From: a virus | Lineage: Duplodnaviria > Heunggongvirae > Uroviricota > Caudoviricetes | Reading direction: 5' to 3' (one strand) | IMG/VR virus record: IMGVR_UViG_3300039452_000031 | Length of the DNA stretch: 64,000 bases | Part shown: piece after piece, positions 1-64,000 of the stretch | How the letters are laid out: each line of letters opens with the position of its first letter | How positions within the stretch are numbered: the stretch's first letter is position 1 | Translations under genes and position numbers: made by a program | Notes under the pieces: generated by a model | Databases searched by the model: none | The model's input: the letters and a program-made list of their open reading frames with translations, nothing else | Told to the model about the DNA's origin: nothing

Positions 1-201
1 AACAACTTGAATACCCAAGGGCGCCTTACGCATGAGGCATATTCCACTCTGTACTCGTCTGCACTTCAGGTTCTCATGAAGGCCCCGACGATCAACGGCA
101 AGGGATGGCAGCATACTCATCGTCACTTGGCTGGGCAGGTCCAAGACCTCAGGGAACAAATGAAGTCCTGGACCGGGCCAGAGATTACGATGATGCTCTA
201 A
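1..201 (+). CDS. hypothetical protein, C-terminal fragment (gene begins upstream of window)
   Basis: Frame-1 ORF is open from position 1 to the TGA at 199-201. Confidence 0.3.
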   Translation, partial: NNLNTQGRLTHEAYSTLYSSALQVLMKAPTINGKGWQHTHRHLAGQVQDLREQMKSWTGPEITMML

Positions 202-234
202 GTCCTATATCTTCTACCTCAACACTCTCCACCT

Positions 235-250
235 AACCTAGAAAGGTTCC
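235..250 (+). promoter_or_regulatory. hairpin-embedded extended Shine-Dalgarno (AACCTAGAAAGGTTCC) 4 nt before ATG 254
   Basis: AACCT/AGGTT inverted repeat around AGAAAGG. An identical 16-mer sits at 1739..1754. Confidence 0.35.
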
Positions 251-253
251 ATC

Positions 254-763
254 ATGGGCATCCGTAAACAAGCCATCCGTCTCGCCGAGGTCATCAATTC
301 CACTGTGACCCGAGAACACTATCGCCGTGTTGTTACCATCGACCGCTCGTGGTTCGTCACCAATATTTGTGGCTACCTTCTCACGGTGAACTCGAAGCTC
401 TTCGAGCTGCCTAGAACACTGAAGTTCGAAGTTCGCCAGCTTAAGCGTAACAAGTTCGCGGTGGGTATTCAGGGTGACCGTATTCCCTATCAGGTCACCT
501 TGAGTATGACTGACGACGAAGAGACTCCTTGGCAGGTCAAGGTGTACCAACGCTATCCTGCGAATGGTGAAAGGGCTAAAACCTATAAGTTGGCTGACCT
601 TTGGTCAGACTTTACGAACGTCAAGGATGCCTTCGCACACGCGGTCATGATGCTTGCGTGGCTCAAATGGTCTGATAGTGAAGACGAGTTGTCCAAAGAC
701 GATCTTATCAAGGATCCGAATATCACGGCACTCTTCGTCACCAACGGCGGCCAACTCAACTAA
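254..763 (+). CDS. hypothetical protein
   Basis: 169-aa ORF with ATG start preceded by the AGAAAGG SD motif. Confidence 0.5.
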   Translation: MGIRKQAIRLAEVINSTVTREHYRRVVTIDRSWFVTNICGYLLTVNSKLFELPRTLKFEVRQLKRNKFAVGIQGDRIPYQVTLSMTDDEETPWQVKVYQRYPANGERAKTYKLADLWSDFTNVKDAFAHAVMMLAWLKWSDSEDELSKDDLIKDPNITALFVTNGGQLN

Positions 764-785
764 GAACCCATACACAGGAACGTAA

Positions 786-1364
786 ATGAACAAGTTGGAA
801 GTCAAGGCCACTAAACTGGTGCGTGTTCCTAAGGCAGCCCTGCAGACCGAGCTTCAAGTCCTTCCCGTGGTCTTCGCCGAGGAGGCCAGGGAATGCGTCT
901 TTGAGTTCAGAGCCTGGAAGGAGGTAGGGGCCAAGCGTTCGCCCTCCATTCCGACCAGCATGTTCACTGTCAACGTTGTGGGTCAGCGTCATCATGCGCT
1001 GCTGATCGAATACCGTTCCCCGCAACATTGCCTGGACGGCGACAAGTGTTGGCGTGTCGATCATTTGCTGGCTGTGCACGGACGCCCTACGGAAGGCATC
1101 GCGCACGTCTTTCGGCGCCCTATCATCAATTTCTCGTCCGGCCCCTGCTACAAGACGGCTGAAGAATGTTGGAAGGCAGGCTTCATCAATCTCTATCTGG
1201 AGTTCATGTTCGAAAAGACACAACGGGCTCTCAAGGGTTACCTGCTTGGCAAGGAAATCTATCCGCATCTGTGCACCGAAGTGTGGCCGAACGATGTCCA
1301 GAACGCCAAGCTTCGCGCCGTCCTCTTTAATGACGCCCGAGTCATTAACACCCCTACTCTCTAA
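786..1364 (+). CDS. hypothetical protein
   Basis: 192-aa ORF with GGAACG-type RBS, following the previous gene closely. Confidence 0.5.
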   Translation: MNKLEVKATKLVRVPKAALQTELQVLPVVFAEEARECVFEFRAWKEVGAKRSPSIPTSMFTVNVVGQRHHALLIEYRSPQHCLDGDKCWRVDHLLAVHGRPTEGIAHVFRRPIINFSSGPCYKTAEECWKAGFINLYLEFMFEKTQRALKGYLLGKEIYPHLCTEVWPNDVQNAKLRAVLFNDARVINTPTL

Positions 1365-1381
1365 ACTACAAAAGGAACTTC

Positions 1382-1714
1382 ATGCAAAAGAATCAAGGCT
1401 TCGACTCTCAGGATCTGGAGCACACTATCTCTTGGGTTCGTCGTCGAGGCGACGGAGGTTTCTACACAGTGCTGATCTTCACGCTGCTGGTCCTCCTGAT
1501 GGTCATGTACGCTGAATCGGTTACGGTTATCGAGAAGCCGTACCTTGACTGGTACGCGAAGGTCAAGATCGAATGCCTTCGTGAAGGCGGGGAAGTCGTC
1601 ATGGACAATCCTCACTTCTGGGCCCCTCGGCCTAAGGCCTACTGCCAAGTTGGAGGCCTCTCGATCCCCTTCGCCTACTTCGCTCCTGCCCCTGCGTCTG
1701 ACGTTGGGCACTGA
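1382..1714 (+). CDS. hypothetical membrane protein
   Basis: 110-aa ORF with hydrophobic segment FYTVLIFTLLVLLMVMYA and RBS AAAGGAAC. Confidence 0.45.
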   Translation: MQKNQGFDSQDLEHTISWVRRRGDGGFYTVLIFTLLVLLMVMYAESVTVIEKPYLDWYAKVKIECLREGGEVVMDNPHFWAPRPKAYCQVGGLSIPFAYFAPAPASDVGH

Positions 1715-1738
1715 CTCTTTCCCCTCCGTCCGTCAATT

Positions 1739-1754
1739 AACCTAGAAAGGTTCC
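1739..1754 (+). promoter_or_regulatory. hairpin-embedded extended Shine-Dalgarno (AACCTAGAAAGGTTCC) before GTG 1757
   Basis: 16/16 identical to 235..250. Confidence 0.35.
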
Positions 1755-1756
1755 TC

Positions 1757-2260
1757 GTGAAACACTACCGCAAAGAAGCTGTCCTCATGGCCTTCAAGAT
1801 GGCCAAACTCAAGTCCATCGTGGTCCCCGTCAAGAGCCGCATAAACCGTCGCAACTACATCAATCTCGACTACTCCATATCCTTGGAGTTCCGAGCCTTG
1901 GAGGACGGCAGTTACGTCGTGAACGTTGATGGGTACCGAAACGTGGCGCTCCACATTCATCGAAGCCTTGATTACTGGCGGGCGGATACACTTCTGTGGC
2001 ACTCATCCAAGGCATGGCTTGGTGTCGAGGAAGTTGAAGAACGTTATGCTAATGAGCAGGCTCAATCCGCTGAAGAGGCCTACGCGTCCAACGTTCATTG
2101 GCTTCTGCACTCTGCACTGTTCGACGCTGCCCAGGCTGACCTGGAGAGCTATCTGTCGTTGCCTGTGAACGACACGGACGACACGTGGTCTGGCATTACG
2201 TGGTCGCGAACTAAAGAGCCACTTCACTTGGCGATGATGGTCGATGCCAAGGACCTGTGA
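1757..2260 (+). CDS. hypothetical protein (GTG start)
   Basis: 167-aa ORF. GTG start sits at the same spacing from the AGAAAGG motif as ATG 254. Confidence 0.45.
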   Translation: MKHYRKEAVLMAFKMAKLKSIVVPVKSRINRRNYINLDYSISLEFRALEDGSYVVNVDGYRNVALHIHRSLDYWRADTLLWHSSKAWLGVEEVEERYANEQAQSAEEAYASNVHWLLHSALFDAAQADLESYLSLPVNDTDDTWSGITWSRTKEPLHLAMMVDAKDL

Positions 2261-2278
2261 CGACCGTTATAGTAGACC

Positions 2279-2653
2279 ATGACCTATTTCTCGATCAAAC
2301 CGGCCAAGAGCAAGAAGCGTAAGCCTACGGCTAGGGAACGAGAACTGGCCAAGGCGTGGGAGAAGATCAAGGCCTCCCACACCAAGCTCCTAGAGAAGGG
2401 TGCGAAGGCCAACGGGCTGAAGCAAAAGCCCAAGGTAGTGGAGAAGGTGTTGATCAACACTAAGCCCGAAATACCACCGCTTTCCCTGAAGTCCTTCGGC
2501 ACGGCTACAAAGCCTGTGATCGATCCCTTAGCAGGAGCCAAACGTGAGCTTGCCCCTCGCGTTGGCCCTCTGTATAACAAATCGGGCTTGCACTATCTCT
2601 CTGATGTGGAGCTGGCCGACCAGAAGAAGGGCACTCACCGCCGTCGCTCCTAA
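2279..2653 (+). CDS. hypothetical basic (Lys/Arg-rich) protein
   Basis: 124-aa ORF with KSKKRKPTARER N-terminus. Confidence 0.4.
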   Translation: MTYFSIKPAKSKKRKPTARERELAKAWEKIKASHTKLLEKGAKANGLKQKPKVVEKVLINTKPEIPPLSLKSFGTATKPVIDPLAGAKRELAPRVGPLYNKSGLHYLSDVELADQKKGTHRRRS

Positions 2654-2675
2654 CCCTCCTTAGAAAAGGAAGAAA

Positions 2676-3161
2676 ATGAAGACCGCTCAACAAATAGCCG
2701 CCGAAATCAAAGCCCTGCCCAAGTACCCTATGGTACAGGAGCTTCAACAAACGTTCATGTCCCTATCCCTGTTCGAAGCCGCTTACAAGACAGGTGACGC
2801 CTCGGCTGTGAGCTTGGGCCACAACATGCTAGAGATGGACCCCATCTGTCAAATCTTGGTTGGCCGCCTGAAGCCCGTCTTGCCCGACGAATGGATGCCC
2901 AACCCGGCGCCCATTATTCTCGTGTCTGCCTTATCTAAAGGTTCGCCGGGAACGGCTATTCTCTACCTGACGGTTCTCTTCGACTTGGCTCTGAAGCTGA
3001 AGGCCAAGGCCACGATCACCGATTTGGTGGCCACGTACTTCTCCCTGGGCTTCCCGAGTGAGGCCGGCCTGTCCAACGTCTGGCAGGGTCAGAAGTGCGA
3101 CGACACGCCTTCCAACTCTGTGGATCGCGAAGAGGCGTGGATCACTGAGGTAAGTGCATGA
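2676..3161 (+). CDS. hypothetical protein
   Basis: 161-aa ORF with RBS AAAGGAAGAAA before ATG. Confidence 0.45.
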   Translation: MKTAQQIAAEIKALPKYPMVQELQQTFMSLSLFEAAYKTGDASAVSLGHNMLEMDPICQILVGRLKPVLPDEWMPNPAPIILVSALSKGSPGTAILYLTVLFDLALKLKAKATITDLVATYFSLGFPSEAGLSNVWQGQKCDDTPSNSVDREEAWITEVSA

Positions 3162-3484
3162 AGACCTGCTACATAACCCGCCTCGGTGACGCTGACTGCG
3201 CTATCGCAGACCTCACGGGCTACTACAACGATGTAACAGGTGAGTGTTTAGGTCAATTGATTACCCGCATCAACGTGCCGAAGAGGGGCCCTTATCGTGG
3301 CCAAGGTATCGGGACTCAGCTTCTGAAGCGCATTCTGGCTGACGCTGACCAAGAGCAGGTCACTCTCTTCCTTGAAGTCGTGCCTTCCGATGGTCTGGAC
3401 GTCGAGGCCCTAAGTGCCTGGTACGCACGTCATGGCTTCCTCCCGTGGAAGGGTCAAGACTTCCGCATTCGTTATCCCAAATAG
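3158..3484 (+). CDS. GNAT-family N-acetyltransferase (putative)
   Basis: Motif-A-like YRGQGIGTQLLKRIL, and a C-terminal ARHGF motif-B-like. Confidence 0.55.
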   Translation: MKTCYITRLGDADCAIADLTGYYNDVTGECLGQLITRINVPKRGPYRGQGIGTQLLKRILADADQEQVTLFLEVVPSDGLDVEALSAWYARHGFLPWKGQDFRIRYPK

Positions 3485-3493
3485 GACCTGAAC

Positions 3494-4603
3494 ATGAAAT
3501 ACTACATTCTCACCTCACCCAAGGGCAACCTGTCCACAACCCTTATTCAGGTTAGGGCCTGGAACGATTTTCGGGTCCTCACTATTCGTGGCCACGACCT
3601 TCTGGATAACAATACCCAGCAGGCTGTGACGTTGGACTCCTTAGACCCGATCTGGATGAACACGCTAAAGGTTAAAACCGAAGATCGTTTCACTTTACCC
3701 ACGGAACTCCAAACCTGGCCGCTGGTGAAGGCCCCCAAGCAGCGGATCAAGGACATTCAGGCTCGCATTCGCGCCGGTCGAGGGCCTAAGCCGTTGCCTC
3801 TTCCAGAGGACTATCGTTCGCCAACTTCCAAGAACAATGAGAATTACGAAATGATTCTCTCTGAGGTTGGCATAGCGTATCGCGTGCGTGCCCTCAGGGA
3901 TTTTGAGGTCAAAGGTATTCGTGTCTCGGCCGGTGAAGTTGGCGGTCGACTTGAAACTGAGTCGTCGCTTGACTATGAGTCAAACTGCTGGATCGATAAA
4001 AGCAGTTATGTACCCCGCAGCGCGCACATTAGCGGCAACTCTGTGCTACTCCACTCCCAAATTCATGAAGGCAATGAAGGCAACGTCCTGGTCAACATGT
4101 CCAAGTTGAAACGCACCTACCTTGAAGGCGCAGCTGAGATCGTGGAGTCCACGATCACTAACTCGGAGTTGCGGAATGTCGAGGTGCGTAATTCTACCCT
4201 CACTGGAGTTCTAAACAAGGGTTTTACACCGACTGATCTGTCAAGTATCATATATTCAACATTGACGTCCATAGCGTTTACGGGCGACGCCTCCTTTCAC
4301 AACGTGCGGATATCCAACTACGATGAACACTTTCAGATGACGAACCCAAACTTGGACGGTGGTGATGCTGATTACCTAGTCGCAGGGCCACTAGGTAGGG
4401 ATGATGACCTAATGCTGGTCTACCGAAGCAAGGGCAGCGATTATCGGATCTCCACAGGATGCTTTCACGGGACTCTGAAGGAATTCGACGAGGCTTCAAA
4501 GCGTGCTCACTCTGCGCCCCACAAAGAGCATCACCGCAAGGCCTACATGCCCATTCTGCGGGCCGCCATAGCGTACCTCAAGGCCAAGCGCAAGCTGGTC
4601 TAA
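3494..4603 (+). CDS. hypothetical protein
   Basis: 369-aa ORF with no recognised motif. Confidence 0.5.
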   Translation: MKYYILTSPKGNLSTTLIQVRAWNDFRVLTIRGHDLLDNNTQQAVTLDSLDPIWMNTLKVKTEDRFTLPTELQTWPLVKAPKQRIKDIQARIRAGRGPKPLPLPEDYRSPTSKNNENYEMILSEVGIAYRVRALRDFEVKGIRVSAGEVGGRLETESSLDYESNCWIDKSSYVPRSAHISGNSVLLHSQIHEGNEGNVLVNMSKLKRTYLEGAAEIVESTITNSELRNVEVRNSTLTGVLNKGFTPTDLSSIIYSTLTSIAFTGDASFHNVRISNYDEHFQMTNPNLDGGDADYLVAGPLGRDDDLMLVYRSKGSDYRISTGCFHGTLKEFDEASKRAHSAPHKEHHRKAYMPILRAAIAYLKAKRKLV

Positions 4604-4615
4604 AAGTAGCGAAAA

Positions 4616-4652
4616 AGCGTCAAAAATGTGAAAAATGCTCATTTTTGACGCT
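4616..4652. promoter_or_regulatory. 13-bp-arm palindrome AGCGTCAAAAATG(N11)CATTTTTGACGCT (operator or terminator-like)
   Basis: Perfect inverted repeat directly after the stop at 4603, with no U-tail. Confidence 0.4.
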
Positions 4653-4664
4653 CTAAGGCGTTGA

Positions 4665-4708
4665 TTTTGACAATTTTTGACGGATTTTGGTGACTTTTGT
4701 GCTATACT
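4665..4708 (+). promoter_or_regulatory. host-type promoter: phased TTTTG tracts plus extended -10 TGcTATACT
   Basis: TTTTG at 4665, 4675, 4685 and 4695 (10-bp phasing). TG at 4700-01 and TATACT at 4703-08. AGGAG RBS at 4732-36. Confidence 0.45.
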
Positions 4709-4742
4709 GGAGCTGCAAAGACACGCAACCTAGGAGAAGAGC

Positions 4743-5024
4743 ATGAACATCAACGCTAAGACTACCAACGTCGCTCGCATCATTGAGCTTCTGAACGGAC
4801 CTGACTACTACAGTGGTCCCTTCTCAGTTGTGGAAAAGGTATCGACCTTGGCCGACTTTAAGGCCGTGCTGGCTGGTCTGGACCTTATCGAGCGCGCCTA
4901 CGACTTGTTCGAGGAACTGACCTCAGAATCGGTCCGTGACGAGGTCTACGCACTGTCGGCGAACTCAGGCTCCCCTGAGCCTTTCCGGGCTGCTATGGAA
5001 ATCCTCGGCTACCCCAACTACTGA
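4743..5024 (+). CDS. hypothetical protein
   Basis: 93-aa ORF with AGGAG RBS 6 nt upstream. Confidence 0.55.
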   Translation: MNINAKTTNVARIIELLNGPDYYSGPFSVVEKVSTLADFKAVLAGLDLIERAYDLFEELTSESVRDEVYALSANSGSPEPFRAAMEILGYPNY

Positions 5025-5036
5025 AAAGGAAACATC

Positions 5037-5492
5037 ATGAAGGACGTGGTTCTCGATCACTCTCGTCTCACTCTCTCCCAGCGCCGCCGTGGGTTTCTGG
5101 CCCGCAAGAATCAGCTCGGTCAGGGGTATGTATACCCTGAGCACTGGGAGCTTCGGTACACCGTACCTTGCCCTTCCGACAAGCATTTGCCCATCAGCTA
5201 CTTCATTACCGTTCGCCGCTTTCACCGTGGCGACGACGTGGGCCTGAACGATTACCGCTTCTTCGTATCCCGAGAGGACTCGGACAGTACCAAAGAGTTG
5301 GTGACCAGAGCGGTGTTCGACCGCTACGTGAACAACATCCGTGATAACGAAGGTGACGAGGTGGCCATGAAGTGGGTAGCCGAGCAGGATCAAATCGAGG
5401 TCATGCGCAATGCTGAAATGGCGATCTTCAACGGCTTGGCGGCCCGCTTCGAGGCCACCTGCCAACTTATCAACCTTGCCTTCACTTTCTGA
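5037..5492 (+). CDS. hypothetical protein
   Basis: 151-aa ORF with RBS AAAGGAAAC. Confidence 0.5.
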   Translation: MKDVVLDHSRLTLSQRRRGFLARKNQLGQGYVYPEHWELRYTVPCPSDKHLPISYFITVRRFHRGDDVGLNDYRFFVSREDSDSTKELVTRAVFDRYVNNIRDNEGDEVAMKWVAEQDQIEVMRNAEMAIFNGLAARFEATCQLINLAFTF

Positions 5493-5494
5493 TC

Positions 5495-5755
5495 ATGAAA
5501 CTCATCTATCTCTTCGTCTTCATCGCCATCTGGGTCGGCCTCGTGGCCTCCACCATCAGCATCCTGTGGATTTGCTATACCACTATGTGGGAACGTGAGC
5601 GCTGGTGGGATCAACTCAAGCACGCCTGCATCTTCTGTGGGCCTTGCCCTCCTGGGCGCTTATGCGACTCTCTACCCCTTACTTTGCGGAAGGGCACCCG
5701 TGGGAGGGCGCCAAGTTTGGCCTCTATGAATGGGCGACACACCGCACGTCGCTGA
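5495..5755 (+). CDS. hypothetical membrane protein
   Basis: 86-aa ORF; N-terminal TM LIYLFVFIAIWVGLVASTISILWI; TGATCATG coupling to the upstream gene. Confidence 0.4.
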   Translation: MKLIYLFVFIAIWVGLVASTISILWICYTTMWERERWWDQLKHACIFCGPCPPGRLCDSLPLTLRKGTRGRAPSLASMNGRHTARR

Positions 5756-5839
5756 CCGCGCATTTCGACACCGCCATGTGGTTTTGTGCATTCAGCGTCA
5801 CGCTGATCCTGACCCGTATCATCTTCTCCCTCTGAAGGA

Positions 5840-6262
5840 ATGACCATGCGATTCAGCGGCGCGGAAATCAAATGCTCTTTGGCGACCATGAACAGGGTTA
5901 TGGCCCTGACTCGCAACCCGGACGGTCCACCTTGGAGGCCCCTTGGGCCTTTCAAGGAAGTGGAAAGTGTGTGGCTCGCCCGATCTGGTGCGAAGCTGCT
6001 TCGCGTAGGCGAGTCTCAATGGCGTGTGAGCGGCTACGACGCCTCTAGGTGGTGGAAGAACAACCTGCGCCGAGATGAGGTTGCGGCTGTTGATGAGCTT
6101 AAGGCTGCCTATCACGTCTATCGTGCTATTGAACACCTCAAGTACGTGGACGCCACTCTCATGACCTCCTATGAATCCAAGATCAACTGGAAAGGGCTGT
6201 GGGGCGTCTACAACGATGGCACTGTCACGCCCGCAGAGGCCACGCTTACTCGAAGGGGCTGA
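5840..6262 (+). CDS. hypothetical protein
   Basis: 140-aa ORF with RBS GAAGG. Confidence 0.45.
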   Translation: MTMRFSGAEIKCSLATMNRVMALTRNPDGPPWRPLGPFKEVESVWLARSGAKLLRVGESQWRVSGYDASRWWKNNLRRDEVAAVDELKAAYHVYRAIEHLKYVDATLMTSYESKINWKGLWGVYNDGTVTPAEATLTRRG

Positions 6263-6264
6263 GA

Positions 6265-8115
6265 ATGAAACTCTCCACCATGTCTCTGGCCGAGAAGAAG
6301 GCCCTGTACTTGAAAGCCAAGAAGGCTTACTACCTGAGCGAGCCTTTGATGCCCGACTCGGCCTTTGATAAGTTGGAGGACTCGATCATTGCCGCCGATC
6401 CTGACTGGAAGCATCTGGCGAAGACTGGGGTGAAGGTGAAGAATGAGGTACCCCTCTTCGAATTCATGCCTTCCCTGGCCAAGGCCTACCCGCATCAAGC
6501 TGATTCGTGGCTGAAGAACAATCCTTCCCACGAGGGATATCTGGTTATGGACAAGTTGGACGGTACGAGCCTCCAACTTCGCATTGAAGGCGGCAAGGCT
6601 GTGAGTCTTCTGACTCGCGGTGATGGTGAGAACGGCAAGGACGTGACGCACCTCCTCAAGTCGACCACACTGCCCAAGTCGGGCGCGACTCTGAAGAACG
6701 CCACCGTTCGCTGCGAAGCTTTGTTCACCAAAAAGGGCTTCAAGAAGTGGGCGGAGGACTTCGACAACGCTCGAAACGGCGTCAACGGGGTCTTCAATCG
6801 CAAGACTGCCCACGCATGCCTTAAGGACGTCCACATCGTGGCTCTAGGGACCTACGGTTCGGCGCTGCTCACCTCACTCGGCTATGCCGAGCAGTGGGGC
6901 TTGGAAGTTGTGCCCCATAAGGTCTTCAAGACCTTGGATAGCCAGAAACTTACCGACTACCTGGAGGAACGCAAGCGTCTCTCTCCCTACGAGATTGACG
7001 GTCTGGTCATCGCTCCTGTGAGGTTCGCTATGAAGTACAATAACAGCGACAAGCCGAAGGGCATCACAGCCTTCAAGGTCAACAGCGACGATGATGCAGT
7101 TCAAGCGGAAGTCCTGAAGATCATCTATCAGGTGACGGGACGCAGGCGCATCATTCCCAAGATTCTGATCAAGCCTGTTCAGATTGGCGGCGTTGTGGTC
7201 AAGCACGCTACGGTCCACAACGGTCAGTGGATGATTGATCGTCATGTTGGTCCCGGGGCAGTCGTCAAGCTGGTACGTTCCGGTGGTGTAATTCCCAAGA
7301 TTGATGACGTGGTCAAAAAGGGCAAGCTTCAGATGCCGGACATCACCTACAAGATGGAAGGCGTTCACTTTGTGACTGCTAAGGAATCGAGGGCCACCTC
7401 AGATCGAGTGGACGTCCTGAACATTGTGAAGTTTATGAAGACCTTTGGTATTGAGCACGTTGCGGCTCCCACGGCAACCAAGCTTCAGAGCAAGCTGCCC
7501 ACGCCGCTGGCCTATGTTAAGGCCTGGAAGGAGGACAAGCTTCGAAATACCATCACAAGCCTAGGCTTCGGCTACGGTCAGGCCAAGAGGATCAACGATG
7601 AATTCGACCGCGTCTTTTCCCAGAAGGTTAAGGTGCGGACTCTCATGGTAGCCCTTCAGGTCTTTGACGCTGGTATCGGGGACCGCAAACTGAAAGCCAT
7701 CGAAGACCATCCGATTCGTCTCGGCACCTTGCTGAAAACCCGCAAGCTTCGAGAGCTACTTCAAGCTGTTCGAGGCTTCTCAGATAGGAGCATAGACCTG
7801 ATCGAGTCAGGGCTGGACAAGTGGGCAGAGGCCTTCACTAGCTTTAGTGAGTTCCTGACAATCGATGACTCCCTGCCTCAGGCCAACAAAAAGCCTTTGG
7901 TAAAGGGTAAGCTTACCGGCCAATGCGTCTCGTGGACGGGTTATCGTTCGAAAGACGAGGAGACCGCTGTAGAGGCAGCAGGTGGGCTAGTCGTTCCTTT
8001 TGGTAGCAAAACCACATTGCTGCTGTTCAAAGCCGATGGCAAAGCCTCTACAAAGGTCGCCAAGGCGGAAGCCAAGGGTGTCAAAGTCACGGCCTTTTCG
8101 AAACTCAAACTCTAA
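6265..8115 (+). CDS. DNA ligase, NAD-dependent type (LigA-like) with C-terminal BRCT-like region
   Basis: N-terminus KKALYLKAKKAYYLSEPLMPDSAFDKLEDSI resembles LigA domain Ia. KxDG adenylation motif in MDKLDGTSLQL. C-terminus is BRCT-like. Start moved to ATG 6265, three nt after the upstream stop. Confidence 0.7.
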   Translation: MKLSTMSLAEKKALYLKAKKAYYLSEPLMPDSAFDKLEDSIIAADPDWKHLAKTGVKVKNEVPLFEFMPSLAKAYPHQADSWLKNNPSHEGYLVMDKLDGTSLQLRIEGGKAVSLLTRGDGENGKDVTHLLKSTTLPKSGATLKNATVRCEALFTKKGFKKWAEDFDNARNGVNGVFNRKTAHACLKDVHIVALGTYGSALLTSLGYAEQWGLEVVPHKVFKTLDSQKLTDYLEERKRLSPYEIDGLVIAPVRFAMKYNNSDKPKGITAFKVNSDDDAVQAEVLKIIYQVTGRRRIIPKILIKPVQIGGVVVKHATVHNGQWMIDRHVGPGAVVKLVRSGGVIPKIDDVVKKGKLQMPDITYKMEGVHFVTAKESRATSDRVDVLNIVKFMKTFGIEHVAAPTATKLQSKLPTPLAYVKAWKEDKLRNTITSLGFGYGQAKRINDEFDRVFSQKVKVRTLMVALQVFDAGIGDRKLKAIEDHPIRLGTLLKTRKLRELLQAVRGFSDRSIDLIESGLDKWAEAFTSFSEFLTIDDSLPQANKKPLVKGKLTGQCVSWTGYRSKDEETAVEAAGGLVVPFGSKTTLLLFKADGKASTKVAKAEAKGVKVTAFSKLKL

Positions 8116-8125
8116 GGAGTAGGAA

Positions 8126-8608
8126 ATGGAAATTCAAGCACGACAACGGCTTCTGGCCATGTCGATATCCAAGGCCGTCGCAGAGGATCGTGTTGTGTCC
8201 TATACAACTCCCTTGGTGGAGCACATCGTTAAAGTCTTGGCCGTTGATTCGCCTTCACGTGAGCACTGGATTGAAGAGATTCAGAACTTTCTGAAGAAGA
8301 TTTTCAGCGCCGCATCAAATGTGAAGACCAAATCCGGGCTGCTGTCCGACAAATTCCTGATCGAACATTGGGAATCAATCGCAGAGCTGGTAGCCCAAGA
8401 CTGCGAAAGCGAGTTAAATCTGGCTTCGCTTCAACGAGGCTACGGCGTTGGCCTTCTTAGCATTCCCTCAAACCTGGAATCGAGGCTAAAGGCCTTGACC
8501 TCAACTTTCTACGAGCTGGTTGTTCAGGTCCATCAACGTAAGACGACTGATCGTCAAGCAGCACGCGACTTTTCCAAAATCTTGTTCGATAGTCTAGGAG
8601 ATGAATAA
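8126..8608 (+). CDS. hypothetical protein
   Basis: 160-aa ORF with RBS AGGAG. Confidence 0.45.
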   Translation: MEIQARQRLLAMSISKAVAEDRVVSYTTPLVEHIVKVLAVDSPSREHWIEEIQNFLKKIFSAASNVKTKSGLLSDKFLIEHWESIAELVAQDCESELNLASLQRGYGVGLLSIPSNLESRLKALTSTFYELVVQVHQRKTTDRQAARDFSKILFDSLGDE

Positions 8609-9879
8609 TGCAGGTTATCAAAGACAAGGGCTCTGTTCCCATCAAGGCCTGGGTTGGTACGCGGGAAGAAGTCATCAAAGACTCCGAAGATGACGTCCCT
8701 TTCGAGAAGGTGATTACCGTTCCAGACATGGAGGACTCTGCCCTTCAGCAGGCGAAAAATATTGCTCGCTTGCCTTTCATCTTCCCCAAAGGGGTGGCAC
8801 TTATGCCTAACGTTCACTGGGGTATGGGGGCCACCATTGGATCTGTGATCCCTTCGGCCAACGTCGTTATCCCTGCCGCTGTGGGTGTGGACATCGGCTG
8901 TGGCATGAACGCCGTGCGCTTGTCTATCAAGGGCTCTCAGTTGCCTGACAATCTCAAGGAAATCCGGCACCAAATCGAGCGAGATGTACCGGTTGGTACG
9001 GGTCGCAATGGGGACCACAACATTGACTGCATTCGGACCTCAGTCACTAACATCCCCATGTCAGTGCTGTACGCTATGGGCTCAAAGTCTGAGGCGAAGG
9101 CTCAAGATCAAGCCCAATTGAAGGCCTCCACCCAACTCGGGACCTTGGGCTCAGAAAACCATTTCATCGAACTCTGTACCGATGAGAATGACGATGTGTG
9201 GGTCATGCTACACTCAGGCTCCCGCGGGATCGGCAATCTGGTCGGACGATACTACGTAGAGAAGGCAAAGGACTTGATGGCCAAGTTCTTTATCAGCCTT
9301 CCGGATAAGGACCTGGCGTACCTGCCTGACGGAACGCAAGAATTTGCCGACTATGTGGAGGCCGTCGAATGGGCGCAGAACTATGCGTTGGAAAATCGTA
9401 AGGAGATGATGTTCCTTACAGTGGCGGCCATCAAGCATCGCCTACCTGAGCTGACCGTGGAAGTCACATCCGAAGCCGTTAGCTGCCACCACAACTACAT
9501 TGCGCGCGAGCACCACTTTGGTCAGAACTTGTGGATCACTCGAAAGGGCGCGGTCCGCGCTCGTGAAGGCGAGCTGGGTATCATTCCCGGCTCTATGGGT
9601 CAGAAGTCCTACATCGTGCGTGGCAAAGGCAACCCTGACAGCTACTGCTCTTGTTCCCACGGAGCTGGTCGTGCAATGTCTCGGGGCCAGGCCCGAGGTA
9701 TGTTCACCGCCTTGGACCTTGAGCGGCAAACCGAAGGAGTTGAATGCCGCAAAGACTTGGAGGTCGTGGACGAGATTCCCAGCGCCTACAAGGATTTGGA
9801 CATCGTGATGGCCAACCAGACTGAGCTGGTGGAAGTAGTCCACACGTTGAAGGCCGTTCTGTGTGTCAAGGGCTCCTGA
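8608..9879 (+). CDS. rtcB: RNA-splicing ligase RtcB
   Basis: Hallmark RtcB blocks: HNYIAREHHFGQNLWITRKGA, GSMGQKSYIV, SCSHGAGRAMSRGQA and HSGSRGIGN. Confidence 0.85.
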   Translation: MQVIKDKGSVPIKAWVGTREEVIKDSEDDVPFEKVITVPDMEDSALQQAKNIARLPFIFPKGVALMPNVHWGMGATIGSVIPSANVVIPAAVGVDIGCGMNAVRLSIKGSQLPDNLKEIRHQIERDVPVGTGRNGDHNIDCIRTSVTNIPMSVLYAMGSKSEAKAQDQAQLKASTQLGTLGSENHFIELCTDENDDVWVMLHSGSRGIGNLVGRYYVEKAKDLMAKFFISLPDKDLAYLPDGTQEFADYVEAVEWAQNYALENRKEMMFLTVAAIKHRLPELTVEVTSEAVSCHHNYIAREHHFGQNLWITRKGAVRAREGELGIIPGSMGQKSYIVRGKGNPDSYCSCSHGAGRAMSRGQARGMFTALDLERQTEGVECRKDLEVVDEIPSAYKDLDIVMANQTELVEVVHTLKAVLCVKGS

Positions 9880-9883
9880 ACTT

Positions 9884-10156
9884 ATGGCCAGAAAAGCCAA
9901 CTGTCCGCCAGGTGCCAGAGTAGTCGTCTACGAGGTCATGAAGATGATGAACGGCCGCCATAACCAGCGGGTTATCCTTGGCTACACCTTTAACAAGGGT
10001 CTGGCTGATGACCTGGCGGCCGACCAGCATGCACAGGTGACCCGTCGCTTTGCGGTTCATATCGACAATCGCTGGTACCTTCTAAGCTCTGTGTTTCCAA
10101 TCACAGTCATCCCTCATCGAGAGCCTCCCTTCGAGGCTTTCGATCCCTGCATCTAG
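9884..10156 (+). CDS. hypothetical protein
   Basis: 90-aa ORF with first ATG 5 nt after the rtcB stop. Confidence 0.4.
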   Translation: MARKANCPPGARVVVYEVMKMMNGRHNQRVILGYTFNKGLADDLAADQHAQVTRRFAVHIDNRWYLLSSVFPITVIPHREPPFEAFDPCI

Positions 10157-10185
10157 TCCCCAACCGCTCCTAGAAAGGAAGCATC

Positions 10186-10494
10186 ATGTCCCAAGACCAA
10201 CACCTCTCGTTCGCCATCGGTACGGCCGTGGAATTCACCGAGGCCTTCAAGGCCAAGGGTAAGCTTATGCCCAAGCCCAATCACGACTACCAGTGCGAAT
10301 TTCAATGGATCGTATGCGATGTATCGGTGCAAACCGGTGAGCTTAAATACGCGGTAAACGGTATGGCTTGGTTCGCTCATGCGGATCTGAAGTTCGTGGA
10401 CTACGCTACGGAAGCCAGCGTGAACTTCGCCATTGAGGAGATGGGCGAAGAAGAGGAAGAGGAAGATGAAGAGGACCTCGACTGGGAGGAGTGA
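10186..10494 (+). CDS. hypothetical protein with poly-acidic C-tail
   Basis: AGAAAGG SD motif upstream. C-terminus EEMGEEEEEEDEEDLDWEE. Confidence 0.5.
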   Translation: MSQDQHLSFAIGTAVEFTEAFKAKGKLMPKPNHDYQCEFQWIVCDVSVQTGELKYAVNGMAWFAHADLKFVDYATEASVNFAIEEMGEEEEEEDEEDLDWEE

Positions 10495-10805
10495 CCTTCA
10501 TGTCCATCTGGTATCAGGGCCGAATCAAGACCTCCATAGGACCATGGGCTAAAGGTGATCAATGCCTATTCCGCACCACAGGTATCAAACACACCTCGAT
10601 AGGCCTCACCTACTGGGTGTTTGACGGTCACCAGAGGTTCATGCAGCTCACCGTGCCGTTGGTCAAGGAGCACGTTGTGGCCGTTAAGAGGTTTAGCGAC
10701 CAGGATTTGGCAAATCGCAAATTCCAGCCCTTCTTGACCACATATGAACAGGTGCGAAACCACCCTATGGGTAAAAACTATAAAAAACAGGAGAGTGAAC
10801 ATTGA
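10491..10805 (+). CDS. hypothetical protein
   Basis: 104-aa ORF with ATGA overlap to the upstream gene. Confidence 0.4.
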   Translation: MTFMSIWYQGRIKTSIGPWAKGDQCLFRTTGIKHTSIGLTYWVFDGHQRFMQLTVPLVKEHVVAVKRFSDQDLANRKFQPFLTTYEQVRNHPMGKNYKKQESEH

Positions 10806-10814
10806 GGAAGCTCT

Positions 10815-11048
10815 ATGAGCCGTCTACCAGAAGTCAACACCGTTATCCCGTGCCGCAACGAGCACGTAATCACCCTGAAGAACAACAAACCCGCAATCTG
10901 CGCTGAATGGAAGGCTTCTGGTTGGGTTGCGGTTGATCCTTCCGAGCGCAGGGGCCTGATTGTGCTCCTGCAGAACGTGGTCCCCAACATCGAGGGGGCC
11001 CAGGTCGTCAAAAGACACAAAAACAGCGTGGAAGCGGTCGCAGTATGA
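10815..11048 (+). CDS. hypothetical protein
   Basis: 77-aa ORF with RBS GAGGAAG. Confidence 0.4.
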   Translation: MSRLPEVNTVIPCRNEHVITLKNNKPAICAEWKASGWVAVDPSERRGLIVLLQNVVPNIEGAQVVKRHKNSVEAVAV

Positions 11049-11087
11049 GCAGCAGGGCGCTGGTTCCCTACAGTGCGATCCCACATC

Positions 11088-11115
11088 TTGCGCTTCTAAA
11101 AAACTATGCTATACT
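11088..11115 (+). promoter_or_regulatory. host-type promoter TTGCGC-16-TATACT with TGc extension
   Basis: Lies in the 110-nt gap before ATG 11159. Shares the TGCTATACT core with the 4700 and 24476 promoters. Confidence 0.4.
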
Positions 11116-11158
11116 GCTATCACGGCAGGCTGCGAGTGTGTCTAAGCGCTACACAGCA

Positions 11159-11836
11159 ATGTTTGATCGCGCAGAAGCTCTGCTTATGGCCGCCTGCGAG
11201 GCCCATGAGGATCTCATGCAGAAGCTTCACGACCTGAAGCAGGATCTTCATCTGCAAACCAAGGGGGTACCTGCAACCGAAGCCGTGGACGTGCAGGGGC
11301 GTAATAACCTTGCCGCTGTCCACCAAACTCACGAAGCAACCGCTGCCCAGAAGGAGATTATTAAGAAGGCTTTTCGAGAAGCCGTAAAATACGCTCATCC
11401 CGCCAAAGGCGGTTCTGAGGAAGAACTCGCTATGGTGATCGCGGCCTACAAAGCCTACAATTTGACAGCCTTGACCGACTACGTGTTGGCCAAGAACCGG
11501 ACGGTGCTGGAGTCCATCGCGTTCTTCAAGGACGAGGCTCAAAGGCACCCTCTGGCCTGGAAGATGTTTCAGGCGTCCTCGCAGTACCAAGTAGTAAGAA
11601 ACACGGAGATGGGTTTTAAAGATAGGGCCGAAATGTTGGCCCGACTCTACTTAGAATCCCAAATTCGAGAACTGGAACTCGAACTCCTGTCCCAATTCCA
11701 ACGATCTATTTTCCCCACCGAAAGGAGCCATCATGGCCATCCCCAAGAAGACAGTGAAGAAGGTAGCCCCTTCCCAGAAAGCACCAGTGAAGAAGGCGAC
11801 GGTCACCAAGCTGGCACCGAAGCGCACCCGCTCTGA
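11159..11836 (+). CDS. hypothetical protein with J-domain-like segment (HPA instead of HPD)
   Basis: IIKKAFREAVKYAHPAKGGSEEELAMVIAAYKAY resembles J-domain helices II-III. The 3' end overlaps the next gene by 104 nt, so the true end may differ. Confidence 0.35.
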   Translation: MFDRAEALLMAACEAHEDLMQKLHDLKQDLHLQTKGVPATEAVDVQGRNNLAAVHQTHEATAAQKEIIKKAFREAVKYAHPAKGGSEEELAMVIAAYKAYNLTALTDYVLAKNRTVLESIAFFKDEAQRHPLAWKMFQASSQYQVVRNTEMGFKDRAEMLARLYLESQIRELELELLSQFQRSIFPTERSHHGHPQEDSEEGSPFPESTSEEGDGHQAGTEAHPL

Positions 11837-12560
11837 AGACGAGGACACGCCGCCGGCTAAAGCAGGCAAGGTTATCAAGGGCGCCTTCGGCCGCCCGGCA
11901 GGCAAGCGTACGGCAACCAAGCGCAAGCCCATCCCGACCTACAAGGCCCCCGCAGACTTCAAGGCCCACTCGCTGCTGGTACAATTCCGCACCGAGAAGG
12001 ACGGTCTCATCGGCGCCGACATCAAGGCCACCCGTTACCAAGGCCGCTTCGACTTCGACGCCGACGACAAGAAGAAGTCGGACCTCGCAAGCTACGATCC
12101 CCAGACGCTGGCTGGTCTGGCTGCCCGTCTCGGCGCCGTGACCTTCAAGCCCAACGCGGAGCGCCGAATGTCGGTCTCTCCTGCTGACCGCTCAAATGCT
12201 GGCCAAACGAAGTCCAAGGTCGACGGTGAGGTCAAGATCAAGAAGCACTATGCGGTGAACACTGACGGTACCCCGATGTATGGGGCGGCCCGTCTGCCGG
12301 CCAGCGCGGTCTTCCAGGTCCACATCCGCGTCGGCAAGTCGGCCGCCAAGGGTGACATCCTGACCGCAGGGGTGCGTGGCATGTGGCAAATCGTGACCAA
12401 GAAAGACACAGGCCGCCGTATCCGCAAGGAGCTGCCGAAGACTGACGTGGCATTCAAGATGGTTCGCCGAGCTGCTCGTGTGCTGCCGGCTGCTTTTGCC
12501 CAGGTTCAGATGCCCCCGAAGCGTGGTCGCCGTGCCGCTGCTGAAGGCGCTGACGAGTAA
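11733..12560 (+). CDS. basic Lys/Ala/Pro-rich histone H1-like protein
   Basis: Strong RBS AAGGAG. N-terminus PKKTVKKVAPSQKAPVKKATVTKLAPKRTRS. Confidence 0.55.
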   Translation: MAIPKKTVKKVAPSQKAPVKKATVTKLAPKRTRSEDEDTPPAKAGKVIKGAFGRPAGKRTATKRKPIPTYKAPADFKAHSLLVQFRTEKDGLIGADIKATRYQGRFDFDADDKKKSDLASYDPQTLAGLAARLGAVTFKPNAERRMSVSPADRSNAGQTKSKVDGEVKIKKHYAVNTDGTPMYGAARLPASAVFQVHIRVGKSAAKGDILTAGVRGMWQIVTKKDTGRRIRKELPKTDVAFKMVRRAARVLPAAFAQVQMPPKRGRRAAAEGADE

Positions 12561-12605
12561 ACCCGATAACTAAGCCCACACCTTTCATCCCCAACCTTAA
12601 AGGAC

Positions 12606-12971
12606 TTGATCATGACTACACTGATTTCCATTCCCGTGGGCACGGAAGTCACCTTCACGCCGGACGCTGAATCGGAATACGACCTGCCGGGCGACGTGGA
12701 AGGTAAGTTCTACATCACCTCTGCAGTGCTCGTCGAACCTGGATACGTCGAGTACGCGGTGAACGAACAGGACGGCTTCGCGGTCGACGATCTGGACGTC
12801 GTTGCGAGTCCGACCGAAGACTCTCTGAACCTTGATTTCTCTGAACTCGTCACCAATGAAGACGGTGATGACGAGGAGGGTGAGGATGAAGGTGAGGACT
12901 CGGTCTACGGTGAGGAGGACGAGGACGGTGAGGAAGAGGCCGAGGACGAAGAAGGCTCCGAACCGCTCTGA
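12606..12971 (+). CDS. hypothetical protein with poly-acidic C-terminus
   Basis: RBS AAAGGA. C-terminus DGDDEEGEDEGEDSVYGEEDEDGEEEAEDEEGSEPL. Confidence 0.5.
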   Translation: MIMTTLISIPVGTEVTFTPDAESEYDLPGDVEGKFYITSAVLVEPGYVEYAVNEQDGFAVDDLDVVASPTEDSLNLDFSELVTNEDGDDEEGEDEGEDSVYGEEDEDGEEEAEDEEGSEPL

Positions 12972-12998
12972 ACCTCAAAAGCCCTTAAAAACCCATAC

Positions 12999-13010
12999 AA
13001 ACTGTAAACA
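12999..13010 (+). promoter_or_regulatory. conserved 12-mer AAACTGTAAACA (candidate phage-specific promoter), copy 1
   Basis: One of six near-identical copies; 74 nt upstream of ATG 13084 and followed by the hairpin GCAGG(N10)CCTGC. Confidence 0.5.
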
Positions 13011-13083
13011 CGCAGTAGCAGGATGGTGGTGACCTGCACCAATCACCCCAAAGCAAATCGATTTGCAACAAGGAAAATACATC

Positions 13084-13911
13084 ATGGCTCGTACCGCAAA
13101 GACCTCCGCACGCAACACCCGCGCTGTCAAGAAGCCTGCACGTGGCGCCGCAGCGAAGCCGGCTCGCGCTGCTCGTGGCACCCGTACTGCAACCCGTGGC
13201 GCTCGCGCTGAACGCGCACCGAAGGTGACGAAGACCACGCGCGCTACCCGTCAAGCCAAGGCCGCACCGAAGCGTGCGCCGAAGGCTACGAAGGTGAGCA
13301 AGGCCGCAACGGTGAGCGCATCGCTTGGTCTCCAGATCGTGACCTCGATCAGTGGTGAAGTCAAGCTCACGCCGCAGGCTTACATTGTCAATGGTCAAGT
13401 GATTCCTCACGCGCTGGTCGTGGCTGTCGTCGGTGAAACGATCTACTACCGCGCGACCGTCAATCTCGGCACCATCGAGTCGGCCAAGGAAGTCAAGGGC
13501 AAGCAAGTCTTTGCCACCGACGCTGGCAACGTCGTGGTGTTCGACCCCACAGCCTTGAGCATCATCGCCGGTGCAGCCGCTGCTGCTTCGGAAGACGAAG
13601 ACGGTGATGACGAGGAGTCGGAAGACGAAGAAGCCGACGATACCGACGAAGAGGCTGAGGAAGAGGAAGAAGAGGACGAAGAGGAAGAGGAAGAGGAAGA
13701 GGAAGAGGACGAAGAGGAAGAGGAAGAGGAAGAGGAAGAGGACGAAGAGGAAGAGGCTCCCCGTCGTTCGAAGAAGGCTGTGAAGAAGCCGGCCAAGAAG
13801 GTGCCCAAGAAGGCTCGCGACGAAGAAGAGGAAGAAGAGGACGAGGAAGGCGAAGATGAGGACGAAGAATTCAACTTCGACGACGAGGAAGACGAAGGCG
13901 AAGACGAATAA
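13084..13911 (+). CDS. chimeric histone H1-like (N-terminal basic) and poly-Glu/Asp (C-terminal) protein
   Basis: N-terminal ~90 aa is an Arg/Lys/Ala/Thr-rich basic region. The C-terminus has long EEEEEEEEEED runs. ATG 13084 is preferred over the TTG at 13063 given by the ORF track. Confidence 0.6.
   Translation: MARTAKTSARNTRAVKKPARGAAAKPARAARGTRTATRGARAERAPKVTKTTRATRQAKAAPKRAPKATKVSKAATVSASLGLQIVTSISGEVKLTPQAYIVNGQVIPHALVVAVVGETIYYRATVNLGTIESAKEVKGKQVFATDAGNVVVFDPTALSIIAGAAAAASEDEDGDDEESEDEEADDTDEEAEEEEEEDEEEEEEEEEEDEEEEEEEEEEDEEEEAPRRSKKAVKKPAKKVPKKARDEEEEEEDEEGEDEDEEFNFDDEEDEGEDE
13610..13905 (+). repeat. coding GAR-rich (GAG/GAA/GAC) tandem repeats, ~33-nt unit
   Basis: gaggaagaggaagaggaagaggaagaggacgaa repeated about 2.5 times, plus related stretches. 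Confidence 0.6.
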
Positions 13912-13929
13912 GTTCGTGATGGCCTGATC

Positions 13930-13961
13930 AAGGAAGGGGACTGTGTGCCCCTTCCTTTTTT
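13930..13961 (+). terminator. rho-independent terminator
   Basis: AAGGAAGGGG(N8)CCCCTTCCTT followed by TTTT, 19 nt after the stop at 13911. Confidence 0.85.
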
Positions 13962-13973
13962 GCAAGGAGCCCC

Positions 13974-14261
13974 ATGAGCAAAGACGTTCTCGCACTTTAT
14001 AGCCGGAAATGCAAAAGGTGTGGACACTTGGATCCGGAGGAGACCAAGAAGTTCACTAGCTGTCACTACAGCAGAGGGAACATTGAATGTCCCGCACAGG
14101 AGGTGCAGATTGCAGTAGTGGGTGAAGCCAAAAGGTTGGCGGCTTCACTGAAGAAGGCGAAAGCCGAAGACAACCTTAGGCTGGAGATCAGAATCCTTGA
14201 GTACGTGAGGACGAAGACCCAAGCCTTCCAACACCGTTTCAAAGAGTGGACAAAGTCATGA
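13974..14261 (+). CDS. hypothetical Cys-rich (zinc-ribbon-like) protein
   Basis: CKRCGH...CHYSRGNIECP. RBS AAGGAG. Confidence 0.45.
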   Translation: MSKDVLALYSRKCKRCGHLDPEETKKFTSCHYSRGNIECPAQEVQIAVVGEAKRLAASLKKAKAEDNLRLEIRILEYVRTKTQAFQHRFKEWTKS

Positions 14262-14992
14262 GCGAGAGAACGAAGCCCACGACACTCAAGTTGGTCAAGA
14301 ACAAGTCCTGGTACATTCCGGGCGACACCCAGACGTACAAGACGCTGAAGAGCTTGGGCGTCCCACTGGTTAAAATCCACGTGGATATGATCCCCACGCT
14401 CAAGCTCCTTTTCGAGTCCCGTGGCATAGAAGCCCGGGCACAGAATTTCAAGTACCTGCTGGACAAGATGCTCGACAAGGTCGGGAGTCAATGGCAGGCA
14501 AAGCAGGGCCGTACCTGCAGGCTGGCGGAGACCCGCCTTCTTTTCCAAGCCAAGGGTGATCGCCATCGCAAGGCCTTCAACGCCCTTGACGTATACCTTG
14601 CGAAGTTCTTTGCGCGCTGGGGCTACTCGTATTCTGCGGAGTTCTCGGAGACTCCTGGTCGCATGAAGATGGTGGTCGACTATCGCTTCGACCCTGAGCG
14701 CAACCCCATCATCCCTACGGTCGAGGCTCCGGTCAAGACTGTGACTGAGTTCGAGATGGGGTTCACCAAGCTGCGTATCACCTTCAACGACAAGCCTACT
14801 GTTGCGGGAACAACTCGCACCCGCACACTGCCGGCCAATATTCAGGTCGAGGTGTTAGAGAAGGCAGGGTCTGACTGGCGGCCTCGCTACCAGTCTACTT
14901 GTGTGGATGCCCAGCTGGGTGAAGTCACCCAGTTGATGGAGGCTGTGGCCATCATTCATCAGCGCCGCAAGGTGCAAGAGGGCCGAGCATGA
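14246..14992 (+). CDS. hypothetical protein
   Basis: 248-aa ORF. Confidence 0.5.
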   Translation: MDKVMSERTKPTTLKLVKNKSWYIPGDTQTYKTLKSLGVPLVKIHVDMIPTLKLLFESRGIEARAQNFKYLLDKMLDKVGSQWQAKQGRTCRLAETRLLFQAKGDRHRKAFNALDVYLAKFFARWGYSYSAEFSETPGRMKMVVDYRFDPERNPIIPTVEAPVKTVTEFEMGFTKLRITFNDKPTVAGTTRTRTLPANIQVEVLEKAGSDWRPRYQSTCVDAQLGEVTQLMEAVAIIHQRRKVQEGRA

Positions 14993-15423
14993 ACTATCCG
15001 AAGAGCGATGTCATAGTCCACATGGACATCCAGCTCAAGGAACTGGAGGCTCGACGGGAAGCCGTCATCAAGTCCGTGCAGCTGGGCTGCAACCACGAAG
15101 AACTAGGTGAGTGCGACTATCTGAATCAGGACTGGCTTGGCTCGATGCCTCCAATGCGTATCTGTCTGCATTGCGGCATGTCTGAGGATGGCTGGTCCTG
15201 GTATGTGCTTCACGGTGAGGCCAATAAAGTTGGTCGTCTAAATTACGATCAGAAGATTCCGATTCGTAAGATGGATCGTGACGACCTATATCGCGCTCGC
15301 CGGGGTCTATCGATTCGGGACGCTCACAAGGGACCAATCGCTCGACGTGAGGTCACGCTCGCCCAATTGATTGAGGCCGATGGTGACCTCAAGAAGCTGG
15401 GCATCGAAGAGGAAAAAGATTGA
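14989..15423 (+). CDS. hypothetical Cys-rich protein
   Basis: Contains CNHEELGECDY...ICLHCGM. ATGA overlap with the upstream gene. Confidence 0.45.
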   Translation: MNYPKSDVIVHMDIQLKELEARREAVIKSVQLGCNHEELGECDYLNQDWLGSMPPMRICLHCGMSEDGWSWYVLHGEANKVGRLNYDQKIPIRKMDRDDLYRARRGLSIRDAHKGPIARREVTLAQLIEADGDLKKLGIEEEKD

Positions 15424-15425
15424 TC

Positions 15426-15557
15426 ATGGAGACCCTAATGCCTATCGAGGATGAGGATCAGGTTCGTGCGCGGCGACGTCAGGAGTACGTATCGCCATGG
15501 GCTTGGCGTTCCAAGAAGCATGAAGGTCTTAGATTCATCATCGGCAAGCAAGCATGA
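15426..15557 (+). CDS. small ORF (43 aa), translationally coupled to topo II
   Basis: ATG 2 nt after the upstream stop. Its TGA overlaps ATG 15554 (ATGA). Below the 60-aa cutoff of the ORF track. Confidence 0.25.
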   Translation: METLMPIEDEDQVRARRRQEYVSPWAWRSKKHEGLRFIIGKQA

Positions 15558-17458
15558 CCAAATACACATCAGACTCAATTGAGACCCTAAGATTTCCGGA
15601 TTCGATTAGACGTAATCCCAGCATGTACGTGGGTGGCACTGACGCACATGGTCTGTTCGTGATCTTGCGGGAGCCTTCAGACAACGCGGTTGACGAGCAT
15701 CTGGCTGGACGCAACGATTCGGTGTCGATCAAGGTCGACACCGATGGCTCTTATTGGGTGCAAGACTCTGGTGCTGGCATCCCTCAGGGCATCAAGAAGA
15801 TCGTCATCAACGTCAATGGCAAGGAGATCAAATCCTCCATGCCAACCCTCCAAGCCGTCGTAGGGGAACTTCACACTTCGGGTAAATTCCACTCAGAGGC
15901 CTACAAAGTCTCTATGGGAACCCACGGTATAGGTATCAAGGGGACTAATGCCCTGTCCGAGTTCTTCACCGTCCACACTTGCTACAAAGGCGAGTGGTTC
16001 GAAATCGGGTTCAAGAAAGGCAAGCTCGTTACCCCTGTAAAGTCTTCTAAGGCTCCCATAAGCCCGTTCACTGGCAAGCGGGTAGTCAAAGGCACCTTGA
16101 TTCACTTTCAACCAGATGCTTCTGTTTTCTCGGTCAAGAGTTTCCCGCCGGCGATGCTTCTTGAGTGGGCTGAAATTCAAGCCTACTTGAATCCCGGCCT
16201 CAAGGTTACCGTGGACGTTAAGGGGAAGACCAAAACCTTCTTCTCCAAGAAGGGGGCGTCAGAGCTGATTCACAAGTGGCTGGCTAAGGAGCAGGATGTA
16301 GCGGTTGAAGCCGATGCCTTCATCTTCAATAACGAGCTGGCTCATTCAACCGTCATGTTTTCTAACGTCGATGGTTTCAAAGTCAAAGGCTACGTTAACG
16401 GTCTTGGCAACTCTCAGGGTGGCAAGCACGTGGACTCTGTCGCCCGTGCCCTGTATGAAGCCATCAAGCCCTACATGACGGGCATCAAAAAGGTCGAGGG
16501 CAAGCCCAAGTACCCGTTCGGCATCGATGACTTCAAAGACGGCATGATCGGGGTTGTGAACGCCAAGCTGCACAAGGCCGCATTCTCTTCTCAAGATAAG
16601 GCGAAGCTTACCGATGATCGCATGGGTAAGGATTTCGAAGCCCTAGTCCTTCCGGAAGCCAAGAAGTTCTTCGCCGCCAACAAGGCTATGGCTAAGCGCC
16701 TGTGTGATCGGGCAACCAAGATCACGGAACTGAAAGGCAAGTTCAAGGCCTCCAAGGCCGTGGCGACGGCTCTGAATAAGATGAAGCGTTCCGGCTTGCC
16801 TCCCAAGTACGCCCCGCCGTCTAGATCCGTACCTCCTGCGCAGCGTGAGATTTTCATCGTCGAGGGCGATTCGGCTGCCGGCGGCATTCGCAAAGTTCGT
16901 CTCCCTCACCAAGGGCTTCTACCCCTTAAGGGTAAGATGATGAACGCCTGGAGGGCTAAGGGCGACAAAGCTCTGGCCTCCTTTGCGACCATGAGCTTGC
17001 TGGCGGCTATGGGCTTCGATCCCCGCCACGAGGACCCCCTGAAGAAACTGCAAGTAGGCGCAGTGATTCTCTTGGCCGACGCGGACGCCGACGGGGAACA
17101 CATCAACTGTCTGCTGAATGCCTTGTTCTCCAAGTACCTGCCTGGGATGTATGAGGCGGGAATGATCTACGTTGGGGACATGCCGGAGTTCTATGCTATC
17201 AAGGGTGACCAGCTGTTCACCGGCGACACCTTGAGTAGCATTCAAAAGAAGCTCAAGGCTGCGGGCGTGAAGGCTGAGGTTAAGCATGCCAAGGGCTGGG
17301 GCGAAGTTGACCATCAGGTGCTGAAGATTTTGGCTGTTGACGCCGAGACGCGGAAGCTGATTCGAATCAAGCCCTTGTCTAAGAAAGACTTGAGTGACTT
17401 CTCGGCCTTGATGGGTAAGTCTGACCCAGGAGAAGCCAATCAACAGGAGAAAGAATGA
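15554..17458 (+). CDS. type II DNA topoisomerase, ATPase/TOPRIM subunit (GyrB/T4 gp39-like)
   Basis: GHKL ATPase motifs SDNAVDEHLAG, DSGAGIP, HTSGKF and HGIGIKG. TOPRIM motifs EIFIVEGDSAAG, PLKGKMMNAW and LADADADGEHI. Confidence 0.85.
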   Translation: MTKYTSDSIETLRFPDSIRRNPSMYVGGTDAHGLFVILREPSDNAVDEHLAGRNDSVSIKVDTDGSYWVQDSGAGIPQGIKKIVINVNGKEIKSSMPTLQAVVGELHTSGKFHSEAYKVSMGTHGIGIKGTNALSEFFTVHTCYKGEWFEIGFKKGKLVTPVKSSKAPISPFTGKRVVKGTLIHFQPDASVFSVKSFPPAMLLEWAEIQAYLNPGLKVTVDVKGKTKTFFSKKGASELIHKWLAKEQDVAVEADAFIFNNELAHSTVMFSNVDGFKVKGYVNGLGNSQGGKHVDSVARALYEAIKPYMTGIKKVEGKPKYPFGIDDFKDGMIGVVNAKLHKAAFSSQDKAKLTDDRMGKDFEALVLPEAKKFFAANKAMAKRLCDRATKITELKGKFKASKAVATALNKMKRSGLPPKYAPPSRSVPPAQREIFIVEGDSAAGGIRKVRLPHQGLLPLKGKMMNAWRAKGDKALASFATMSLLAAMGFDPRHEDPLKKLQVGAVILLADADADGEHINCLLNALFSKYLPGMYEAGMIYVGDMPEFYAIKGDQLFTGDTLSSIQKKLKAAGVKAEVKHAKGWGEVDHQVLKILAVDAETRKLIRIKPLSKKDLSDFSALMGKSDPGEANQQEKE

Positions 17459-18948
17459 AGGTCCGTTCTAAACGGCTCGGCTCTGGTGAGCGGGGCCTGA
17501 TCACCGAAGAGTCTCTAGCAGACTTCGGGACCCGCGGCATGGGCGTCTATGCCGACGAGGTTAATCTAGCTCGGGCAGTGCCAGACATCATGGATGGGCT
17601 GAAACCTGTGCAGCGCCGCATCCTGTGGGCCGCTTCAAAGCTAGGCAAGGATATGGTGAAGACGGCTCGGGTCGTGGGTGAGACCGTGGGTAAGTACCAT
17701 CCACACTCAGATGCTTCTGTGTCGGACTCGATCACGGTCCTAGTGAACTCTAACGTACCTACCTTTCGGGGCGAAGGGAATTGGGGCTCGCTGATCGATC
17801 CGGCAGGTGCTATTCGATACACGAACTGCACTCTCTCGGCCTACGGGTGGGCTGGATTCTTTGACCCCAACTACATCAGCAAAGAAGTAACACCGTTCGT
17901 TCCCAACTACGACGACAAGACGGTAGAGCCGGTTACGCTTCCTGCGCTTCTGCCCAACGTTATTCTGAATGGCTCATCTGGTATCGGTGTTGGGACGACA
18001 ACCAATCTCCCCTCCTTTACCCCTGAGTCGGTGGTCTTGATTCTCAAGCGGTTGCTGGCAGGCGAGCGCCTAGCCCCCTTGGACTTTGCCAAGACTCTCA
18101 AGTACCAGTACAAGTACGGCGGCAGACCAGTCAAGTCCAAAGAGAACGCCCAAGGATGGATGGAGCTCTTCAAGGCCCCCTCAGCCCGAGTCGTGTTCGA
18201 GGCTTCCCTTGTTATCGACAAGGACCATAAGGCAATCGAAATCGATGACTGGCCTTATGGTTTGGACCCCGTGAAGTTCATCACCAAGGTCCGAACCTTT
18301 CCTGAAGTCGACCAGGCTTACAACAACAAGGGCGCTACTGGCTTCAGGATCGAGATGCGTAGGGACCACAACTATGCACAATTTGATAAGCTGGTAGAGA
18401 AGGTCCAGAAGGCAACGCAGGTAGCCCGATCATTCAAGATCAACGTCACGCATCGGAAATCTTCGGTCGTTGACGGTGTGGTATCGATGACGACGGAGTA
18501 CCTGAACCTGACGGTACCAAAGCTGATCGTCACCTGGCTTCGACATCGCGTCGAGCTGGAGAAGGCGAGTCTCCAGAATCGAATCCTCAACCAGCAGTCA
18601 GCTATCGACTACTCGGAGCTCTTGATCTTTGTAGCCAAGAACGCGGACGCCCTCATCAAGGTCATCCGAACTTCAACGGATCCGGAAGCGGACCTGATGA
18701 AGGTCTTCAAACTGTCCGAACTGCAGGCGAAGCAAGTCTTGGATCTCCAGTTGAGGAAAATCAGCAAGCTGGACCAGACAAAGGTGCTGGAGGCTCTGAA
18801 AGAGCAGCGAGCTGATCTTAAGCAGCTGGAGTTGTGGCTCAAGAAGCCCAAGCAGAAGGTCATGGATGACTGTGATCAGGTCCTGAAAGCAATCGAGGCG
18901 GATCGCAAGTTCGAGGCCGCCAAGGATAGGAAGATGAAGGTCAAGTAA
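17455..18948 (+). CDS. type II DNA topoisomerase, breakage-reunion subunit (GyrA/ParC/T4 gp52-like)
   Basis: YADEVNLARAVPDIMDGLKPVQRRILWAA. Candidate active-site Tyr in AIRYTNCTLS. ATGA overlap with the B subunit. Confidence 0.8.
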   Translation: MKVRSKRLGSGERGLITEESLADFGTRGMGVYADEVNLARAVPDIMDGLKPVQRRILWAASKLGKDMVKTARVVGETVGKYHPHSDASVSDSITVLVNSNVPTFRGEGNWGSLIDPAGAIRYTNCTLSAYGWAGFFDPNYISKEVTPFVPNYDDKTVEPVTLPALLPNVILNGSSGIGVGTTTNLPSFTPESVVLILKRLLAGERLAPLDFAKTLKYQYKYGGRPVKSKENAQGWMELFKAPSARVVFEASLVIDKDHKAIEIDDWPYGLDPVKFITKVRTFPEVDQAYNNKGATGFRIEMRRDHNYAQFDKLVEKVQKATQVARSFKINVTHRKSSVVDGVVSMTTEYLNLTVPKLIVTWLRHRVELEKASLQNRILNQQSAIDYSELLIFVAKNADALIKVIRTSTDPEADLMKVFKLSELQAKQVLDLQLRKISKLDQTKVLEALKEQRADLKQLELWLKKPKQKVMDDCDQVLKAIEADRKFEAAKDRKMKVK

Positions 18949-18962
18949 CAGGCTCCGCAAGG

Positions 18963-18974
18963 AAACTGTAAACA
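18963..18974 (+). promoter_or_regulatory. AAACTGTAAACA motif copy 2
   Basis: 15 nt after the GyrA-like stop, 71 nt before ATG 19045. Followed by hairpins CTGGGA(ATTC)TCCCAG and CGGGCAG(N11)CTGCCCG. Confidence 0.5.
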
Positions 18975-19044
18975 AATCTGGGAATTCTCCCAGGTCGGGC
19001 AGATAACAAAATCCTGCCCGTTCAATCAGAGAAGGAAATCTAAA

Positions 19045-19407
19045 ATGGCAACCACTCAACGCGCCGCTAGCGTCGCCAAGCAAGTCTCGGCCCTGGAGCG
19101 TAACAACAACCAACTGACCCGCCAGAACACCCGTCTGGAAGCCCTGGTCGAGAAGCTGAAGGCTCAGGCTGCCGGCGCCAAGGCCAAGCGTGCTGGTGCA
19201 GCCACCAAGGCTGAGAAGCCAGCTCGGGGTACCAAGGTCGCGAAGGCGGCCAAGGCCGAGCGCGTCGTTAAGGGCAAGAAGGTCCGTGCTGAAAAGCCGA
19301 CCAAGGCCGTTAAGGGCGAGCGTATCGCCAAGGCTGGTAAGGCAGCGAAGGCCGCCAAGCCGACCAAGACCGCGAAGAAGAGCAAGAACGACAGCGTTCT
19401 GCTCTGA
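19045..19407 (+). CDS. histone H1/Hc1-like protein (coiled-coil N-terminus, KAAK repeats)
   Basis: AKAAKAERVVKGKKVRAEKPTKAVKGERIAKAGKAAKAAKPTKTAKK. RBS GAGAAGGAAA. Confidence 0.55.
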   Translation: MATTQRAASVAKQVSALERNNNQLTRQNTRLEALVEKLKAQAAGAKAKRAGAATKAEKPARGTKVAKAAKAERVVKGKKVRAEKPTKAVKGERIAKAGKAAKAAKPTKTAKKSKNDSVLL

Positions 19408-19413
19408 TCGCCT

Positions 19414-19471
19414 AGGCCACCGGAGGCCTTTGCTTGAGAGGTTTGGGCGGCTTAGTCTACCCAAACCTCTC
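19414..19471 (+). terminator. two tandem stem-loops after the stop (terminator-like, weak U-tail)
   Basis: AGGCC(N6)GGCCTTT, then GAGAGGTTTGGG(N12)CCCAAACCTCTC. Confidence 0.4.
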
Positions 19472-19499
19472 GTTCCCTATCTACACCAAAGGAAACCAC

Positions 19500-20480
19500 G
19501 TGAAGGTTCATGATCAGGATGAAGCTCAGTTGCGGATCGCCACACTGCGAGCCCGTCTAGCCAAGATGGACAAAGTTGAGGTGATGCTGGCCAAGCTGAA
19601 AGCCGGTATGGCCTCCATTGCTGTTTCTTCAACCCGCGGACGGCAGCTAGGGCTCATCACGGCCTCCGTCAAGTACGTGGACAAGATCAAAGAAGTTGGT
19701 CTTCAAGGCCTGGGCCCTGATTTGAGGATCATCGCCAACGAACTTCAGTCCCTTCGGGAAGGCATCACCACACGTGCTGTCGCCCAAGAGGACCTGTACC
19801 TAAATTCCCCTGCCAAGGCGCTCAAGCAGCTCGCGACCTTGAAAACCGCCACCAAGGATCGCATCAGTCACTTGGCTATCGCTGCCGGTGAGACTCCTGA
19901 GGGCGAAGAACTGAGCGACGAAGAGAAGACGCTGGTCCGGACTACGAAGATGCGGGAAACTATCCCACCGTTCGGTGACAAGGAGTTCCTCGTCGCACGG
20001 GCCCCCGTGTCTTTCACCTTCGTTGGCAAGGACGCCAAACACTCATCGGTTGGCTACGTCGATAGCGACCGCCTAGGTCGTGCAGGCTTCAAGGTCGAAA
20101 ATCTTGGTGGCTATACGATCATCCACAACCAGCTGGTTATCGGCATCCACAGCCATGCATACACTACGGCTCCCAAGGAGGCTGGTCAAGCCCGAGAGCC
20201 CCAGCGTGTTAGTGAGAGGGTTGTGACTTACAAGGCAGGCAAGCCTACCCACGTCATCAAGCGCCGAGACAAGGCTCCCTTGGATGTCGCCAAGGAGGTA
20301 ATGAAGTTGATGAGCAAGAAGACGGGGCAGGAGTACAGCCTGGTATCCGAGAAATCGACCTCGTACAACAAAGGCTCTTGGTTCTGGGTCATGTCTGCCA
20401 GGGACGTGCGCCAACTGGCTAAGGTCTTCCCTGGTGGGCACCTAAAAGTGAACAACTGGGGCTTTGCCTTCCGGACCTGA
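19500..20480 (+). CDS. hypothetical protein (GTG start)
   Basis: ORF track begins at 19434 inside the terminator hairpin. GTG 19500 has AAGGAAA 6 nt upstream. Confidence 0.45.
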   Translation: MKVHDQDEAQLRIATLRARLAKMDKVEVMLAKLKAGMASIAVSSTRGRQLGLITASVKYVDKIKEVGLQGLGPDLRIIANELQSLREGITTRAVAQEDLYLNSPAKALKQLATLKTATKDRISHLAIAAGETPEGEELSDEEKTLVRTTKMRETIPPFGDKEFLVARAPVSFTFVGKDAKHSSVGYVDSDRLGRAGFKVENLGGYTIIHNQLVIGIHSHAYTTAPKEAGQAREPQRVSERVVTYKAGKPTHVIKRRDKAPLDVAKEVMKLMSKKTGQEYSLVSEKSTSYNKGSWFWVMSARDVRQLAKVFPGGHLKVNNWGFAFRT

Positions 20481-20482
20481 TC

Positions 20483-21010
20483 ATGATCTACAAGCTGATT
20501 ACCTTGCCGACGCCGGAGACCCTGGGGTTGCTATCCCGTATGTTCGCAGGCACGTCAATGCACGTGGACTGGGATGCGGTGAGCCTTACCCTTGCCTCTG
20601 ATGTGGAGCCCATTCTTCCTGCTGAAGACGGTTTGTACCGAGCACTGCCGGGCTCGATGGACCTTTGGTATGACACGGCGCAGAACCGATCATTCTTGGT
20701 CCTGCCTCTGGTTCCCTCACCTGAGATGGCGAAGCGCCATGAAGAGGCTGGTGGGGACGCATGGGGTCGTAAGTTCGTACCCTTCTTGAACCTAGGTACG
20801 CCCGGTACGAACCGCCGTCGGCATTCGGCTCAGTGGAAATCGATTGCCACGGGCTTGATTGATCGGCAACCGATCTTGACTTTCCATGGTGAGTTGGTTT
20901 TGGCCACCGATGGCACAGTCCCAGAGCTGAACGACTTCTATACCGACTACTTGCGTAGAGGTTCGGTATCGAATGAGGTTCTCTTCAAGGAAGACGAAGG
21001 TACAGAATGA
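20483..21010 (+). CDS. hypothetical protein
   Basis: 175-aa ORF with TGATCATG coupling. Confidence 0.45.
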   Translation: MIYKLITLPTPETLGLLSRMFAGTSMHVDWDAVSLTLASDVEPILPAEDGLYRALPGSMDLWYDTAQNRSFLVLPLVPSPEMAKRHEEAGGDAWGRKFVPFLNLGTPGTNRRRHSAQWKSIATGLIDRQPILTFHGELVLATDGTVPELNDFYTDYLRRGSVSNEVLFKEDEGTE

Positions 21011-21462
21011 AGCTCGACCGCACCACTCTAATGTTCGACTACTGTTGGGTGTGCGGTGAGAGATTCAAGACCTCAACTCCTCCAGGTATTGCGAATAGGG
21101 AGGACCATCATATTTTCCCGCGCAATGCTGGTGGTGAGGACGGGCCAATAACTTCCCTTTGCGATTCCCATCATGGGACGATTCACAAGATTGCCAACCG
21201 CATACACTCGGGAAAGGACCTTAAAGACTTGTTGATAGGAGAAGGAGTCGAGCAGAGCAAAAAGCTATGCTGGCTCGCGGCCATGATCGTCAAGGCCGAA
21301 CGGGAATACGATGCTGACCCAAACAAGAAACGCATCCAATCCTTCAAGCTCTCTGCCGCTGAGACCTTGATGGTGGAGAGGCTACAGAAGCACTTCCAGA
21401 AGAGTCGTCAGGACATCTTCAGAGCTTCCCTAGTAGCCTTATACAAAGCAACCTTCGGCTAG
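21007..21462 (+). CDS. HNH endonuclease
   Basis: CWVCGERF...EDHHIFPRNAGGEDGPITSLCDSHHGTIH, i.e. the CxxC-HH-N-CxxH(H) HNH core. Confidence 0.65.
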   Translation: MKLDRTTLMFDYCWVCGERFKTSTPPGIANREDHHIFPRNAGGEDGPITSLCDSHHGTIHKIANRIHSGKDLKDLLIGEGVEQSKKLCWLAAMIVKAEREYDADPNKKRIQSFKLSAAETLMVERLQKHFQKSRQDIFRASLVALYKATFG

Positions 21463-21540
21463 GCCGAAAACAACTGAAAAGGGGTTTGTGATTCTTGACC
21501 GGGATTACGAGCCCTTTTGTCGTTTAGCCACACAACAACT

Positions 21541-21858
21541 ATGAAGACCTACCTTGTAGCTCACCTTTTAAGCGGCCAGACTGTTATCGGTCTGTGGAAT
21601 GAGAACACAAAGCTCTTGGAGTCTCCGATGGAGATCATGGTCACGCCCCACCAAGACCGCCCCGGTGCGAGTGTGTTCCTCATCCCCTACGGTAGCCTCT
21701 ACGGTACACACCCTGACCTGACGTTGGCATCCCTGGCCTTGTCGCCCAGCAATACGTATGGGACCAAGGAGGTGCGTGGAGATTCCCCTCTGGGAACCAA
21801 GTACACGGAGACCTTGACACGTATCGCATCGGAGGCTGCATGTTCACCCTCTACCTGA
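21541..21858 (+). CDS. hypothetical protein
   Basis: 105-aa ORF with no clear RBS. Follows a weak hairpin and U-tract at about 21471-21530. Confidence 0.3.
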   Translation: MKTYLVAHLLSGQTVIGLWNENTKLLESPMEIMVTPHQDRPGASVFLIPYGSLYGTHPDLTLASLALSPSNTYGTKEVRGDSPLGTKYTETLTRIASEAACSPST

Positions 21859-22061
21859 TCAAGAAAGAGGGCGGTCTGCATTTCTTGCAGAAGGCATCCG
21901 ATCCGGTGTCACTCAAAGTCAGAAACAACCAGTTGGCACATTGGGTGGCGCAGATGAGCCTCACCTTGGAGAAGGGAGACATGCTGATGATCAAGGCTTC
22001 AAATGACGCAACTTGGGCAACCGCTAACGCGCAGGGTCGGATCCTGTGGAAAAGTGCGTAA
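21840..22061 (+). CDS. hypothetical protein
   Basis: 73-aa ORF with GGAGG RBS 6 nt upstream. Confidence 0.4.
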   Translation: MFTLYLIKKEGGLHFLQKASDPVSLKVRNNQLAHWVAQMSLTLEKGDMLMIKASNDATWATANAQGRILWKSA

Positions 22062-22071
22062 AAGCGGGTGC

Positions 22072-22101
22072 TTGACAGCCCTCAGAAGGCTGTGCTACAA
22101 T
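22072..22101 (+). promoter_or_regulatory. sigma70-type promoter TTGACA-18-TACAAT with TGc extension
   Basis: Near-consensus -35, and a -10 that overlaps the ORF-track start codon at 22100. Confidence 0.5.
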
Positions 22102-22159
22102 GAACGACGGGCCAGCGCGAGGAAGTCCTGGCCCGACAACAAAACAAATTGAGGTTCTA

Positions 22160-22849
22160 ATGGCTATCAAGAAAGACGGTCTAGCTAAACCAACAAAAGC
22201 TTCCTCCGAGGATCGCATGCGGTGTGGGGAATGTCTCCACCACAAGCAATCTCGTCACCGACAATTCGATAAACCGTGCAGCGAGTTGGGCGTCAAGACC
22301 TTCGCTATCGCCCCCGTGTGCTTCACCCCTGACTACACGAAGGTCATCCACAACGTTGACGAGTTCGTGGCCTTGTCAGCCTTGATCGCGTCCAAGACAC
22401 CGCAACAACGCAAGATCCTGAAAGCTATCCTGACCCTGAAGCCGACAGGCCGGAAGCTCAAGATGGGGACCAAGTTCTACATCAACATCCGGGGCCCTGA
22501 ATACGTCAGCAACTACCTGTGCGGCTACGTGGTTGGCTATACGTCTGCTGGCGAAATCGTTCTCACAGGCAGCCCTAGCCGTGAGGCGGCCGGCAAGTCG
22601 TTCTTTGCTTACCTGCCCTCCGACCAGAGCCTACTGTCGATCAAGGAGTGGAAAGTCAAGCACGCGGCTTTGAAAGCCAAGGGCCGCATCGTCGACCCCA
22701 AGGTCAAGACATCCCGAGACATTGCAGCCAAGATGGCTGACGACACTTATGAGGTGCCGACCATCGACAACGCGCCGAAGGACACGCTCAAAAAGACCAA
22801 GAAGATGAATATGCGGACCACCTCGTTGGTTCAGATTCTCAGCTTCTGA
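22160..22849 (+). CDS. hypothetical protein
   Basis: ORF track starts at 22100, but the -10 overlaps it. The in-frame ATG 22160 has a GAGG RBS 5 nt upstream. Confidence 0.45.
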   Translation: MAIKKDGLAKPTKASSEDRMRCGECLHHKQSRHRQFDKPCSELGVKTFAIAPVCFTPDYTKVIHNVDEFVALSALIASKTPQQRKILKAILTLKPTGRKLKMGTKFYINIRGPEYVSNYLCGYVVGYTSAGEIVLTGSPSREAAGKSFFAYLPSDQSLLSIKEWKVKHAALKAKGRIVDPKVKTSRDIAAKMADDTYEVPTIDNAPKDTLKKTKKMNMRTTSLVQILSF

Positions 22850-22864
22850 GCCAAAGGGCGGAAC

Positions 22865-23797
22865 ATGCTAAAAGACATCCTACAAGTGGAGGACCACAAT
22901 CGTGTGGTTGGCATTCTGTTCGCCTGCCTGTTCGGGGCCATCGGCAAGTACGAGTACCGAAAACTAATAGGAGACAAAGAGACACAAGAACGGGTGTGGG
23001 CCGCGACCGAGTCCAATGGCTACATTCTTCTGAACTGCAAGCTCTACGCCTACGCATACTACGTCAATCGAAAACTTGGAATCCCTACTTCACCAGCAAA
23101 GTTCGGCATCTTCCCTGAGGACGTGGGCGTCTTACGTCGCCTCAATCTGTCCCACCTTGACCCTAGGGTGTTCGGTGCCTACACGGTTTCCGAGTTCCGG
23201 GCTATGGAGTCCACAATCTTCACCCAGGACCTAATGAACTACATTGGGCGCTTCGTGACCAAGAAGCTACGGTTCCTGGAATCCTACGGCCTGACGAGGG
23301 ACGGCATGCGTGATCACCTGGTTGAGCACGCTGTTCGTGCCCTTCGTCGTCAATACCCGAGGTTCAAGTCGGAGCTTCACGCCCTGAACGTATGCAAGCG
23401 CACGATTCACAACGCGGGCATGGGGCTCATTGAGTATTGGACTCGGGACAAGCGGCAGGCTCTGCATAGGGAAACTGACGGTACCTTTACGGCCGTCAAC
23501 GTACCCCTTGAAAGTGTGCAGATAGCCGTCCAACCGGAACACGAAGATCGGTTGCGCATGGACCTCCAAGGACTGGCGGCTCTTGAGCACCGCATGAGTC
23601 CCAAGCTCCGGACCTACATCCAGATAGCAGCCGGTCATTCTCATCCAGGCTTCTCGGCCTTCATTGGGACTGACAACTCGGAGGCAGCAGCCAGCTGGGA
23701 TTACCCGAAATACATCAACAAGCTTCAGACCTACCTGAACGTGACTCCGGATCGCGCTGCCGAGGTCATGGGTAAGCTTCGTCGAGCCCTTTCCTAA
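22865..23797 (+). CDS. hypothetical protein
   Basis: 310-aa ORF with RBS AGGGCGGAAC. Confidence 0.5.
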   Translation: MLKDILQVEDHNRVVGILFACLFGAIGKYEYRKLIGDKETQERVWAATESNGYILLNCKLYAYAYYVNRKLGIPTSPAKFGIFPEDVGVLRRLNLSHLDPRVFGAYTVSEFRAMESTIFTQDLMNYIGRFVTKKLRFLESYGLTRDGMRDHLVEHAVRALRRQYPRFKSELHALNVCKRTIHNAGMGLIEYWTRDKRQALHRETDGTFTAVNVPLESVQIAVQPEHEDRLRMDLQGLAALEHRMSPKLRTYIQIAAGHSHPGFSAFIGTDNSEAAASWDYPKYINKLQTYLNVTPDRAAEVMGKLRRALS

Positions 23798-23812
23798 CCC
23801 AACACCAAGGAA

Positions 23813-24016
23813 ATGATCATGCTTTTCATGTTTGAAGTCGATGGCAAGGTCCATCTCTCAGCCCTAGATCCTGAGGACAAGACCCACGATTACGATCATG
23901 TTCTGGACTACTCTATCGTGGCCGATCCGAATCGAAGCGTTGGCACCGTGAGCACAGCCATGACCATCATCGGCAACGTGCTGAACAAGGCTGGCGTCCC
24001 CTTCACCCAACGCTAG
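23813..24016 (+). CDS. hypothetical protein
   Basis: 67-aa ORF with RBS AAGGAAATGATCATG. Confidence 0.4.
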   Translation: MIMLFMFEVDGKVHLSALDPEDKTHDYDHVLDYSIVADPNRSVGTVSTAMTIIGNVLNKAGVPFTQR

Positions 24017-24022
24017 GTCACC

Positions 24023-24316
24023 ATGGCACAAAAAGAATTCCAAGACAGCAACCTGTCTGAGGGAGGCAAGGAGCGGGTATCGAACGTCCCGCCCTCGCTG
24101 TATGTGAAGGCCGTGGGTACTGAGCTGTCCATCCTGCGGGCGGACAGCGATGAGGACGCCAAGAAGATCCTCCAGCGGCAGGTGCGGTCAGGTCAGACAC
24201 CTCTGGCCTGCGTCTACAAGCTGATGTTCGCGGAGGCCTTCGACCCTTCGTCGGTCAGTCTCACGCCTGAGCAGGTGTTGGAGCGATTCAACAAGACTGC
24301 TGAGGATCAAATCTAG
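24023..24316 (+). CDS. hypothetical protein
   Basis: 97-aa ORF. Confidence 0.45.
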   Translation: MAQKEFQDSNLSEGGKERVSNVPPSLYVKAVGTELSILRADSDEDAKKILQRQVRSGQTPLACVYKLMFAEAFDPSSVSLTPEQVLERFNKTAEDQI

Positions 24317-24348
24317 TCTCCGCCGCTGATTCCTGACGATTCCAGCTC

Positions 24349-24403
24349 AAAACCACGTGCTCGACTGCTTTTTGACAGCTGGGCGCGTGGTTTTTGTCGT
24401 TTT
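24349..24403 (+). terminator. rho-independent terminator (long loop)
   Basis: AAAACCACGTGC(N22)GCGCGTGGTTTT followed by TGTCGTTTT. Confidence 0.5.
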
Positions 24404-24422
24404 CCTGCTCAAAAAACGTGCG

Positions 24423-24481
24423 AAAAATCACGATTTTTAGCCTTAAAAGAGGTTTACGGGCGATTCCTGCTGCTGTATACT
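24423..24481 (+). promoter_or_regulatory. host-type promoter TTTACG-17-TATACT with upstream palindrome AAAAATC-AC-GATTTTT
   Basis: -35 at 24453-58 and -10 at 24476-81. Palindrome at 24423-38. Direct repeats CC(A/T)GCTCAAAA(C/A)C(A/-)CGTGC at 24342 and 24404. Confidence 0.5.
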
Positions 24482-24557
24482 GAAAGTGAGGAAGCATGAA
24501 CGCGACCTCATCATCAACCCCGCGTCAGAAGACGCAGTATCTAGAAAGGTATTCATC

Positions 24558-24827
24558 ATGGCTAAGCAAGCTCAAATCGTCGGCGTCGTCAAGCAAATGG
24601 TCCGCTTCGGCAAGGACGACAACCGTCTGGTCAAGTTCCGCAAGTCGGCCCTGGCCTCCAAGGACAAGGTTCTGATCCGCTGCAAGGGTCTGCCGCGCAT
24701 CACGGTGGTCAGCTTCGAGGACGGTGTGGAAGCGTCCATCAAGACCGCGAAGGGCCCGAAGGTCATCCACGCCAAGACGCCCTACAAGGCCTACCTGAAG
24801 GCTGTGCATCAGTTCTGGATGCACTGA
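24558..24827 (+). CDS. hypothetical small basic protein
   Basis: AGAAAGG SD motif. The ORF-track GTG 24486 is 5 nt after the -10 and so was rejected. Confidence 0.5.
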   Translation: MAKQAQIVGVVKQMVRFGKDDNRLVKFRKSALASKDKVLIRCKGLPRITVVSFEDGVEASIKTAKGPKVIHAKTPYKAYLKAVHQFWMH

Positions 24828-24862
24828 TCCCCGGCCCTACGGGAGGTCAAAAATGAAGATCA

Positions 24863-24893
24863 CGAGGTGGTGCGTAGGGCCCACCTCGCTTTG
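24863..24893 (+). terminator. hairpin CGAGGTGG(N10)CCACCTCG plus CTTTG (weak terminator)
   Basis: Perfect 8-bp stem 36 nt after the stop. Confidence 0.35.
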
Positions 24894-24922
24894 ATCCCTA
24901 TTCAACGTCTAGAAAGACAATC

Positions 24923-25276
24923 ATGATCCAAATGACTCCTAAGCTGCGGGCCTCTCTGGAGACCTTTCTTCGCACTTGCGGTGCTGACGCGGTCGTAGCG
25001 ACCAAGCTGGTTGACGGGGGTTTCTACAACAAGCGACGCGACGCCGAATACTTTGTCGGCGAATATGTCGAGGTCGGCAACTTCAAGTTCTCGCAGGACC
25101 TCGCGCGTGACTTCGCGCATTCGTTTGGTACGAAGATTACCTTCGACAACAGCGATCCTGAATTTCATCGATGGGCCGTGGGTCTGCGTGGAAAGCGCAG
25201 CGGCGTCTTCACGATCAGGGTGAAGCCGACGGGTGCTATGAGTGTTGATCTCATGCACTTCACTGGTCTGAACTGA
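24923..25276 (+). CDS. hypothetical protein
   Basis: 117-aa ORF with TAGAAAGACAATCATG initiation context. Confidence 0.5.
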   Translation: MIQMTPKLRASLETFLRTCGADAVVATKLVDGGFYNKRRDAEYFVGEYVEVGNFKFSQDLARDFAHSFGTKITFDNSDPEFHRWAVGLRGKRSGVFTIRVKPTGAMSVDLMHFTGLN

Positions 25277-25292
25277 TAGACGAGAGACAATC

Positions 25293-25511
25293 ATGCAACG
25301 CAATCAACGCGTGACCCACAACAGCGTCCCGGACCTGAAGGGCGTGGTCACCAAAATCTCGTCCGCCACTGTTGCGGGCGTTCGTACCCAAATCTACGAC
25401 GTTAGTTGGTACAACAGCTCGGAGCCCAAGCTTGGCGAACCCCTGCGCGTTCGCTGCGAGGTCAAGTCTTCCGTTCGAGGCTACCTAGGATCGGATCTGA
25501 CCGCCCTTTGA
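25293..25511 (+). CDS. hypothetical protein
   Basis: 72-aa ORF with GAGAGACAATCATG context, like the previous gene. Confidence 0.4.
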   Translation: MQRNQRVTHNSVPDLKGVVTKISSATVAGVRTQIYDVSWYNSSEPKLGEPLRVRCEVKSSVRGYLGSDLTAL

Positions 25512-25528
25512 CTCGCAAGAGGTACAAG

Positions 25529-25975
25529 ATGAAAATCGAAGCCATGCCGCTAAAGCGCAAAGACGCCATGGATCGTCTGATGTCGCTGGGCCCGAACATC
25601 GTAGAGCACTCAATAAAGGTGACTCTCAATCCGAGTCATCAGGCAGCCAAGCACTGGTGTTTGGAAATCATTGCCTGGGTAGATCAGGCTCACGATGCTA
25701 CCTTTCTCAAGGGTGGCAAGCGAGTGGCAGCCTCCGACGCTGACGATGCCCTGTTTCATAGCTTTCGTGAAGCGAGGGTTCATTTCATAGTCTCTGAGTG
25801 TGTTCGCTTCGGCCTAGTGTCTCCTGCGTTTTCTCACGCCTCAGACATCGAGCGCCTAACCAAGACTCTAATGTCTGGGCTGCCTGCAAAATTCGACCGC
25901 ATGCTTGAGTTGGTGATGTCCAAGACGCCTACTCGCTTGAACGAAGTTCTTTCACCCGAATTCTTCGCCCTCTGA
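25529..25975 (+). CDS. hypothetical protein, paralog A
   Basis: WCLEIIAWVDQAHDATFLKGGKRVAASDADDALF aligns with WLRECAAWADDAHSYATICKGGKIRANDWDETFF in the 26616 gene. RBS AAGAGG. Confidence 0.5.
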   Translation: MKIEAMPLKRKDAMDRLMSLGPNIVEHSIKVTLNPSHQAAKHWCLEIIAWVDQAHDATFLKGGKRVAASDADDALFHSFREARVHFIVSECVRFGLVSPAFSHASDIERLTKTLMSGLPAKFDRMLELVMSKTPTRLNEVLSPEFFAL

Positions 25976-25996
25976 TTCCCTAGTCTGGAGACGATC

Positions 25997-26605
25997 ATGC
26001 GCACCTACAATCCTACGAACATCGCCCACGCCTTCAGGGTCTCTCACGGTCAGGTAGTGGCCTGGGTCGAGAAGACGGACACCAACTTTGCCCTCTCCCT
26101 GAGGGCTCAGCTCAAGGCCTACGGCCGTCTGAGCGAACGGCAGTGCAGCGCCGTCATGGACATCGTGGAGCGTGATCGGGCTCGCCAGGCCAACCAGCAG
26201 AAGGTGTTGGACATCTCGCCCAAGGTCGAGGCCGCCCTTGTGGAAACCCTGTACGCGGCTTTTGCTACCGCCATGGAAAATGGCATCAAGCGTCCGCGCG
26301 TCACCATGGACGATATGGTGATCAAGCCTGCCCCGGTGACGGGCAACAACCCGGGCGCTTTGTACGTCACGGGCGTTGGTGGTCAGTATCTGGGCAAGGT
26401 CGTCAAGAACCACTTCGTCAAAGTTCCTTCCTGTACGGAAGAGGACGAGAAGCAGGTGCTGGCCCTTCTCTCAAATCCGCTGGAGGCCATGAAGGCCTAC
26501 GGCCAACGCACTGGTCGGTGCTGTATCTGTAGCAAGACTCTGACCAATGGGGAAAGCATTGAGGCCGGCATTGGTCCCATATGCGCTTCCAAGTTCGGCT
26601 TCTAG
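25997..26605 (+). CDS. hypothetical protein with C-terminal Cys cluster
   Basis: C-terminus GRCCICSKTL...GPICASKFGF. Confidence 0.5.
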   Translation: MRTYNPTNIAHAFRVSHGQVVAWVEKTDTNFALSLRAQLKAYGRLSERQCSAVMDIVERDRARQANQQKVLDISPKVEAALVETLYAAFATAMENGIKRPRVTMDDMVIKPAPVTGNNPGALYVTGVGGQYLGKVVKNHFVKVPSCTEEDEKQVLALLSNPLEAMKAYGQRTGRCCICSKTLTNGESIEAGIGPICASKFGF

Positions 26606-26615
26606 GGATAAGACT

Positions 26616-27137
26616 ATGAAAATCAAAGCCTTAGCTCGACTCCTCGCCTCTTGCAGGGATGCTACAGAAAATCTTCTCCTGTCTATGGCCAACGATCGGG
26701 CTTTCACTCGCAATGCGATGAGAGGCAACGCCCAACAGTTCGCGCTTCATGTAGTAAAACTGGGTCTGATCAAATTCGTACCCAGTCTTCAGCAATACCA
26801 GAACGGTTGGCTACGAGAATGCGCTGCCTGGGCTGACGATGCTCATAGCTATGCCACAATCTGTAAAGGTGGCAAAATCAGGGCCAACGATTGGGACGAA
26901 ACCTTCTTTGGGTGGTTCGCTGAGCCAGGGGTCGTCAAATTCATTTCCAGAAATCGAGACCTTCTACTACCTTCGCAGCAGAGTGCTAGTGTTCGTCAGG
27001 AACTCGCAACTGATGTATGGGGTCGTATGGAAATCCTGCAGAGGCGCCTTCAAGAATGGTTCTTGGCAAACAAGGATTTTGAACGGGACGACTTCTACTC
27101 GATCATGAAGAACGCCCTTGAACTTGGTGAGAACTGA
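26616..27137 (+). CDS. hypothetical protein, paralog B of the 25529 gene
   Basis: Shares the W..E...W.D.AH....KGGK....D..FF block. RBS TAGGGATAAG. Confidence 0.5.
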   Translation: MKIKALARLLASCRDATENLLLSMANDRAFTRNAMRGNAQQFALHVVKLGLIKFVPSLQQYQNGWLRECAAWADDAHSYATICKGGKIRANDWDETFFGWFAEPGVVKFISRNRDLLLPSQQSASVRQELATDVWGRMEILQRRLQEWFLANKDFERDDFYSIMKNALELGEN

Positions 27138-27140
27138 GCA

Positions 27141-27524
27141 ATGCGTAAACCCCTCTTCCCTTTCGATCTACCTGCGTATGTTGCCCTACAGCTGGTCGAG
27201 GCCTCCGAAGATTATCGTCAGACCTACGAAAAGCGTGTCGGCTACTCCCGCGTCGATCAGTTGTCTATTACAGGCACGGTCAATGAGGATCGAACTCTTG
27301 ACCTTGTTGCTTACATCGGAACCTTCGACGGCTTCGTGCACAGTGCGAACACCTTCTGGAAGAAGACGGTCAAGGTACCAGAGGCAACATTCAGTCGCTA
27401 TGTTGGTGCCGAGTTTGAAAGGCGCGCAACGGTAGAACTTAACGCCGAAGCTGAGGCCGAATGGAAGGCCAAGGTTCGGACACGCATTCAAGACCTTCAA
27501 GCAGAATTCAACATCAAGGAATAA
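27141..27524 (+). CDS. hypothetical protein
   Basis: 127-aa ORF. Confidence 0.45.
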   Translation: MRKPLFPFDLPAYVALQLVEASEDYRQTYEKRVGYSRVDQLSITGTVNEDRTLDLVAYIGTFDGFVHSANTFWKKTVKVPEATFSRYVGAEFERRATVELNAEAEAEWKAKVRTRIQDLQAEFNIKE

Positions 27525-27526
27525 CC

Positions 27527-28087
27527 ATGGCCAAGCCTTTCTACTCCTCTACTCATCAATTTCGTTTCGAGATGTCCTTGACCCAGACACGCTACTGCGT
27601 GGACGCCGTGATCCAATACGTGTTGGAAACCCATGCTGATCGGGAAAAGGTAGAACCTTTTGTGCGTGCATTGTCGAATGCACCCTACACTTCGATAGCT
27701 AAACTACTGTTACCAGATGAACTTAAGACTATCGTGGCCTTGACGACCCCTAGCAAGGTCATGACCCTAAACGAGGTTAACTCGTTTCTGAAAACTCAAA
27801 TGGATTATGAGTTCTATGGGGCGTCAAAGATGTCTGTGGCCAAAATTCTGGCCATGTTGAAAGCCAATCCGAAGATCAGTGCCTACGTAGCCAAGCAGTC
27901 TGAGCTTCAAAAGGCGGCTGCGCAAAAGAAGGCCGAAGAACGGGAGCACCATAAGGCCAAGAACGAGGCTGCTGAGGCAAATCGTGCTGTGGCCTATCTT
28001 CGTGGGTTGGGTCTTGAGATCGAAGCCGAAGCCTTCAAGGCTCTGGTGGCCAAGAAGGCTAAGGTGACAAAGAAGAGTCGGAAATAA
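27527..28087 (+). CDS. hypothetical protein with Lys-rich coiled-coil C-terminus
   Basis: ATG 3 nt after the upstream stop. Confidence 0.5.
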   Translation: MAKPFYSSTHQFRFEMSLTQTRYCVDAVIQYVLETHADREKVEPFVRALSNAPYTSIAKLLLPDELKTIVALTTPSKVMTLNEVNSFLKTQMDYEFYGASKMSVAKILAMLKANPKISAYVAKQSELQKAAAQKKAEEREHHKAKNEAAEANRAVAYLRGLGLEIEAEAFKALVAKKAKVTKKSRK

Positions 28088-28284
28088 TGTACACGCTCAT
28101 TCTGTCAATAGTCGCCTACCCAGGCTACCATGTCTATCACGTTCCGGGCTTCGATAGTCATGAAGCGGCTAAGCAAGCAGGAGACCTTTGGGTCCAGTCC
28201 ACTGGATTGATTAGTTCCTCAGCCAAGTTCGTTGTCGTTCCCATGTCTCTGACTGCATATGGGAGCACCGATGCTAAAGCTTGA
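28087..28284 (+). CDS. hypothetical small protein
   Basis: 65-aa ORF with ATAATG stop-start overlap. Confidence 0.35.
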   Translation: MYTLILSIVAYPGYHVYHVPGFDSHEAAKQAGDLWVQSTGLISSSAKFVVVPMSLTAYGSTDAKA

Positions 28285-28489
28285 AGACTGGGATTGGTTT
28301 CGAGACGAGAGTGGGGAACTGATTCAAAATCCAGACCTTCTCCATCCGGAGATCAAAATTCCTGAGGTGGTGAATACCGTTCAGGTTGCCTACGACGGCG
28401 GACGCATATACATCAAGGTCAACGATCAGATCCTGTACGAGAACCTTGACGCAGGCCGTGACTTCACGATCACCATAGATAAGGAGTAA
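28259..28489 (+). CDS. hypothetical small protein
   Basis: 76-aa ORF; the start is ambiguous (ATG 28259 or 28271). Confidence 0.35.
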   Translation: MGAPMLKLEDWDWFRDESGELIQNPDLLHPEIKIPEVVNTVQVAYDGGRIYIKVNDQILYENLDAGRDFTITIDKE

Positions 28490-28608
28490 GTATGCCCAAG
28501 GCTTTTGCCTCATCTCTATTCACGAAGTCCCTATTCGGTCTTTAAGTTCCCTAACCCGATCGTCGCCGTATTAAGGACGGTCGTTTTCAACCTCCATAGG
28601 AGATTCAA

Positions 28609-29337
28609 ATGTCCAAGCCTTCCCCTAAGCAACTCACCCTTCACATCCTCTCCCAATCGTTTCAAGCCGGCAATCGTATGCTGGCTACCCGAGCCAGTCG
28701 TCTTGAGGAATCCGAGAAGGGTTCATGGCCGTATGCCTTCCAAAGCGTCATGTTGGCTCAGCAAATTCGCATCGAGACCCTGGAACGCATCGTTGATGCT
28801 CTGCTCACGCACGCGAACCTCCCCGTGGACACCAACCACCAGCTGCCTATCTTTGGCGAGGAGGAAATTGATGTCGGCGAAGAGGACGTAGACGAAATGT
28901 TCGCCGACATGGATGGTGACGACATCAAGAGCCTGGCCTTGTCGGCCGACAGCCCTTACATGGAGACTCGTCGTCCGCTGGATGGTCAGAAGGTGACGGT
29001 AAGGTTGCAAGTCACCGACGTGTTTGCCTTTCATACGGCTCTATTCAACCACAAGGTATGCGCTCGAACTATGGACCGCGCAGCCTTCAACATCGGCACC
29101 ACTAAGGTGTTGGTCCTGGAATTTCTCAATCTTCTGACTAAGACCAACGTTGGGGTTTTCGATAAAGGTGTGGCGCTGTCCATGAATCTTGATGGCCGTC
29201 TTTCTGACGAGGACATCGATAAGCTGATGGACATCTTTCACGGAAAAATCTGGTGTTCGGATGAGCACTCCAAGCAGCAGGTGATGTCGGCCATCATGAA
29301 TATTCTTTTGGCCTTCACCGAACTGGTCGTCGTCTAA
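28609..29337 (+). CDS. hypothetical protein
   Basis: 242-aa ORF with RBS GGAGATTCAA. Confidence 0.5.
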   Translation: MSKPSPKQLTLHILSQSFQAGNRMLATRASRLEESEKGSWPYAFQSVMLAQQIRIETLERIVDALLTHANLPVDTNHQLPIFGEEEIDVGEEDVDEMFADMDGDDIKSLALSADSPYMETRRPLDGQKVTVRLQVTDVFAFHTALFNHKVCARTMDRAAFNIGTTKVLVLEFLNLLTKTNVGVFDKGVALSMNLDGRLSDEDIDKLMDIFHGKIWCSDEHSKQQVMSAIMNILLAFTELVVV

Positions 29338-29353
29338 TCCAAGGGAGCAGAAC

Positions 29354-29755
29354 ATGAATATCGAATACGTAGGCCGAGGTACGGTTTTCCTCATCGGCAA
29401 TCAGGACCACAATCTGTGGGCCTACTTTGTCGAAGGTGAGGACATTACTGTCACCGAACGCTTCACCAAAGCCTCGTTCTTTCCTTCCCTGAAGGAAGCT
29501 CGTGCCGCCCTTAACTATTGCCAAGAAAGTATTGAACGCCAAGACTTTCCACGTGGCGCGACTGGAACCAAGCTGTTCAACTTCTGGCAGGAGGCCAAGG
29601 TCTGGGTCGTGCCTTTCAAGATTCGTGACGTGGTGAACAAGGCTAAGATCACAAGGGCACCTCGAACGACTCGCAAGCCTGCGGCAAAGACCTCAGCGCG
29701 ACGCCCTGCAACTAAGGCAGCTCGTGTTCGTGAAGCGCGAGCATCTAAGACTTAA
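29354..29755 (+). CDS. hypothetical protein with basic C-tail
   Basis: RBS AAGGGAGCAGAAC. Confidence 0.5.
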   Translation: MNIEYVGRGTVFLIGNQDHNLWAYFVEGEDITVTERFTKASFFPSLKEARAALNYCQESIERQDFPRGATGTKLFNFWQEAKVWVVPFKIRDVVNKAKITRAPRTTRKPAAKTSARRPATKAARVREARASKT

Positions 29756-29767
29756 AGGCGGTAGAAA

Positions 29768-30406
29768 ATGCTCAACTCGCAAGTTATTCGTGGTCGCCAA
29801 GTTCCGTTCCCTGCCTTTGCGGCTGAACGTGTCTACATGAAGCCCTTCTTCCAAGCCCAAGGCTTAGGTAAGGAGCTTGCACACTGGCAGCCCACCGTGG
29901 ACGCAATGTTGACCAACATCAAGACCGACAAACCGATCTATTTGATGATCGACCAGCGGGAAGTTTCCCGAGGCGAAATTCATCGTCGTCCTGGGGCCCA
30001 CACTGACGGCAACTGGATTGCGAATATCAGTACCCATGGAAGTCCGGGCCACAGTCAGGGTGGTGGCGGTCGACATGGAGGAGGCAGACATGGAGGAGGC
30101 AGACATATCAATGCCTCGGGCTATCACGATGGTCACAGCATTCGACGTGATGAAGGTTTCCGTGCCAAAGGTGATCTGCTTCTGTTGGCCTCCGACGTTA
30201 TGGGCTGCGAAGCCCTTGTCGGTAAGATCAATGGCTATCCTGACGAGCAGGGATCAGTAGATCATCTGGACCTCTCAGGTCTTCGTGCCGTTCCGATGAC
30301 CCAGGGCTACGTCTGGTACGGTGACGCCTTGCAGTTGGTGCATCGCTCCCTTCCACAGCGCTTCAGCGGTCCTCGCACCGTCGTCCGTCTCAACGTTACC
30401 CAATAA
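29768..30406 (+). CDS. hypothetical protein with (G)GGRH x3 repeat
   Basis: GGGGRHGGGRHGGGRH, encoded by a 15-nt DNA tandem repeat at about 30058-30105. Confidence 0.5.
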   Translation: MLNSQVIRGRQVPFPAFAAERVYMKPFFQAQGLGKELAHWQPTVDAMLTNIKTDKPIYLMIDQREVSRGEIHRRPGAHTDGNWIANISTHGSPGHSQGGGGRHGGGRHGGGRHINASGYHDGHSIRRDEGFRAKGDLLLLASDVMGCEALVGKINGYPDEQGSVDHLDLSGLRAVPMTQGYVWYGDALQLVHRSLPQRFSGPRTVVRLNVTQ

Positions 30407-30417
30407 ATAGGAACAGT

Positions 30418-30939
30418 ATGTCATTCGATCTCGATACCTTCTTGGCAAAGCTAGTGGCCTACAATTCAGATCGCGTCCGCGATTCCTTCATTGAGGACAC
30501 GATCAAGGAACTGGAGGCCTCCATTGGCGATGACGAAGAGGAGGCCGTGACTGATTTGGAGGTGGTCAATAAGTTCTATAATCTGGGACTCGACGAGGTC
30601 CAGATCATGGCCTACACGGCTATCGCGCATCGAGCCTTTCAGCGTGCGGTCAACATCGTTGATTCCCTTCAGCGGAAAGCCAGACCTCTCTCCAAAATCG
30701 CTGACGAATTCGTCTACACCGAGCAACTTCGGGCCCGAAACGAAATTAACAAGATTGCGGTCTTCGTGGCCGACGGTGCGTCGTCACTCGACAAGGTTTC
30801 CATCGAGGCCAAGGAGATGATTCGGCAGGGCACCCCTCGCTTTGAGGTCGTGAAGTTCCTTCGAGACCGTCTGGCTCTCTCCCTAAGAGAGTCACTGGAT
30901 CTTCAAGAGCGTCTGGTTCTTGAGGTTCGCCTACCGTGA
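30418..30939 (+). CDS. hypothetical protein
   Basis: 173-aa ORF. Confidence 0.5.
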   Translation: MSFDLDTFLAKLVAYNSDRVRDSFIEDTIKELEASIGDDEEEAVTDLEVVNKFYNLGLDEVQIMAYTAIAHRAFQRAVNIVDSLQRKARPLSKIADEFVYTEQLRARNEINKIAVFVADGASSLDKVSIEAKEMIRQGTPRFEVVKFLRDRLALSLRESLDLQERLVLEVRLP

Positions 30940-31247
30940 AGTCCAAGCGACAGAAGCAACTGGAAGCCCAGTACCGTCTGCTGACTTCCTCCATGCGGCT
31001 TCTCCAGACCCAACTCGAACAGGCAGGAAGAAGCGAGTTCGACAACTATAAATCCTTCAAAGAGGCCCGCAATAGCCTGCAGGTCGATTTGGCGGAGAAG
31101 AGGGCCTTACGCGATAGGATTGACTTCATTCTCCGAGCCGAGGGCTTCTGGTACACTGAAGGACGCATCCGAACCTTCCTTTTCAACAAGGACGAGCACG
31201 AACACCTAATGGTGGAACAATCCGCTCCACATAACAAACTTCCTTAG
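30936..31247 (+). CDS. hypothetical coiled-coil protein
   Basis: GTGA overlap with the upstream gene. Confidence 0.45.
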   Translation: MKSKRQKQLEAQYRLLTSSMRLLQTQLEQAGRSEFDNYKSFKEARNSLQVDLAEKRALRDRIDFILRAEGFWYTEGRIRTFLFNKDEHEHLMVEQSAPHNKLP

Positions 31248-31280
31248 GACTTCTGGTCCTCATAACTCTGAAAGGCAATC

Positions 31281-31547
31281 ATGAAGATTAAGACCCGAAT
31301 CCTCATCTCCCTGGCCGTAACCATTGTGTTGGTCCTCATTCATCGTCTACTTGCGCCTGCTACACAACTGGCAGGTGAGCAGGTGACAGTGAACCAGATG
31401 AACAATACCGACTCACCGGCCATCACGGCCATGGCGGTCGGTAACGGCGTGGGCATCCTAGACTGGCTTCTACTCCTAGTCTGGGTCATCGGCATGCTCT
31501 TCATCTGGAAGTCGATTCGTAACCAAAAGCAAGACAAGAAAGACTGA
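31281..31547 (+). CDS. small membrane protein (two predicted TM helices)
   Basis: ILISLAVTIVLVLI... and WLLLLVWVIGMLFIW. Confidence 0.5.
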   Translation: MKIKTRILISLAVTIVLVLIHRLLAPATQLAGEQVTVNQMNNTDSPAITAMAVGNGVGILDWLLLLVWVIGMLFIWKSIRNQKQDKKD

Positions 31548-31549
31548 AC

Positions 31550-32482
31550 ATGAAACTCACCGCACTTTTTCTGGCCTCCATTCTGACTCTCCTCACCGGC
31601 TGCTCCCCCAGGGCGCCCAAGAACGAATACGCGGAAGTGGCTCCCAACGAGACTGCCTTCCTTATCGCTCTAGATGGCAACACGAAGGATAAGCAACAGA
31701 AGCTGGATTCTGTAGCCTATTTGGAGAGCAACAAGGTGCAGGCCAAGCGGGTTATGATTACCCACATCAACATCAACAAGTGTCCGGACGCCATGCTTGG
31801 TTGCTGGGATGACGTGCCAAGCGTCAAGCTGCTGAAGATTTCCCGGACCCCGGTCTCCAGGGAATGGACATCGAGCACTACAACCGGCACTTCTGCCGCT
31901 GACGAGTCGTTCCATGTGGGCTCGCTGGATTCCATCGCCTTCTCTTACGGGGCAACGATCACTGCACATATCGACGAGGCCAACACGGCGCAGTTCCTGT
32001 ACTCGTTTGCCGGTACGCAGCTGTCGGCCATCATGGACTCCACGATTCGCTCCTACATCGGCAGTGCTTTGTCTCACGAGTTCGCAGACTTGACGGTTGC
32101 CCAAGGCGCAGCTCAGAAGGTGAAAATCTTCTCCAAAGTCTTTGCGGACGCCAAGCAACACTTTGCAGCCCAAGGCATCACAATCGACAACTTTGGATTC
32201 CTGGACGTCATGCACTATGACGATGAGGCCATTCAGCAGGCAATCAACAAGAAGTTCGAAGCCGACATGCAGATCCAGATCGCTGATGCCCAAGTGATGG
32301 CGGCCCAAAAGTTTGCGGCCGCCAAGGACTCAATCATGCAGATGCAGGCCGTGGAGAATGCCAAGAAGTTGACTGATGCCCAGGCTCACATGATGCTTTC
32401 CTGGGATGGTCACTCTATGCCTCAGTACCTGAACGGCAGCGACTCCATGTTCTCGCCTATGTTCTACGCACCGAAGAAGTAA
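31550..32482 (+). CDS. lipoprotein (lipobox LLTGC)
   Basis: N-terminus MKLTALFLASILTLLTGCSP has signal peptide plus lipobox. ATG 3 nt after the upstream stop. Confidence 0.55.
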   Translation: MKLTALFLASILTLLTGCSPRAPKNEYAEVAPNETAFLIALDGNTKDKQQKLDSVAYLESNKVQAKRVMITHININKCPDAMLGCWDDVPSVKLLKISRTPVSREWTSSTTTGTSAADESFHVGSLDSIAFSYGATITAHIDEANTAQFLYSFAGTQLSAIMDSTIRSYIGSALSHEFADLTVAQGAAQKVKIFSKVFADAKQHFAAQGITIDNFGFLDVMHYDDEAIQQAINKKFEADMQIQIADAQVMAAQKFAAAKDSIMQMQAVENAKKLTDAQAHMMLSWDGHSMPQYLNGSDSMFSPMFYAPKK

Positions 32483-32794
32483 GGCCTGATAGGGGAGTCC
32501 AAGCGGCTCCTCTTTCCACATCCAACCTAGGGAGACGACAATGACTACCGGATTTCGTTGGGGCCCTGACCATGGCGTCTGATGCGCCTAGGCGTTGTGG
32601 GCGACCGAGACAAATCGGCTTCAAGCATGTTATAGATGCTATAGAAGCCAAGCCTCCTGGCCCAGCACGCAATGTCCACATCATCAGTACCCTAGGTCGG
32701 CTCAACCGTCACCTAACGCAAGCCCAGCTGGTCAAGTGGCCTAGGCTGGAAGCCTCGTTCGAGGCCGACATCAAACGTCTTGAAAGCCTACTTC

Positions 32795-33352
32795 ATGGAC
32801 CTCTTAAGAGAACAAGACATTCAGATTCCGAATCTTGAGGAAGTGATTCGTTTCACGGCCTCAGCCCATGCAGGTCAGGTACGCAAGTACACAGGCGAGG
32901 CCTACATTGTGCATCCGGCTGAAGTTGCAGGTTGGACAGCGTCGGCCTTCGTCAACGACCCGCTCCCTCAGGTTCCTGCTGCCTTGGCTATCGCTGTCGC
33001 ATGGGGTCACGACCTCATTGAGGACACGATGAAGCACCTGACGGTTAAGCAGCGTGAGGCTCTCCTGACAGCCAAGTTTGGTCCTCACTTTGCCTACGGC
33101 GTGATGAGCCTATCCGACCTTGAGGAAGGTAACCGTGCTGCACGCAAAGCTGCAGGCGTGGGGCGGCTGGCCTCCTTGCCCGGTTGGCTTCAGACCATCA
33201 AGTGTGCGGATTCGATCTCCAACACGCGAAGCATTCGTCACCATGACCCCAAGTTCTGGCCTACTTATAGGGACGAGAAGCTGGCACTCATTCCCAGGCT
33301 TACGAAGGCCGATCCCTTTCTCCACGCACTGGCACTCTCACTTCTGGAGTAA
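32795..33352 (+). CDS. HD-domain (p)ppGpp hydrolase, SpoT/Rel/Mesh1 hydrolase-domain-like
   Basis: FTASAHAGQVRKYTGEAYIVHPAEVA ... AVAWGHDLIEDT ... IKCADSISNTRSI matches the Rel/SpoT HD signature (H...HD...ED...D). The ORF track gives a TTG at 32780; ATG 32795 is preferred. Confidence 0.6.
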   Translation: MDLLREQDIQIPNLEEVIRFTASAHAGQVRKYTGEAYIVHPAEVAGWTASAFVNDPLPQVPAALAIAVAWGHDLIEDTMKHLTVKQREALLTAKFGPHFAYGVMSLSDLEEGNRAARKAAGVGRLASLPGWLQTIKCADSISNTRSIRHHDPKFWPTYRDEKLALIPRLTKADPFLHALALSLLE

Positions 33353-33355
33353 GGT

Positions 33356-33766
33356 ATGGAATGCAATCTGACCCAAGAACGAATTCGGAGCGTCTTTCTC
33401 GCTCACGGCTTCACGATCAAAGAAGGCCATGCCGATCTGAAGCCTTACGTGTATGAGGCAGCCAAGGCCTTGATCGAGGCCTCACTAGCGGACTATGTGT
33501 TGACCAAGAAACCTGAGGTCACGGCCTTGATGCAGATGGCCCGAGCCATGCGCCTTGCCACGCCTGACTTCTACGATACGGCCTACAAGACATTGCAGAC
33601 CGCCCTCTACGGTTTCCTGACCCAGATTCCCAAAGAGGAGGACCTTCGTCAGGTCGGAATCTTGCACGTTGACGATCAAGTTGGCAGACAAGTTAGGTGG
33701 CTGATTCACGATATGCCTGATGACTCTCCGCTGTTTGCCCACAAGATTCACAAGGTTCACAAATGA
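33356..33766 (+). CDS. hypothetical protein
   Basis: 136-aa ORF. Confidence 0.45.
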   Translation: MECNLTQERIRSVFLAHGFTIKEGHADLKPYVYEAAKALIEASLADYVLTKKPEVTALMQMARAMRLATPDFYDTAYKTLQTALYGFLTQIPKEEDLRQVGILHVDDQVGRQVRWLIHDMPDDSPLFAHKIHKVHK

Positions 33767-35052
33767 CGGCCGACACCAACACTGCCTTAAGGCGGGCTCC
33801 CCACAAGAGCCATTGGATGCTCTACCAGACCTACGGCTCGCATCTCTACGGCATGCAATCGGCCGCCAGCGACTGGGATCGCAAGATCATCTACGTCCCG
33901 CAGGAGAGGGACGTGCTGCTTGGTCATCGCCTCTTGACCATCAGGCATCGTTACGATGCAGAAGGCAACCGCATTCACGATCAGGATCCCGTTCCGCCCG
34001 GAGGAGAGGAGCTGGAGTTCATCCCAGTCCAGAAGTTCGTCTTCGACTTTCTGGAAGGCTCCACATACGCCGTGGAGATGGTGCAAGCCTTCAAGGCCTC
34101 TGAGGCCAAGGTCTCTGGCGACCCGCATCTCATTTATCAGACCTTGGCCCTTATGTCAGCGCTGACGGGTATGCGTCACCAGCACGTCAAGAGCATGGTT
34201 GAGTTTGCATCCAAGCAGGTCTACGACTATGTGCATCGTGGTCAGCGCATGGCCTTGGCTGAGAAGGTGCTGTGGGCTGTAAACACAATCGATGCCCTGC
34301 ACGCACAGACTGACTCTGACGTTCGACCCGTGCGCTTGAAGTCTGCCTGGGAGGAAACAACCGTTCTCGATTTTCTGGCCGAGAAGTACGGATTGAAGAT
34401 CGGCCAGACGGAGAACAACGGGCAGCCGTTTCGAACCCTAGTCGTCAACGATAGGGATTATGTGGAAACTGTACCGCTCTACGACCTCGTCGACTCCCTG
34501 ACTAGGATGATCAAGTCCTACGGCAAGCGCTCGTCGGAGGCAGCCAAGGAAGAAGTGGACTGGAAGTCTTTGGCTCACGCTGTTCGGGTCTATGAGCAGG
34601 TCGAGCAGTATCTGTGCCAAGGCCAGATCACCTTTCCGAGGCCTAACGCCGAATGGCTTAGGGACATCAAGTTGGGTCTTATCCCCGTAGAAGAGGTGAA
34701 GGCCCACCTAGTGAACATGGAGAATCGGGTCAAGGCCTTGATAGAGTCCCCGAAGTACCAGTTCTTCGATACCCGTAGTCGAGCTGATCTTCAGCTATGG
34801 GGCGAGCGCATTCTTTTCCTCTTCCTGAAGAGTTTCTACTTCGGTAAGCCGTCTGAGTCTAAGTCGAATGTCTTTGGTGCATTTCGAATTCCGGAGACGA
34901 GCTATAAGACAGTTCAGGTTGTGGAACGCGCGATCTACGTCTGTCCAGACAGGGACATCGAGTGTGGCCCATATGCAGCGAACTGGTGTACTGGCTGCCC
35001 TCATTGGCTTCGAACCTTGCCAGAGGATGACGGATCATCTGCTCTAGACTAG
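33763..35052 (+). CDS. predicted nucleotidyltransferase (RNA-repair-pathway Pol-beta superfamily-like)
   Basis: N-terminus MLYQTYGSHLYGMQSAASDWDRKIIYV fits the GSxxYG...SDxD signature. C-terminal Cys cluster CGPYAANWCTGCPHW. Confidence 0.45.
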   Translation: MTADTNTALRRAPHKSHWMLYQTYGSHLYGMQSAASDWDRKIIYVPQERDVLLGHRLLTIRHRYDAEGNRIHDQDPVPPGGEELEFIPVQKFVFDFLEGSTYAVEMVQAFKASEAKVSGDPHLIYQTLALMSALTGMRHQHVKSMVEFASKQVYDYVHRGQRMALAEKVLWAVNTIDALHAQTDSDVRPVRLKSAWEETTVLDFLAEKYGLKIGQTENNGQPFRTLVVNDRDYVETVPLYDLVDSLTRMIKSYGKRSSEAAKEEVDWKSLAHAVRVYEQVEQYLCQGQITFPRPNAEWLRDIKLGLIPVEEVKAHLVNMENRVKALIESPKYQFFDTRSRADLQLWGERILFLFLKSFYFGKPSESKSNVFGAFRIPETSYKTVQVVERAIYVCPDRDIECGPYAANWCTGCPHWLRTLPEDDGSSALD

Positions 35053-35061
35053 GAGGTTTAG

Positions 35062-36474
35062 ATGCCTAATATCAATGTGACAAAGGTGAAGACTGACTTT
35101 GGTTTTGACCCCAACGGGCCTGACGTTCAGGTCATTGGAGGTAAGACCTACAAACGAGTTCAGGCCGAAGATCAGGTGAACCTTAAGGGCGGTGAGAAGT
35201 TTCTGGTAGTCGAACCTGAAACAACCGACAAGCCACTTGGTGAGGCCGAGCTTGTGGAAATCATGAAAGAGCGTGGGGGCCCAGAGAAGAAGTACGACCC
35301 TCTAGCAGCCTCGATCATGCACGGAGAAATGGCAATCGATATGCCTGAGGGGCATGTCTTTGGCTCCCCTAGGAAGGTCGCTTCACCTTTGTTTGAAGCT
35401 GCAAAGACTGCGGTTCTGGACGCCGCCAAATCCCCTACGCCAAATTTTCGTGAGGAAGAGCCATACAAGAAAAGCAAGGACAACGACATTCATGTTCGGG
35501 TGGTAACCCACAGCAAGGACGCGTTGGCCAAGAAGGGGCTCCATAAGGCTTTCGACCTCATCTCGGATTCTGTTCGTCAGCAGATGGTTCGGTTGAAGGC
35601 TGCAATAGAACTCGGCATTGACGTGGACCTTAACAAAAAGACTCTGCAAGGTCTTTTGAAGGAAGTTCACCCTGATGCGGACGACATTGAATTTGGCACA
35701 GACTTGATCGGTAACGACCTTGCTGAACTTCTGAAGGTAGGTCTTGAAGACCAATCTAACTCATCGATAGTGGTCGAGAAGCTGGTTGAGGTTGAAGCCG
35801 CACCTCTCCTGCAGAGCCTAAAGTTGCAGCGCAACGACTGCAGCCGTCTCCACAAGCTTTTGGAGGCAATGAGTGAGAAGGCGCTTCAGGCCTCACTACT
35901 GGAATTGCTGAAGATGGCTACACCAGTGGTAGTCCAACATGACTGGCTCTCGGTCATGAGTCCCATGCTTGTCGACTCCTCGGAGGTCTTGCTGCCTGCC
36001 GATCTATGCGTGTTCGAGTTCAAAATCAACGGCCACCTCCTGTTCATGCTCTTGAGTCAAGACAATCTTGATACCCGCCCTATTCTGGTCGAGGCTGGGG
36101 ACAACTGGGTGACTGTACCTCTGAACGAAAAGTTCCAGCACCTACACGACTTCTGCTGGGCACAGGTGCACGCAATCTGTGCCATGCTGTCGGCCAAGGT
36201 CGCGGAGACCACGACGGTAGTCGCACCCAAGAAGTTGAACGACAAGCGGGTCAAGCTGGGCAAGGTTCCACTGTTTGACTACCATATCGTGGACCTCAGC
36301 CGCCGTCACAAGACCAGGCGTTCAGAGGGGGCCAAGGAGTACCAAGGGGTCGTGAAGTTACACCTACGTCGTCCCCATCTTCGACACTACGAGAACGGTG
36401 TGGTCAAGAAGATTGACTGGATGCTGGTTGGCAATCCTGATCTGGGCTTCGTGGACAAGCACTACCGTCTGTAG
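35062..36474 (+). CDS. hypothetical protein
   Basis: 470-aa ORF with RBS AGGAGG. Confidence 0.5.
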   Translation: MPNINVTKVKTDFGFDPNGPDVQVIGGKTYKRVQAEDQVNLKGGEKFLVVEPETTDKPLGEAELVEIMKERGGPEKKYDPLAASIMHGEMAIDMPEGHVFGSPRKVASPLFEAAKTAVLDAAKSPTPNFREEEPYKKSKDNDIHVRVVTHSKDALAKKGLHKAFDLISDSVRQQMVRLKAAIELGIDVDLNKKTLQGLLKEVHPDADDIEFGTDLIGNDLAELLKVGLEDQSNSSIVVEKLVEVEAAPLLQSLKLQRNDCSRLHKLLEAMSEKALQASLLELLKMATPVVVQHDWLSVMSPMLVDSSEVLLPADLCVFEFKINGHLLFMLLSQDNLDTRPILVEAGDNWVTVPLNEKFQHLHDFCWAQVHAICAMLSAKVAETTTVVAPKKLNDKRVKLGKVPLFDYHIVDLSRRHKTRRSEGAKEYQGVVKLHLRRPHLRHYENGVVKKIDWMLVGNPDLGFVDKHYRL

Positions 36475-36518
36475 ACCCCATGCTCATGCGCTTCCCAGCG
36501 CGTTGTTTTTCTACTACA

Positions 36519-36553
36519 CAGGGCGGGGGCCGCAGTCCGCCCTGTGCTATAAT
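36519..36553 (+). promoter_or_regulatory. extended -10 promoter TGcTATAAT abutted by inverted repeat CAGGGCGG(N10)CCGCCCTG
   Basis: -10 at 36548-53. The palindrome CGGGAA-TG-TTCCCG lies at 36561-74, around the expected transcription start. Confidence 0.45.
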
Positions 36554-36594
36554 CAATCTGCGGGAATGTTCCCGATCAACGAAAGGAAGAGAAA

Positions 36595-36885
36595 ATGTCT
36601 AAGGCAAAGATGGCATCGAAGTCTGCAACGGCCGCAGTCGTGGAAGTCACGCAGGAAGCAGCGACCCAGATCACGCATCAGAATCAAGAGTCCTTGACCT
36701 CCATGCTCAAGTCCCATTCCAAGATCAGCGTTGAGCTGGCGCTGGCGAAGAAGCAGGCCAAGGTCAAGAAGAGCAAGAAGACGGCTGGCATTGTTCAGTC
36801 GCTCAAGATCGAGCGCACTGAAATGCGTACCCGAATCGCAGCCCTGCTGTTGCCGACGACGGTGATCGCCCAGCCGCAAGCCTGA
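36595..36885 (+). CDS. hypothetical small basic protein
   Basis: RBS AAAGGAAGAGAAA. Confidence 0.45.
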   Translation: MSKAKMASKSATAAVVEVTQEAATQITHQNQESLTSMLKSHSKISVELALAKKQAKVKKSKKTAGIVQSLKIERTEMRTRIAALLLPTTVIAQPQA

Positions 36886-36900
36886 TCACCGCCACTAAGA

Positions 36901-36930
36901 AAAGGGAGCTTCGGCTCCCTTTCGTCGTTT
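36901..36930 (+). terminator. rho-independent terminator
   Basis: AAAGGGAGC(TTCG)GCTCCCTTT followed by CGTCGTTT. Confidence 0.8.
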
Positions 36931-36939
36931 GAGGTTCAT

Positions 36940-37125
36940 ATGTTCAATCTCTTCGTTCTCTTCGTTCTCGCCTTCTTCTTCATCGGTTTCGTGATCGAGA
37001 CCTTAAGGTCTAAGAGGGAGTCACGTCTCTACGGCTTTTATTGGGTACAGCTGGTATTCCCAGTAGCTTACGGGCTGGCAGCCTTAGGTATGGTCTTGCT
37101 TATCCTCTTTGGACCTCGCGTATGA
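36940..37125 (+). CDS. small membrane protein
   Basis: Two hydrophobic helices. Confidence 0.4.
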   Translation: MFNLFVLFVLAFFFIGFVIETLRSKRESRLYGFYWVQLVFPVAYGLAALGMVLLILFGPRV

Positions 37126-37583
37126 CTCCGTTGATGAGCACTCGGTACGTCACTGTTGAGCCAAGCACACTGACGCCCGTAGATACATTTGGTCTCCCCA
37201 TCGCCCACCCTCTTCGGGTTGCTGCCAATGTCCAAACCTATGAGCGCCGTCGCGCAGAAGCTATGGGCTTTGAGTTCAGCCCTGTTGACGTGCTTTGGGT
37301 GGGCAATGGTTATCAGGTGAGTGGGTCCTTCATTTGCATTTGCGGTCGTCAGGAGTGCTACACCTTCCGCGTCTCTGAGATAGAAGTCACGTTAGCACTC
37401 GCCGATCCTGTAGAGGTCATCAATCCCGCTCGACGCCTTGCTGAGGGAGGATCCTTTTCCCGTGAGCATCTGCTTGCCGACGGCTACGACGAAGAAACGG
37501 TGGACTACATTTTGGCCAAGGGCGAGGAGTTCGATGCCGAAAACCCGAAGGCATATTCGTACACCCAACCTACTAGCTGGTGA
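37122..37583 (+). CDS. hypothetical protein
   Basis: ATGA overlap with the upstream gene. The ORF-track start 37041 lies inside that gene. Confidence 0.45.
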   Translation: MTPLMSTRYVTVEPSTLTPVDTFGLPIAHPLRVAANVQTYERRRAEAMGFEFSPVDVLWVGNGYQVSGSFICICGRQECYTFRVSEIEVTLALADPVEVINPARRLAEGGSFSREHLLADGYDEETVDYILAKGEEFDAENPKAYSYTQPTSW

Positions 37584-37864
37584 TGAAAACCCTACGAATT
37601 GTGGCCGCAGCCAACAGGTGGCCTGATGGTGTTATTGTGGTTGGTGTTCGGCATGCTGACCGTATCATGGCCTCTGTTGCCAGAATTGCTCCACATCGAA
37701 GCCTGCACCACACCGAAGAGGGCTTTGTGGACTCGCGTGGTGATTTCCATAGCCGGGAAGCCGCATGGGTGATTGCCTACGCCGCGAATCAGATCCTTCA
37801 CCGCTTGCCAGCCGATACCAAAACGGACGGCACTCATGTCCTTTGGTCCGAAAATCTGTATTGA
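37580..37864 (+). CDS. hypothetical protein
   Basis: GTGATGA coupling. Confidence 0.4.
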   Translation: MMKTLRIVAAANRWPDGVIVVGVRHADRIMASVARIAPHRSLHHTEEGFVDSRGDFHSREAAWVIAYAANQILHRLPADTKTDGTHVLWSENLY

Positions 37865-37932
37865 TATCCTCCTCTTAATTTCATCCAATACTAAGAAAGT
37901 TTTCGGCCCCGTCTAAGTCATAGGAGGACACA

Positions 37933-39573
37933 GTGACTGGCGCAGCACCAAGTTACATTGATTACCTAACGGACCTGATTTGCAGGGTCTCGAACGACCA
38001 TCACATAACATTTCTCTCTGAATCCGGCACTCGCTGGATTGATAACGAGCAATTGCTCTGCTTTGTGGAATATCTGCACGAGGCGGATCGGCAACAGTAC
38101 CTGCATGCGGTTGCCAACCTTGATGGTCACGCCTTCTCCCGCATCAACGCCCGTCTGAAGACCAAGGGCGGTAGCTATGTGTGGATGGAATTCACTTTGA
38201 TTGCCATGTCGGCGGGCAATCAGATCGCCATCTGTGGTCGAGACATCTCCCACTGGAAGACGATTGAAGCCCGCCTTGAGCAGGCTGCCATGTACGACCC
38301 CCTGACTGGTCTCGGCAACCGTTCCCTTCTGGCGAAGGCCATTGATGACTACATCGCGGTCGCTAAACACAACACTTCTGGCTTTGCCCTCTTAGTATTG
38401 GACCTCGACGGCTTCAAGAAGGTCAATGACTCCCTAGGCCATCTGGCGGGGGACGAGATTCTGGTCGAAGCTTCCCGTCGTCTGAAGGGGGTTCTACGCG
38501 AGCAGGATTTAGCAATCCGCATGGGTGGCGATGAGTTCGTCATCATCCTTCCTGGGGCGCGAACCCCGGCTGCCGTCGAAACGGTCTGCATCAAAATCTT
38601 GCGAGCCATTGAGAAGCCGTTCCTCACCGACTCTGGAAACCTGGTTCATCTTTCGACCTCCATCGGTACATCGTTCTACCCTACTCATGCCCATGAGCTT
38701 CAGTCTCTTCTGCAATGCGCAGACTCTGCCATGTATGCGGCAAAGAAGCAGGGAAAGAATTGCTCCAAGGTCTACGATCCCTCTTCTGAGGGTCGTCACA
38801 ACATTGTGACCATGGAGAGTGCAATGTATGCTGGCATCCAGCAAGGCGAATTCTACTTGGAGTTCCAACCCCTGTTCGATCCTTCCGGGGACCGAATGCT
38901 AGGGGCCGAGACCTTGATGCGCTGGCGTTCGGAAACCTTCGGCTCTGTGTCACCAGCGACCTTCATTCAAGTGGCCGAGACCTCTGGGCTTATTGAATAC
39001 CTAGGTGACTGGTGCCTGCGGGCCTCCTGTCACTTCTTGAAGCGCATCAACCTACAGAACCCGGAGTTCAAAATCTCGGTCAACGTATCGTCCCGGCAGT
39101 TCCAGATGCCGTCCTTCAGGTCTTCACTTCAGCGGGCGGTTGCTGAGATTGAGATCAATCCTCATAACCTCATCTTGGAGATCACTGAGAACTCGCTTAT
39201 GAAGGACACGATGGAGGTCATCAACACTCTGGACGAGATTGACGCCCTTGGCGTGTGCGTGGTCCTCGATGACTTTGGCACCGGCTACTCTTCGTTGGCA
39301 TACCTGAGTCGTTTCCGTCTCAAGGCCCTAAAGGTCGACAAGTCTTTCGTGGACAAGATTGGGGTCTCCAAGTCGGATGAAACGATTTGCAGCGCCATCA
39401 TTTCCCTGGCGCATGCTCTAGGTATGTATTGTGTGGCCGAAGGCGTGGAGACCAAGGAGCAGCTGGACTTCGTGGCCTCCTTGGGTTGCAACATGATTCA
39501 AGGCTACTTGTTCGGGAAGCCGTTGGCAGCTAACGCGCTACTCGATCTAATCTTCCAGAAGGCTGTGGCATGA
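37933..39573 (+). CDS. PAS-GGDEF-EAL protein (putative diguanylate cyclase / c-di-GMP phosphodiesterase)
   Basis: AGGAGG RBS 5 nt before GTG. GGDEF domain: LVLDLDGFKKVNDSLGHLAGDEIL ... RMGGDEFVII. EAL domain: ETLMRW, NVS, EITEN, DDFGTGYSS, KVDKSF, AEGVE, QGY. PAS-like N-terminus. Confidence 0.8.
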   Translation: MTGAAPSYIDYLTDLICRVSNDHHITFLSESGTRWIDNEQLLCFVEYLHEADRQQYLHAVANLDGHAFSRINARLKTKGGSYVWMEFTLIAMSAGNQIAICGRDISHWKTIEARLEQAAMYDPLTGLGNRSLLAKAIDDYIAVAKHNTSGFALLVLDLDGFKKVNDSLGHLAGDEILVEASRRLKGVLREQDLAIRMGGDEFVIILPGARTPAAVETVCIKILRAIEKPFLTDSGNLVHLSTSIGTSFYPTHAHELQSLLQCADSAMYAAKKQGKNCSKVYDPSSEGRHNIVTMESAMYAGIQQGEFYLEFQPLFDPSGDRMLGAETLMRWRSETFGSVSPATFIQVAETSGLIEYLGDWCLRASCHFLKRINLQNPEFKISVNVSSRQFQMPSFRSSLQRAVAEIEINPHNLILEITENSLMKDTMEVINTLDEIDALGVCVVLDDFGTGYSSLAYLSRFRLKALKVDKSFVDKIGVSKSDETICSAIISLAHALGMYCVAEGVETKEQLDFVASLGCNMIQGYLFGKPLAANALLDLIFQKAVA

Positions 39574-40928
39574 ACCCGATTTCAAAAGACATCTTGGAAA
39601 AGATGAAGGGGCGTACGGACTTCCCGTCCCTTGCGTCCACAATCTCCCTGCTGCTGGACGAGCTTCGGAAGGTGAACTCTAGCACCTCATCTGCGGAACT
39701 GAATCGCTTGATCTCCACAGACCCTGCGTTGACAAAGAAGGTGCTTCGTCTTTGCAACTCGCCCATGTACGCACAATTCGGTGGGCAGGTGGCTAGCGTT
39801 GAGGAGGCAGTGCGCATTCTAGGCACGCAAGCCATCAACTACTTGGCTCTCAACGTATCGGTTTTGAACTCCTTCACGGACGATAAAGAAGCTGAGGATT
39901 CGAACGCCAAGCTCTCGCTCTCCATTATGGCCGCCAATATGGCGCACGACATTGATGTCGGTGACGATCCTCCGAGCATCAGACCCCTGAACGTCACGAT
40001 TGCCAACTTCGCTCGCCTCTCTGTGGCTTTCTTTCTGCCTGAGCGTTGGGCTAAGGTAGAGGAGGAGATGGCCAAAGGGCAAGATCAAGACCTTGCCTGT
40101 CTTGGGGTGCTTGGCTGCCCGTTGGGTGACGTAGCTAGGGACATTCTCTCCTCATGGCGGTTTCCGGAGTCCCTTATCTCTGTCGCCACCGGGGAAGATC
40201 AACGACCTTACGTGGACTTCTTCAACGCCGCCTCTGAGGAACTAACTCAGGAGGTCCCGAACATGGAGGCTCTGATCGATCGGTTCCCGGCCTTGGTAAC
40301 GCCTACCATTCGGCGTCAGGTGCTGGACTCCTTGGCCGTGGAACAGCAAAAGTTCATGGGTGAGGACACGTTGAGGGCCATCTTTGATAACCGTCGAAAG
40401 AAGTTCAGCGTCGCCTCTGCGTTGGAAGGCATCGACGGCTCTAGGGAAAGCCTGGCCACTTCTCTGCCAAAGCTCATGAAGTGCCTCTTGACTTTTGGAC
40501 CAGATCGGGTAGTTGTGGCCTCCCGAAACATCCTTGGGCCTGATAAGTTCCGCATCCTGTACTTTTACGATAAAGACTCGGGCATGGAGTCCGTTCTTCC
40601 AGAGGACCGTCGCGGCTTCCTCTTGGAGGAGGTGCCCATGATCTCCATCTGCCTGGCCAAGCAAATGGACGTCAACGTGCGAGACGTTCAGGCTCTCAAG
40701 GCGGGATCGAATGTGGCATCCGCACGTCTGGATCTATTTCCGTCTTACATGCGCAGTCTGTGCCTCCTTCCACTGGAGTTCCCGAACCGCTCGCAGAGTG
40801 TTGTCTACTTGGCCTGGAGGGGGCCCAATGCTTTGGACACCAAGGCAATGAATGAGATCCTGAACTTTAAGGCCGCGGTCATCAACGCCGTGTCCTCTTA
40901 CGAGGGCCCTGTGCTAGCCGACGCTTAA
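39570..40928 (+). CDS. HDOD-domain protein (putative c-di-GMP/signal-transduction accessory)
   Basis: KVLRLCNSPMYAQFGGQVASVEEAVRILGTQAI matches the HDOD core pattern. ATGA overlap with the GGDEF-EAL gene. Confidence 0.55.
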   Translation: MNPISKDILEKMKGRTDFPSLASTISLLLDELRKVNSSTSSAELNRLISTDPALTKKVLRLCNSPMYAQFGGQVASVEEAVRILGTQAINYLALNVSVLNSFTDDKEAEDSNAKLSLSIMAANMAHDIDVGDDPPSIRPLNVTIANFARLSVAFFLPERWAKVEEEMAKGQDQDLACLGVLGCPLGDVARDILSSWRFPESLISVATGEDQRPYVDFFNAASEELTQEVPNMEALIDRFPALVTPTIRRQVLDSLAVEQQKFMGEDTLRAIFDNRRKKFSVASALEGIDGSRESLATSLPKLMKCLLTFGPDRVVVASRNILGPDKFRILYFYDKDSGMESVLPEDRRGFLLEEVPMISICLAKQMDVNVRDVQALKAGSNVASARLDLFPSYMRSLCLLPLEFPNRSQSVVYLAWRGPNALDTKAMNEILNFKAAVINAVSSYEGPVLADA

Positions 40929-40948
40929 TCAAAACAGGGAGAGGGTGT

Positions 40949-41206
40949 ATGAACTGGCTTGAGAGATTCCGAATCCGTAGACGGATCAAGGCCTTGAAGG
41001 TCGAGGCTTGGATTCATGCACGCGAGGCACTGGCTAAGAAGCTGATCGCCCCAGGGGCGTCTGACTACAATAGCCGGCTCTCGTTGTCTTACCTTAAACA
41101 GGCCCAAGCTTTGGAGGACGTCCTTGAGCGTCACCGTCTGGGTCTGCCCGAAACGTCTGAGTCCACTTTCGCTGAATTTGAGGACTCCCAGAAAGGAAGG
41201 CTATGA
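40949..41206 (+). CDS. hypothetical protein
   Basis: 85-aa ORF with RBS AGGGAGAGGG. Confidence 0.4.
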   Translation: MNWLERFRIRRRIKALKVEAWIHAREALAKKLIAPGASDYNSRLSLSYLKQAQALEDVLERHRLGLPETSESTFAEFEDSQKGRL

Positions 41207-41730
41207 AACTTTGGCAAATCATGTTGGTTGGCACCCTTGGTGCTGGTCTCTTTGGCTTCCTAAAGCCTTACTCCTTGAGAATTCAACCATCAGCGGGAAT
41301 CATGACCGTCATCCATCCTGCGGAGTTCCACTCCGTAGGTGATGTGGTCCAAATTCGTCCTCAAGATCAGGCTCTGGACTCAGATTCGGGAGTAAGCCAC
41401 GGATTTCAAGTCTACGCGCAAGGTCGCGATCCTCTGGCTGAGACCGCGATTGGTGAGATTGCGCCCTTGGCTCGAAAGGATGGTCGACAGTGGGTACGAT
41501 TCTATTTGGCATCGGTCAAGACCTCGAAAGTCATTGCCGGTCCCTTCATGTACGACTGCTCCACCCTGCCCGCTGGGGACGATGGCTACTACAGGATGAT
41601 CAACGGGGTTTGGGTCAAGCTCATGGACTCCAAGCTGGCTCCCATTCCAGGGCACTTTGGACCTGTTCCTGACTATGGGGCAGTTCCTGGGCAGTTCGCT
41701 TGTGAACTTGCCTATGAGGCTAGGCAATGA
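41203..41730 (+). CDS. hypothetical protein with N-terminal TM/signal anchor
   Basis: Hydrophobic N-terminus LWQIMLVGTLGAGLFGFL. ATGA overlap with the upstream gene. Confidence 0.45.
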   Translation: MKLWQIMLVGTLGAGLFGFLKPYSLRIQPSAGIMTVIHPAEFHSVGDVVQIRPQDQALDSDSGVSHGFQVYAQGRDPLAETAIGEIAPLARKDGRQWVRFYLASVKTSKVIAGPFMYDCSTLPAGDDGYYRMINGVWVKLMDSKLAPIPGHFGPVPDYGAVPGQFACELAYEARQ

Positions 41731-42026
41731 ACACGCCGTCCACGCCCTCTCTGACCTTCATGCTGGCCCTAACCATTGGCTTTGCTTTAGGTCTCCTGTT
41801 CGCTTACGTTGTTAACCACTTTCTCTCCAGGGACACGCGCAACGAAGGGGAACCTGAGGCATCGAAACCTATTGCGTTTCCGATGGCATCCTGCCCACGT
41901 GGCAAGGCAGTGCAGTTGTTGAACCCTGGAGGCGTGTGGACCCAAGGAAAGTGGGATGGGGTTGATAACCAATGGCAGGGTTGGTACCCGTTGCCTCCAG
42001 TCCAGGACAGCAAACCTAGACTGTAA
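41727..42026 (+). CDS. hypothetical membrane-anchored protein
   Basis: TM segment LTFMLALTIGFALGLLFAYVV. ATGA overlap with the upstream gene. Confidence 0.4.
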   Translation: MNTPSTPSLTFMLALTIGFALGLLFAYVVNHFLSRDTRNEGEPEASKPIAFPMASCPRGKAVQLLNPGGVWTQGKWDGVDNQWQGWYPLPPVQDSKPRL

Positions 42027-42036
42027 ATAGTAATAC

Positions 42037-42126
42037 GGAACCGTGGCAGAGCGATTTATTGCAGCGGCCTTGAAAGCCGCCGATGGGGAAGCCTATCCGT
42101 GGGTTTGAATCCCACCGGTTCCGCCA
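42037..42126 (+). tRNA. tRNA-Ser (anticodon TGA)
   Basis: Perfect 7-bp acceptor GGAACCG/CGGTTCC. Anticodon loop CTTGAAA. Long variable arm. T-loop TTTGAAT. Encoded GCCA 3' end. Confidence 0.9.
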
Positions 42127-42141
42127 TACATGGAATAGTGC

Positions 42142-42711
42142 ATGAAGATCCAAGCTAAAATGCGATTGACCGACTCCTTAGTGCTGGGTGCCCACCGCAC
42201 TATCGAGCAAGCTATTCTGGTACCTGAGGTTGCCAAGGCGGTCAAGGACTTTGTCAAGTCATATGGGAAGTCGTTGCTCCTCATAGGTGGCATTGCGGTC
42301 TCTTACTACACCAGACCAAGGGCTACCACTGACGCAGATTTTCTGTTCTCGTCGTCAGAAGCGGCTCCAGATCGAGTTGAAGGCTTCAAGCGAATTCGTG
42401 CTCATGCCTTTCTTCACCTTGAAACGCATGTTGAACTGGAAATCCTAGACCCTGACTTCTTGGGCATAAGTGAAACCTTATACGCTCAGGTGGAGACCTC
42501 GGCTGTACGAGTAGCTGAGCACTTATCGTTGCCGTCCATCGCTGGGCTTATAGCTCTAAAGACTTGTCGATTGAGTTTTCAAGACAAGGCGGATATCGAC
42601 AACCTGCTTAGGGTTCTTGAACAGCGCGGCAAGGAGTTCTCTATACCCGAATGGGACGTACCGCATGAAAAGGTAGAGGCATTCAATGCCTTTTTGAAAG
42701 AACGATGCTAG
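42142..42711 (+). CDS. nucleotidyltransferase-fold protein (AbiEii/minimal NTase-like motif)
   Basis: LLLIGGIAVSYYTRPRATTDADFLF fits the GG...(R)xT/S-DxD NTase signature. Confidence 0.4.
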   Translation: MKIQAKMRLTDSLVLGAHRTIEQAILVPEVAKAVKDFVKSYGKSLLLIGGIAVSYYTRPRATTDADFLFSSSEAAPDRVEGFKRIRAHAFLHLETHVELEILDPDFLGISETLYAQVETSAVRVAEHLSLPSIAGLIALKTCRLSFQDKADIDNLLRVLEQRGKEFSIPEWDVPHEKVEAFNAFLKERC

Positions 42712-42971
42712 GAGACTTGATGAACAATATGGAGCGTAGGGTGTTATATGTTGTGGCCAACACCATTGGTAGGGACCTCAAGGAGATGAATTTGGACATG
42801 ACCTTGGAGGAGTTGGAAATCGACTCCCTAGACAACGCGGAGATCATGCTCGAACTGGAAGAGGAATTCGAAATTCAGATTCCAGACAATGTGTGGCGCC
42901 CGCCTCCGCAGACCATCAACGCATATGTCAATAGGGTTGAGGCCTATCTATCGACTTTCAAGTCTGACTAA
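42705..42971 (+). CDS. acyl carrier protein-like
   Basis: LEELEIDSLDNAEIMLELEEEFEIQIPD has a DSL phosphopantetheine-attachment-type motif in ACP helix-II context. 88 aa. Confidence 0.55.
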   Translation: MLGDLMNNMERRVLYVVANTIGRDLKEMNLDMTLEELEIDSLDNAEIMLELEEEFEIQIPDNVWRPPPQTINAYVNRVEAYLSTFKSD

Positions 42972-43023
42972 GGACTCGAATTCTGACCAAGCCCTAGAAG
43001 AAAGGGCCTGACTGAGAGTTCAA

Positions 43024-43100
43024 GGGCCGGTAGCTTAGCGCTCCAAAGCGACGTTCTCATAAAGCGTTGATCGCGGGTTGGAATCCCGCCCGGCCTACCA
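43024..43100 (+). tRNA. tRNA-Met/Ile2-type (anticodon CAT), atypical D-loop
   Basis: Acceptor GGGCCGG/CCGGCCT (G1:U72). Anticodon loop CTCATAA. T-arm GCGGG-TTGGAAT-CCCGC. D-loop AGCGCTCCA lacks GG. Confidence 0.7.
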
Positions 43101-43127
43101 CAAATAAGTCTTGACCAAGCGTACCAG

Positions 43128-43550
43128 ATGTTGGATCAAAACTACGTAGTGCTTGGCAAGCACGATGACCGCGAGATACGAAGATATCATAGCGCCGTGG
43201 CGTCCTATTGGGTGCTAGTTGGTCAAGAATCGGATCCGGCCTACATTGTTCGGGTAGGCAGCGATCAGAGATTGTTACCCAACGGTCTTAGGGCCTACCC
43301 TGTCAAGACTTGGAAAATTGTTGACCGAACAAGTAGCTTTGTACAGACCGTACTGTTCAGTCACATCCTTCCAGAGTACAAGAGTCTGATTGTCGAAGAT
43401 GACCGACAGCATATGTGGATGAATGCGGTCGTTCATGCACTAGCTTGCGGCCTAGTGGTTCAAGCATTTGACACCAAAGCGCTTGTTCCCGTAACCGGCG
43501 TAGGCTCTTTTCCTCCAAATTCTTGGCCTGTAATTTCTTCCCTTTCCTAG
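43128..43550 (+). CDS. hypothetical protein
   Basis: 140-aa ORF. Confidence 0.4.
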   Translation: MLDQNYVVLGKHDDREIRRYHSAVASYWVLVGQESDPAYIVRVGSDQRLLPNGLRAYPVKTWKIVDRTSSFVQTVLFSHILPEYKSLIVEDDRQHMWMNAVVHALACGLVVQAFDTKALVPVTGVGSFPPNSWPVISSLS

Positions 43551-43558
43551 GAAAGATC

Positions 43559-44251
43559 ATGAAGATCATCTCCACATTCAAAGACTGCTACGACTTCATT
43601 CAGGCCCAGGGTCACGACGACGGTCTCCTATACATCAGGAAGACGCAGGTCTGGTCTCGATCTAATCCAAAGGATGAGAGTCCCTATCCTAACCTTGCGG
43701 CCTATCTTCATGATCATGCTTGTGGGGAACTGTTGCAGGAATCGGAACTAAAAGAGCTTCTTCCAAAAGACAGGGACTCGGTAGGCCAGCTTTATTCAAA
43801 TTGGTCTAGTGGGACCCTTTTCTTTTGTGGGCATAAGTATCCGATCCTATACACACCATCTCCTAACACGATGGACTTCAAACCCTCCATCCTTAGCATG
43901 CCCCAGCTCCAAAAGGTTTCGGGCCTAAAGTTTGACGACATACCTCGCATGTGTAGGAAGAGCCTCGAGCCCCTACCTATATCAGAGTCTCTTAAGGAGA
44001 TGATGATTGCCTCACGAGTGCCTGCAATGTTCGTCACCCGCTATCAGATATTTTTCAATCCCTCCCTTAGGAATCTGGGCTTCGATACCCTGATGGCTCC
44101 TTCCCAGATCGGTCAGGAGCTGATGATGTTCTTTGGAAACATTGCGTCTCCAGATGACACGCCGATCAAAATCGCCGATAAGGATCGAATCGCTCAGCAT
44201 GGCTTCGACAAGTGGAGCTTTAGAAAACAATCACCTGATGTGAAGGCCTGA
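43559..44251 (+). CDS. hypothetical protein
   Basis: RBS GGAAAG. The ORF-track start 43523 overlaps the upstream gene. Confidence 0.45.
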   Translation: MKIISTFKDCYDFIQAQGHDDGLLYIRKTQVWSRSNPKDESPYPNLAAYLHDHACGELLQESELKELLPKDRDSVGQLYSNWSSGTLFFCGHKYPILYTPSPNTMDFKPSILSMPQLQKVSGLKFDDIPRMCRKSLEPLPISESLKEMMIASRVPAMFVTRYQIFFNPSLRNLGFDTLMAPSQIGQELMMFFGNIASPDDTPIKIADKDRIAQHGFDKWSFRKQSPDVKA

Positions 44252-44253
44252 TC

Positions 44254-44658
44254 ATGACCTTACCACCAAAGCCTTACGAAGATCAGCCTTACTCAAATCC
44301 GATCTGTAATCCAAAGGGTGTTATTCTTCCCATGGCGTACGGATCTTGCACTTGTGATTGTCACCGAATTGAGGGTGTATATCACGTCATGCCGTGTTGT
44401 GGAATAGGTGTTGCATCCCTCCTTCCAGGGACGCGAATGAGCAGTCTACCATTTGTAGATGGCTTTGAATTTCGCGCATTGGAAGACATTCCAGCAGGGT
44501 TTGTAACCCCAGATCAGGTCAAGAACCGCATCTCCAGACCGACAACTGCCGAACCTGTGGAGATCAACTACGTGCAGTTCGATGACGCACCTCAGACTAT
44601 GAAGTCCCATCTTGAGGAAAAGCAAGAGGCCTTAAGGCAGCGGAAATGGCATCCCTAG
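44254..44658 (+). CDS. hypothetical Cys-rich protein
   Basis: CTCDCHRIEGVYHVMPCCG. TGATCATG coupling. Confidence 0.45.
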   Translation: MTLPPKPYEDQPYSNPICNPKGVILPMAYGSCTCDCHRIEGVYHVMPCCGIGVASLLPGTRMSSLPFVDGFEFRALEDIPAGFVTPDQVKNRISRPTTAEPVEINYVQFDDAPQTMKSHLEEKQEALRQRKWHP

Positions 44659-44682
44659 ACGGCTTCTTTCTCCCTAATTGAG

Positions 44683-44694
44683 AAACTGTAAACA
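44683..44694 (+). promoter_or_regulatory. AAACTGTAAACA motif copy 3
   Basis: Followed by the 11-bp inverted repeat CTGGTGACGAC(N52)GTCGTCACCAG, then a ~490-nt non-coding stretch before ATG 45185. Confidence 0.5.
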
Positions 44695-45184
44695 AGAAGA
44701 CTGGTGACGACTTCCCTTGGACCTCTGCTCTGGACCTATCCTAGCCATGGGTCTGCAACTAAGGTCGTCACCAGCTAGGCGGGTAGGTTGATGCTAGACC
44801 CTCCGCTGAATAACTGGTGCCTGAGGACCTGAGGAAGAGGATCGCATAGAAGGGCCGCGACGCGTAAGCACCAAGGCCTGGAGCGGTCGACAAACTCTGA
44901 CACAGGACAGTCAGGACCAGAAGAGCCGATCGGAGACCATAGGGAGACCTAGGGCTCTGAAGCATCTAGACGATGGGATGGGCATGAATCTCATTCGAGA
45001 CCGGATTTTAGAACGTGCGTGTCCACGGGTATGCCTACCAACAGGCTTTGGTCTACGTGTGCCAGACGTTGATCGAGACCTTAGAAAAGCCTGCTTGGCA
45101 ACAGGATGCGAAACCCGAGGGATGGGTTATGGCCTCCCAAAGTCCCTCCCCGTCCTTCGGGCGTAACATAGGTAAGGATTCATC

Positions 45185-45769
45185 ATGACCGGAATTGTTT
45201 GCTCCTGCTCTAACCCAGACTGCATGGTCAATGGATGCCGGCGAATGCGCGAGCTTCGTAAGGAGCATCCTAATGTTCTTCAGCCTGATCTGGTTCAGCA
45301 GGTTCCTAAGGACAAGTCCTACAACGACCTTGAAGAGCCTATGCGCAAGCAGCAGGAGTTCGAGGCCCTGAAGGCAAAGTTCCCTCCCATCGTGCCTGCC
45401 CGATATGAGAATTTGGGAATGCGTCGAACTGGGAGGACTACACGAATGCTAGCCTTGGCGGCTGAGAAGGCTCAGCAAGGTTATGCCATCTACGTGCTGT
45501 GCCTAAACAAGAGCAAGAAGTTCTTGGAGACCCAGTTTGCTACCCAGTACCCAAATGTTACGGGCGTCAAGTTCGATACCCGTAAGAGTCTTGTCTATGC
45601 GTTTGATGACCAAAGGCTATGCCTGAGGACTTCCATGCCTAAATCGCAATTGCTGATCGATCACGCCTACATTGAGTCCCGCTACTCTGTGGTCCTAGAT
45701 CATTTGCATGCCTTCGATGAGGTAAAGGAAGAAAAGGAAGAAAAGGAAGGGGAGAAAAAAAATGAGTGA
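45185..45769 (+). CDS. hypothetical protein (N-terminal Cys cluster, degenerate P-loop-like GMRRTGRTT)
   Basis: RBS GGTAAGGA. KEEKEEKEGEKK C-tail. Confidence 0.45.
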   Translation: MTGIVCSCSNPDCMVNGCRRMRELRKEHPNVLQPDLVQQVPKDKSYNDLEEPMRKQQEFEALKAKFPPIVPARYENLGMRRTGRTTRMLALAAEKAQQGYAIYVLCLNKSKKFLETQFATQYPNVTGVKFDTRKSLVYAFDDQRLCLRTSMPKSQLLIDHAYIESRYSVVLDHLHAFDEVKEEKEEKEGEKKNE

Positions 45770-46046
45770 CGTGAAAATTGGAGCCAAGACCTTGTTGGTC
45801 TTTGACGAGAATCCGGAGAAGATTAGCTTCTTCGTTATCGACTCGGCAAGCCCTATTGCGCAGCAGGCTCGTCTAGTGGCCGGCAAGTACATGAACAGTG
45901 ACGAGTTGACAAAGAAGGAAGAGAAGGCCCCCACCGCGGTATCCGAATGGATGGTTTCCACGGAAGGCAAGGCTGCTCGTCTGGACAACAAGAAGGTCAT
46001 GGAAGTTCGCGTTCAGGAAGTCATTCATTTCGGCTTTGCCTTGTGA
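45762..46046 (+). CDS. hypothetical protein
   Basis: 94-aa ORF. Confidence 0.4.
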   Translation: MSDVKIGAKTLLVFDENPEKISFFVIDSASPIAQQARLVAGKYMNSDELTKKEEKAPTAVSEWMVSTEGKAARLDNKKVMEVRVQEVIHFGFAL

Positions 46047-46055
46047 GGTAGGCCA

Positions 46056-46763
46056 ATGACTACCATTGCATGGGATGGCGAACAACTTGTAGCCGACAAG
46101 GCTGTGGTCATGAGCGGGCATCGTGCTCTGACCTGTAAGGCGCGAAAGCTCGCATCTGGTTTTCTTGTGGCTGGAACTGGTAGCGGGCCCTACGTCGAGG
46201 AAATGATTGCCTGGTTCTCTGACGGTGCAGACCCTTCCAAATTCCCAACTCATCAACGTGACCTCGAAAAGTGCGCCATGTTGATCGTCGTGTCCGAGGC
46301 AAAGGTCGTCAAGCTCTACGATGGCAGTCCGTACCCAATTCTGATCGAGGATCAGCAGTACGCTATCGGCTCCGGTAGCCACTACGCCCTGGCTGCCATG
46401 CACCTTGGAAAGAACGCGATTGCTGCCATCGAGGTTGCTGCTCATTTCGATCCCAACACCTCAGCAGAATACGATGCGCTAGGTTTTGAGCCCCAGACTG
46501 CCACCGTAGACAAATCCCAGCTTCTTGAGGAGTCGTACACAGAGATCATGGATCTTGTTCATGCTCTTGAGGACACGGCGTTCAGGCATGGTTGGAGCTT
46601 CGGACAAGAAGATCCAACCATGCCAGGAGACTCTGAGGAGCAGAAAGATCTAGATGATCTTAAGACCGACATAGAGAACAAGCTAAGTCGTCTTAGGGCC
46701 TCAACGCTTCCTTGTGAGGGCGGGAAAGATAAATTACCGAAGATGCGTAGGAGAAGGTCATGA
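46056..46763 (+). CDS. HslV/20S-proteasome-beta-like Ntn-hydrolase peptidase
   Basis: MTTIAWDG... has Thr immediately after Met. CKARKL, LVAGTGSG and QQYAIGSGSHYALAAMHLG parallel the HslV blocks TTIV..., AGFAGG and AIGSGGNYALSAARAL. Confidence 0.6.
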   Translation: MTTIAWDGEQLVADKAVVMSGHRALTCKARKLASGFLVAGTGSGPYVEEMIAWFSDGADPSKFPTHQRDLEKCAMLIVVSEAKVVKLYDGSPYPILIEDQQYAIGSGSHYALAAMHLGKNAIAAIEVAAHFDPNTSAEYDALGFEPQTATVDKSQLLEESYTEIMDLVHALEDTAFRHGWSFGQEDPTMPGDSEEQKDLDDLKTDIENKLSRLRASTLPCEGGKDKLPKMRRRRS

Positions 46764-47365
46764 ACTTGGATCTAAACATTACGTTTGAGCCCTTTCCTGA
46801 ACCTGTCTTGGAATTCGAATTCGCAGGACTTAAGTGTTACAACCATACCAAGGTTCTTCTGAACGGCGATTGGTGTCTGACAATAAATAAGTACCAGGAT
46901 CTTGATGTCCAAGTTCCGGTTATGGATGAGTGGGGCGATGAGGTAGAGGAAGACGATGAGCCCAAGGAAGTCGTGTCCTACGCGGTGAAGGCCAGATGGG
47001 ACATGCTGAAGGTCAATCACGACCCAATTGGGGCAGTGACAGAGGAAGACAAGAAGATTCCCACAATAGAATTGGCTCGAATTCACGCTGCTGCGGCTGC
47101 AGGTCAGGTCGCCAACTTCCTTCGGGAGAAGATGCGACTCTTTGGAAACGGGTCTGAAGCAAAGGCCTCGAAAGCCACAAGGTACAGATTCCAGTATGGC
47201 GACAAGGCTAATCAGACGGTCACTGTATATGCCACATCTCTTGAGGAAGCTCGTATCAAGGCCGTTTCGGAAATGAATCACAGGCTCCTGCTCAAGGGCA
47301 AGGTTCCACCAACCATCTGGGCTCTGGACCTCGTACCCTGGGTCACTGGCGGCAAATCAATTTAA
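46760..47365 (+). CDS. hypothetical protein
   Basis: ATGA overlap with the upstream gene. Confidence 0.45.
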   Translation: MNLDLNITFEPFPEPVLEFEFAGLKCYNHTKVLLNGDWCLTINKYQDLDVQVPVMDEWGDEVEEDDEPKEVVSYAVKARWDMLKVNHDPIGAVTEEDKKIPTIELARIHAAAAAGQVANFLREKMRLFGNGSEAKASKATRYRFQYGDKANQTVTVYATSLEEARIKAVSEMNHRLLLKGKVPPTIWALDLVPWVTGGKSI

Positions 47366-47387
47366 CTCGTAGGCAAAGGAAAAGAAA

Positions 47388-47699
47388 ATGCGAATCCAAC
47401 CCCGCAACGAATACGTGGTCCTCAAGGTCATTGAAGCTAAGAAGCACGGTGGCATTATTGTCCCGGGTCAAGAGACGGAACGCAATCTCCTCACCGTGGT
47501 CTCCGTTGGCCAAGGCGGATTGACTGTCGATGGCCGCCGTATGCCCATTGAGGTTTCCGATGGTGTGCCCCTCAAGTCCGGGGATGTGGTGTTTCTGAAA
47601 CAAGGTGAGTACGAGACTTTCGAGCACCAAAAGGTTCAGCACCTGATTGTTCCCCAATCGGCTTTGATTGGCATCGAACTGCCTCAAGTCAACGACTAA
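47388..47699 (+). CDS. GroES/T4 gp31-like co-chaperonin
   Basis: IQPRNEYVVLKVIEAKKHGGIIVP...VVSVGQG...GDVVFLKQGEYETFEHQKVQHLIVPQSALIGIE parallels GroES (RPL.DRV.VKR.E.E.KS.GGIV...EV.AVG.G...GD.V.F..Y...E.....EE.LI..E.DILA..E). RBS AAAGGAAAAGAAA. Confidence 0.5.
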   Translation: MRIQPRNEYVVLKVIEAKKHGGIIVPGQETERNLLTVVSVGQGGLTVDGRRMPIEVSDGVPLKSGDVVFLKQGEYETFEHQKVQHLIVPQSALIGIELPQVND

Positions 47700-47929
47700 A
47701 GTCCATACTGGGGACCTATACTCCTAACCAAACACGCGGCGAGTGTGAAGTAGAGTCCACACGCAGTTGCGACCCGGGGCGACCAGCGGTGCTGGAAGGC
47801 AATCAATGAGGTCCTGAACGGCAGGGCAACCCAACAGCGCAAGATCGTATCGATAAGTCGTTTTACGAAAGCCTGATTCAAGACCTCACCATTTGTAGTC
47901 CGTGAGATACACAGAATAAAGCATGTGAG

Positions 47930-48008
47930 TGGTCGGTGAAAACTAGGACCACGGAAAGCAGACGTTGATGGGTGCAAGACCCGGGTTCGATTCCCGGCAG
48001 CTCCACCA
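47930..48008 (+). ncRNA. ssrA: tmRNA (ssrA), acceptor piece of a circularly permuted two-piece tmRNA; 5' boundary approximate
   Basis: 3' end AAGACCCGGGTTCGATTCCCGGCAGCTCCACCA parallels the E. coli tmRNA 3' end (...GGACGCGGGUUCAACUCCCGCCAGCUCCACCA). T-arm CCGGG-TTCGATT-CCCGG. Acceptor 3' strand CAGCTCC, discriminator A, encoded CCA. Confidence 0.75.
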
Positions 48009-48080
48009 CTAGGTTCTTACAAGGGCCTAGTAGTGCGTTCTGAACATTGCTCGATGAGTTCAGAGTAGGGCCCTAGTGAT

Positions 48081-48300
48081 GGGGCTGAACTGGTTTCGAT
48101 TGCGTTGCTGAGACTGAAGCTACATGCCGAGGTAGTATGGATCCTCGTTAAAAGCCTATGCAACAAAAGTAACTGCAGCCAATGACAGCAGCTTCGATCA
48201 GCGCCTCGCGGCCTGATCGACAAAGCTCTGCCGGGTTCTACCTAGCTTAGGTTAGGTGTGTACGGCGGAGGGCCCGGGCACCTGATAATGACGGTGTCTT
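48081..48300 (+). ncRNA. ssrA: tmRNA (ssrA), coding piece: acceptor 5' strand, PK1 and tag ORF AANDSSFDQRLAA; 3' boundary approximate
   Basis: GGGGCTGAACTGGTTTCGATTGCG parallels GGGGCUGAUUCUGGAUUCGACGGG. It pairs with CAGCTCC, giving a G3:U70 pair. PK1 reads CATGCCGAGG...CCTCGTTAAAAGCC, as in E. coli CAUGCCGAGG...CCUCGUAAAAAGCC. Resume codon GCA at 48175 and TGA at 48214-16. Confidence 0.8.
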
Positions 48301-48512
48301 TGACAGAGCGCAAGCTCAATGAACCCGGGCCACCTTTCTCTTTGCAAGGCGATTGTGAAGCCCATTCCGACCAGATGGCCATCTGGGTAGCTCGATTCTT
48401 GAGTGTCGGTTATACGCCACATTCTCGTCCTGATGTTTTGCTAGGACAGCCACTACCTGTCTTAGGAAAGCATGAGTGGGTTTCACAATCTCTTTATTTC
48501 CTGGAGATGAAC

Positions 48513-48683
48513 ATGACTGATCCTCAATACAAGGTCATCAATCTAGTGACACTAACCGATCAGGAACGTAGGGCAATAGAGGCCTTCCTAGACGAACACT
48601 GGGAGCGTTTCTGTGCCGTGGCCGAGCATTATCTCACTGACGAAGAGATTGACGAGCTGGGCGACAAACTGGAACAGGAGTAG
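48513..48683 (+). CDS. hypothetical small acidic protein
   Basis: GGAG RBS 6 nt before ATG 48513. The ORF-track GTG 48258 extension lies inside the tmRNA coding-piece region and has no RBS. Confidence 0.35.
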   Translation: MTDPQYKVINLVTLTDQERRAIEAFLDEHWERFCAVAEHYLTDEEIDELGDKLEQE

Positions 48684-48686
48684 GCT

Positions 48687-49070
48687 ATGCAAAGACGTTC
48701 CTTCTTGGCTGCCATTCTCGCAGCCTCCGCGGCTCCGGCAATCGTGAGCGCCAAAAGTCTCATGCCTTTGCGGGTAGTTAAGCCCAAAAGCTTTTGGGTA
48801 TTCGAAGGCGAGCTAGACCTCACGCTCGCGGACAAGCTCAACGCCCTAGGTATTAGTAAAGATTTCCTGTACTCGCCATCTTTGTCGGAAATGAATTCCC
48901 TGTCTGAAACTTCGCTGCGAGCGCATTATCAGAGGATAAAAGAGCACCGAGAGCTTTACCAGGATTGTTTGAATCCTGAGTTTGGAAAGGTCTTCAAAGG
49001 GGCAATAATCAATGAGTGGGACGCGTTGGCGCTAAAGCAACGCCAGCGGCGTCAAGCTTACGGTTTTTAG
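48687..49070 (+). CDS. Tat-signal secreted protein (putative)
   Basis: N-terminus MQRRSFLAAILAASAAPAIVSA has twin-arginine RRSFLA plus an AxA site. RBS GGAGTAGG. Confidence 0.5.
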   Translation: MQRRSFLAAILAASAAPAIVSAKSLMPLRVVKPKSFWVFEGELDLTLADKLNALGISKDFLYSPSLSEMNSLSETSLRAHYQRIKEHRELYQDCLNPEFGKVFKGAIINEWDALALKQRQRRQAYGF

Positions 49071-49316
49071 TGGAAGGTATCCCATTATGGCCCTCCTAAT
49101 GTGCCTGTTGGTTGGTCTATTCCTGACGTTTCAATTGGGGCCTCTCAGACCGTCGACCAACCACGGCACTGACCAACTTGGGCCCCAGAGGCCCGAAGAG
49201 CGATGGCGATTGTGACCATCGGGCTAGGGGCCGCGCTCGAAGGGAACGTGCGCATCGGTAACCCGCCCAAAAGGTAGCCGATAAGGTCTCATGGTTTCGA
49301 CCAATGCAACTGAGGA

Positions 49317-49345
49317 AGGCGTGGATGCTTTGTCTACGCCTTTTT
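49317..49345 (+). terminator. rho-independent terminator
   Basis: AGGCGTGGA(N7)TCTACGCCT followed by TTTT. Confidence 0.75.
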
Positions 49346-49358
49346 CCTTGTCTCCTTA

Positions 49359-49370
49359 GAACTGTAAACA
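49359..49370 (+). promoter_or_regulatory. GAACTGTAAACA motif copy 4 (variant first base)
   Basis: 50 nt before ATG 49420. Followed by the hairpin AGGTC(ACGTA)GACCT. Confidence 0.45.
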
Positions 49371-49419
49371 CTCTGGCACAGGTCACGTAGACCTCTAACC
49401 CAAACCTAAGGTACCGATC

Positions 49420-49647
49420 ATGGAACGCTACTACGTTTTCAATCAGGACATGAAGATCCTCGACACCATCGAGGCCCCGAACGTTGAGAAGGCGTTGGAG
49501 AAGGCGAAGAAGAACCTAGCCTTTCGTTGCCTGAACCCAATCGTTGGCAAGGCTAATGAGCATGACGCGATTCTTGAGCGTATGGAGCGTGACGAACCGC
49601 GTCAGCACCGCGGTCACTACACCCAACGTCGCCATCAGCAGCATTGA
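49420..49647 (+). CDS. hypothetical protein
   Basis: 75-aa ORF. Confidence 0.4.
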   Translation: MERYYVFNQDMKILDTIEAPNVEKALEKAKKNLAFRCLNPIVGKANEHDAILERMERDEPRQHRGHYTQRRHQQH

Positions 49648-49656
49648 GGTCTGACC

Positions 49657-49812
49657 ATGACAACAGCAGCCCCAACCAAGACGATGACCAAGCTCCCTCC
49701 GCCTAAGAAGGCGTGCGAGTGCCCAAAATGCAGCCGTGAAGGCTATCGAGTCTCCAGTCCTGGGTGTAGGCCGCTGTACCACTGCGCATACTGCCGAATG
49801 CAGTTCTCCTAA
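49657..49812 (+). CDS. small zinc-ribbon protein (51 aa; not in the ORF track)
   Basis: MTTAAPTKTMTKLPPPKKACECPKCSREGYRVSSPGCRPLYHCAYCRMQFS. ATG 10 nt after the upstream stop, with GAGG nearby. Confidence 0.3.
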   Translation: MTTAAPTKTMTKLPPPKKACECPKCSREGYRVSSPGCRPLYHCAYCRMQFS

Positions 49813-49935
49813 CCTTCTGGAGATGATGAATGACACCCACGGTGCCCTAACAGTTCAGTTTCAAAGCCCAGAGTGGTTTCAGGCCACGCGCATTGGCTAT
49901 ATCAATCTTCATCAACATCCACTGTAGAGACCATC

Positions 49936-50244
49936 ATGGACATTCAAGTTCAAATCGACAAGAAGGCTGTAGAGGCCCAAATCGTTCAGGCCGTCATGGC
50001 CTCTGCACTTGGTGAGCATGTTGATAAGGCGGTTAAGAAGGCCTTTGAAGCCCCAGGTTTTAGTCGTTCTTCTTTTGTTGAGACCGCAATTCAACAGGCT
50101 TTATACGACTGCATCCGAAGTATTGCGGTTCAGGAAGTGGATAAGTTTAAAGACCTTATCAAGGCCAAGGTTTCCGAAAAGTTGACTGATGATGTCGTGG
50201 ACTCTTTTGTTTCCAAGGCTTGGGAAAGATTCACTAAGGATTGA
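49936..50244 (+). CDS. hypothetical protein
   Basis: RBS GAGACCATC before ATG. The ORF-track start 49873 has no RBS. Confidence 0.4.
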   Translation: MDIQVQIDKKAVEAQIVQAVMASALGEHVDKAVKKAFEAPGFSRSSFVETAIQQALYDCIRSIAVQEVDKFKDLIKAKVSEKLTDDVVDSFVSKAWERFTKD

Positions 50245-50304
50245 GTATGAATGACAACCAGTTCCAGAGTATAGGCAACATCGCCTAGCTTCCTGGAGGG
50301 CCAA

Positions 50305-50496
50305 ATGGCCAACACGTTGATTCCCGAACGCATCAATTTCTTGAACATCAGTGCCATCTCGTTGGCGAAGTTGATCAGGACCGAGATCAAGACCTACAAC
50401 GGTCGTGATCCGGACCTCATGACCTGCCTGACCTTGGCTCGTCTCATGAAGGAGGCCCATCGTCAGGGTGAGATCCGTGGCAGGGCTTTGAAGTAA
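50305..50496 (+). CDS. hypothetical small protein
   Basis: 63-aa ORF with GGAGGG upstream. Confidence 0.35.
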   Translation: MANTLIPERINFLNISAISLAKLIRTEIKTYNGRDPDLMTCLTLARLMKEAHRQGEIRGRALK

Positions 50497-50508
50497 AGTG
50501 AATAATGT

Positions 50509-50585
50509 CGGAGAGTAGCTCAGTTGAATAGAGCAGCGGTCTTCTAAACCGCAGGTCAGGGGTTTGAATCCCCTCTCTTCGACCA
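50509..50585 (+). tRNA. tRNA-Arg (anticodon TCT)
   Basis: Acceptor CGGAGAG/CTCTTCG. D-arm GCTC-AGTTGAATA-GAGC. Anticodon loop CTTCTAA. T-arm AGGGG-TTTGAAT-CCCCT. ACCA 3' end. Confidence 0.9.
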
Positions 50586-50589
50586 AATA

Positions 50590-50673
50590 GCGCGGGTGGC
50601 GAAATTGGTAGACGCACTTGGTTTAGGTCCAAGCGTCTTTGACGTGCAGGTTCGAGTCCTGTCCCGCGCACCA
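50590..50673 (+). tRNA. tRNA-Leu (anticodon TAG)
   Basis: Acceptor GCGCGGG/CCCGCGC. Anticodon loop TTTAGGT. Long variable arm CGTCTTTGACGT. T-loop TTCGAGT. ACCA 3' end. Confidence 0.9.
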
Positions 50674-50681
50674 CCTATTAA

Positions 50682-50755
50682 GCGGGTGTAGCTCAATGGT
50701 AGAGCAAATGCCTTCCAAGCATAAGACGAGGGCTCGATCCCCTTCACCCGCTCCA
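50682..50755 (+). tRNA. tRNA-Gly (anticodon TCC)
   Basis: Acceptor GCGGGTG/CACCCGC. D-arm GCTC-AATGGTA-GAGC. Anticodon loop CTTCCAA. T-loop CTCGATC (C at position 54). TCCA 3' end. Confidence 0.8.
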
Positions 50756-50772
50756 AATTTAAAGCCGTGTCT

Positions 50773-51171
50773 ATGCATTCAAAACTTCTTAGCACCAAAA
50801 CTTCAGTTCCCACAGGTCATGACATTGTTGATCTTGTGGCCTATCTAAAGCACGTTAGGACCTACTACAAGGATGGTATCGCTAGTCGTGCATCAGAGAT
50901 TGTGGCCCACATTGAACAGCTTACGGCCTGGATCGATCTCTTGGAAAACTCAGGCAAGGTAGATATCCCTAGAAGTCGGTTGGCTCGGGTTCATCTACTT
51001 ATTGGACAAGGTCTTGAGGCCTCAACAGTTGGCGGCAAGCACGAAGCTTTGGAACGACTTGGTCATAACATCGGGCCGTGGATTTGTGCTTCGTGCTCTA
51101 CTTCATTCCCAATGCGACCTGAGAAATGCCCTGTCAATGGCTGCAATGAACTTCTAGACAAAGGCTTTTAA
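50773..51171 (+). CDS. hypothetical protein with C-terminal zinc-finger-like Cys cluster
   Basis: CASCSTSFPMRPEKCPVNGC. The ORF-track GTG 50767 lies 12 nt after tRNA-Gly; ATG 50773 is preferred. Confidence 0.45.
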   Translation: MHSKLLSTKTSVPTGHDIVDLVAYLKHVRTYYKDGIASRASEIVAHIEQLTAWIDLLENSGKVDIPRSRLARVHLLIGQGLEASTVGGKHEALERLGHNIGPWICASCSTSFPMRPEKCPVNGCNELLDKGF

Positions 51172-51172
51172 C

Positions 51173-51772
51173 ATGAGTACCAAAGTCGATAAGCTCCACA
51201 TTCTATCGTGGCTAAGTGCGCGCTTCCGCAAGGCTAGAAAGGAACGTGAAGACTCTCCACACGATCTAGGAGCGGTGCTAAGTCAGCAAAATGCGTCTGC
51301 TGTGCTTGCGGATTTCGTTGCCGACTTTAATGTCGCTGACTCAGGTCCCTCTGCTAAAGAAATTGCTGCCACTCTAGCAAAGCCAAAGAACTGGGCTCTC
51401 TCGCCTCCTGATAAGCGGCATGAGATGGAGATGTGCGAAGTGATCACCGAACGAGACCGTCGTGAAGAGGTCATCAACCAGATTCTGGATCTCGTCCTCG
51501 GGAAAGATCGACCAGAGTGGTCAAGTGCCTATAATTTTGAGGACGCCATTCGTGATGTGCAAGCGCGCTGTTTAGACGGTGAAGCCATGTACGGACCCCC
51601 GCTGGCTTGGGTACTCTACACAGCCACACCGGCGCTTACACCCTACGGTAGTCCTTACTCTTCCAAAGAGGAGGCGTTTGCTAGCGCATTTCGCATTCCG
51701 GCTACAATAGCGTGGGAAGTTCGCCCCCTGTATGACATCCTAAGAAAAGGAGAGCAAGATGCCGCAAGCTAG
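51173..51772 (+). CDS. hypothetical protein
   Basis: 199-aa ORF. Confidence 0.45.
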   Translation: MSTKVDKLHILSWLSARFRKARKEREDSPHDLGAVLSQQNASAVLADFVADFNVADSGPSAKEIAATLAKPKNWALSPPDKRHEMEMCEVITERDRREEVINQILDLVLGKDRPEWSSAYNFEDAIRDVQARCLDGEAMYGPPLAWVLYTATPALTPYGSPYSSKEEAFASAFRIPATIAWEVRPLYDILRKGEQDAAS

Positions 51773-51965
51773 TGCAGAGACCCTGAAGGCTTGGCCTCAC
51801 GACGACCGAAAAGCCTACACGCTCCTCGAAGAGAATTTCGGAGAGAAGGGCGGCTGGTACTATCCGAAGGTTGTTGGGTATCAGCCTACTGCTGAGGAGC
51901 AGGCGGCTATCAACTATCTGGTAGAGGAGTGGGACTATGGGTACACCGCAGTTGATCCCAGTTGA
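51759..51965 (+). CDS. hypothetical small protein
   Basis: RBS AAAAGGAGAGCAAG. Confidence 0.4.
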   Translation: MPQASAETLKAWPHDDRKAYTLLEENFGEKGGWYYPKVVGYQPTAEEQAAINYLVEEWDYGYTAVDPS

Positions 51966-52836
51966 GGCTCAGATTGATGCGGCAGAGAAGTACGCTGAGG
52001 ACTACGATGAGGACCCTAGTCCCGGCATTAAGTCCGCAGTCCTGAATGCCTTCTACGCAGGTATCAAGTTCGGGTCCATCGAGACACAGGCACTGGTATC
52101 CGCAGGAATCGAGGCCGTCATAGAGGTCTTGAAGCCTATCTCCCATAACAGCAGTCTGGATTACCGTGGTGACGCTGATGAGGCTCTGGACCTCTTGAAC
52201 ACCTTGGTCGTGGCCAGGGAGATCGAGAACCAAGGCACTTGGTGCGGCTACGTTGCGGGCATGATTGCCACCTACCTGAGAATGGGCACTGATGACCAGC
52301 GCATCAAGGCCATGGCCAGCATCATTGAGCGTCGTCTATGGGCTCTGAAGCCTTCAGAGAATTCGCCCATAGTACCTTCCGGTTGGCAGCTTGTTCCCGT
52401 TCGATGCACTGACGAGATGGGTCAAGCTGCTTATGAAGAGGCAGGCTGCCCGACCGATGGCTGGCATGGCTTTGAAGAGCTTTGGGCTGCAGCTCTTAAA
52501 GCCGCACCCAAACCTGAGGAAGAGAAGCCTATCCACTTCTACGATGACTGGCGACCAATCAGGGCCGCGCTGGATGCAGCCTATGAGAAGCTGGGTCGCA
52601 AGTTCACGAAGGGCGGAGGTTGCTCGACTGCGGATTGGAATCTGGCAGTTCTAATCTACAAAGCTGTGGAGGAAAAGAACGCGAAAGAAACCTGCGTTCA
52701 CTGCCAGAAGTCGTACCTCAGGTACCAGACCTACAGGTGCTTCGACTGCAAGGCCACGCTGTGTGAGTATTGCGCCCCCGAACACTTTGGTCCCAAGCAC
52801 CAGGGGCGGGCTGAGGTCGCCCATCCGAAACTGTAA
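51937..52836 (+). CDS. hypothetical protein with C-terminal B-box-like zinc finger
   Basis: CVHCQKSYLRYQTYRCFDCKATLCEYCAPEH. RBS GGAGTGGGACT. Confidence 0.45.
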   Translation: MGTPQLIPVEAQIDAAEKYAEDYDEDPSPGIKSAVLNAFYAGIKFGSIETQALVSAGIEAVIEVLKPISHNSSLDYRGDADEALDLLNTLVVAREIENQGTWCGYVAGMIATYLRMGTDDQRIKAMASIIERRLWALKPSENSPIVPSGWQLVPVRCTDEMGQAAYEEAGCPTDGWHGFEELWAAALKAAPKPEEEKPIHFYDDWRPIRAALDAAYEKLGRKFTKGGGCSTADWNLAVLIYKAVEEKNAKETCVHCQKSYLRYQTYRCFDCKATLCEYCAPEHFGPKHQGRAEVAHPKL

Positions 52837-52839
52837 ACA
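52828..52839 (+). promoter_or_regulatory. AAACTGTAAACA motif copy 5 (overlaps the stop codon of the upstream gene)
   Basis: The TAA stop at 52834-36 lies within the motif. 145 nt before ATG 52984. Confidence 0.45.
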
Positions 52840-52983
52840 ATAAAACTCGAATGTCAACAAGAGGCGTTGATGTAGAAAGACCGGCATGACCGTCTACCGG
52901 ACTGTGACCGCGAAAGCGAGCTTGTAGGTCGGTCATCGGGTACCCAATCCCGATCTCTCTACCATAAACGAAGGAGTTGACTC

Positions 52984-53274
52984 ATGGAAAACGTTCAGAA
53001 GCCTGTGCATCGTACCAACCTGCGTGGCCTGCTGGCCTCCCTGGGCGGTAAGGTCTTCAGTCTTGACTTTATCAAGGCTGATGGTTCGCCTCGTACTATG
53101 ACTGGTCGTCTGGGAGTGGGCAAGCACTCCAAGGGCGGCCCGAACAAGGTCGAGGCCACGGATCGTCCGTACCTGACGGTATACGATTTCCAGCACAAGG
53201 GGTATCGAACTGTGAACCTTGCAACTGTGGGGCGCGTTAGGGCTCACAACCTTGATGCGTCTGTGATCGGTTGA
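52984..53274 (+). CDS. hypothetical protein
   Basis: RBS AAGGAG. Confidence 0.5.
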   Translation: MENVQKPVHRTNLRGLLASLGGKVFSLDFIKADGSPRTMTGRLGVGKHSKGGPNKVEATDRPYLTVYDFQHKGYRTVNLATVGRVRAHNLDASVIG

Positions 53275-53329
53275 TCGAGTAATACCCTCAGCCCACTGTG
53301 TTTAGCCACGGATAAGGGCGCGTGAGGGC

Positions 53330-53365
53330 GTGGCGGCTGTACACGGAGGCCGCCATCTCTATTTC
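53330..53365 (+). terminator. terminator-like hairpin GGCGGC(N11)GCCGCC plus ATCTCTATTTC
   Basis: GC-rich 6-8 bp stem followed by a pyrimidine/U-rich tail. Confidence 0.4.
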
Positions 53366-53376
53366 AAGGACCTGCC

Positions 53377-53790
53377 ATGGACATCCATATCCTCAAGTGC
53401 GACATCAAGACCTCCAATGGCCACGTTTATCCGAAAGAGGACGTGCAGAAAGCCATCGATCTTCTTGGGGACACACCAGTCCAAGGCAATTACAACTTTT
53501 CCCTTAATAACCTCTCGGAGAAGTCTTCCTACGAGGTTCACAACCTGCACCTCGAGGGCGATAACCTGGTCGGCACGCTAAAGATTCATGAGTCCGAAAA
53601 GAGCAAGGCTCTTCGTCATCTGCTAGAGTCGGATCGAATTGGGTCCGTGACCTTTGGAGCCAGCGGCTACGGAGACGTCCTGCCTGATGGTACGGTCGTC
53701 AACTACCGCATCGTAAGTATAGACTGCGTGGACCGAACAAAAGAAGTGCCTGAATACGGTGACTGGTTAGTAGGTTCAGGCGAAGGGTAA
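53377..53790 (+). CDS. hypothetical protein
   Basis: 137-aa ORF. Confidence 0.45.
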   Translation: MDIHILKCDIKTSNGHVYPKEDVQKAIDLLGDTPVQGNYNFSLNNLSEKSSYEVHNLHLEGDNLVGTLKIHESEKSKALRHLLESDRIGSVTFGASGYGDVLPDGTVVNYRIVSIDCVDRTKEVPEYGDWLVGSGEG

Positions 53791-53796
53791 GACAAC

Positions 53797-53871
53797 GCGA
53801 CCGTAGTTCAATGGATAGAACGGAACCCTCCTAAGGTTCAGATATGGGTTCGATTCCCGTCGGTCGTACCA
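53797..53871 (+). tRNA. tRNA-Arg (anticodon CCT)
   Basis: Acceptor GCGACCG/CGGTCGT. D-arm GTTC-AATGGATA-GAAC. Anticodon loop CTCCTAA. T-arm ATGGG-TTCGATT-CCCGT. ACCA 3' end. Confidence 0.9.
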
Positions 53872-53905
53872 GCTTAATTTCATGGGGTAGTCAACGAGGT
53901 CGGTA

Positions 53906-54217
53906 ATGATACCCTACAAGGAAGAAGCGGATCACGCAGAGGTGGCTAAGCAAGTTCAATATCTATTGGACGCACCACAGACTCACGTACCGTACGCAAC
54001 GAAATGCAAGATCAAGGACTGGGACAAGCCAGTGCCTGCAGCCTATCAGGTGTACGTCCTTACCAGACAAAACTTATGGCTGTCGCAGACCGCCAAGCGA
54101 CTTCTCAATGCCCTTCTGCTGGCCACAGTCGCTTTGGAGAAAACAACAGAGAAGGACTTACAGGTGAGGTATGAACAAAGACGAGACACACTGCCTAAGG
54201 GTGTTAACGCTGCCTAG
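53906..54217 (+). CDS. hypothetical protein
   Basis: RBS GAGGTCGG. Confidence 0.45.
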   Translation: MIPYKEEADHAEVAKQVQYLLDAPQTHVPYATKCKIKDWDKPVPAAYQVYVLTRQNLWLSQTAKRLLNALLLATVALEKTTEKDLQVRYEQRRDTLPKGVNAA

Positions 54218-54578
54218 GCCTGCCCCTGACGTTGACCTCCGCACCCTTCTTGAGGACGGTAGCGAGGTGTTGGATTGGGTGACAGAGAACGAGGTACCAC
54301 AGACGGCGACGTTGATAACCTTCATGATTCTTGTGGCATCAATCGTGGGCGCGTACTACGTTGATATGGCTCATGTAGCCTACGCTATGGCGGTCTTCAC
54401 CGTAGGCTTCTGGGTTCACATGGCCAACGACTTCAAGACCCAGAAGTCGTGGGCTGTGGCAATCAAGAGCATCGTGCAGCCTCTCCTCAACCTTGAACCT
54501 TCCCGCTATGGAGATGAGCACCTAAAGGTGCTGCATGACCTGCACTACTTTAAGCGAGCCCATCTATGTCAGGACTGA
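54171..54578 (+). CDS. hypothetical membrane protein
   Basis: TM segments LITFMILVASIVGAYYV and AMAVFTVGFWV. RBS GTGAGGT. Confidence 0.4.
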   Translation: MNKDETHCLRVLTLPRPAPDVDLRTLLEDGSEVLDWVTENEVPQTATLITFMILVASIVGAYYVDMAHVAYAMAVFTVGFWVHMANDFKTQKSWAVAIKSIVQPLLNLEPSRYGDEHLKVLHDLHYFKRAHLCQD

Positions 54579-54760
54579 CGATACGGGAAGCTCTCATCTC
54601 CTGCAGTCCCAGCTTGGAGATCCATCGTGGGGCACAGTCTCTAATCGCCGAGCTTGACGCCCAGATAAGGGAGCTTAAGGTCTCACTTGAGACCCGGGAT
54701 CGGCGCATTGCTGATCTTGAAGCTCTGGTGTCAGAACGCGAAGACCAAACACAAGGCTGA
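54566..54760 (+). CDS. hypothetical small coiled-coil protein
   Basis: 64-aa ORF. Confidence 0.35.
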   Translation: MSGLTIREALISCSPSLEIHRGAQSLIAELDAQIRELKVSLETRDRRIADLEALVSEREDQTQG

Positions 54761-54789
54761 TCGCTAACGCGGTCGGCCTTTTCCTTTTG
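54755..54789 (+). terminator. rho-independent terminator (stem with two G:U pairs)
   Basis: GGCTGATCG(N6)CGGTCGGCC followed by TTTTCCTTTTG. Confidence 0.5.
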
Positions 54790-54832
54790 TCCTCCAACTT
54801 TAGCCACTAGGCATCTACGCGCCCTAAAACAG

Positions 54833-54844
54833 AAACTGTAAACA
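54833..54844 (+). promoter_or_regulatory. AAACTGTAAACA motif copy 6
   Basis: 62 nt before ATG 54906. Followed by the palindrome ACTAAACGTTTAGT. Confidence 0.5.
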
Positions 54845-54905
54845 ATGGATGAGGGAAGCCTCACTAAACGTTTAGTCTTTTCCGAATAACACCCAACGAG
54901 GTCCT

Positions 54906-55817
54906 ATGGATACCGCAACACTCACCAATCTGCAACCCGGTACGATCTGGAAGCGCGAGCGCGAAGTCAACGGCGAAGTCGTGGAAACCTTCACCACGGT
55001 TCTCTTCATCACCAATCAGACACTGAAGACCGAGAAGGCTCGGACTGCCAATCCTCCCCAGGTGGTGTTCCGAACCCACCCGAGCCCAGACTCTGATAAG
55101 GCTCCTGAAGTCCTCAGCATGGGCATCGAGTCCTTCCTGAAGAACCGTACGTTCCACGATGTGGACGAAGGTGCGGAAGCAATGCTGAACGCCTTGATGG
55201 CTCCGGCTGACGAGGAAGAAGAAATCGACCTTGACGACCTGGAGATTGAAGAAGACGGGGAAGAGGCCCAACTCGGCCAAGAGCCTGGGCTGGACCTGCC
55301 TGAAGAAGCTTCACCGATTGCTGCGGTTACGGCTCGCAAGCATTTCCAAGGCCCGAGCATTGATCTGCCTGAACAGCATGTTGGTCTGGTCAAGGCGTTC
55401 ACTGGGTACAGTGAAGCCATGTTCAATGGCGATACGCTGCATATCCTTAAGTTCACTCTCTCGGACGCAGTCACGCTGGATATCCTGCGCGAGGCTTTCA
55501 ACGTCTCGAAGCCGAACTCGGTGCAGAAGTTGTCTGTCACTTCGTGCTCAGGCAACCTGACGACCACGATTGACGTGGATGGTTTCCTGGAAGTCTTCCT
55601 CGAATCTGGCCCGCAAGGCGACGTCGGTCTGGTCCACGTTACCAGCCTGGGTGATATCCGCGAATCTTCGGCCACCCCCTCGGATCAACAAGTCGAGGAT
55701 GCAATCGTGGTCAAGGAACCCAACGAGGGTGCGCAATCGGCTGGTACGGAATCGGTGACCAGCGCAGCACCTGAAGTTCAGCCGCAGTCTGGTGACATCC
55801 AGATCATGGTCGGCTAA
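54906..55817 (+). CDS. hypothetical acidic protein
   Basis: Central run ADEEEEIDLDDLEIEEDGEEAQLGQEPGLDLPEE. 303 aa. Confidence 0.5.
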   Translation: MDTATLTNLQPGTIWKREREVNGEVVETFTTVLFITNQTLKTEKARTANPPQVVFRTHPSPDSDKAPEVLSMGIESFLKNRTFHDVDEGAEAMLNALMAPADEEEEIDLDDLEIEEDGEEAQLGQEPGLDLPEEASPIAAVTARKHFQGPSIDLPEQHVGLVKAFTGYSEAMFNGDTLHILKFTLSDAVTLDILREAFNVSKPNSVQKLSVTSCSGNLTTTIDVDGFLEVFLESGPQGDVGLVHVTSLGDIRESSATPSDQQVEDAIVVKEPNEGAQSAGTESVTSAAPEVQPQSGDIQIMVG

Positions 55818-55847
55818 GCCTCAACACAACTTCGAGACCAACCCAAC

Positions 55848-55885
55848 AAGGGCTGCTCCTTCGCTGGGGCAGCCCTTTTCTATTT
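55848..55885 (+). terminator. rho-independent terminator
   Basis: AAGGGCTGC(N12)GCAGCCCTT followed by TTCTATTTC. Confidence 0.75.
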
Positions 55886-55899
55886 CATCGGAGACCTAA

Positions 55900-56454
55900 A
55901 TGTCTAACGAGATTACAATCAATACCACAGACTTCAAGCAGCGCGTAAAGGACCATGTGATCAACACCTTCGGCTCTCTCATTCCTGAAGATCAGATGGT
56001 GAAGATGATCGACGCCGAGATGATGGACTTCTTCAACACTCCTACTCAGATAAAGTTTCAGGTTTCCAATTTAGGCTATAACCGTCAAGAAGTCAGTCTC
56101 GAACTTCCCTCCACGCCATTCAAGCAATTGGTGTGGACGACTTTGGTACCAATGGTTCAACAACGTCTCCGCACCTACTTCACCGCCAATGCCAAGCACC
56201 TGGATGAGCTACTAACGGAACTCATCGCTCCCCTTGACGGCGACCCTGAGCTGGGAAAGGTTCACCACGCAAAGTTGGACTCCATTCTTCAACAAATGAC
56301 TAGGACCCTATTCAGGGACATGATTGAAGGAGCGATTAGGGAAACTAAACGTTCCATTGCTAACAATCTGAATGCCAATGACATGCCAGGAGTTGCCGAG
56401 GCCGTCATGGACGTAAGCAACCGCCTGAACAACGGCTACGGTCGGAGGTTCTGA
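55900..56454 (+). CDS. hypothetical protein
   Basis: RBS GGAGACCTAA. Confidence 0.5.
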   Translation: MSNEITINTTDFKQRVKDHVINTFGSLIPEDQMVKMIDAEMMDFFNTPTQIKFQVSNLGYNRQEVSLELPSTPFKQLVWTTLVPMVQQRLRTYFTANAKHLDELLTELIAPLDGDPELGKVHHAKLDSILQQMTRTLFRDMIEGAIRETKRSIANNLNANDMPGVAEAVMDVSNRLNNGYGRRF

Positions 56455-56456
56455 CC

Positions 56457-56726
56457 ATGCCTAGCTCAATACAACACGAGGTGTGGGTCGAAGAAGGTCG
56501 TAAGGTTTGTATGGCCAACAACGATGACCAACACTACACACAGGAATTCGAATCTCATGATGAGGTTGAGGAACTGGTTACCAAATTAAGACTAGCTGCC
56601 TATGAAGCCTTCGGACCGTCGCCTAAGGTTGAGGCCCTGAGACTAGCGCTCGATAGGAGTCGAATTCAAGTTCATGACGACGGCCAGATCTCCATTGGAT
56701 CAAACGAATCGGAAGGTAGGAAATGA
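56457..56726 (+). CDS. hypothetical protein
   Basis: 89-aa ORF. Confidence 0.4.
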   Translation: MPSSIQHEVWVEEGRKVCMANNDDQHYTQEFESHDEVEELVTKLRLAAYEAFGPSPKVEALRLALDRSRIQVHDDGQISIGSNESEGRK

Positions 56727-57739
56727 ATAAGGGTTCGTATATCATCGCCAAGCAGCGCACGGGGGAAGACGGCTTCCGACTCTTCCTAGGCAAAGTGCAG
56801 GGTCAGAGCGGTAACATTCTTGAGGGCTACTACGAGAAGGACTGCCACATCAAGACCGCACGAAAGCTGTTTGAAATTCCTAAGAAGGATGTGGTGTGCG
56901 ATCTTGGACCTTCTCCTCATCCTGGCAAAGTGCATGGTCAGAATGTGGCTCTCCTGTACCAAGGTCGCAAAACCGAGCACGATTTCTTCGGTACCATCTA
57001 CCTCTTCTACGCCATTGACAAGGAGACTCGTCAGCGCGTTATGACGGCCTTCGACAGGGCCGCCAAGATCCTGACCAAGTGGGGTCTTCAATCTGTGGAG
57101 AATGGCATCTGGGAAATACAACCCAAGGAAGCAGGCGGTAAGTGGGCTGGCTACTACCAGCACTCACGTAACCCCGATAAGATGCCCCATCGCTTCGCTT
57201 TCAAGCCAGCCCATGGAACTGACGATCAGTACACCTACTTGGTGCTGCATGAGTTTGCGCACTACATGCATGCCAATTTCCTGACCCAGCCTCGTGTGAA
57301 TGCGGCCTGGATCAAGGCCTTCAACACGTCCATCAAGCCTAAGACCGTTAGGAAGGAAGAATCGCTTCAGCTCCTAGACCTTTTGCTGGAAGGCCAAACG
57401 CCTCCATCGGCTTTCAAGTCTGAACTTGGGGAAGAGAATCGTTTGTCCTACAACTGGGTGTTGAAAGACATCAAGGATCAGCACGCAATTTCGGTCAAGG
57501 AGCTGGACATCCTATTCGAGGCCGGAGACGTGGATGAGATTCGCTCCCTATGGCCGGCGAGAACAATTCACAAGAAGGACTTGAAGCCCATCGTCTCCGA
57601 ATACGCTACGAAGTCGTTCAAGGAGCTTCTAGCTGAGAGCTTTGCCTTCCATCTGACGGGCATCAAACTTCCGACCAACATCGTGAAGTTGCTGGAGAAG
57701 AGTATCCAGATGGCGAAGAGCCAACAGGAGAAGTCGTGA
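56723..57739 (+). CDS. hypothetical protein with HExxH motif (possible zinc metallopeptidase)
   Basis: VLHEFAHYMH. ATGA overlap with the upstream gene. Confidence 0.4.
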   Translation: MNKGSYIIAKQRTGEDGFRLFLGKVQGQSGNILEGYYEKDCHIKTARKLFEIPKKDVVCDLGPSPHPGKVHGQNVALLYQGRKTEHDFFGTIYLFYAIDKETRQRVMTAFDRAAKILTKWGLQSVENGIWEIQPKEAGGKWAGYYQHSRNPDKMPHRFAFKPAHGTDDQYTYLVLHEFAHYMHANFLTQPRVNAAWIKAFNTSIKPKTVRKEESLQLLDLLLEGQTPPSAFKSELGEENRLSYNWVLKDIKDQHAISVKELDILFEAGDVDEIRSLWPARTIHKKDLKPIVSEYATKSFKELLAESFAFHLTGIKLPTNIVKLLEKSIQMAKSQQEKS

Positions 57740-58317
57740 CCTCAAGTATCAAGGACCACGTCATCGAACCTCAGATTAGGTACGAGACTCAATACGCTTG
57801 CCCTGACTGCGGGCACCTAAAGACCGTTGGTGATCTAAAAGACGGATCTGCCTTTGGACCATGGTATTGTGATGGCTGTGGTCAGGGTTTCATGGGCGTG
57901 TTCGCTTACCAAGGTCGGGTAATGCTGCGCCGCCACACTGACCGACTGGTCAAGACCTTGGTTTTGTTAGAACTCTACAAGACACTTGAGGGCGGTGAGC
58001 GAGTCTTCCTTGTTGTCGAGGGCATGCTTTTCCATAAGGAAGGCGAGAAGTTGGAGATCAGGGACCAGAGCTACTTCTACAACCAGCACACCTGCCCGAC
58101 GAATTTTATGGGCGTGGAAGCCTTGATTGCCTTTGACCATCGTGGCGGTGATGACGATCCTCATGGCATGTGGCAGTGGCGGGAGACCATCGTTAAGCCT
58201 AAGGATTACGATTCGTGTGATGTCCATAATCTGGGCTTCGATGCCGGATGGGGATCCATGTTCGCCTACCTAAAGGGCATTGAGCGCCCCATGATCAACG
58301 TAACGAGGACAGAATGA
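57736..58317 (+). CDS. hypothetical protein with N-terminal zinc-ribbon-like Cys pairs
   Basis: CPDCGH...WYCDGCGQGF. Confidence 0.45.
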   Translation: MTSSIKDHVIEPQIRYETQYACPDCGHLKTVGDLKDGSAFGPWYCDGCGQGFMGVFAYQGRVMLRRHTDRLVKTLVLLELYKTLEGGERVFLVVEGMLFHKEGEKLEIRDQSYFYNQHTCPTNFMGVEALIAFDHRGGDDDPHGMWQWRETIVKPKDYDSCDVHNLGFDAGWGSMFAYLKGIERPMINVTRTE

Positions 58318-58544
58318 CTGCGGAAATCCTTACCTTCCCAACACTCAAGACTCAGGATCCGGAACTCGAATTCAAGGTCTCTGAGACCGTGCCTCAGCCG
58401 ATTCTCAACGTTACGGTCGATGGCGTTTTCGAGTGGGCACCTGACGCTGATCAACAGATTGCGAATATGGAGCCTGAGAAAGGTGCCATGAAGGCCATTC
58501 TCCTGCGGCTTCGCGCCTACGAGACACGCTCATGGACATTGTGA
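58314..58544 (+). CDS. hypothetical small protein
   Basis: 76-aa ORF with ATGA overlap. Confidence 0.35.
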   Translation: MTAEILTFPTLKTQDPELEFKVSETVPQPILNVTVDGVFEWAPDADQQIANMEPEKGAMKAILLRLRAYETRSWTL

Positions 58545-58948
58545 TCTTCCTCATCGCCCTCGCCATGTTCGTTGTGGCCCTCGTTGGACTGCTGTATTGC
58601 GCCAAGCCTGGTCCACGACCTTATCAGGCTCTGGAGCAACTACGCCACGGTCGTAAATCTCTAGGCGTGCTTCGGATCTACAAGCGCACACCAGACGGGG
58701 AAAGTTTCGAGCTGGTGAACATTATTGGTCGTCCCTCCCTACGGTCCCGTTTCAAGGACTACGTCAATGCGAGTCGCAACGACCGTGGTTTCTTTACCGT
58801 CATGGCCTTTATGTGTGTTGGCCCTCTCCTGGGAGGCATCAGTGTATTCTTGCCTCTACCTGATGGGCTTATGGCGGCCTACACCAATGCAGTCTACCTG
58901 CTGTCGACCACAATCGTCCTCCTATTCCTCATCACAGGTGATAAATGA
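58532..58948 (+). CDS. hypothetical membrane protein
   Basis: TM segments IVIFLIALAMFVVALVGLLY, and MAFMCVGPLLGGISVFL...LLSTTIVLLFLI. Confidence 0.45.
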   Translation: MDIVIFLIALAMFVVALVGLLYCAKPGPRPYQALEQLRHGRKSLGVLRIYKRTPDGESFELVNIIGRPSLRSRFKDYVNASRNDRGFFTVMAFMCVGPLLGGISVFLPLPDGLMAAYTNAVYLLSTTIVLLFLITGDK

Positions 58949-59397
58949 AACTCGCACTCATGGACATCGATGGTTGCCTAAGTAGCTGCGATCATCGAAT
59001 CGATCACCTCCTTAAGGACGGTGACTACGAAAAGTACCTCAGCCTAAGCCATCTGGATACGCCTATTCCCCAGGGTGTCTACTTCTATCGCCTTCTCTTC
59101 GAGGACCCGAATGTCCTCCCCGTGTTTATTACCGCCAGAGGCGAAGACCAAAGGGAGATGACGGTCAGTCAGATTCAGAAGTTTGTCTTCCCGCATCTGG
59201 TGGACGGCAAGGACTTCGAGCTGTGGATGCGCCCAGTGGGAGATAAGCGCCACGACTACGACCTGAAGATTTGGCATCTGGAGTCCAGAAACCTTACCCC
59301 CGAAAACATTTTCATTGCTTTCGATGACCGCCAAGTCATCTGTGAGGCTTATCGCAAATTTGGTATCGTGGCGTACCAAACCGCGACCGGATACTGA
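58945..59397 (+). CDS. HAD-superfamily phosphatase-like protein
   Basis: Motif I LMDIDGCL (DxDG). Motif IV-like AFDDRQ. Confidence 0.4.
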   Translation: MKLALMDIDGCLSSCDHRIDHLLKDGDYEKYLSLSHLDTPIPQGVYFYRLLFEDPNVLPVFITARGEDQREMTVSQIQKFVFPHLVDGKDFELWMRPVGDKRHDYDLKIWHLESRNLTPENIFIAFDDRQVICEAYRKFGIVAYQTATGY

Positions 59398-59399
59398 TC

Positions 59400-59696
59400 A
59401 TGAATGCCATTAGGATCGCCTTGGACTACGATGGAACCTACACTGCTGATCCAGACCTGTGGTTGAGCTTCGTGACCAAGGCGATCAATCGAGGTCATGA
59501 GGTTCTGATAGTGACCATGCGTTTTCCAGAAGAGTTGGCTGATATAGATCCCAATCTCTTAGACTTGGGTGTGGAAGTCATTCCAACCTCACGTAAGGCC
59601 AAGCGCCAATTTCTGATCGACAATCGCGGTGGGCTGCAAATGCCTAATATCTGGATCGACGACAATCCACTTTGGATCTATGAGGACGCGCTATGA
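59400..59696 (+). CDS. HAD-superfamily phosphatase-like protein (second, adjacent)
   Basis: Motif I ALDYDGTYT. Thr in LIVTMR. Motif IV WIDDNP. Confidence 0.4.
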   Translation: MNAIRIALDYDGTYTADPDLWLSFVTKAINRGHEVLIVTMRFPEELADIDPNLLDLGVEVIPTSRKAKRQFLIDNRGGLQMPNIWIDDNPLWIYEDAL

Positions 59697-60106
59697 AACT
59701 CGCCAAGCTGATGAACTCCTCGGACAAGATGAGGAAGATCAACTCCCGTTTTGTCAAGGTTGTGCAGTTCAAGATCGGTAAGGACCGCTATGGCTTACCT
59801 ACTGCCGTTGCCAAGACCTACACACCAATCGAGTACACAGTGACCCGAAGGCTGCAGCCTGCCCGTGACCAGAACCGCTACGTGTCGTCCATAAAGTTCC
59901 TAGACCGTGCTCTAAACGTCAAGGTCTCTTGTTCGTGCCCAGATTACTGTTTCCGTTTTGAGGTCGCGAATCACGAAGCCGGTGCGTCAGACATCAAATA
60001 CAGCAACGGAGAGATGCCAACCACGACCAACGCGGATATGCAGCCCGGCCTCTGCAAGCATCTTATTGCTCTCCGCAAGATCGTCAAAGATAAGTACAAC
60101 GTATAA
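59693..60106 (+). CDS. SWIM-zinc-finger-like protein
   Basis: CSCPDYCFRF...GLCKHLIAL fits CxCx(n)CxH. Confidence 0.35.
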   Translation: MKLAKLMNSSDKMRKINSRFVKVVQFKIGKDRYGLPTAVAKTYTPIEYTVTRRLQPARDQNRYVSSIKFLDRALNVKVSCSCPDYCFRFEVANHEAGASDIKYSNGEMPTTTNADMQPGLCKHLIALRKIVKDKYNV

Positions 60107-60116
60107 AGGACCTGAC

Positions 60117-60482
60117 ATGGAACTCACCACCGAACAACTGGCTACCCAGAGCCTAGGGCAACTTAAAGAACCTCTGGAGCACTGTGCCGCCCATCACCAG
60201 CAGGTTATCTCCAAGGCTTTCGATGCCTTGCGGAAGAAGTACGAGGCGGGGCTACAACCTTTCAAGGCGTATGAATATGTGCGCCTTGGCTCAGGCGGTA
60301 TTTGGGCGGCTGATAATCGAATTACTTGGTCCCAGTTCAATATCGGATCCAAGGCTGTCCTCACCCTAAACGCAAATGGGGAGATTGAGACCTTTGATCT
60401 TCCGTTCCTGATCTGGGTCTGGCTCCGTAAGACCTGGCCGTTCCGATTCGCCAAAGCCTTCTGGTATGGATGGGCGGCATGA
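60117..60482 (+). CDS. hypothetical protein
   Basis: ATG 11 nt after the upstream stop. The ORF-track start 59958 lies inside the upstream gene. Confidence 0.45.
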   Translation: MELTTEQLATQSLGQLKEPLEHCAAHHQQVISKAFDALRKKYEAGLQPFKAYEYVRLGSGGIWAADNRITWSQFNIGSKAVLTLNANGEIETFDLPFLIWVWLRKTWPFRFAKAFWYGWAA

Positions 60483-61429
60483 GTGCTTCAGCCTACCAGC
60501 ATTCAGAGGTTTTCGCCCAACTGAAGAATGTCAAGGAAGTCATTCAAGGTAACCTCACAACTCACCAGTACCTTGCAACCTTGGATTACTTCCTGGACAA
60601 CGCGGTCGCGCCAATCTTGACGGCTTATCCTGGTCTGGTCGACAACTACATGGCAAAGATTGTGGCTTGGCAGTCGCATCGACCACAAGTCAAGTTCTCG
60701 CGTGAGGACAAGGCTCATTTATCAGTTCACCTATTCAACGCCTTGACCACGTCAGGTAAGGTGAAGCGCGAGCACTTCCGAGTCATGATGTTTAATCGCG
60801 GCATCCTGTTTGGGCTCCTATCTGTTTTTCAACGGCAGGTCGCTGAGTACAAGAAACTTCATGACCCTTTGCTGAAGATCAAGAACCGCAGGCGCCGTCT
60901 TCTCCTCCGCAAGGCAGAACTTCGCACAGGTTCGGCCTACCTATACGCTGCGATATCGGAGAGCGAATACTGGGCATCCAAAGCCTACCGCTTCAAGGAA
61001 CTTATCATCCAGAAGTACACGCGGACTACTCTCATGAATGCCAAGTCGGCCTATGAAGAAGTTGGTTACGCGGTACCCCTGAACGATGTGATCCAAATCT
61101 ACTTGACCTTTCTGGTCAAGGCGATTGACAGGTGTCACTCACAGAAGGGAGTGCTCACCACCTTCGTCCAGAACTGGTTCTATTCTGCTAAGGCGGCTGT
61201 TATGAAAGCTGCCGTGGAGGAAAGAACTGTAAATGGAGGAGACGAACTGCTAGAGACCGTTGAGCACGCTATCGGACCCTCAACTGAGTATGAGGCCGTG
61301 CAGTATCTGTGCGCTACTGCAAAGCGTTTGGACCCCGAAGGTACCCTTCGGTTCGGTCTCGGCATCCCTGAGCACTTCTCGTCCTCCGATCTTAGAAAGA
61401 TCGCAATGTTCATAACCCCGGAGAAATAA
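60470..61429 (+). CDS. sigma-70 region-2-like protein (candidate phage sigma factor)
   Basis: KELIIQKYTRTTLMNAKSAYEEVGYAVPLNDVIQIYLTFLVKAIDRCHSQKGVLTTFVQNWFYSAKAAVMKA aligns in pattern with sigma region 2.1-2.3 (ELI..NLRLVv.IAKrY...g....DLIQEGN.GLmkAV.KFd..rG.kFSTYA.WWIRQAI). The start may be ATG 60479 (ATGA overlap). Confidence 0.4.
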   Translation: MGGMSASAYQHSEVFAQLKNVKEVIQGNLTTHQYLATLDYFLDNAVAPILTAYPGLVDNYMAKIVAWQSHRPQVKFSREDKAHLSVHLFNALTTSGKVKREHFRVMMFNRGILFGLLSVFQRQVAEYKKLHDPLLKIKNRRRRLLLRKAELRTGSAYLYAAISESEYWASKAYRFKELIIQKYTRTTLMNAKSAYEEVGYAVPLNDVIQIYLTFLVKAIDRCHSQKGVLTTFVQNWFYSAKAAVMKAAVEERTVNGGDELLETVEHAIGPSTEYEAVQYLCATAKRLDPEGTLRFGLGIPEHFSSSDLRKIAMFITPEK

Positions 61430-61430
61430 G

Positions 61431-62996
61431 ATGGATGATTTGGATAGCGTGCGTGCAGGCGGACGCAAAGAACGGGAGCCGGACATCGGGTCCCTCACCG
61501 ACGTATACAAGTTCCCTGAAGGTAAGTGGGTAACTCTCCGACTTCTCCCTGGCGTGGTCTCCAACGCCGGCTATTGGGTCTCGACCAAGAAGAAGGACGG
61601 CGGTAAAACCAAGTTCAGGACGAACTGCCCTTCCTACGATCCTGCCACTCAGGAACGTGACAGTACCAAGTACGACCCGTGGCGAGACCTTCAGGCCAAG
61701 GAATCCCAAGCCGTCAAGGACGGGGACTTGGATGTGAAGGCGACTCATGTTCAGTATGAGCAGAAGTATTTCATGAACGCCATCATCCGGGCTTTGGTCA
61801 AGGACGAGCCGGCGCGCAAACCCAAGCACACGGCCAATGAGCGTAAGGCCGGTTTCAAGGAAAAGGACAGCGACAGCTGGACGCCAATCAAGGTCGTTCG
61901 CCTTGGCCGAAGCCTGGTCAACAAGATCAAGGACTTGAAGGGCCTCAACATCGTTGAGGGTTCCAAGGGTGCCAAAGCCTTCCCGGTGACGGACGCAAAG
62001 TATGGCCGAGACATTCGAGTCATGTTTGACAGCTCGAAGGCTCCGGCAGAGCAGTATCAGGTGCAGCTGGGAGACAAGCGCTCCCCGCTGACTGAAGAGG
62101 AACTCGAATATCTCAAGTGGGATATCGAGACCGCAAACACCCAAAAGGAAATGTCGGAGGACGAGGTTCGTGCCGACTTTACCAGCTGGGCAACCCGCAA
62201 CAACGTGAAGGTGGCTATGAACAAGAAGGGCAAGGGTCGTACCGAAGAGGACGAGGACGAGGACTTCGACGACGAAGACGAAGACGAGGCTCCCAAGAAG
62301 AAAAAGGCACCGGCCAAGAAGACGGCAGTGAAGTCGAAGAAGTTCAAGGATGAGGACGAGGACGACGAAAATTTCGATGACGAGGACGAAGAGGACGAAG
62401 AGGAAGCTCCTAAGAAGTCCAAGAAGCCTGCGCCTAAGAAGGCCGCCCCCAAGTCCAAGAAGTCGCGTGATGAGGACGAGGAGGATGAAGAAGACGAGGA
62501 TGAGGATTTCGATGACGAGGATGAAGAAGACGAGGATAAGGCTCCCCGTAAGAAGTCCAAGAAGCCTGTAAAGAAGGCTCCGGCCAAGAAGCGTCGTCCG
62601 TCCGATGATGAAGAGGAAGACGACGAGGACGAAGAAGAGGACGATGAGCCTCCGAAGAAGTCCAAGAAGACGCCGGTGAAGAAGGTTACCTCCAAGTCGA
62701 AGTCCGATGACGAAGATGAGGAAGACGACTTCGACGATGAGGATGAAGAAGACGAGGACGAGGCTCCCCGTAAGAAGTCGGCCTCTAAATCCAAGAAGGC
62801 GCCGGCGAAGAAGTCCAAGTCGGATGACGACGATGAAGATGACTTCGACGACGAGGACGAAGAGGAAGACGAAGAGGACGATGAGCCTCCGAAGAAGTCG
62901 ACCAAGAAGCCTGTCAAGAAGGCCCCGGCCAAGAAGAGTAGCAAGCGCTCTAAGGACGAGGACGACGAGGACGACTTCGATGATGAAGACGACTGA
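61431..62996 (+). CDS. repeat protein: globular N-domain plus about 9 tandem acidic(D/E)-basic(KKSKKPxKKAPAKK) units
   Basis: Units such as EDEDEDFDDEDEEDEEEAPKKSKKPAPKKAAPKSKKS recur from about residue 270 to the end. Confidence 0.6.
   Translation: MDDLDSVRAGGRKEREPDIGSLTDVYKFPEGKWVTLRLLPGVVSNAGYWVSTKKKDGGKTKFRTNCPSYDPATQERDSTKYDPWRDLQAKESQAVKDGDLDVKATHVQYEQKYFMNAIIRALVKDEPARKPKHTANERKAGFKEKDSDSWTPIKVVRLGRSLVNKIKDLKGLNIVEGSKGAKAFPVTDAKYGRDIRVMFDSSKAPAEQYQVQLGDKRSPLTEEELEYLKWDIETANTQKEMSEDEVRADFTSWATRNNVKVAMNKKGKGRTEEDEDEDFDDEDEDEAPKKKKAPAKKTAVKSKKFKDEDEDDENFDDEDEEDEEEAPKKSKKPAPKKAAPKSKKSRDEDEEDEEDEDEDFDDEDEEDEDKAPRKKSKKPVKKAPAKKRRPSDDEEEDDEDEEEDDEPPKKSKKTPVKKVTSKSKSDDEDEEDDFDDEDEEDEDEAPRKKSASKSKKAPAKKSKSDDDDEDDFDDEDEEEDEEDDEPPKKSTKKPVKKAPAKKSSKRSKDEDDEDDFDDEDD
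62200..62990 (+). repeat. coding tandem repeats (~120-nt units of GAR-rich acidic block plus AAG-rich basic block)
   Basis: Repeated gaggacga/gaagaggaag blocks alternate with aagaagtccaagaagcc blocks. Confidence 0.55.
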
Positions 62997-63015
62997 CCGC
63001 TAGTCGTGCCTTAAC

Positions 63016-63057
63016 AGGGGCCAGATGGGTTCGCGCCCTCTGGCCCCTTTTCGTTTT
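63016..63057 (+). terminator. rho-independent terminator
   Basis: AGGGGCCAGA(N13)TCTGGCCCCT followed by TTTCGTTTT. Confidence 0.8.
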
Positions 63058-63074
63058 CGACCAGGAATTAAACA

Positions 63075-64000
63075 ATGGTAACCAAAGCAACAAAGAAGGC
63101 TCCAGCTCCGAAGGCTGTGTCTACCCGGAGAGCTAAATCCCGTGATGGTGCTGTCGAAATTTTCGACCATCAAAGCCTTTTGGATGACTCGCTGGACGAA
63201 ATCTCTCGGCGTCAGGGCGTTGATACCGACGTCATGGACGTATTCAAGGCACTGAGCACCGGGTTGCTTGCGCTTGATATCCTAACCGGTGGCATCAAGC
63301 CTGCAATGTACACCTCAGCAGGCTTCGAACAAGGTGGTAAGACCACTGGTGCCCTTGCCCTTATGGCCGCCGCAGTGGTGCAGGATGTGCCCATGATTGC
63401 CTTTTTCGACTATGAAGGCAGTACGGCCAACTCCCTTGGATATGTGGCCAATGTCTTGCGAACCTTCGGTGTCAAGATCCCTCCCAAGGATTTGTTTGGT
63501 CGTAAAGATCCCTCCACGGGTAAGTGGATTGTCAAGCCTCGCGTTCGATATGTGCCTGAAACTCGTGGTGAGAAGTTCTACGACTGGTTGTCAGCAGTTC
63601 TGCGAGACATGCCGGACAAGAAGTACGTGGCCGGCAACTGGTGGCTGGTCTACGACGAGGGCAACAAGCGCCATAAGGCTGCGGTCGGCGAGTTCGCTGA
63701 TCGGGAAATGGCTCGCAAGTACGGCAAGGGGCTTTGGATTAGGGCTAAGAACGGTGGCCTAGAAGGCCTGGTTTTGGTTGATTCCTATCCGGCAATGAAC
63801 CCTGAAGCCAACGATGATGAGGAAGCCAATAACAGCCTGGGCCTGCATGCCCGATTCTTTGCCAAGCATCTGCCTCGGGTGAAGGGCCGCCTAGCTCAGA
63901 AGATGGTGGCAATCGTGGGCGTCAATCAGTTGCGCGAAGTTCCGATGGCCATGTACGGTCCTAAGGAGAAGGAAGCGTGCGGTCAGGCACTCCGTTTCAA
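63075..64000 (+). CDS. RecA/UvsX-family recombinase (3'-truncated by window end)
   Basis: Walker A AGFEQGGKTTGALALMAAA. LVLVDSYPAM parallels RecA LIVVDSVAAL. GVNQLRE..MAMYGPKE.EACGQALRF parallels RecA FINQIR...GVMFGNPETTTGGNALKF. The ORF is open to position 64000. Confidence 0.65.
   Translation, partial: MVTKATKKAPAPKAVSTRRAKSRDGAVEIFDHQSLLDDSLDEISRRQGVDTDVMDVFKALSTGLLALDILTGGIKPAMYTSAGFEQGGKTTGALALMAAAVVQDVPMIAFFDYEGSTANSLGYVANVLRTFGVKIPPKDLFGRKDPSTGKWIVKPRVRYVPETRGEKFYDWLSAVLRDMPDKKYVAGNWWLVYDEGNKRHKAAVGEFADREMARKYGKGLWIRAKNGGLEGLVLVDSYPAMNPEANDDEEANNSLGLHARFFAKHLPRVKGRLAQKMVAIVGVNQLREVPMAMYGPKEKEACGQALRF

Follow-up and report, generated by a model that had tools for sequence, protein, structure and literature searches.

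What roles do the highly charged proteins of this locus play, and do they work together as one set? The window, a 64,000-nucleotide stretch of viral DNA, carries three consecutive genes which the first-pass annotation had read as a compact chromatin-like set of H1-like basic proteins and poly-acidic proteins. The charge bias itself is real. On the plus strand, gene 11733 (genes are named here by their first nucleotide) encodes a product of net charge +34, gene 12612 one of net charge -41, and gene 13084 one with a basic arm and an acidic tail. Such charge extremes, taken in 30-aa windows, are matched by only about 12 of the 112 candidate plus-strand ORFs in the window. The genes of the locus are as follows.

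10186..10494, plus strand: small acidic-tailed paralog of 12612 (33% over 89 aa, E 1e-5)
11045..11836, plus strand: J-domain-like co-chaperone gene (weak Pfam DnaJ match, E 0.027; homologs in 21 related loci)
11733..12560, plus strand: basic protein of 275 aa (RBS AAAGGAG ahead of the ATG)
12612..12971, plus strand: small acidic protein with a ~75-aa N-domain and a D/E tail (list start 12606; the RBS favours ATG 12612)
13084..13911 including the stop codon, plus strand: tripartite protein of 275 aa
13974..14261, plus strand: small Cys-rich protein, CxxC...CH...C (homologs in 23 loci)
14246..14992, plus strand: 250-aa protein between the Cys-rich gene and topoisomerase II (homologs in 23 loci)
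15554..18948, plus strand: type IIA topoisomerase, large and small subunits, the anchor of the module (tblastn, Pfam)

The phage origin was confirmed. The window derives from an uncultured jumbo phage, distant kin of Ralstonia phage phiRSL1, Burkholderia phages BcepSaruman (Saruman) and BCSR5, and Achromobacter phage Motura; megablast found no near-identical phage genome, and a single-protein scan of IMG/VR found no close relatives. Throughout this clade the same module was observed, namely the J-domain gene, the basic protein (11733), the tripartite protein (13084), the Cys-rich protein, the 250-aa protein and topoisomerase II, and the neighbourhood of the tripartite gene always comprises ligase, RtcB and topoisomerase II. 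The topoisomerase genes show 52% identity to the phiRSL1 gyrB-like gene by tblastn and match Pfam DNA_topoisoIV (E 5e-72). The Cys-rich gene lies directly 3' of the tripartite gene at every locus where the next gene was examined; its product has no family match in Pfam, PHROGs or NCBIfam, and the 250-aa protein has no family or PDB match. The Pfam DnaJ score of gene 11045 is sub-threshold (15 bits against a threshold of 27.8) and the PF00226 flag of its JGI homolog is weak, and its homologs in the 21 related loci contain HPD(R/K)GG within the typical surrounding pattern, while the window copy has HPA at about nt 11396 where the canonical motif is HPD. We tentatively favour the view that the locus is the DNA-metabolism portion of a phiRSL1-like jumbo phage genome and not a histone-like gene set.

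The start of gene 11733 overlaps the J-domain gene by 104 nt. Its product (22% K+R) consists of a disordered N-arm (residues 1-65) and a globular α/β domain of about 195 aa encoded from nt 11928, and it also bears a PPKRGRR motif and a short acidic end. The arm is Lys/Ala/Pro-rich (K.21, A.14, P.13), which is a trait of the H1/Hc1 type. It is conserved as a basic protein in its own right, its α/β domain is novel, and it is probably a nucleic-acid binder. A ligase-like reading of the domain was ruled out because the lysine is not conserved. In most genomes, the 11733 and tripartite homologs are adjacent or nearly so, and the two genes are distinct transcription units.

The product of gene 12612 (119 aa, 35% D+E, acidic C-tail) has no homolog in the phage database and no counterpart in about 25 related loci, where its slot is variable and is occupied in other genomes by unrelated genes. 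For its paralog 10186, one distant homolog was found among these loci, at L008. Kinship of the 12612 N-domain with the core of the tripartite protein was examined by comparison and rejected. Both paralogs encode accessory acidic proteins specific to this lineage, and 12612 stands outside the conserved module. The proposed three-gene functional set therefore breaks up, since 12612 lacks counterparts and the 11733 and 13084 homologs are separated by 7 kb in BCSR5; conservation in related phages holds for the 11733 and 13084 families, but not for 12612, and barely for gene 19045 (see below).

We then consider gene 13084, whose parts and flanking signals are as follows.

12999..13010, plus strand: promoter element AAACTGTAAACA, 74 nt 5' of ATG 13084, enriched and strand-specific
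13084..13314, plus strand: basic N-arm, residues 1-77, charges +24/-1
13315..13590, plus strand: conserved, approximately neutral all-β core, residues ~78-169
13591..13911, plus strand: acidic tail, residues ~170-275, with 75 D/E (HMM-based split), of the same pattern as the SSB tail
~13929..13960, plus strand: intrinsic terminator with a 10-bp G+C stem, an 8-nt loop and U6, dG about -18 kcal/mol

An alternative start, TTG 13063, is present upstream in the ORF listing, and the RBS AAGGA favours ATG 13084. The arm is Arg/Ala/Thr-rich (A.30, R.17, T.16, K.14), unlike the Lys-rich H1. The tail contains one basic island, APRRSKKAVKKPAKKVPKKAR (nt 13756-13818), and an acidic-aromatic motif, EEFNFDD (nt 13864-13884), which is located 9-15 residues before the C-terminus and not at the very end. 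The long antisense ORF at 12985-13995 is a by-product of the GAA/GAG repeats. The strong terminator claimed earlier, although absent from the pattern-scan output, is indeed present, and in those relatives where such a structure was looked for, the orthologous gene is likewise followed by a hairpin and a T-run. Gene 13084, flanked by a promoter and a terminator of its own, forms a transcription unit by itself, as does the gene in the relatives examined.

The protein belongs to a previously undescribed, clade-wide family that is present in every phiRSL1-like giant phage examined. The core was found in all 24 loci with an 11733 homolog, including all five cultured relatives; the tripartite gene corresponds to ORF328/ORF329 of phiRSL1 (around 219.7-220.6 kb), gp174 of Saruman and gp335 of Motura. 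What had been called a chimera is a conserved architecture and not a fusion. An indexed homolog search with the core gave no match from the single sequence and one match from an 8-sequence profile, and an exhaustive search was needed, which yielded 24 tripartite-sized clusters at 50% identity. Family members consist of a variable and dispensable basic arm of 0-120 aa, an all-β core of about 95 aa, and an acidic tail of 39-156 aa, often with basic islands and almost always with an aromatic tip. Among 40 members of full length, cores are neutral, C-tails contain 19-94 D/E, and the net charge is always negative (-81 to -3). A hydrophobic residue (F/W/Y/L/I/M) is found within the last six positions of the acidic tail in 39 of these 40 members, and it is aromatic in 36. 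The charge of the N-arm anticorrelates with the basic islands in the tail (rho -0.39, p 0.013; 40 members), and arm-less members have five basic islands in the tail; it seems that basic charge is needed while its location, in the arm or in the islands, is flexible. The tail is probably disordered, because its sequence is low-complexity and variable.

The core itself has no detectable homolog. Its profile retrieved nothing from PDB sequences, and neither sequence nor fold searches linked it to the OB fold or to another DNA-binding fold; the structure model of the core, built from a 2-sequence alignment, is of low confidence (pLDDT 62). Matches of the core to four long Ig-repeat surface proteins (P0130, P0134, P0141 and P0144), which contain Cadherin, Big_9 and fn3 domains, were judged to be likeness in β-strands and composition and not homology. 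A motif in the core, GxVIPRxxVxAVxG, gave a lead to the SpoVT/AbrB swapped-hairpin fold, which was rejected; PF04014 (AbrB) had no match in eight tripartite cores at E <= 10, and hhalign of the core against an approximate AbrB sequence gave a probability of 1.4%. The 'ATPase' match of the ORF from 13063 (phrog_20988, E 5e-5) spans only low-complexity sequence and was dismissed. Pfam, PHROGs and NCBIfam gave nothing usable for the 11733, 12612 and 13084 proteins, and nothing on these ORFs turned up in literature searches.

The promoter element and the SSB gene link the tripartite protein to replication genes of the phage. Two further features are needed here.

18963..18974 and 19045..19407, plus strand: second copy of the promoter element, then a 120-aa protein (phrog_38087, function unknown, E 4e-10)
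61431..62996, plus strand: phage SSB (phrog_15004, E 2e-62)

The element AAACTGTAAACA occurs in the window in five exact copies and one copy with one mismatch, all on the plus strand, compared with 0.13 expected, and its core CTGTAAA[CT]A is found eight times on the plus strand and never on the minus strand. It had been proposed that the repeated element drives several of the charged genes, and this stands for 13084, 19045 and 54906, which have an element of this type on their 5' side, but not for 11733, 12612 and 61431. The 19045 product has a coiled coil at its N-terminus and a tail rich in Lys and Ala (K.27, A.27), and its homologs are found at the same position only in L015 and L024 of the roughly 25 related loci. 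In all genomes examined, a GTAAA(T/C)A element is located 55-110 nt 5' of the tripartite gene. The same element precedes the SSB gene in phiRSL1, Saruman, Motura and Xanthomonas and Erwinia phages, with the exact 12-mer in Erwinia phage pEa_SNUABM_1, and it also precedes a RecA-like gene in Saruman and the β-clamp gene in phiRSL1, while it was not found 5' of the phiRSL1 major head, sheath and tube genes. Since the 7-mer core is short and only weakly enriched in the first 100 kb of phiRSL1 (11 sites compared with about 5 expected), the promoter-class assignment rests on position and recurrence and not on enrichment in each genome. The element may be of the -10 type and may be read by a phage sigma factor, with the homolog of gene 60470 as the candidate. 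Such a conserved phage promoter element could aid annotation of the phiRSL1-like group.

Gene 61431, described at first as an acidic-basic repeat protein, turned out to be the phage SSB; the SSBs annotated in phiRSL1, Saruman and Motura are 40-50% identical to it. Its N-domain (residues 1-268) is followed by a tail of about 250 aa, encoded from nt 62235, in which acidic-aromatic blocks alternate with basic islands. Alternation of acidic blocks with PKK-type basic islands was observed in the SSB tails of the window and of six relatives (phiRSL1, Saruman, Motura, BCSR5, Xanthomonas PhiXhv-15 and Erwinia pEa_SNUABM_1), and in several of these seven phages the acidic blocks carry F or L. In BcepSaruman, the tripartite and SSB genes have 94 nt in common at 93.6% identity, which encode an identical 23-aa peptide, and in phiRSL1 the two proteins contain an identical 17-aa stretch. 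Sequence has thus been exchanged between tripartite and SSB tails in one lineage. When the tails were compared across genomes in a matrix, convincing within-genome sharing was seen for Saruman and phiRSL1 only; sharing with SSB is unambiguous in Saruman/Sauron only, and in the window it is inseparable from common codon usage and composition.

Since the tail style and the promoter type are common with SSB, the tripartite protein most likely acts in phage DNA replication. We infer, with less than even confidence, that it is a replication-class DNA-associated protein with an SSB-type tail for shielding and docking. The phage-specific promoter would allow the protein to be made in large amounts alongside SSB, the recombinase and the clamp. 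The core would bind DNA, aided by the basic arm or the basic islands, and non-specific binding would be limited by the acidic tail, folded back to act as a DNA mimic or electrostatic shield. The tip, acidic and aromatic, may dock on replication or recombination partners that are also contacted by the SSB tail.

This reading has close parallels. T4 gp32 consists of a basic N-domain, a core and an acidic C-domain, and T7 gp2.5, bacterial SSB and the highly abundant phi29 p6 have acidic tails; those of gp32, gp2.5 and SSB inhibit DNA binding by their own protein and recruit partners. The tripartite protein resembles gp32 in its charge layout of basic N-region, folded core and acidic C-region. The hydrophobic or aromatic tip of its acidic tail, for which partner binding is predicted, is a likeness to gp32, gp2.5 and SSB. 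It also resembles gp32 and SSB in that its promoter type is that of replication genes, and the gp32-like SSB of the phage itself has the same tail pattern. However, the core resembles OB-fold SSBs neither in sequence nor in fold, and this phage already owns a bona fide SSB. The tail, which basic islands often interrupt, has several times the length (up to 156 aa, with up to 94 D/E), and the basic arm is dispensable and can be as long as 120 aa. A further likeness is to phi29 p6, a genome-organising, histone-like dsDNA-binding protein tied to replication, which joins a small phage-specific core, in a fold type all its own, to a disordered acidic tail acting as an electrostatic shield that lowers DNA affinity (PMC10899789). 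The p6 tail is only about 20-24 residues with 10 acidic ones, its core is α+β and not all-β, and the PDB sequence search with the core profile found no sequence relation between the two. HMGB1 is similar in that basic DNA-binding parts are joined to an autoinhibitory acidic tail, and H1 and Hc1 are similar to the 11733 N-arm and the 19045 C-tail in their K/A/P-rich composition, but no homology to these proteins exists, the 13084 arm is not Lys-rich, and the whole 13084 protein is strongly acidic.

It is unlikely, in our estimate, that the locus encodes a chromatin-like system, in which DNA of the phage or the host would be condensed by 11733, 19045 and the 13084 arm, with the acidic tails or proteins serving as chaperones or titrators in the manner of a histone/nucleoplasmin pair. 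The near adjacency of 11733 and the tripartite gene in most genomes, the complementary charges of their products, the J-domain co-chaperone gene that overlaps 11733, and the K/A-rich tail of 19045 under the same promoter as 13084 would all suit such a system. The H1/Hc1 likeness, however, proved to be one of composition, as Pfam, PHROGs, NCBIfam, PDB and fold searches gave no histone or nucleoid-protein match, and neither the H1 globular winged-helix domain nor homology to H1, Hc1, HU or H-NS was found. The 7-kb separation in BCSR5, the separate transcription units, and the poor conservation of 12612 and 19045 also argue against it. A mainly DNA-condensing, histone-like role is disfavoured by the dispensable arm and the invariably negative net charge of the tripartite protein, while the DNA-associated role proposed earlier stays plausible. 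DNA-mimic decoys are known among phages, as T7 Ocr, and polyanionic tails could similarly sequester host nucleoid proteins, restriction or defence nucleases, or RNA polymerase; we regard this decoy reading of the acidic tails as improbable. The dense negative charge of the extremely acidic tails could fill DNA-binding sites as in Ocr, ArdA and Neisseria DMP12/19, and 12612 and 10186 are small, acidic, lineage-specific and in variable slots, as is typical of anti-host accessory genes. On the other hand, the known mimics have compact, rigid, DNA-shaped folds whose surface carboxylates imitate the phosphate backbone, whereas the tails here are low-complexity, variable and probably disordered and resemble the SSB tail of the phage itself, and the tripartite gene is present throughout the clade in conserved synteny, not as one of the variable accessory genes, and has the promoter type of replication genes.

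Two further explanations were weighed. The tripartite protein and SSB, as block polyampholytes with alternating tails, could phase-separate into a membrane-less replication compartment, for which we see a small chance. A multivalent block-charge pattern (up to 5-6 islands) in two co-regulated proteins, basic charge that can be placed in arm or islands, and the swapping of tail modules between the two genes are in line with this, but the idea is purely inferential, ordinary SSB-type regulation can account for long acidic tails, and the net charge is so strongly negative that condensation would need a cationic partner or a DNA-bound state. Phage-nucleus formation is not known in phiRSL1-like jumbo phages, and with similarly low probability, the two proteins may be a matched pair with interchangeable, co-condensing tails and 11733 as a possible cationic client, as a protein-only alternative to the chimallivirus phage nucleus. 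Finally, a strong stand-alone promoter and terminator would fit an abundant virion protein, packaged with DNA or organising it in the very large capsid like T4 internal proteins or the scaffold core, and large phages are known to have highly charged internal proteins. We consider this very unlikely, as the genes lie in the replication/topology module, distant from the phiRSL1 structural block at 64-87 kb, and the element is absent 5' of the phiRSL1 head, sheath and tube genes; the very weak profile match of A1 to a capsid scaffolding protein (E 0.25) is noise.

The phiRSL1-like clade has expanded the SSB-type acidic tail to 100-250 residues with added basic islands, and a second protein, unrelated to SSB but conserved universally and sharing its promoter type, bears a tail of the same style. 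If the tail is truly a portable module, it would provide a natural setting in which to learn how DNA binding is tuned by disordered polyelectrolyte tails, whom such tails recruit and whether they organise replication factories in giant phages. Names are now given to two conserved families of hypothetical proteins, that of 11733 and the tripartite one, and one gene (ORF328/ORF329) that appears to be mis-split in the phiRSL1 reference record was corrected.

Nearly all genes of the window lie on the + strand, and its G+C content is about 54%. It codes for an NAD-dependent DNA ligase, RtcB, a two-subunit type IIA topoisomerase, a sigma factor and an SSB, together with the following RNA genes:

47952-48216, + strand: permuted tmRNA gene (Rfam RF04321, 75.5 bits; ARAGORN tag peptide AANDSSFDQRLAA)
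42037, 43024, 50509, 50590, 50682 and 53797: six tRNA genes around the tmRNA gene

A DNA-level search of phage records gave no close match, and the topoisomerase large subunit shares 44-52% identity with its counterparts in Ralstonia phiRSL1 and the Burkholderia phages BcepSaruman, BcepSauron and BCSR5. The window therefore comes from an uncultured phage that belongs, distantly, to the phiRSL1-like jumbo phages. Some relatives have insertions of intein and HNH type in the gene for the topoisomerase II large subunit (L006 8821-11913; L004 10215 onward), with Pfam matches to Intein_splicing, PT-HINT and HNH_3, and the window gene is free of them. The neighbouring window ORFs 25406-25975 and 26547-27137 (+) are paralogous (40% identity over 68 aa, E 4e-6).

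The three charged ORFs described in the first-pass annotation exist with the stated composition, and ribosome-binding sites back the ATG starts at 11733, 12612 (not TTG at 12606) and 13084. However, they do not form one set. The module kept in relatives, as detected by blastp and phmmer, comprises a J-domain-like gene, the 11733 family, the family of gene 13084 (here the tripartite family, for its basic arm, core and acidic tail), a Cys-rich ~100-aa protein, a ~250-aa protein and topoisomerase II, with an HNH gene sometimes sitting between the last two; homologs of the first five were found at 21, 24, 24, 23 and 23 related loci, respectively. Gene 12612 has zero counterparts across the related loci and the phage database, and its slot holds unrelated genes elsewhere (a 199-aa gene in L004, a 213-aa gene and a lipoprotein gene in L008) or ~7 kb of other genes in BCSR5. 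The only relative of 12612 is the window's own 10186 (33% identity over 89 aa, E 1e-5), and together they make up a small lineage-specific family in which each protein joins an N-domain to an acidic tail.

The start of gene 11733 (11733-12560) is overlapped by 104 nt by the J-domain-like gene (11045-11836), and a like overlap is seen in Saruman (65 nt) and other relatives. J-domains use an HPD motif to stimulate Hsp70, and the window protein has HPA in its place. Among metagenomic proteins, 117 homologs of gene 11733 were found (E <= 3e-28), none of them annotated, and several come from contigs of 100-230 kb. When aligned, they have an N-arm that is K/A/P-rich and variable, followed by a conserved domain of ~195 aa in which 19 columns are invariant, many being Arg or Lys, and finally a motif of the PPKRTRG type before a short acidic end. 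The 11733 and tripartite families carry only hypothetical-protein annotation, with no Pfam, NCBIfam or functional PHROG assignment, and literature searches on both found nothing.

In the 13084 protein (275 aa), a basic arm (1-77) is followed by a core of roughly neutral charge (78-168) and then by an acidic tail (169-275), which has a single basic island (APRRSKKAVKKPAKKVPKKAR) and, close to its end, the motif EEFNFDD. It is no chance fusion, as the same layout is found in Saruman gp174, Motura gp335, BCSR5 QRE00115 and every metagenomic relative. In phiRSL1 the gene is split by frameshifts into ORF328 and ORF329 (L001 7487-8342; NC_010811.2 about 219.70-220.55 kb), whose frames meet exactly at the point of continuity in the homologs, and the likely true start, the homolog-like MAIPRNKGK, lies in the third frame; the split in the deposited sequence is probably a sequencing or annotation error. 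A 336-aa antisense ORF at 12985-13995 (-), which covers all of 13084 and reads poly-F/L/S, was rejected as a gene, being a product of GAA/GAG repeats.

Run exhaustively over 1.84 billion representative proteins, phmmer gave 24 tripartite-size clusters. When we compared the architecture of 40 full-length members, the core was roughly neutral and 92-100 aa long, while the N-arm ranged over 0-120 aa with 0-35 positive charges and the C-tail over 39-156 aa with 19-94 acidic residues. Net charge was negative in all 40 (mean -44), and 39 had a hydrophobic residue among the final six positions, aromatic in 36 (for example …DDFEF, …SFDF, …EELF and …DDWQF). Because N-arm charge is anticorrelated with the positive charge of the tail islands (rho -0.39, p 0.013) and armless members carry five 'EPAPKKRGKK' islands each, the core, polyacidic tail and aromatic tip are the invariants, and basic charge is needed, at a flexible position.

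Gene 61431, previously read as an acidic-basic repeat protein, encodes the phage SSB. Over its first 270 residues the protein matches phrog_15004 (E 2e-62) and shares 40-50% identity with the SSBs annotated in phiRSL1, Saruman and Motura, and the gene is flanked by a sigma-factor gene on one side and, in relatives, a RecA-like gene on the other. In its tail of ~250 residues, F-containing acidic blocks (…DEDEDFDDEDE…) alternate with basic islands (…APKKSKKPAPKK…), which is the pattern of the tripartite tail. The pattern appears to be ancestral to SSB, because the more distant Xanthomonas PhiXhv-15 and Erwinia pEa_SNUABM_1 have an SSB tail of like kind, and tblastn found no tripartite core in either. 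The tripartite and SSB genes of BcepSaruman have 94 nt in common at 93.6% identity, with the identical peptide EDDEPAPKKGKKAPAKGKKVVEE, and those of phiRSL1 encode an identical 17-aa stretch. In a five-genome tail matrix, within-genome sharing was convincing for these two lineages only, and in the window the likeness of the two tails is inseparable from shared codon usage. The SSB of Achromobacter phage Motura (gp037; L014 1480-2994) ends in DDDIPF, which is also the C-terminal tip of E. coli SSB, and it may engage host SSB-interacting proteins.

The AAACTGTAAACA element occurs in the window in five exact copies and one with a single mismatch, all on the + strand, against 0.13 expected, and its core CTGTAAA[CT]A has 8 copies on + and none on -. 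The earlier proposal that it drives several charged genes fits 13084, 19045 and 54906, which have it upstream, but not 11733, 12612 or 61431. The position of one copy 16 nt ahead of a tRNA-Ser gene suggests a -10-type promoter element. Near the SSB gene we located:

60470-61429, + strand: sigma-factor gene 60470, directly upstream of the SSB gene (phrog_17569, E 5e-48)
61224-61235: promoter near-copy GAACTGTAAATG, inside gene 60470, about 200 nt before the SSB start

The phiRSL1-like group is known to encode its own sigma70-like factor (PMC7412058). Every genome examined has GTAAA(T/C)A 55-110 nt ahead of the tripartite gene, and the element also lies upstream of SSB in phiRSL1 (74 nt), Saruman (55 nt) and Motura (63 nt); an element of this type also precedes SSB in the Xanthomonas phage (TTGTAAACA), and the exact window 12-mer, AAACTGTAAACA, does so in Erwinia pEa_SNUABM_1. 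GTAAA(T/C)A is found ahead of the Saruman RecA-like gene and the phiRSL1 beta-clamp gene as well, and the phiRSL1 genes for major head, sheath and tube lack it upstream. Since the 7-mer by itself is only weakly enriched in phiRSL1 (11 sites in the first 100 kb, about 5 expected), the argument for a shared promoter rests on recurrence at equivalent positions across genomes. The strong terminator reported after 13084 was confirmed as a 10-bp G+C hairpin with U6 directly after the stop (dG about -18 kcal/mol), and in those relatives that were checked, a hairpin and T-run likewise follow the tripartite gene.

On this evidence the tripartite protein belongs to the replication/recombination expression class, its gene forming a unit of its own that is presumably strongly expressed, and its tail is of the SSB type. 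The closest functional analogies are T4 gp32, laid out as basic N-domain, core and acidic C-domain, and T7 gp2.5 and bacterial SSB, whose acidic, aromatic-tipped tails self-inhibit DNA binding and recruit partners. Also among them is the acidic-tailed phi29 p6, whose tail serves as an electrostatic shield and reduces the affinity for DNA (Kd 2.46 vs 1.47 uM without it; PMC10899789). Because of the expression class, the tail type and these analogies, we tentatively favor, at somewhat short of even chances, a DNA-associated accessory protein that would bind DNA and whose tail would shield the DNA-binding surface and dock replication partners.

The histone/chaperone-like condensation pair of the first-pass annotation seems unlikely, as homology is absent, the transcription units are separate, the 11733 and tripartite homologs lie apart in BCSR5, and the tripartite protein has a dispensable basic arm and a negative net charge. 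DNA-mimic decoys, which fit 12612 and 10186 better than the tripartite core family, are improbable, and so, to the same degree, is a polyampholyte condensate scaffold formed by the tripartite protein together with SSB. Both the promoter distribution and the gene location argue against virion internal or scaffold proteins, which we consider very improbable. A nucleic-acid-associated phage protein bearing a regulatory acidic tail is an already known kind; what is new to the accessory protein that we favor is a core without detectable homolog, the extreme length of the tail, the basic islands inside it, the flexible placement of basic charge, and a tail style and promoter type common to its gene and SSB, extending to actual sequence in one lineage.

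Two further exact promoter copies were noted. Downstream of the copy at 52828 lies a 96-aa ORF (MENVQKPVHRTNLRG...) at 52984-53271 (+), which is overlapped by a minus-strand ORF. For the other, in the stretch 44683-44978 (+), no ORF of at least 50 aa begins in the 250 nt that follow and Rfam gave no match there; it may be the promoter of a small RNA or of a tiny gene.

Follow-up and report, generated by a model that had tools for sequence, protein, structure and literature searches.

In an uncultured jumbo phage, a distant relative of Ralstonia phage phiRSL1, a conserved 12-mer, AAACTGTAAACA, probably acts as the promoter for a transcription class specific to the phage, and it is very probably a phage promoter from which DNA-metabolism genes, small RNAs and a tRNA are expressed. 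As originally predicted, it has the properties of a phage-specific, single-element promoter-like signal: it is enriched, co-oriented with genes, intergenic, retained at orthologous positions and devoid of a -35 box. The window (the entire 64,000-nt stretch that was analysed) belongs to a 131.6-kb metagenomic contig. The six copies reported previously at 12999, 18963, 44683, 49359 (a GAAC variant), 52828 and 54833 were recovered, all on the + strand, as was a partial copy near 42021, whose adjacency to a tRNA-Ser had not been noticed. The sites are as follows.

12999..13010, + strand: copy 1, AAACTGTAAACA, 73 nt 5' of ATG 13084 (basic/poly-Glu protein, 13084-13911)
18963..18974, + strand: copy 2, 14 nt past the topoisomerase II A-subunit stop and 70 nt 5' of 19045-19407 (Lys/Ala-rich)
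42018..42029, + strand: variant AGACTGTAAATA, ending 7 nt before tRNA-Ser 42037-42126; PWM 18.1 bits
44683..44694, + strand: copy 3, at the start of an ORF-poor stretch of 526 nt (44659-45184)
49359..49370, + strand: copy 4, GAACTGTAAACA, 49 nt 5' of 49420-49647
52828..52839, + strand: copy 5, 144 nt 5' of 52984-53274 (WYL_2/SH3-like protein)
54833..54844, + strand: copy 6, 61 nt 5' of 54906-55817 (acidic protein)
34274..34285, + strand: intragenic near-copy GGGCTGTAAACA within 33763-35052, lacking the AAA extension; of doubtful function
61224..61235, + strand: degenerate copy GAACTGTAAATG inside the sigma gene, in its 3' portion and 195 nt 5' of the SSB gene; 13.0 bits
10775..10786, + strand: possible weak variant AAACTATAAAAA, at the 3' end of ORF 10491-10805 and 28 nt before 10815-11048; 17.5 bits

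The distance from motif end to the next ATG is 49–144 nt, in keeping with the earlier estimate, except at copy 3, which is followed at 283 nt by a doubtful 62-aa ORF and at 490 nt by the start at 45185. All copies had been called intergenic; this holds fully for five of the six, whereas the TAA in copy 5 (52834-52836) also terminates ORF 51937-52836, and the stop codon of ORF 41727-42026 is likewise overlapped by the tRNA copy. The degenerate copy at 61224..61235 encodes Thr-Val-Asn and is probably a by-product of coding. The downstream genes include histone-like and acidic proteins, as had been described: the 13084-13911 product is basic and AKP-rich with a poly-Glu tail, that of 19045-19407 is Lys/Ala-rich and that of 54906-55817, the second gene upstream of a conserved peptidase gene (56723-57739), is acidic.

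With at most one mismatch, AAACTGTAAACA occurs six times on the + strand of the window and never on the - strand (0.13 copies expected); six copies were reached in 0 of 100 shuffles. Because only ∼9% of the window is non-coding, the probability of all six copies landing there by chance is ∼6e-7, and 8-mers of the motif tie for the top count among 8-mers of the non-coding DNA. Strand bias in the window is inseparable from gene orientation because all of its genes lie on the + strand. In a wider search, the bias persisted over 82.7 kb of the contig, with nine + strand and no - strand occurrences of CTGTAAA[CT]A (0.07 expected per strand); an eighth motif copy was located 4.2 kb 5' of the window. 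Scoring of ∼205 kb from this phage and six relatives with a PWM cut-off of 13 bits or more gave 34 matches, without exception on the + strand, and 23 of these lie between genes or at gene ends.

The motif is retained at orthologous intergenic sites in relatives of ∼64% amino-acid identity, in which the flanking sequence has diverged, and across GC contents of 36–54%. At the copy-1 site, where the orthology of the downstream ∼280-aa gene was confirmed by blastp, AAACTGTAAATA is present in relatives L002 and L003 and AAACCATAAATA in L001, while the copy-2 site after topoA carries AAACTGTAAATA in L001, AAACTGTAAAAA in L002 and AAACTATAAATA in L003. The gene orthologous to that downstream of copy 6 (blastp) is preceded by AAACTATAAATA in L004, AAACTGTAAACA in L005, AAACTTTAAATA in L006 and CTAGTAAATAA in BcepSauron, and the phiRSL1 gene in the same position has GTAAATA upstream (site 177092). 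The motif also precedes SSB in L004, phiRSL1, Motura and BcepSauron, and in PhiXhv-15 the gene occupying the SSB position. The clade consensus is AAAC[T/C][G/A]TAAA[T/C]A. A GTAAATA core is common to all sampled relatives, including phiRSL1, Motura, BcepSauron and PhiXhv-15, and is extended 5' by AAACT in this phage, AAACC in L005, GCA in phiRSL1, CTA in BcepSauron, TC in Motura and ATCCT in PhiXhv-15. The best explanation is that the core is ancestral to the entire phiRSL1-like group and that the 4–5 bases upstream vary by lineage.

The complete phiRSL1 genome contains 35 copies of GTAAATA (about 1.0 expected), of which the 15 on the + strand all lie in rightward gene blocks and the 20 on the - strand all in leftward blocks. 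Approximately 25 are located 5–135 nt 5' of an annotated start. About ten are intragenic, as are a few in the clade of the window phage; some of these are explained by Thr-Val-Asn coding sequence. All three divergent junctions carry the core 17–30 nt ahead of the first gene, and a promoter must exist at these junctions because no upstream transcript can reach them. Neither a conserved -35 box, the absence of which had been noted before, nor a conserved downstream element was found around the window copies or the 35 phiRSL1 sites. Ordinary sigma70-type promoters (TTGAC...TGnTATACT) are also present in the phage, and the motif therefore represents a separate promoter class.

We propose that the motif acts as a single asymmetric extended -10-like element (AAAC-T-G-TAAA-Y-A) for which a -35 box would be unneeded. 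Initiation, some 6–8 nt downstream, would be carried out by the host RNA polymerase core. The phages themselves encode no polymerase; phiRSL1 lacks one and is rifampicin-sensitive (PMC5468394). The 7-nt gap before tRNA-Ser would fit such a start site. A 7-nt spacing recurs between copy 3 and a 13-bp stem. The units driven would be non-structural operons, including topoisomerase-adjacent genes, the SSB region and the genes for DNA-binding and acidic proteins, together with a tRNA and one or more structured transcripts poor in ORFs. The polymerase would carry a phage-encoded specificity factor, most probably the following sigma70-family protein.

60470..61429, + strand: candidate reader, divergent sigma70-family protein; the contig gene call starts at 60479 (316 aa)

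This protein matches phrog_17569, `RNA polymerase sigma factor' (E 5e-48), and 17 of 23 homologues weakly match Sigma70_r2. Its AlphaFold2 model (pLDDT 84) has the sigma70 fold: the top 50 Foldseek matches in the PDB were all RNA-polymerase holoenzyme complexes, nearly all from E. coli (best match E 4e-4, TM about 0.45). The motif core and the sigma-like family occur together in six of six sampled lineages, down to 27% sigma identity, though motif-bearing phages have many further genes in common. It is plausible, and about evenly balanced, that this protein reads the motif.

A possible but rather unlikely alternative is that the promoter is read by a remodelled host sigma70 holoenzyme or by an unrecognised phage factor, with the annotated sigma reading the late class. 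Early phage proteins can remodel host sigma70, as in sigma appropriation by T4 MotA/AsiA, and in T4 and SPO1 the class that follows is driven by sigma genes switched on along with the middle genes; here the sigma gene sits among motif-class genes. The sigma could read the other class because phiRSL1 has two single-element motifs, the second being AATTTGAT, carried by structural modules, and only one recognisable sigma-like gene, and because a AATTTGAT-type box lies upstream of the sigma operon in phiRSL1 and BcepSauron. No other transcription factor was recognised among nine ORFs adjoining the sigma gene, but most of these lack any annotation. Against this alternative, the motif is without the -7 T needed by sigma70 and is clearly unlike the phage's own TATACT -10 boxes, and the core and sigma family accompany one another in every lineage sampled.

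The original prediction had tentatively labelled the promoters late, by analogy with T4. The motif instead heads replication, recombination and nucleotide-metabolism genes: in the window and annotated relatives it is found upstream of topoisomerase-adjacent, SSB, clamp, helicase and thymidylate-synthase type genes, as well as of a tRNA and ORF-poor stretches. From terminase to portal this phage has no full copy, and the head, tail and lysis modules of phiRSL1 are nearly motif-free: the exceptions are a single intragenic copy and another ahead of helicase ORF129. Several of the phiRSL1 structural and lysis genes bear AATTTGA[TC] in its place (21 observed versus 3.2 expected). Since the motif would drive non-structural operons, middle or delayed-early behaviour may be expected rather than late expression of virion genes. 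It is accordingly improbable that the element is a variant of TATAAATA read at virion genes by a gp55-like minimal sigma with gp33 and a sliding clamp. In favour of this reading, the element is single, its core T[G/A]TAAA[T/C]A is one or two positions from TATAAATA, its place at the orthologous sites of L003 and L004 is taken by exact CTATAAATA variants, T4-like ATAAATA late motifs are predicted for other jumbo phages (PMC5259590) and the T4 consensus is placed at -13 to -6 (PMC1524935). However, exact TATAAATA is absent from the window, the phiRSL1 replisome is annotated as beta-clamp/DnaX-type and not gp45/gp44-62 type, and the suggested kinship with the gp55 system was not borne out: despite its sigma70 fold, the sigma-like family (∼316 aa) gave an hhalign probability of 0.2% against T4 gp55 (phrog_234, 185 aa).

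A short perfect hairpin had been reported after each copy and read as a structured 5' end. The following structures were located in the window.

18976..19020, + strand: two tandem hairpins directly after copy 2; -23.4 kcal/mol, z -4.93
44701..44774, + strand: long-range 13-bp stem-loop beginning 7 nt past copy 3
49312..49346, + strand: intrinsic-terminator-like hairpin with a T run, its end 13 nt 5' of copy 4; -23.1 kcal/mol for 49305-49358
54753..54780, + strand: intrinsic terminator, 12-bp stem and T run, 52 nt 5' of copy 6

Only copy 2 beats its shuffles, and short stems can be drawn anywhere; folding z over the 50 nt after the copy was between -0.13 and +0.07 for copies 1, 4, 5 and 6 and +1.75 for copy 3. 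The tandem hairpins recur in L002 (z -4.25), and hairpins of different sequence occupy the copy-2 position in L001 and L003. In phiRSL1, z was below -2 at seven of 35 sites versus four of 60 controls (p = 0.15), and fold statistics thus give no support to a structured 5' end as a general feature. At copy 3, where 291 nt fold with z -3.07, the stem-loop may form the 5' end of a non-coding RNA or of a long structured leader: no ORF of at least 60 aa occurs before 44978, an Rfam search gave no family at E up to 1, and no similar sequence was found among the fetched relatives. Strong terminator-like hairpins stand 1–12 nt after the motif at phiRSL1 183967 and 70784, Motura L015 4634, BcepSauron L017 12914 and copy 2; these are awkward for a simple promoter unless initiation occurs inside the 5' arm of the hairpin.

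Such hairpins bear on a quite improbable alternative, that GUAAAUA acts in RNA as an RNase E-like or phage endoribonuclease processing site, or as an operator controlling the stability or translation of polycistronic transcripts. The motif is AU-rich within a GC-rich genome, lies between cistrons in gene orientation at variable distances from the start codon, and is sometimes beside a stable hairpin or in a hairpin loop (∼5 of 35 phiRSL1 copies). A promoter is nevertheless favoured because of the gene co-orientation, the copies at divergent junctions and those just after terminators, an order seen at copies 4 and 6 of the window and at two PhiXhv-15 sites; moreover, the motif stands immediately ahead of a tRNA, and short spacers hold no other promoter-like element. 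That the 12-mer is an operator for a phage DNA-binding activator or repressor beside promoters of another kind is very improbable: it is conserved within regulatory regions and these phages encode many small unannotated proteins, but it is asymmetric with no dyad or second half-site, its orientation follows gene direction at 35 of 35 phiRSL1 sites, no -35/-10 pair lies alongside and just 17–30 nt remain before the start codon at the phiRSL1 junctions.

As a probable phage-specific promoter, the motif adds usefully, if without surprise, to those known in phages. In bacterial extended -10 sigma70 promoters (TGnTATAAT) the -35 box is dispensable through extra contacts just 5' of the -10 hexamer, and the AAACTG extension could supply comparable contacts; unlike these, TAAACA/TAAATA has no T at -7, the TG is out of register and genuine TGnTATACT promoters sit elsewhere in the same phage. 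The middle and late promoters of phiEco32 (AATGTA centred at -11.5) depend on gp36, a distant sigma homologue assisted by gp79 (PMC12276001). They share with the proposed system a highly divergent phage sigma70-family protein acting with host core polymerase, one conserved element near -10 with a TGTA stretch, and ordinary sigma70 promoters for early genes. phiEco32 is, however, an unrelated podovirus with a different motif, and its one sigma serves middle and late genes alike, while in phiRSL1-like phages there seem to be two phage-specific classes of motif. For the Rak2-like jumbo phages CBB and GAP32, which also encode sigma factors and no RNA polymerase, a single-element A/T-rich late motif, ATAAATA, was likewise predicted computationally (PMC5259590); it was derived from upstream regions of structural genes, which the present motif avoids, and is paired with a gp55-like sigma. 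T4 late promoters are served by the gp55 sigma, the gp33 co-activator and the gp45 clamp (PMC1524935). The present consensus differs from theirs in having G rather than A at the second position, C at the seventh in this phage and a lineage-specific 4–5 nt 5' extension; no gp33 or gp45-type partners were identified here, the candidate sigma is larger with no detectable relation to gp55, and replication and metabolism genes take the place of virion genes as targets. Both systems nonetheless use one short A/T-rich -10-like element without a -35 box and with TAAATA in common, read, as proposed here, by the host's core polymerase and a specificity factor from the phage; relatives have TATAAATA-like variants at orthologous sites, and the consensus drifts by lineage as it does among T4-like phages such as Aeh1.

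The 12-mer AAACTGTAAACA was found six times in the window at no more than one mismatch, always on the + strand as originally noted; 0.13 occurrences were expected and none of 100 shuffles reached six. The sites are as follows.

12999 (+), copy 1
18963 (+), copy 2
44683 (+), copy 3
49359 (+), copy 4
52828 (+), copy 5
54833 (+), copy 6
42018-42029, AGACTGTAAATA, in-register form of the partial copy noted at 42021, which is real

The placement of the copies, described as intergenic, holds fully for five; the copy at 52828 and the variant at 42018 each overlap the preceding ORF, by its stop codon only. The probability that six of six copies fall in non-coding DNA by chance is ~6e-7, and 8-mers of the motif tie for the top count among the non-coding 8-mers of the window. 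An in-register alignment of the window copies bore out the absence of a conserved -35 and contained no second conserved box downstream. The proposed strand bias was also seen over 82.7 kb (the window plus ~10 kb fetched on either side) of the 131.6 kb contig, where CTGTAAA[CT]A occurs nine times on the + strand and never on the - strand (0.07 expected per strand). An eighth copy, AAACTGTAAATA, was found 4.2 kb before the start of the window, 28 nt ahead of the next gene, and the stretch with RecA, terminase and portal downstream of the window contains no full copy. The genes that follow the motif in the window do include DNA-binding and acidic proteins, together with small unknown proteins, one tRNA and one ORF-poor structured stretch; the 5' end of a tRNA-Ser lies 7 nt after a motif variant and a 13-bp stem begins 7 nt after copy 3, two spacings that hint indirectly at transcription starting shortly past the motif. 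Two proteins encoded directly after motif copies resemble histone H1 in composition: that of 13084-13911 has an N-terminal Ala/Lys/Pro/Arg-rich basic region and then a long poly-Glu tail (30% Asp+Glu), and that of 19045-19407 (120 aa) is Lys/Ala-rich (27% Lys+Arg, 24% Ala).

The window corresponds to positions 55223-119222 of the 131,559-bp metagenomic contig ERZ27313792:k141_1575514. Its ORFs are densely packed and all on the + strand (non-coding DNA ~9%) and encode both subunits of topoisomerase II, an NAD-dependent ligase, RtcB, a peptidase and sigma-like and SSB-like proteins; six tRNAs and one permuted tmRNA are also present. No DNA-level relative of the window was found in the annotated phage collection, and no close relative by protein pattern in IMG/VR. 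Among cultured phages the nearest relatives (39-52% amino-acid identity) are Ralstonia phage phiRSL1, Achromobacter phage Motura and the Burkholderia phages BcepSauron, BcepSaruman and BCSR5, and topoisomerase A shares ~60-66% identity with a large uncultured clade. The tmRNA (window 47916-48307, two-piece type; Rfam RF04321, 75.5 bits, gathering score 47) has the tag peptide AANDSSFDQRLAA and a TATACT box upstream at 47717; its homologue in an uncultured relative (L005, 4857-5236) has the tag ANDSSFRQALAA. Further observations were an HslV-like peptidase (window 46056-46763), a 193-aa protein (window 57736-58317) with a weak zinc-ribbon match to ribosomal protein L37ae/eL43 (E 8e-5, which misses the family cut-off) and, on the same contig upstream of the window (L014), a UvrD-like helicase gene split by an intein (2693-5530; PF14890) and an Acb2/Tad1-hairpin-like ORF (6069-6416; PF24729), a possible sponge against CBASS/Thoeris. 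Some topoisomerase A homologues also carry inteins.

In six loci of uncultured relatives (L001-L006; GC content 36-52%) gene order is kept and the motif recurs at the same intergenic places within unalignable flanks. A blastp check bore out that the genes downstream are orthologous.

Upstream of the 13084-13911 orthologue: AAACTGTAAATA (two loci), AAACCATAAATA (one locus)
Downstream of topoisomerase A: AAACTGTAAATA, AAACTGTAAAAA, AAACTATAAATA
Upstream of the 54906-55817 orthologue: AAACTATAAATA, AAACTGTAAACA, AAACTTTAAATA
Before SSB: motif carried by L004

The clade consensus is AAAC[T/C][G/A]TAAA[T/C]A, that of this phage being AAACTGTAAACA; L005 uses AAACCGTAAACA five times, once ~100 nt ahead of its tmRNA. 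A weight matrix applied at ≥13 bits to ~205 kb gave 34 sites, every one of them on the + strand. The whole phiRSL1 genome (231 kb), assembled from six annotated pieces, contains 35 copies of GTAAATA where a second-order Markov model predicts ~1.0; the favoured context is GCA-GTAAATA-(G/A), and an information profile of the 35 sites gave no other conservation within 45 nt on either side. In 25 kb of Motura there are five copies, all co-oriented with genes and one 63 nt before SSB. BcepSauron carries CTAGTAAATAA ahead of SSB and ahead of the gene upstream of the peptidase. Xanthomonas phage PhiXhv-15, the sigma of which is only 27% identical, has three copies of ATCCTGTAAATAA and two of GTAAACAA, each in the direction of the genes, two of these copies lying directly 3' of terminators. 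Because the core recurs across phiRSL1, Motura, BcepSauron and PhiXhv-15, GTAAATA is taken as ancestral, and the 4-5 nt upstream of it are lineage-specific.

Since all window genes are on the + strand, strand bias there is not separable from gene direction; phiRSL1 can separate the two. According to its annotation tables, all 15 + copies lie in rightward gene blocks and all 20 - copies in leftward blocks, and ~25 of the 35 are 5-135 nt upstream of an annotated start. The weightiest evidence is that at all three points where gene blocks diverge (~104.0, 110.5 and 204.4-205.0 kb) GTAAATA lies 17-30 nt ahead of a block's first gene. A transcript from upstream cannot enter such a junction, and a promoter must therefore exist there, with room for little else. 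In the window, intrinsic terminators precede copies 4 and 6 by 13 and 52 nt. An intrinsic terminator or RNA-processing signal needs a transcript from upstream and, for a terminator, a G+C-rich hairpin with a U tract; the motif does not fit, as it heads divergent phiRSL1 units and follows terminators, and as a downstream hairpin is not general. These positions also argue against a translational signal. A host sigma70 promoter (-35 TTGACA and -10 TATAAT, with A at -11 and T at -7, separated by 16-18 nt) was rejected on the missing conserved -35 and on TAAACA without T at -7, and no + strand match to the sigma70 consensus was found at the four copies within the scanned region 42000-56000. The asymmetry and strict orientation of the motif argue against an ordinary operator.

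Host-type promoters exist elsewhere in the window, as TTGAC boxes followed by TGnTATACT at 4700, 11107 and 24473, and also 2.5 kb upstream of the window; they are probably the early class. Repeated TTTTTGAC boxes and then the extended -10 TGnTATACT were observed at these sites (window 4604-4742, 11107-11115 and 24317-24485; L014 ~7150-7300), and runs of small ORFs follow. As this distinct set is present in the same phage, the motif is a separate class. The reading of the motif as a new phage promoter class, similar in kind to known single-element phage promoters, is sound and well supported.

The suggested 'late' label was not upheld: the target genes are non-virion and no full copy occurs from terL to portal in this phage. 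In phiRSL1 the motif precedes the genes for the beta-clamp, DnaB helicase, SSB, thymidylate synthase, dCMP deaminase, a recombination endonuclease, helicases and ATPases, and no gene for head, tail or lysis functions has a copy upstream of it; the regions for head, tail, baseplate, portal, terminase and lysis contain one intragenic copy (147498) and a copy ahead of helicase ORF129. With the motif ahead of replication and nucleotide genes and near-absent from structural regions, a middle or delayed-early class is our reading, a timing taken from gene content only. A second motif in phiRSL1, AATTTGA[TC] (21 copies against 3.2 expected, all co-oriented with genes), is upstream of several structural and lysis genes (tail-fibre, holin, head-region) and is a candidate single-element late-class promoter of phiRSL1-like phages. 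Examples are as follows.

phiRSL1 (NC_010811) 104043, 110536, 122363, 122685 and 161561 (-), AATTTGA[TC]
BcepSauron (L017) ~9297, AATTTGA[TC]

TTT[TG]ATG sequences in the terL/portal region of this phage were too few and too scattered for a late-class motif to be claimed.

A hairpin had been proposed to follow each copy. Among the six 50-nt downstream stretches only that of copy 2 folds better than shuffled sequences (z -4.9); copies 1, 4, 5 and 6 gave z values of -0.13 to +0.07 and copy 3 gave +1.75, with a long-range 13-bp stem at z -3.07. The hairpin was accordingly rejected as a general feature of the signal. In phiRSL1 about five of the 35 copies sit within hairpin loops (hairpins of 4-10 bp).

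phiRSL1 44797, 55563, 164264 (-), 177092 (-) and 195479 (-), GTAAATA in a hairpin loop, e.g. GGGTCTACCC-gGTAAATA-GGGTAGACCC

In four lineages several copies have a strong hairpin 1-12 nt downstream, sometimes terminator-like. Where the motif abuts a hairpin, putative initiation ~7 nt after the motif would in most cases lie within the stem's 5' arm; such a stem could terminate the unit upstream and still let new transcripts through. The BcepSauron site 12914 does not fit initiation inside the 5' arm. Two ORF-poor stretches of the window are candidate phage non-coding RNAs.

44659-45184 (526 nt), starts with motif copy 3 and the 13-bp stem
49071-49419 (349 nt), terminator at its end, just before copy 4

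Neither stretch matched Rfam at E up to 1, and blastn against all fetched relatives gave no counterpart of either. Motif-like sequences inside the sigma genes of two uncultured relatives (L004 12212 and L006 7499) were rejected as conserved internal promoters, as they encode Thr-Val-Asn (ACT GTA AAT); the two share a codon position at which the window has other codons, and the motif-like sequence at 61224 inside the window's sigma gene is also Thr-Val-Asn coding.

The candidate reader, the sigma-like protein of 60470-61429 (+), matches phrog_17569. Searches of PDB sequences by sequence and profile gave no match, and Pfam and NCBIfam searches with the single protein gave no credible match. Sigma70 region 2 (Sigma70_r2) was matched weakly in 17 of 23 homologues. 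An AlphaFold2 model (pLDDT 84) was compared with the PDB using Foldseek, and the best 50 matches were all chains of RNA-polymerase holoenzymes, almost all of them E. coli (best E 4e-4, TM ~0.45); the sigma70 relationship is visible only by the family-wide scan and the fold search. The motif core and the phrog_17569 sigma family co-occur in every lineage sampled (the sigma is ORF224 in phiRSL1 and gp034 in Motura), and no RNA-polymerase gene was found among the annotated relatives. phiRSL1 encodes no RNA polymerase and is sensitive to rifampicin (PMC5468394), and jumbo phages of its group are believed to use phage-encoded sigma factors to redirect the host polymerase (PMC7824862). A second-class AATTTGAT-type box precedes the sigma operon in phiRSL1 and BcepSauron. 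The link between sigma and motif is one that we infer, because one known sigma stands against two motif classes, and its operon lies behind a AATTTGAT-type box; that the protein reads GTAAATA rather than the other class is about an even call. A joint reading, to which we give tentative credence somewhat short of even, is that GTAAATA may be the recognition core of an uncharacterised phrog_17569 sigma clade, with co-evolving upstream bases, a middle programme and initiation in the hairpin arm. It covers the phiRSL1-like jumbo phages (Mieseafarmvirus, Sarumanvirus, Moturavirus, PhiXhv-like phages and the large uncultured clade). The 4-5 bases upstream of the core would co-evolve with the sigma lineage by lineage, and the middle programme would also produce phage non-coding RNAs and tRNAs.

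In the literature searched, which did not take in the primary phiRSL1 description, neither the motif nor any promoter analysis of phiRSL1-like phages was found. The primary paper, by Yamada et al. in 2010, reportedly contains a microarray time course with two expression classes. The results suggest at least three promoter classes, namely host-type TGnTATACT, GTAAATA and a separate virion-gene class, and provide a testable regulatory code for a large, almost entirely uncultured group of jumbo phages whose transcription is undescribed in the literature searched. The motif marks starts of transcription units, a help in annotation, and points to independent transcription of ORF-poor stretches and a tRNA. 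As an orthogonal part for expression, a 12-bp promoter with its own small sigma could be of use and, if the co-evolution reading of phrog_17569 is true, the lineages would supply compact 12-bp promoter/sigma pairs, orthogonal to one another. The code is easy to test on the cultivable relatives phiRSL1 or Motura. In principle the finding holds no surprise: that a phage sigma can read one -10-like element is textbook knowledge.

The original comparison with T4 late promoters failed on consensus, sigma family and target genes, and these differences place the motif outside the T4 late system. T4 late promoters carry TATAAATA at -13 to -6, read by gp55 (PMC1524935). The TAAATA core is common to both, whereas exact TATAAATA is absent from the window and CTATAAATA was found at only two orthologous sites, in relatives. 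The profile of the sigma family (23 sequences) aligned to gp55 with an hhalign probability of 0.2%, the PHROG families differ (17569 for the phage sigma, 234 for gp55), the 82.7 kb contained no gp55-family sigma, and no gp33 homologue was seen among nine ORFs around the sigma gene. Promoters of phiEco32 gp36 have AATGTA at -11.5 (PMC12276001); the phage of the window too encodes a sigma70-family protein, with no RNA polymerase in annotated relatives, and here too there is one conserved element and no conserved -35, both in the window copies and at the 35 phiRSL1 sites. An ATAAATA motif has been predicted for CBB and GAP32 (PMC5259590). The motif thus behaves like the single-element phage promoters of the T4 late, phiEco32 gp36 and CBB/GAP32 systems.

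Follow-up and report, generated by a model that had tools for sequence, protein, structure and literature searches.

A predicted stand-alone small alarmone hydrolase of the RSH type encoded by a novel large phage

Results

The window, a 64,000-nucleotide stretch of a Caudoviricetes genome (IMG/VR record IMGVR_UViG_3300039452_000031), carries a 185-aa gene for a putative small alarmone hydrolase (SAH) at 32795..33352 on the plus strand, with an ATG at 32795 and a stop codon at 33350-33352. A metagenome gene caller placed the identical 185-aa gene on contig k141_1575514 (ENA ERZ27313792, 131,559 bp), and the same gene was called on a second, 9-kb contig. Codon usage, scored with a measure trained on the long ORFs of the window, gives a clear coding signal in the hydrolase frame only (+0.30 versus -0.39 and -0.56 in the other frames). 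An in-frame TTG at 32780 offers an alternative start that would give a protein of 190 aa. Because most homologues in a 52-member alignment start about 11-13 residues further in, and because the first ~12 residues are weakly modelled (pLDDT 66), the start of the hydrolase is uncertain, though immaterial. An 88-aa ORF at 32572-32838 that overlaps the start of the hydrolase gene had a coding score of about 0, no family matches and no call in the metagenome annotation, and was consequently treated as non-coding.

The window covers the early/replication part of a novel phage genome at least 131 kb long, and nearly all window genes lie on one strand and are densely packed. Encoded in the window are an NAD-dependent DNA ligase, RtcB (24 kb from the hydrolase gene), a two-subunit type II topoisomerase, a phage-type sigma factor, an SSB, a peptidase and a polynucleotide-kinase-type (PNKP-type) phosphatase, together with six tRNAs and a permuted tmRNA. 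A megablast search with positions 28000-40000 found no DNA relatives among 50,697 phage records. An earlier, sequence-only reading of the window had proposed a phage-borne ORF of ~185 aa at 32795-33352 containing HAGQVRKYTGEAYIVHPAEVA, HDLIEDT and IKCADSISNTR. All three stretches are present in the translation, the coordinates and length are exact and agree with the independent gene call, and the gene content of the window bears out the phage-borne setting.

The hydrolase gene is the first of a tightly spaced block of four genes, followed in order by orf136, an RlaP/NrdC.11-type nucleotidyltransferase (NTase) and orf470, with junctions of 3 nt, -4 nt and 9 nt. The first of these, orf136 (33356..33766, plus strand), begins 3 nt beyond the hydrolase stop codon and matched no Pfam or PHROG family; relatives were found only for its N-terminal ~40 residues, a promiscuous module present in 783 proteins of varied architecture, and for this reason we rejected orf136 as a specific partner of the hydrolase. 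The NTase gene (33763..35052, plus strand), whose start overlaps the orf136 stop, encodes a Pol-beta nucleotidyltransferase of the RlaP / T4 NrdC.11 type that matched PF10127 (E 6e-5, 23.2 bits against a cut-off of 23) and phrog_388 (E 3e-36), and its tblastn matches were NrdC.11 of T4-like phages. The last gene, orf470 (35062..36474, plus strand), belongs through its C-terminal half to a phage family without assigned function (PF26125 in homologues).

The flanks of the block suggest a unit whose genes are possibly co-transcribed. Upstream of the hydrolase gene lies a 312-nt gap with no convincing coding signal and no called gene. At the start of this gap, just after the upstream SPFH/Band-7 gene, a GC-rich hairpin (32491..32513, plus strand) appears in the MFE structure and is possibly the end of the upstream transcription unit. 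A structured RNA or a promoter within the gap was rejected, given that no Rfam family and no sigma-70-like promoter were found and that folding of 32483-32794 was only mildly more stable than expected (z = -2.3). On the other side, a terminator-like stem-loop with a T-run (36486..36512, plus strand) follows the orf470 stop by 12 nt and may mark the end of the four-gene unit; since terminator-like sites in the region are no more frequent than in shuffles, this stem-loop is weak evidence alone. A PAS-GGDEF-EAL protein and an HDOD protein are encoded just downstream of the block.

We compared the hydrolase with protein families and solved structures, using both the single sequence and a family profile (HMM) built from an alignment of 52 homologues. 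In family searches the single sequence matched PHROG 990, 'metal-dependent phosphohydrolase' (E 1.5e-25), as well as the NCBIfam spoT_relA N-terminus (E 3.4e-6). Its PDB matches were the hydrolase domain of RelSeq (1vj7, E 4e-4) and, in addition, B. subtilis Rel, Lmo0812, T. thermophilus Rel, MESH1 and PaSAH. Among 5.8 billion proteins searched, 193 relatives were found, the closest of which are 50-56% identical, and no homologue exceeded 56% identity. Searched against the PDB, the 52-homologue profile matched 22 RSH hydrolase chains, most with E values of 1e-15 to 1e-21, including Lmo0812, Mesh1/MESH1, the Leptospira SAH, the Rel proteins of B. subtilis and T. thermophilus, RelSeq, and PaSAH. 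Aph1 was the weakest RSH match (E 9e-8), and a single chain of a non-RSH HD protein was also recovered (E 1e-4).

These results uphold the Rel/SpoT/Mesh1 hydrolase-domain signature that the earlier reading had recognised. That reading had also named a Pfam HD_4 search as a check. In our searches PF13328 is annotated on nearly all of the 120 relatives listed of the 193 (homologues 40-56% identical), but the window sequence by itself falls below the gathering cut-off (21.8 bits, E 1.7e-4, against 27.2 bits). The proposed absence of a synthetase domain also stands. The hydrolase consists of a single domain spanning residues ~14-184. Pfam scans of its neighbours and of the window ORFs, a set that is not quite complete, gave no RelA_SpoT synthetase domain. 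Finally, the earlier reading had allowed that the protein might match unrelated HD enzymes such as dGTPases best, with its ED/D residues out of register; instead, RSH hydrolases and SAHs are the best matches and the ED diad aligns.

The predicted fold agrees with the sequence family. An AlphaFold2 model computed on the 52-homologue alignment (pLDDT 94.8, pTM 0.91) has ten helices and shows the all-alpha SAH fold, of at least nine helices superposable on solved SAHs. The top 17 Foldseek matches in the PDB were all SAHs (TM 0.70-0.82), led by PaSAH 6yvc (TM 0.75-0.82) and including human MESH1, fly Mesh1, the Leptospira SAH (LlSAH) and C. glutamicum RelH (CgRelH). Aph1 matched more weakly (E 2.7e-4), and YpgQ, dNTP triphosphohydrolases, DatZ and cyclic-nucleotide PDEs all gave Foldseek E values above 0.05. 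We therefore ruled out an unrelated HD phosphohydrolase (dGTPase, YpgQ, HD-GYP or PDE), for which the family profile offered only the one non-RSH chain. The hydrolase call stands because the best profile and fold matches alike are RSH hydrolases and SAHs rather than dGTPases or other HD enzymes.

Alignment to 1vj7 with HMMER places the active-site residues of RelSeq onto the window protein one by one. R30/K31 (codons 32882..32887, plus strand) correspond to RelSeq R44/K45, Y37 to Y50, and H40 (codon 32912..32914, plus strand, within 'YIVHP') to H53. The HD metal-binding pair H72-D73 and the catalytic diad E76-D77, encoded together as H72-D73-L-I-E76-D77 (codons 33008..33025, plus strand), correspond to H77 D78 and E81 D82, and within K136-C-A-D139-S-I-S-N143 (codons 33200..33223, plus strand) D139 and N143 correspond to D144 and N148. 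RelSeq R44 is the base-stacking, phosphate-binding arginine, and H53 and D144 are metal ligands. Eleven positions (H25, Q28, R30, H40, H72, D73, E76, D77, K136, D139 and N143) are invariant in 52/52 family members, and K31 is at least 90% conserved among the 52 homologues. Nothing in the predicted active site suggests degeneration. Together, family, fold and active-site residues indicate that 32795-33352 encodes an intact-looking, stand-alone SAH of the RSH type, whose enzymatic activity is predicted.

The closest tested relative is the PaSpo protein SSU5_099 of Salmonella phage SSU5 (AFL47026.1), which is 36.5% identical over 159 aa (E 1e-20) and matches the 52-homologue HMM with E 4.5e-46. 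Both are stand-alone phage proteins with a single HD domain and share the motifs RKYTGE.YI.HP, HD..EDT, GNR and IK.AD...N, although SSU5_099 is longer (213 aa versus 185 aa) and has a more extended C-terminal tail. The phages also differ: SSU5 is a temperate, plasmid-like Salmonella siphophage, and the window comes from a novel phage with a genome of 131 kb or more. Also among the closest known proteins are those of jumbo phages, such as 201phi2-1 gp325 and phiKZ gp246, of which gp325 is 37.6% identical (E 3e-22) with an HMM E of 3e-46. These are themselves predictions, from other phage lineages and other gene neighbourhoods, and were catalogued in 2021 as 'HD-alarmone PDEases' with a predicted counter-alarmone role (Iyer et al., 2021, PMC7824862).

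Salmonella phage PVP-SE1 gp220, a PbcSpo, is much more distant: it is 29.5% identical over 61 aa, aligns through its N-terminal half alone and matches the HMM with E of about 1e-12 to 1e-14. ATfaRel of C. marina, a PbcSpo-type antitoxin SAH, shares an operon with its toxSAS, a synthetase for which the scanned window ORFs offer no equivalent. The chromosomal bacterial enzyme PaSAH (P. aeruginosa, PDB 6yvc / 6z3n) superposes on the hydrolase model with an rmsd of 2.5-3.2 A over ~175 columns and matches the profile over nearly its full length (E 5e-18), although identity in the structural alignment is 21%. Mesh1/MESH1 (PDB 3nqw, 3nr1, 5vxa) has the fold and motifs of the window hydrolase (profile E 4e-21 to 1e-19, TM ~0.75) but is eukaryotic, ~22-29% identical and, in the case of MESH1, also an NADPH phosphatase. 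The long RSHs (RelSeq 1vj7, Rel Tte 6s2t, Bs Rel 6yxa and SpoT) contain the same six hydrolase motifs (profile E 1e-17 to 1e-19), yet they also carry a synthetase and the regulatory TGS/ACT domains that control the hydrolase, none of which the window protein has. Judged by similarity, the window protein lies nearer to SSU5 PaSpo (36.5%, HMM E 4.5e-46) than to either MESH1 (E 1.4e-25) or PVP-SE1 PbcSpo (E 1.8e-14), and PaSAH is its best structural match. By these scores it likely belongs to the PaSpo subfamily in the nomenclature of Jimmy et al. (2020).

The hydrolase family is stand-alone and widespread, with members in 149 phage genomes, among the viral structures of BFVD, and on prophage and phage contigs. 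BFVD members of the family include proteins of giant eukaryotic viruses. In the other loci inspected, among them T4-like, siphophage-like and Massilia prophage loci, the hydrolase stands alone among small early-type genes, and precomputed Pfam annotations of the neighbours on five homologue contigs list no RelA_SpoT synthetase family. PADLOC placed no defence model on the window hydrolase or its neighbours. With no synthetase among the window ORFs scanned and no PADLOC match, we ruled out a toxSAS toxin-antitoxin pair or a known defence system at this locus.

The four-gene block, too, had no counterpart in the loci examined. By tblastn, no RlaP homologue was detected in 22 other loci with a hydrolase homologue (L001-L022 and L025, comprising three annotated phages, 19 IMG/VR contigs and one Logan contig). 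PF10127 was likewise absent from the precomputed annotations of neighbours on five further contigs, a weaker result because the same table also assigns no family to the window's own NTase. No HD_4 or RlaP Pfam family was annotated among the neighbours of orf470 homologues on two other phage contigs, and a scan of IMG/VR found no close relatives of the NTase or of orf470. The NTase occurs in 1435 phage records, mostly T4-like, and the hydrolase in the 149 noted above, mostly Pseudomonas, Erwinia, Rhizobium and Dickeya phages; by these genus tallies, NTase-bearing and hydrolase-bearing phages appear to be largely different sets. Adjacency of the hydrolase to RlaP, and the block with orf470, were seen in no other locus examined. 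A conserved hydrolase-RlaP or hydrolase-orf470 module was thus ruled out, as no partnership recurs in the 22 loci, the five contigs and the two orf470 contigs, and because the linkage is not conserved we regard the block as accessory genes brought together in this lineage. The only hints of a partnership came from two loci: a weak homologue of the orf470 C-terminus lies 3.3 kb from the hydrolase homologue in L025, and an RtcB fragment lies 5.8 kb upstream of the hydrolase homologue in L006, the only ligase link among the tblastn loci.

Discussion

The reading we prefer, and consider probable, is that the gene encodes a PaSpo-like SAH with promiscuous 3'-pyrophosphohydrolase activity that serves in counter-defence; its metal, its substrates, the timing of its expression and its benefit to the phage are what we infer from relatives and setting. 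The protein would be a single-HD-domain, all-helical, divalent-metal enzyme that cleaves the 3'-pyrophosphate off hyperphosphorylated nucleotides. By homology, the metal (Mn2+ in relatives) would be bound through H40, H72, D73 and D139, and the E76-D77 diad would hydrolyse the 3'-pyrophosphate ester. Both (p)ppGpp and (p)ppApp are expected substrates, since the base-stacking arginine is kept and promiscuity is seen in the closest characterised enzymes. A probable further substrate is the CCA end of tRNA carrying the 3'-pyrophosphate added by toxSAS enzymes. Supplied by a large, lytic-type phage, such a hydrolase would prevent or reverse the alarmone- or toxSAS-mediated shut-down of the infected cell, and would thereby act as both a counter-defence and a host-takeover function. 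This agrees with the earlier reading, in which a phage-borne alarmone hydrolase would blunt the host stringent response or alarmone-based defence during infection.

Work on related enzymes is consistent with this proposal. The SSU5 PaSpo and the PVP-SE1 SAH neutralise all five toxSAS tested (CapRel, PhRel, PhRel2, FaRel2 and FaRel) when assayed by heterologous co-expression, and the PVP-SE1 SAH and ATfaRel are examples of toxSAS-neutralising SAHs that stand alone or act as antitoxins (PMC7229694). PaSpo-SSU5 acts against FaRel2 by stripping off the tRNA modification that FaRel2 makes (PMC11559606), MESH1 and ATfaRel restore the aminoacylation of pyrophosphorylated tRNA, and the pyrophosphorylated tRNA 3' end is regarded as a third plausible SAH substrate (bioRxiv 10.1101/2021.04.30.441581; PMC11559606). 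PaSAH, MESH1 and ATfaRel hydrolyse (p)ppGpp and (p)ppApp alike (PMC10083569). At the identities seen here (≤36% to any characterised SAH), substrate preference is considered unpredictable according to a related phage annotation (PMC12846349). Our literature searches found no paper showing that a phage-encoded SAH is of benefit in a real infection.

The position of the gene at the head of a block that also encodes an RlaP-type NTase invites a different account, in which the hydrolase heals RNA ends within a phage operon for tRNA repair, removing a 3'-phosphate or 3'-pyrophosphate so that RlaP can extend the resulting 3'-OH, with alarmones not the main substrate. RlaP requires an RNA 3'-OH, adds 1-2 NMP to the ends of damaged RNA and helps restore damaged tRNA (PMC12776372), and SAHs can dephosphorylate the tRNA 3' end in a manner 'similar to T4 Pnk'. 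These two activities together make an operon for tRNA 3'-end rescue attractive: the hydrolase would strip the (pyro)phosphate left by a toxSAS or ribotoxin and RlaP would rebuild the 3' nucleotides. The tight packing of the four genes between the 312-nt gap and the terminator-like site fits such an operon, as does the heavy investment of the phage in RNA repair and translation (RtcB, the PNKP-type phosphatase, six tRNAs and the tmRNA). However, adjacency to RlaP is not conserved in the 22 tblastn loci or, on the weaker evidence, in the five contigs; phages with the NTase and phages with the hydrolase form apparently largely separate sets; neither the NTase nor orf470 has close relatives in IMG/VR; and the phage already has a PNKP-type 3'-phosphatase. 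We accordingly regard RNA end healing as the main function of the hydrolase as unlikely, and its leadership of a rescue operon as equally so. If it were true, an RSH hydrolase would have become a dedicated RNA end-healing enzyme, supplying the 3'-OH-generating partner that RlaP needs.

A metabolic role is rather improbable. A Mesh1-like phosphatase acting on NADPH, on pAp/PAPS-like compounds or on other 3'-phosphorylated metabolites would reshape the cofactor and nucleotide pools of the host, and MESH1, which is among the best structural and profile matches, is a reported NADPH phosphatase with a PAPS complex in the PDB; in addition, metabolic promiscuity has been described for an orphan SAH from bacteria (PMC9765508). 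Yet the closest characterised relatives of the window hydrolase are PaSpo-type SAHs that act on alarmones and pp-tRNA (PMC7229694), every alarmone-binding motif residue is retained, and the protein has no sequence feature specific to NADPH.

Very improbable is a (p)ppApp-specific hydrolase of the Aph1 or SAHMex kind, protecting only against (p)ppApp-synthesising toxins and leaving (p)ppGpp untouched. Such HD hydrolases are known, and both profile and Foldseek searches relate Aph1 to the window protein. Yet Aph1 is the weakest RSH match of the window protein, whose model has ten helices like the dimeric SAHs rather than the compact eight-helix tetrameric fold of Aph1. Of the Aph1 signature (D24, R96, D116, R119, K133 and Y134; PMC10083569), the one site compared, D24, would fall at the invariant R30, and a D24R change opens ppGpp to Aph1 as a substrate (PMC10083569). 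The equivalence of Aph1 D24, RelSeq R44 and R30 that underlies this comparison is one we infer, rather than one read from an alignment.

The promiscuous, PaSpo-like alarmone hydrolase that we favour would not be the first of its kind. A 2020 study reported and tested stand-alone SAHs of phages and prophages (PMC7229694), and listing them has become routine in papers on phage annotation (PMC12846349). Since phage SAHs have already been described and tested, the gene is an ordinary further member of a known family. What is new is that, judged by sequence, it is a divergent, high-confidence member from a novel large phage, at most 56% identical to the homologues found and no more than about 36% identical to any tested enzyme. 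The alarmone synthetase toxins CapRel, PhRel and FaRel2 are recognised as anti-phage defences, and the stringent response also restricts phages. A phage hydrolase that erases the products of alarmone synthetases would be a simple and general counter-defence, and this gene could be another candidate for probing the substrate range of such enzymes, be it (p)ppGpp, (p)ppApp or pp-tRNA.

Genes and non-coding sequence around the alarmone hydrolase

The stand-alone small alarmone hydrolase gene is preceded by a 312-nt gap (32483-32794) that lacks a convincing coding signal and contains a GC-rich hairpin at 32491-32513, with an overall fold that is only mildly stable (z = -2.3). The gap matches no Rfam family, nor did we find a sigma-70-like promoter in it; it could be the site of a phage-specific promoter or leader. 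Directly upstream lies an SPFH/Band-7 lipoprotein-like gene (31550-32482, + strand). Salmonella phage SSU5, which encodes PaSpo, the closest experimentally tested relative of the hydrolase, also carries an SPFH/Band-7 protein (SSU5_062); however, SSU5_062 is not a neighbour of the PaSpo gene.

On the downstream side, the first ~40 residues of orf136 (33356-33766, +) form an N-terminal module, LTQERIRSVFLAHGFTIKEGHADLKPYVYEAAKALIEA, that is present in 783 proteins of many lengths and at varied positions within them, and that looks like a mobile, uncharacterised mini-domain.

Among the other phage loci compared by tblastn, L003 (Agrobacterium phage OLIVR5, MT234342.1; 3821-4501) matches the hydrolase on the + strand at record positions 90223-90723. 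Because the deposited CDS annotated as "(p)ppGpp synthetase/hydrolase" (gp154c, 90043-90534) is on the opposite strand, the record probably has the strand or the boundaries of gp154c wrong.

RNA-repair, tmRNA and tRNA genes

Two genes downstream of the hydrolase is a Pol-beta nucleotidyltransferase gene of the RlaP/T4 NrdC.11 type (33763-35052, +; PF10127, phrog_388), a family whose extension of damaged RNA 3' ends by 1-2 NMP was recently demonstrated (PMC12776372). In the hydrolase-homologue loci examined, no other phage showed this adjacency of hydrolase and RlaP-type genes. The predicted RNA-repair equipment of the phage further includes an RtcB RNA ligase (8608-9879, +; E 3e-122). A HAD 3'-phosphatase domain of the PNKP type, encoded on its own (58945-59397, +), belongs to it as well; this domain matches PF25109 at E 2e-8 and phrog_415 "polynucleotide kinase" at E 1e-23. 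Directly after the phosphatase gene, a small ORF (59400-59696, +) begins with an HAD-like DxDGT motif, recognised by eye with no family match behind it, and no kinase domain was seen.

The window also encodes a permuted, two-piece tmRNA (47952-48216, +; Rfam RF04321, E 1e-12, 75.5 bits versus a gathering score of 47), called by ARAGORN at 47916-48307 with a predicted tag peptide of AANDSSFDQRLAA. Its surroundings are tRNA-rich, with tRNA genes at 42037, 43024, 50509, 50590, 50682 and 53797. Set among tRNA genes is a small acyl-carrier-protein-like ORF (42705-42971, +; PP-binding, E 1.5e-6), an unusual cargo for a phage.

Predicted second-messenger genes downstream of the hydrolase block

The hydrolase block is followed, 1.5 kb further downstream, by genes for a PAS-GGDEF-EAL protein (37933-39573, +; EAL E 2e-68, GGDEF E 2e-45) and an HDOD-domain protein (39570-40928, +; HDOD E 2e-21), the start of the latter overlapping the stop of the former. 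The two look like a c-di-GMP signalling pair carried by the phage. The co-occurrence of an alarmone hydrolase with this predicted c-di-GMP pair suggests that the phage manipulates several nucleotide second messengers of its host.
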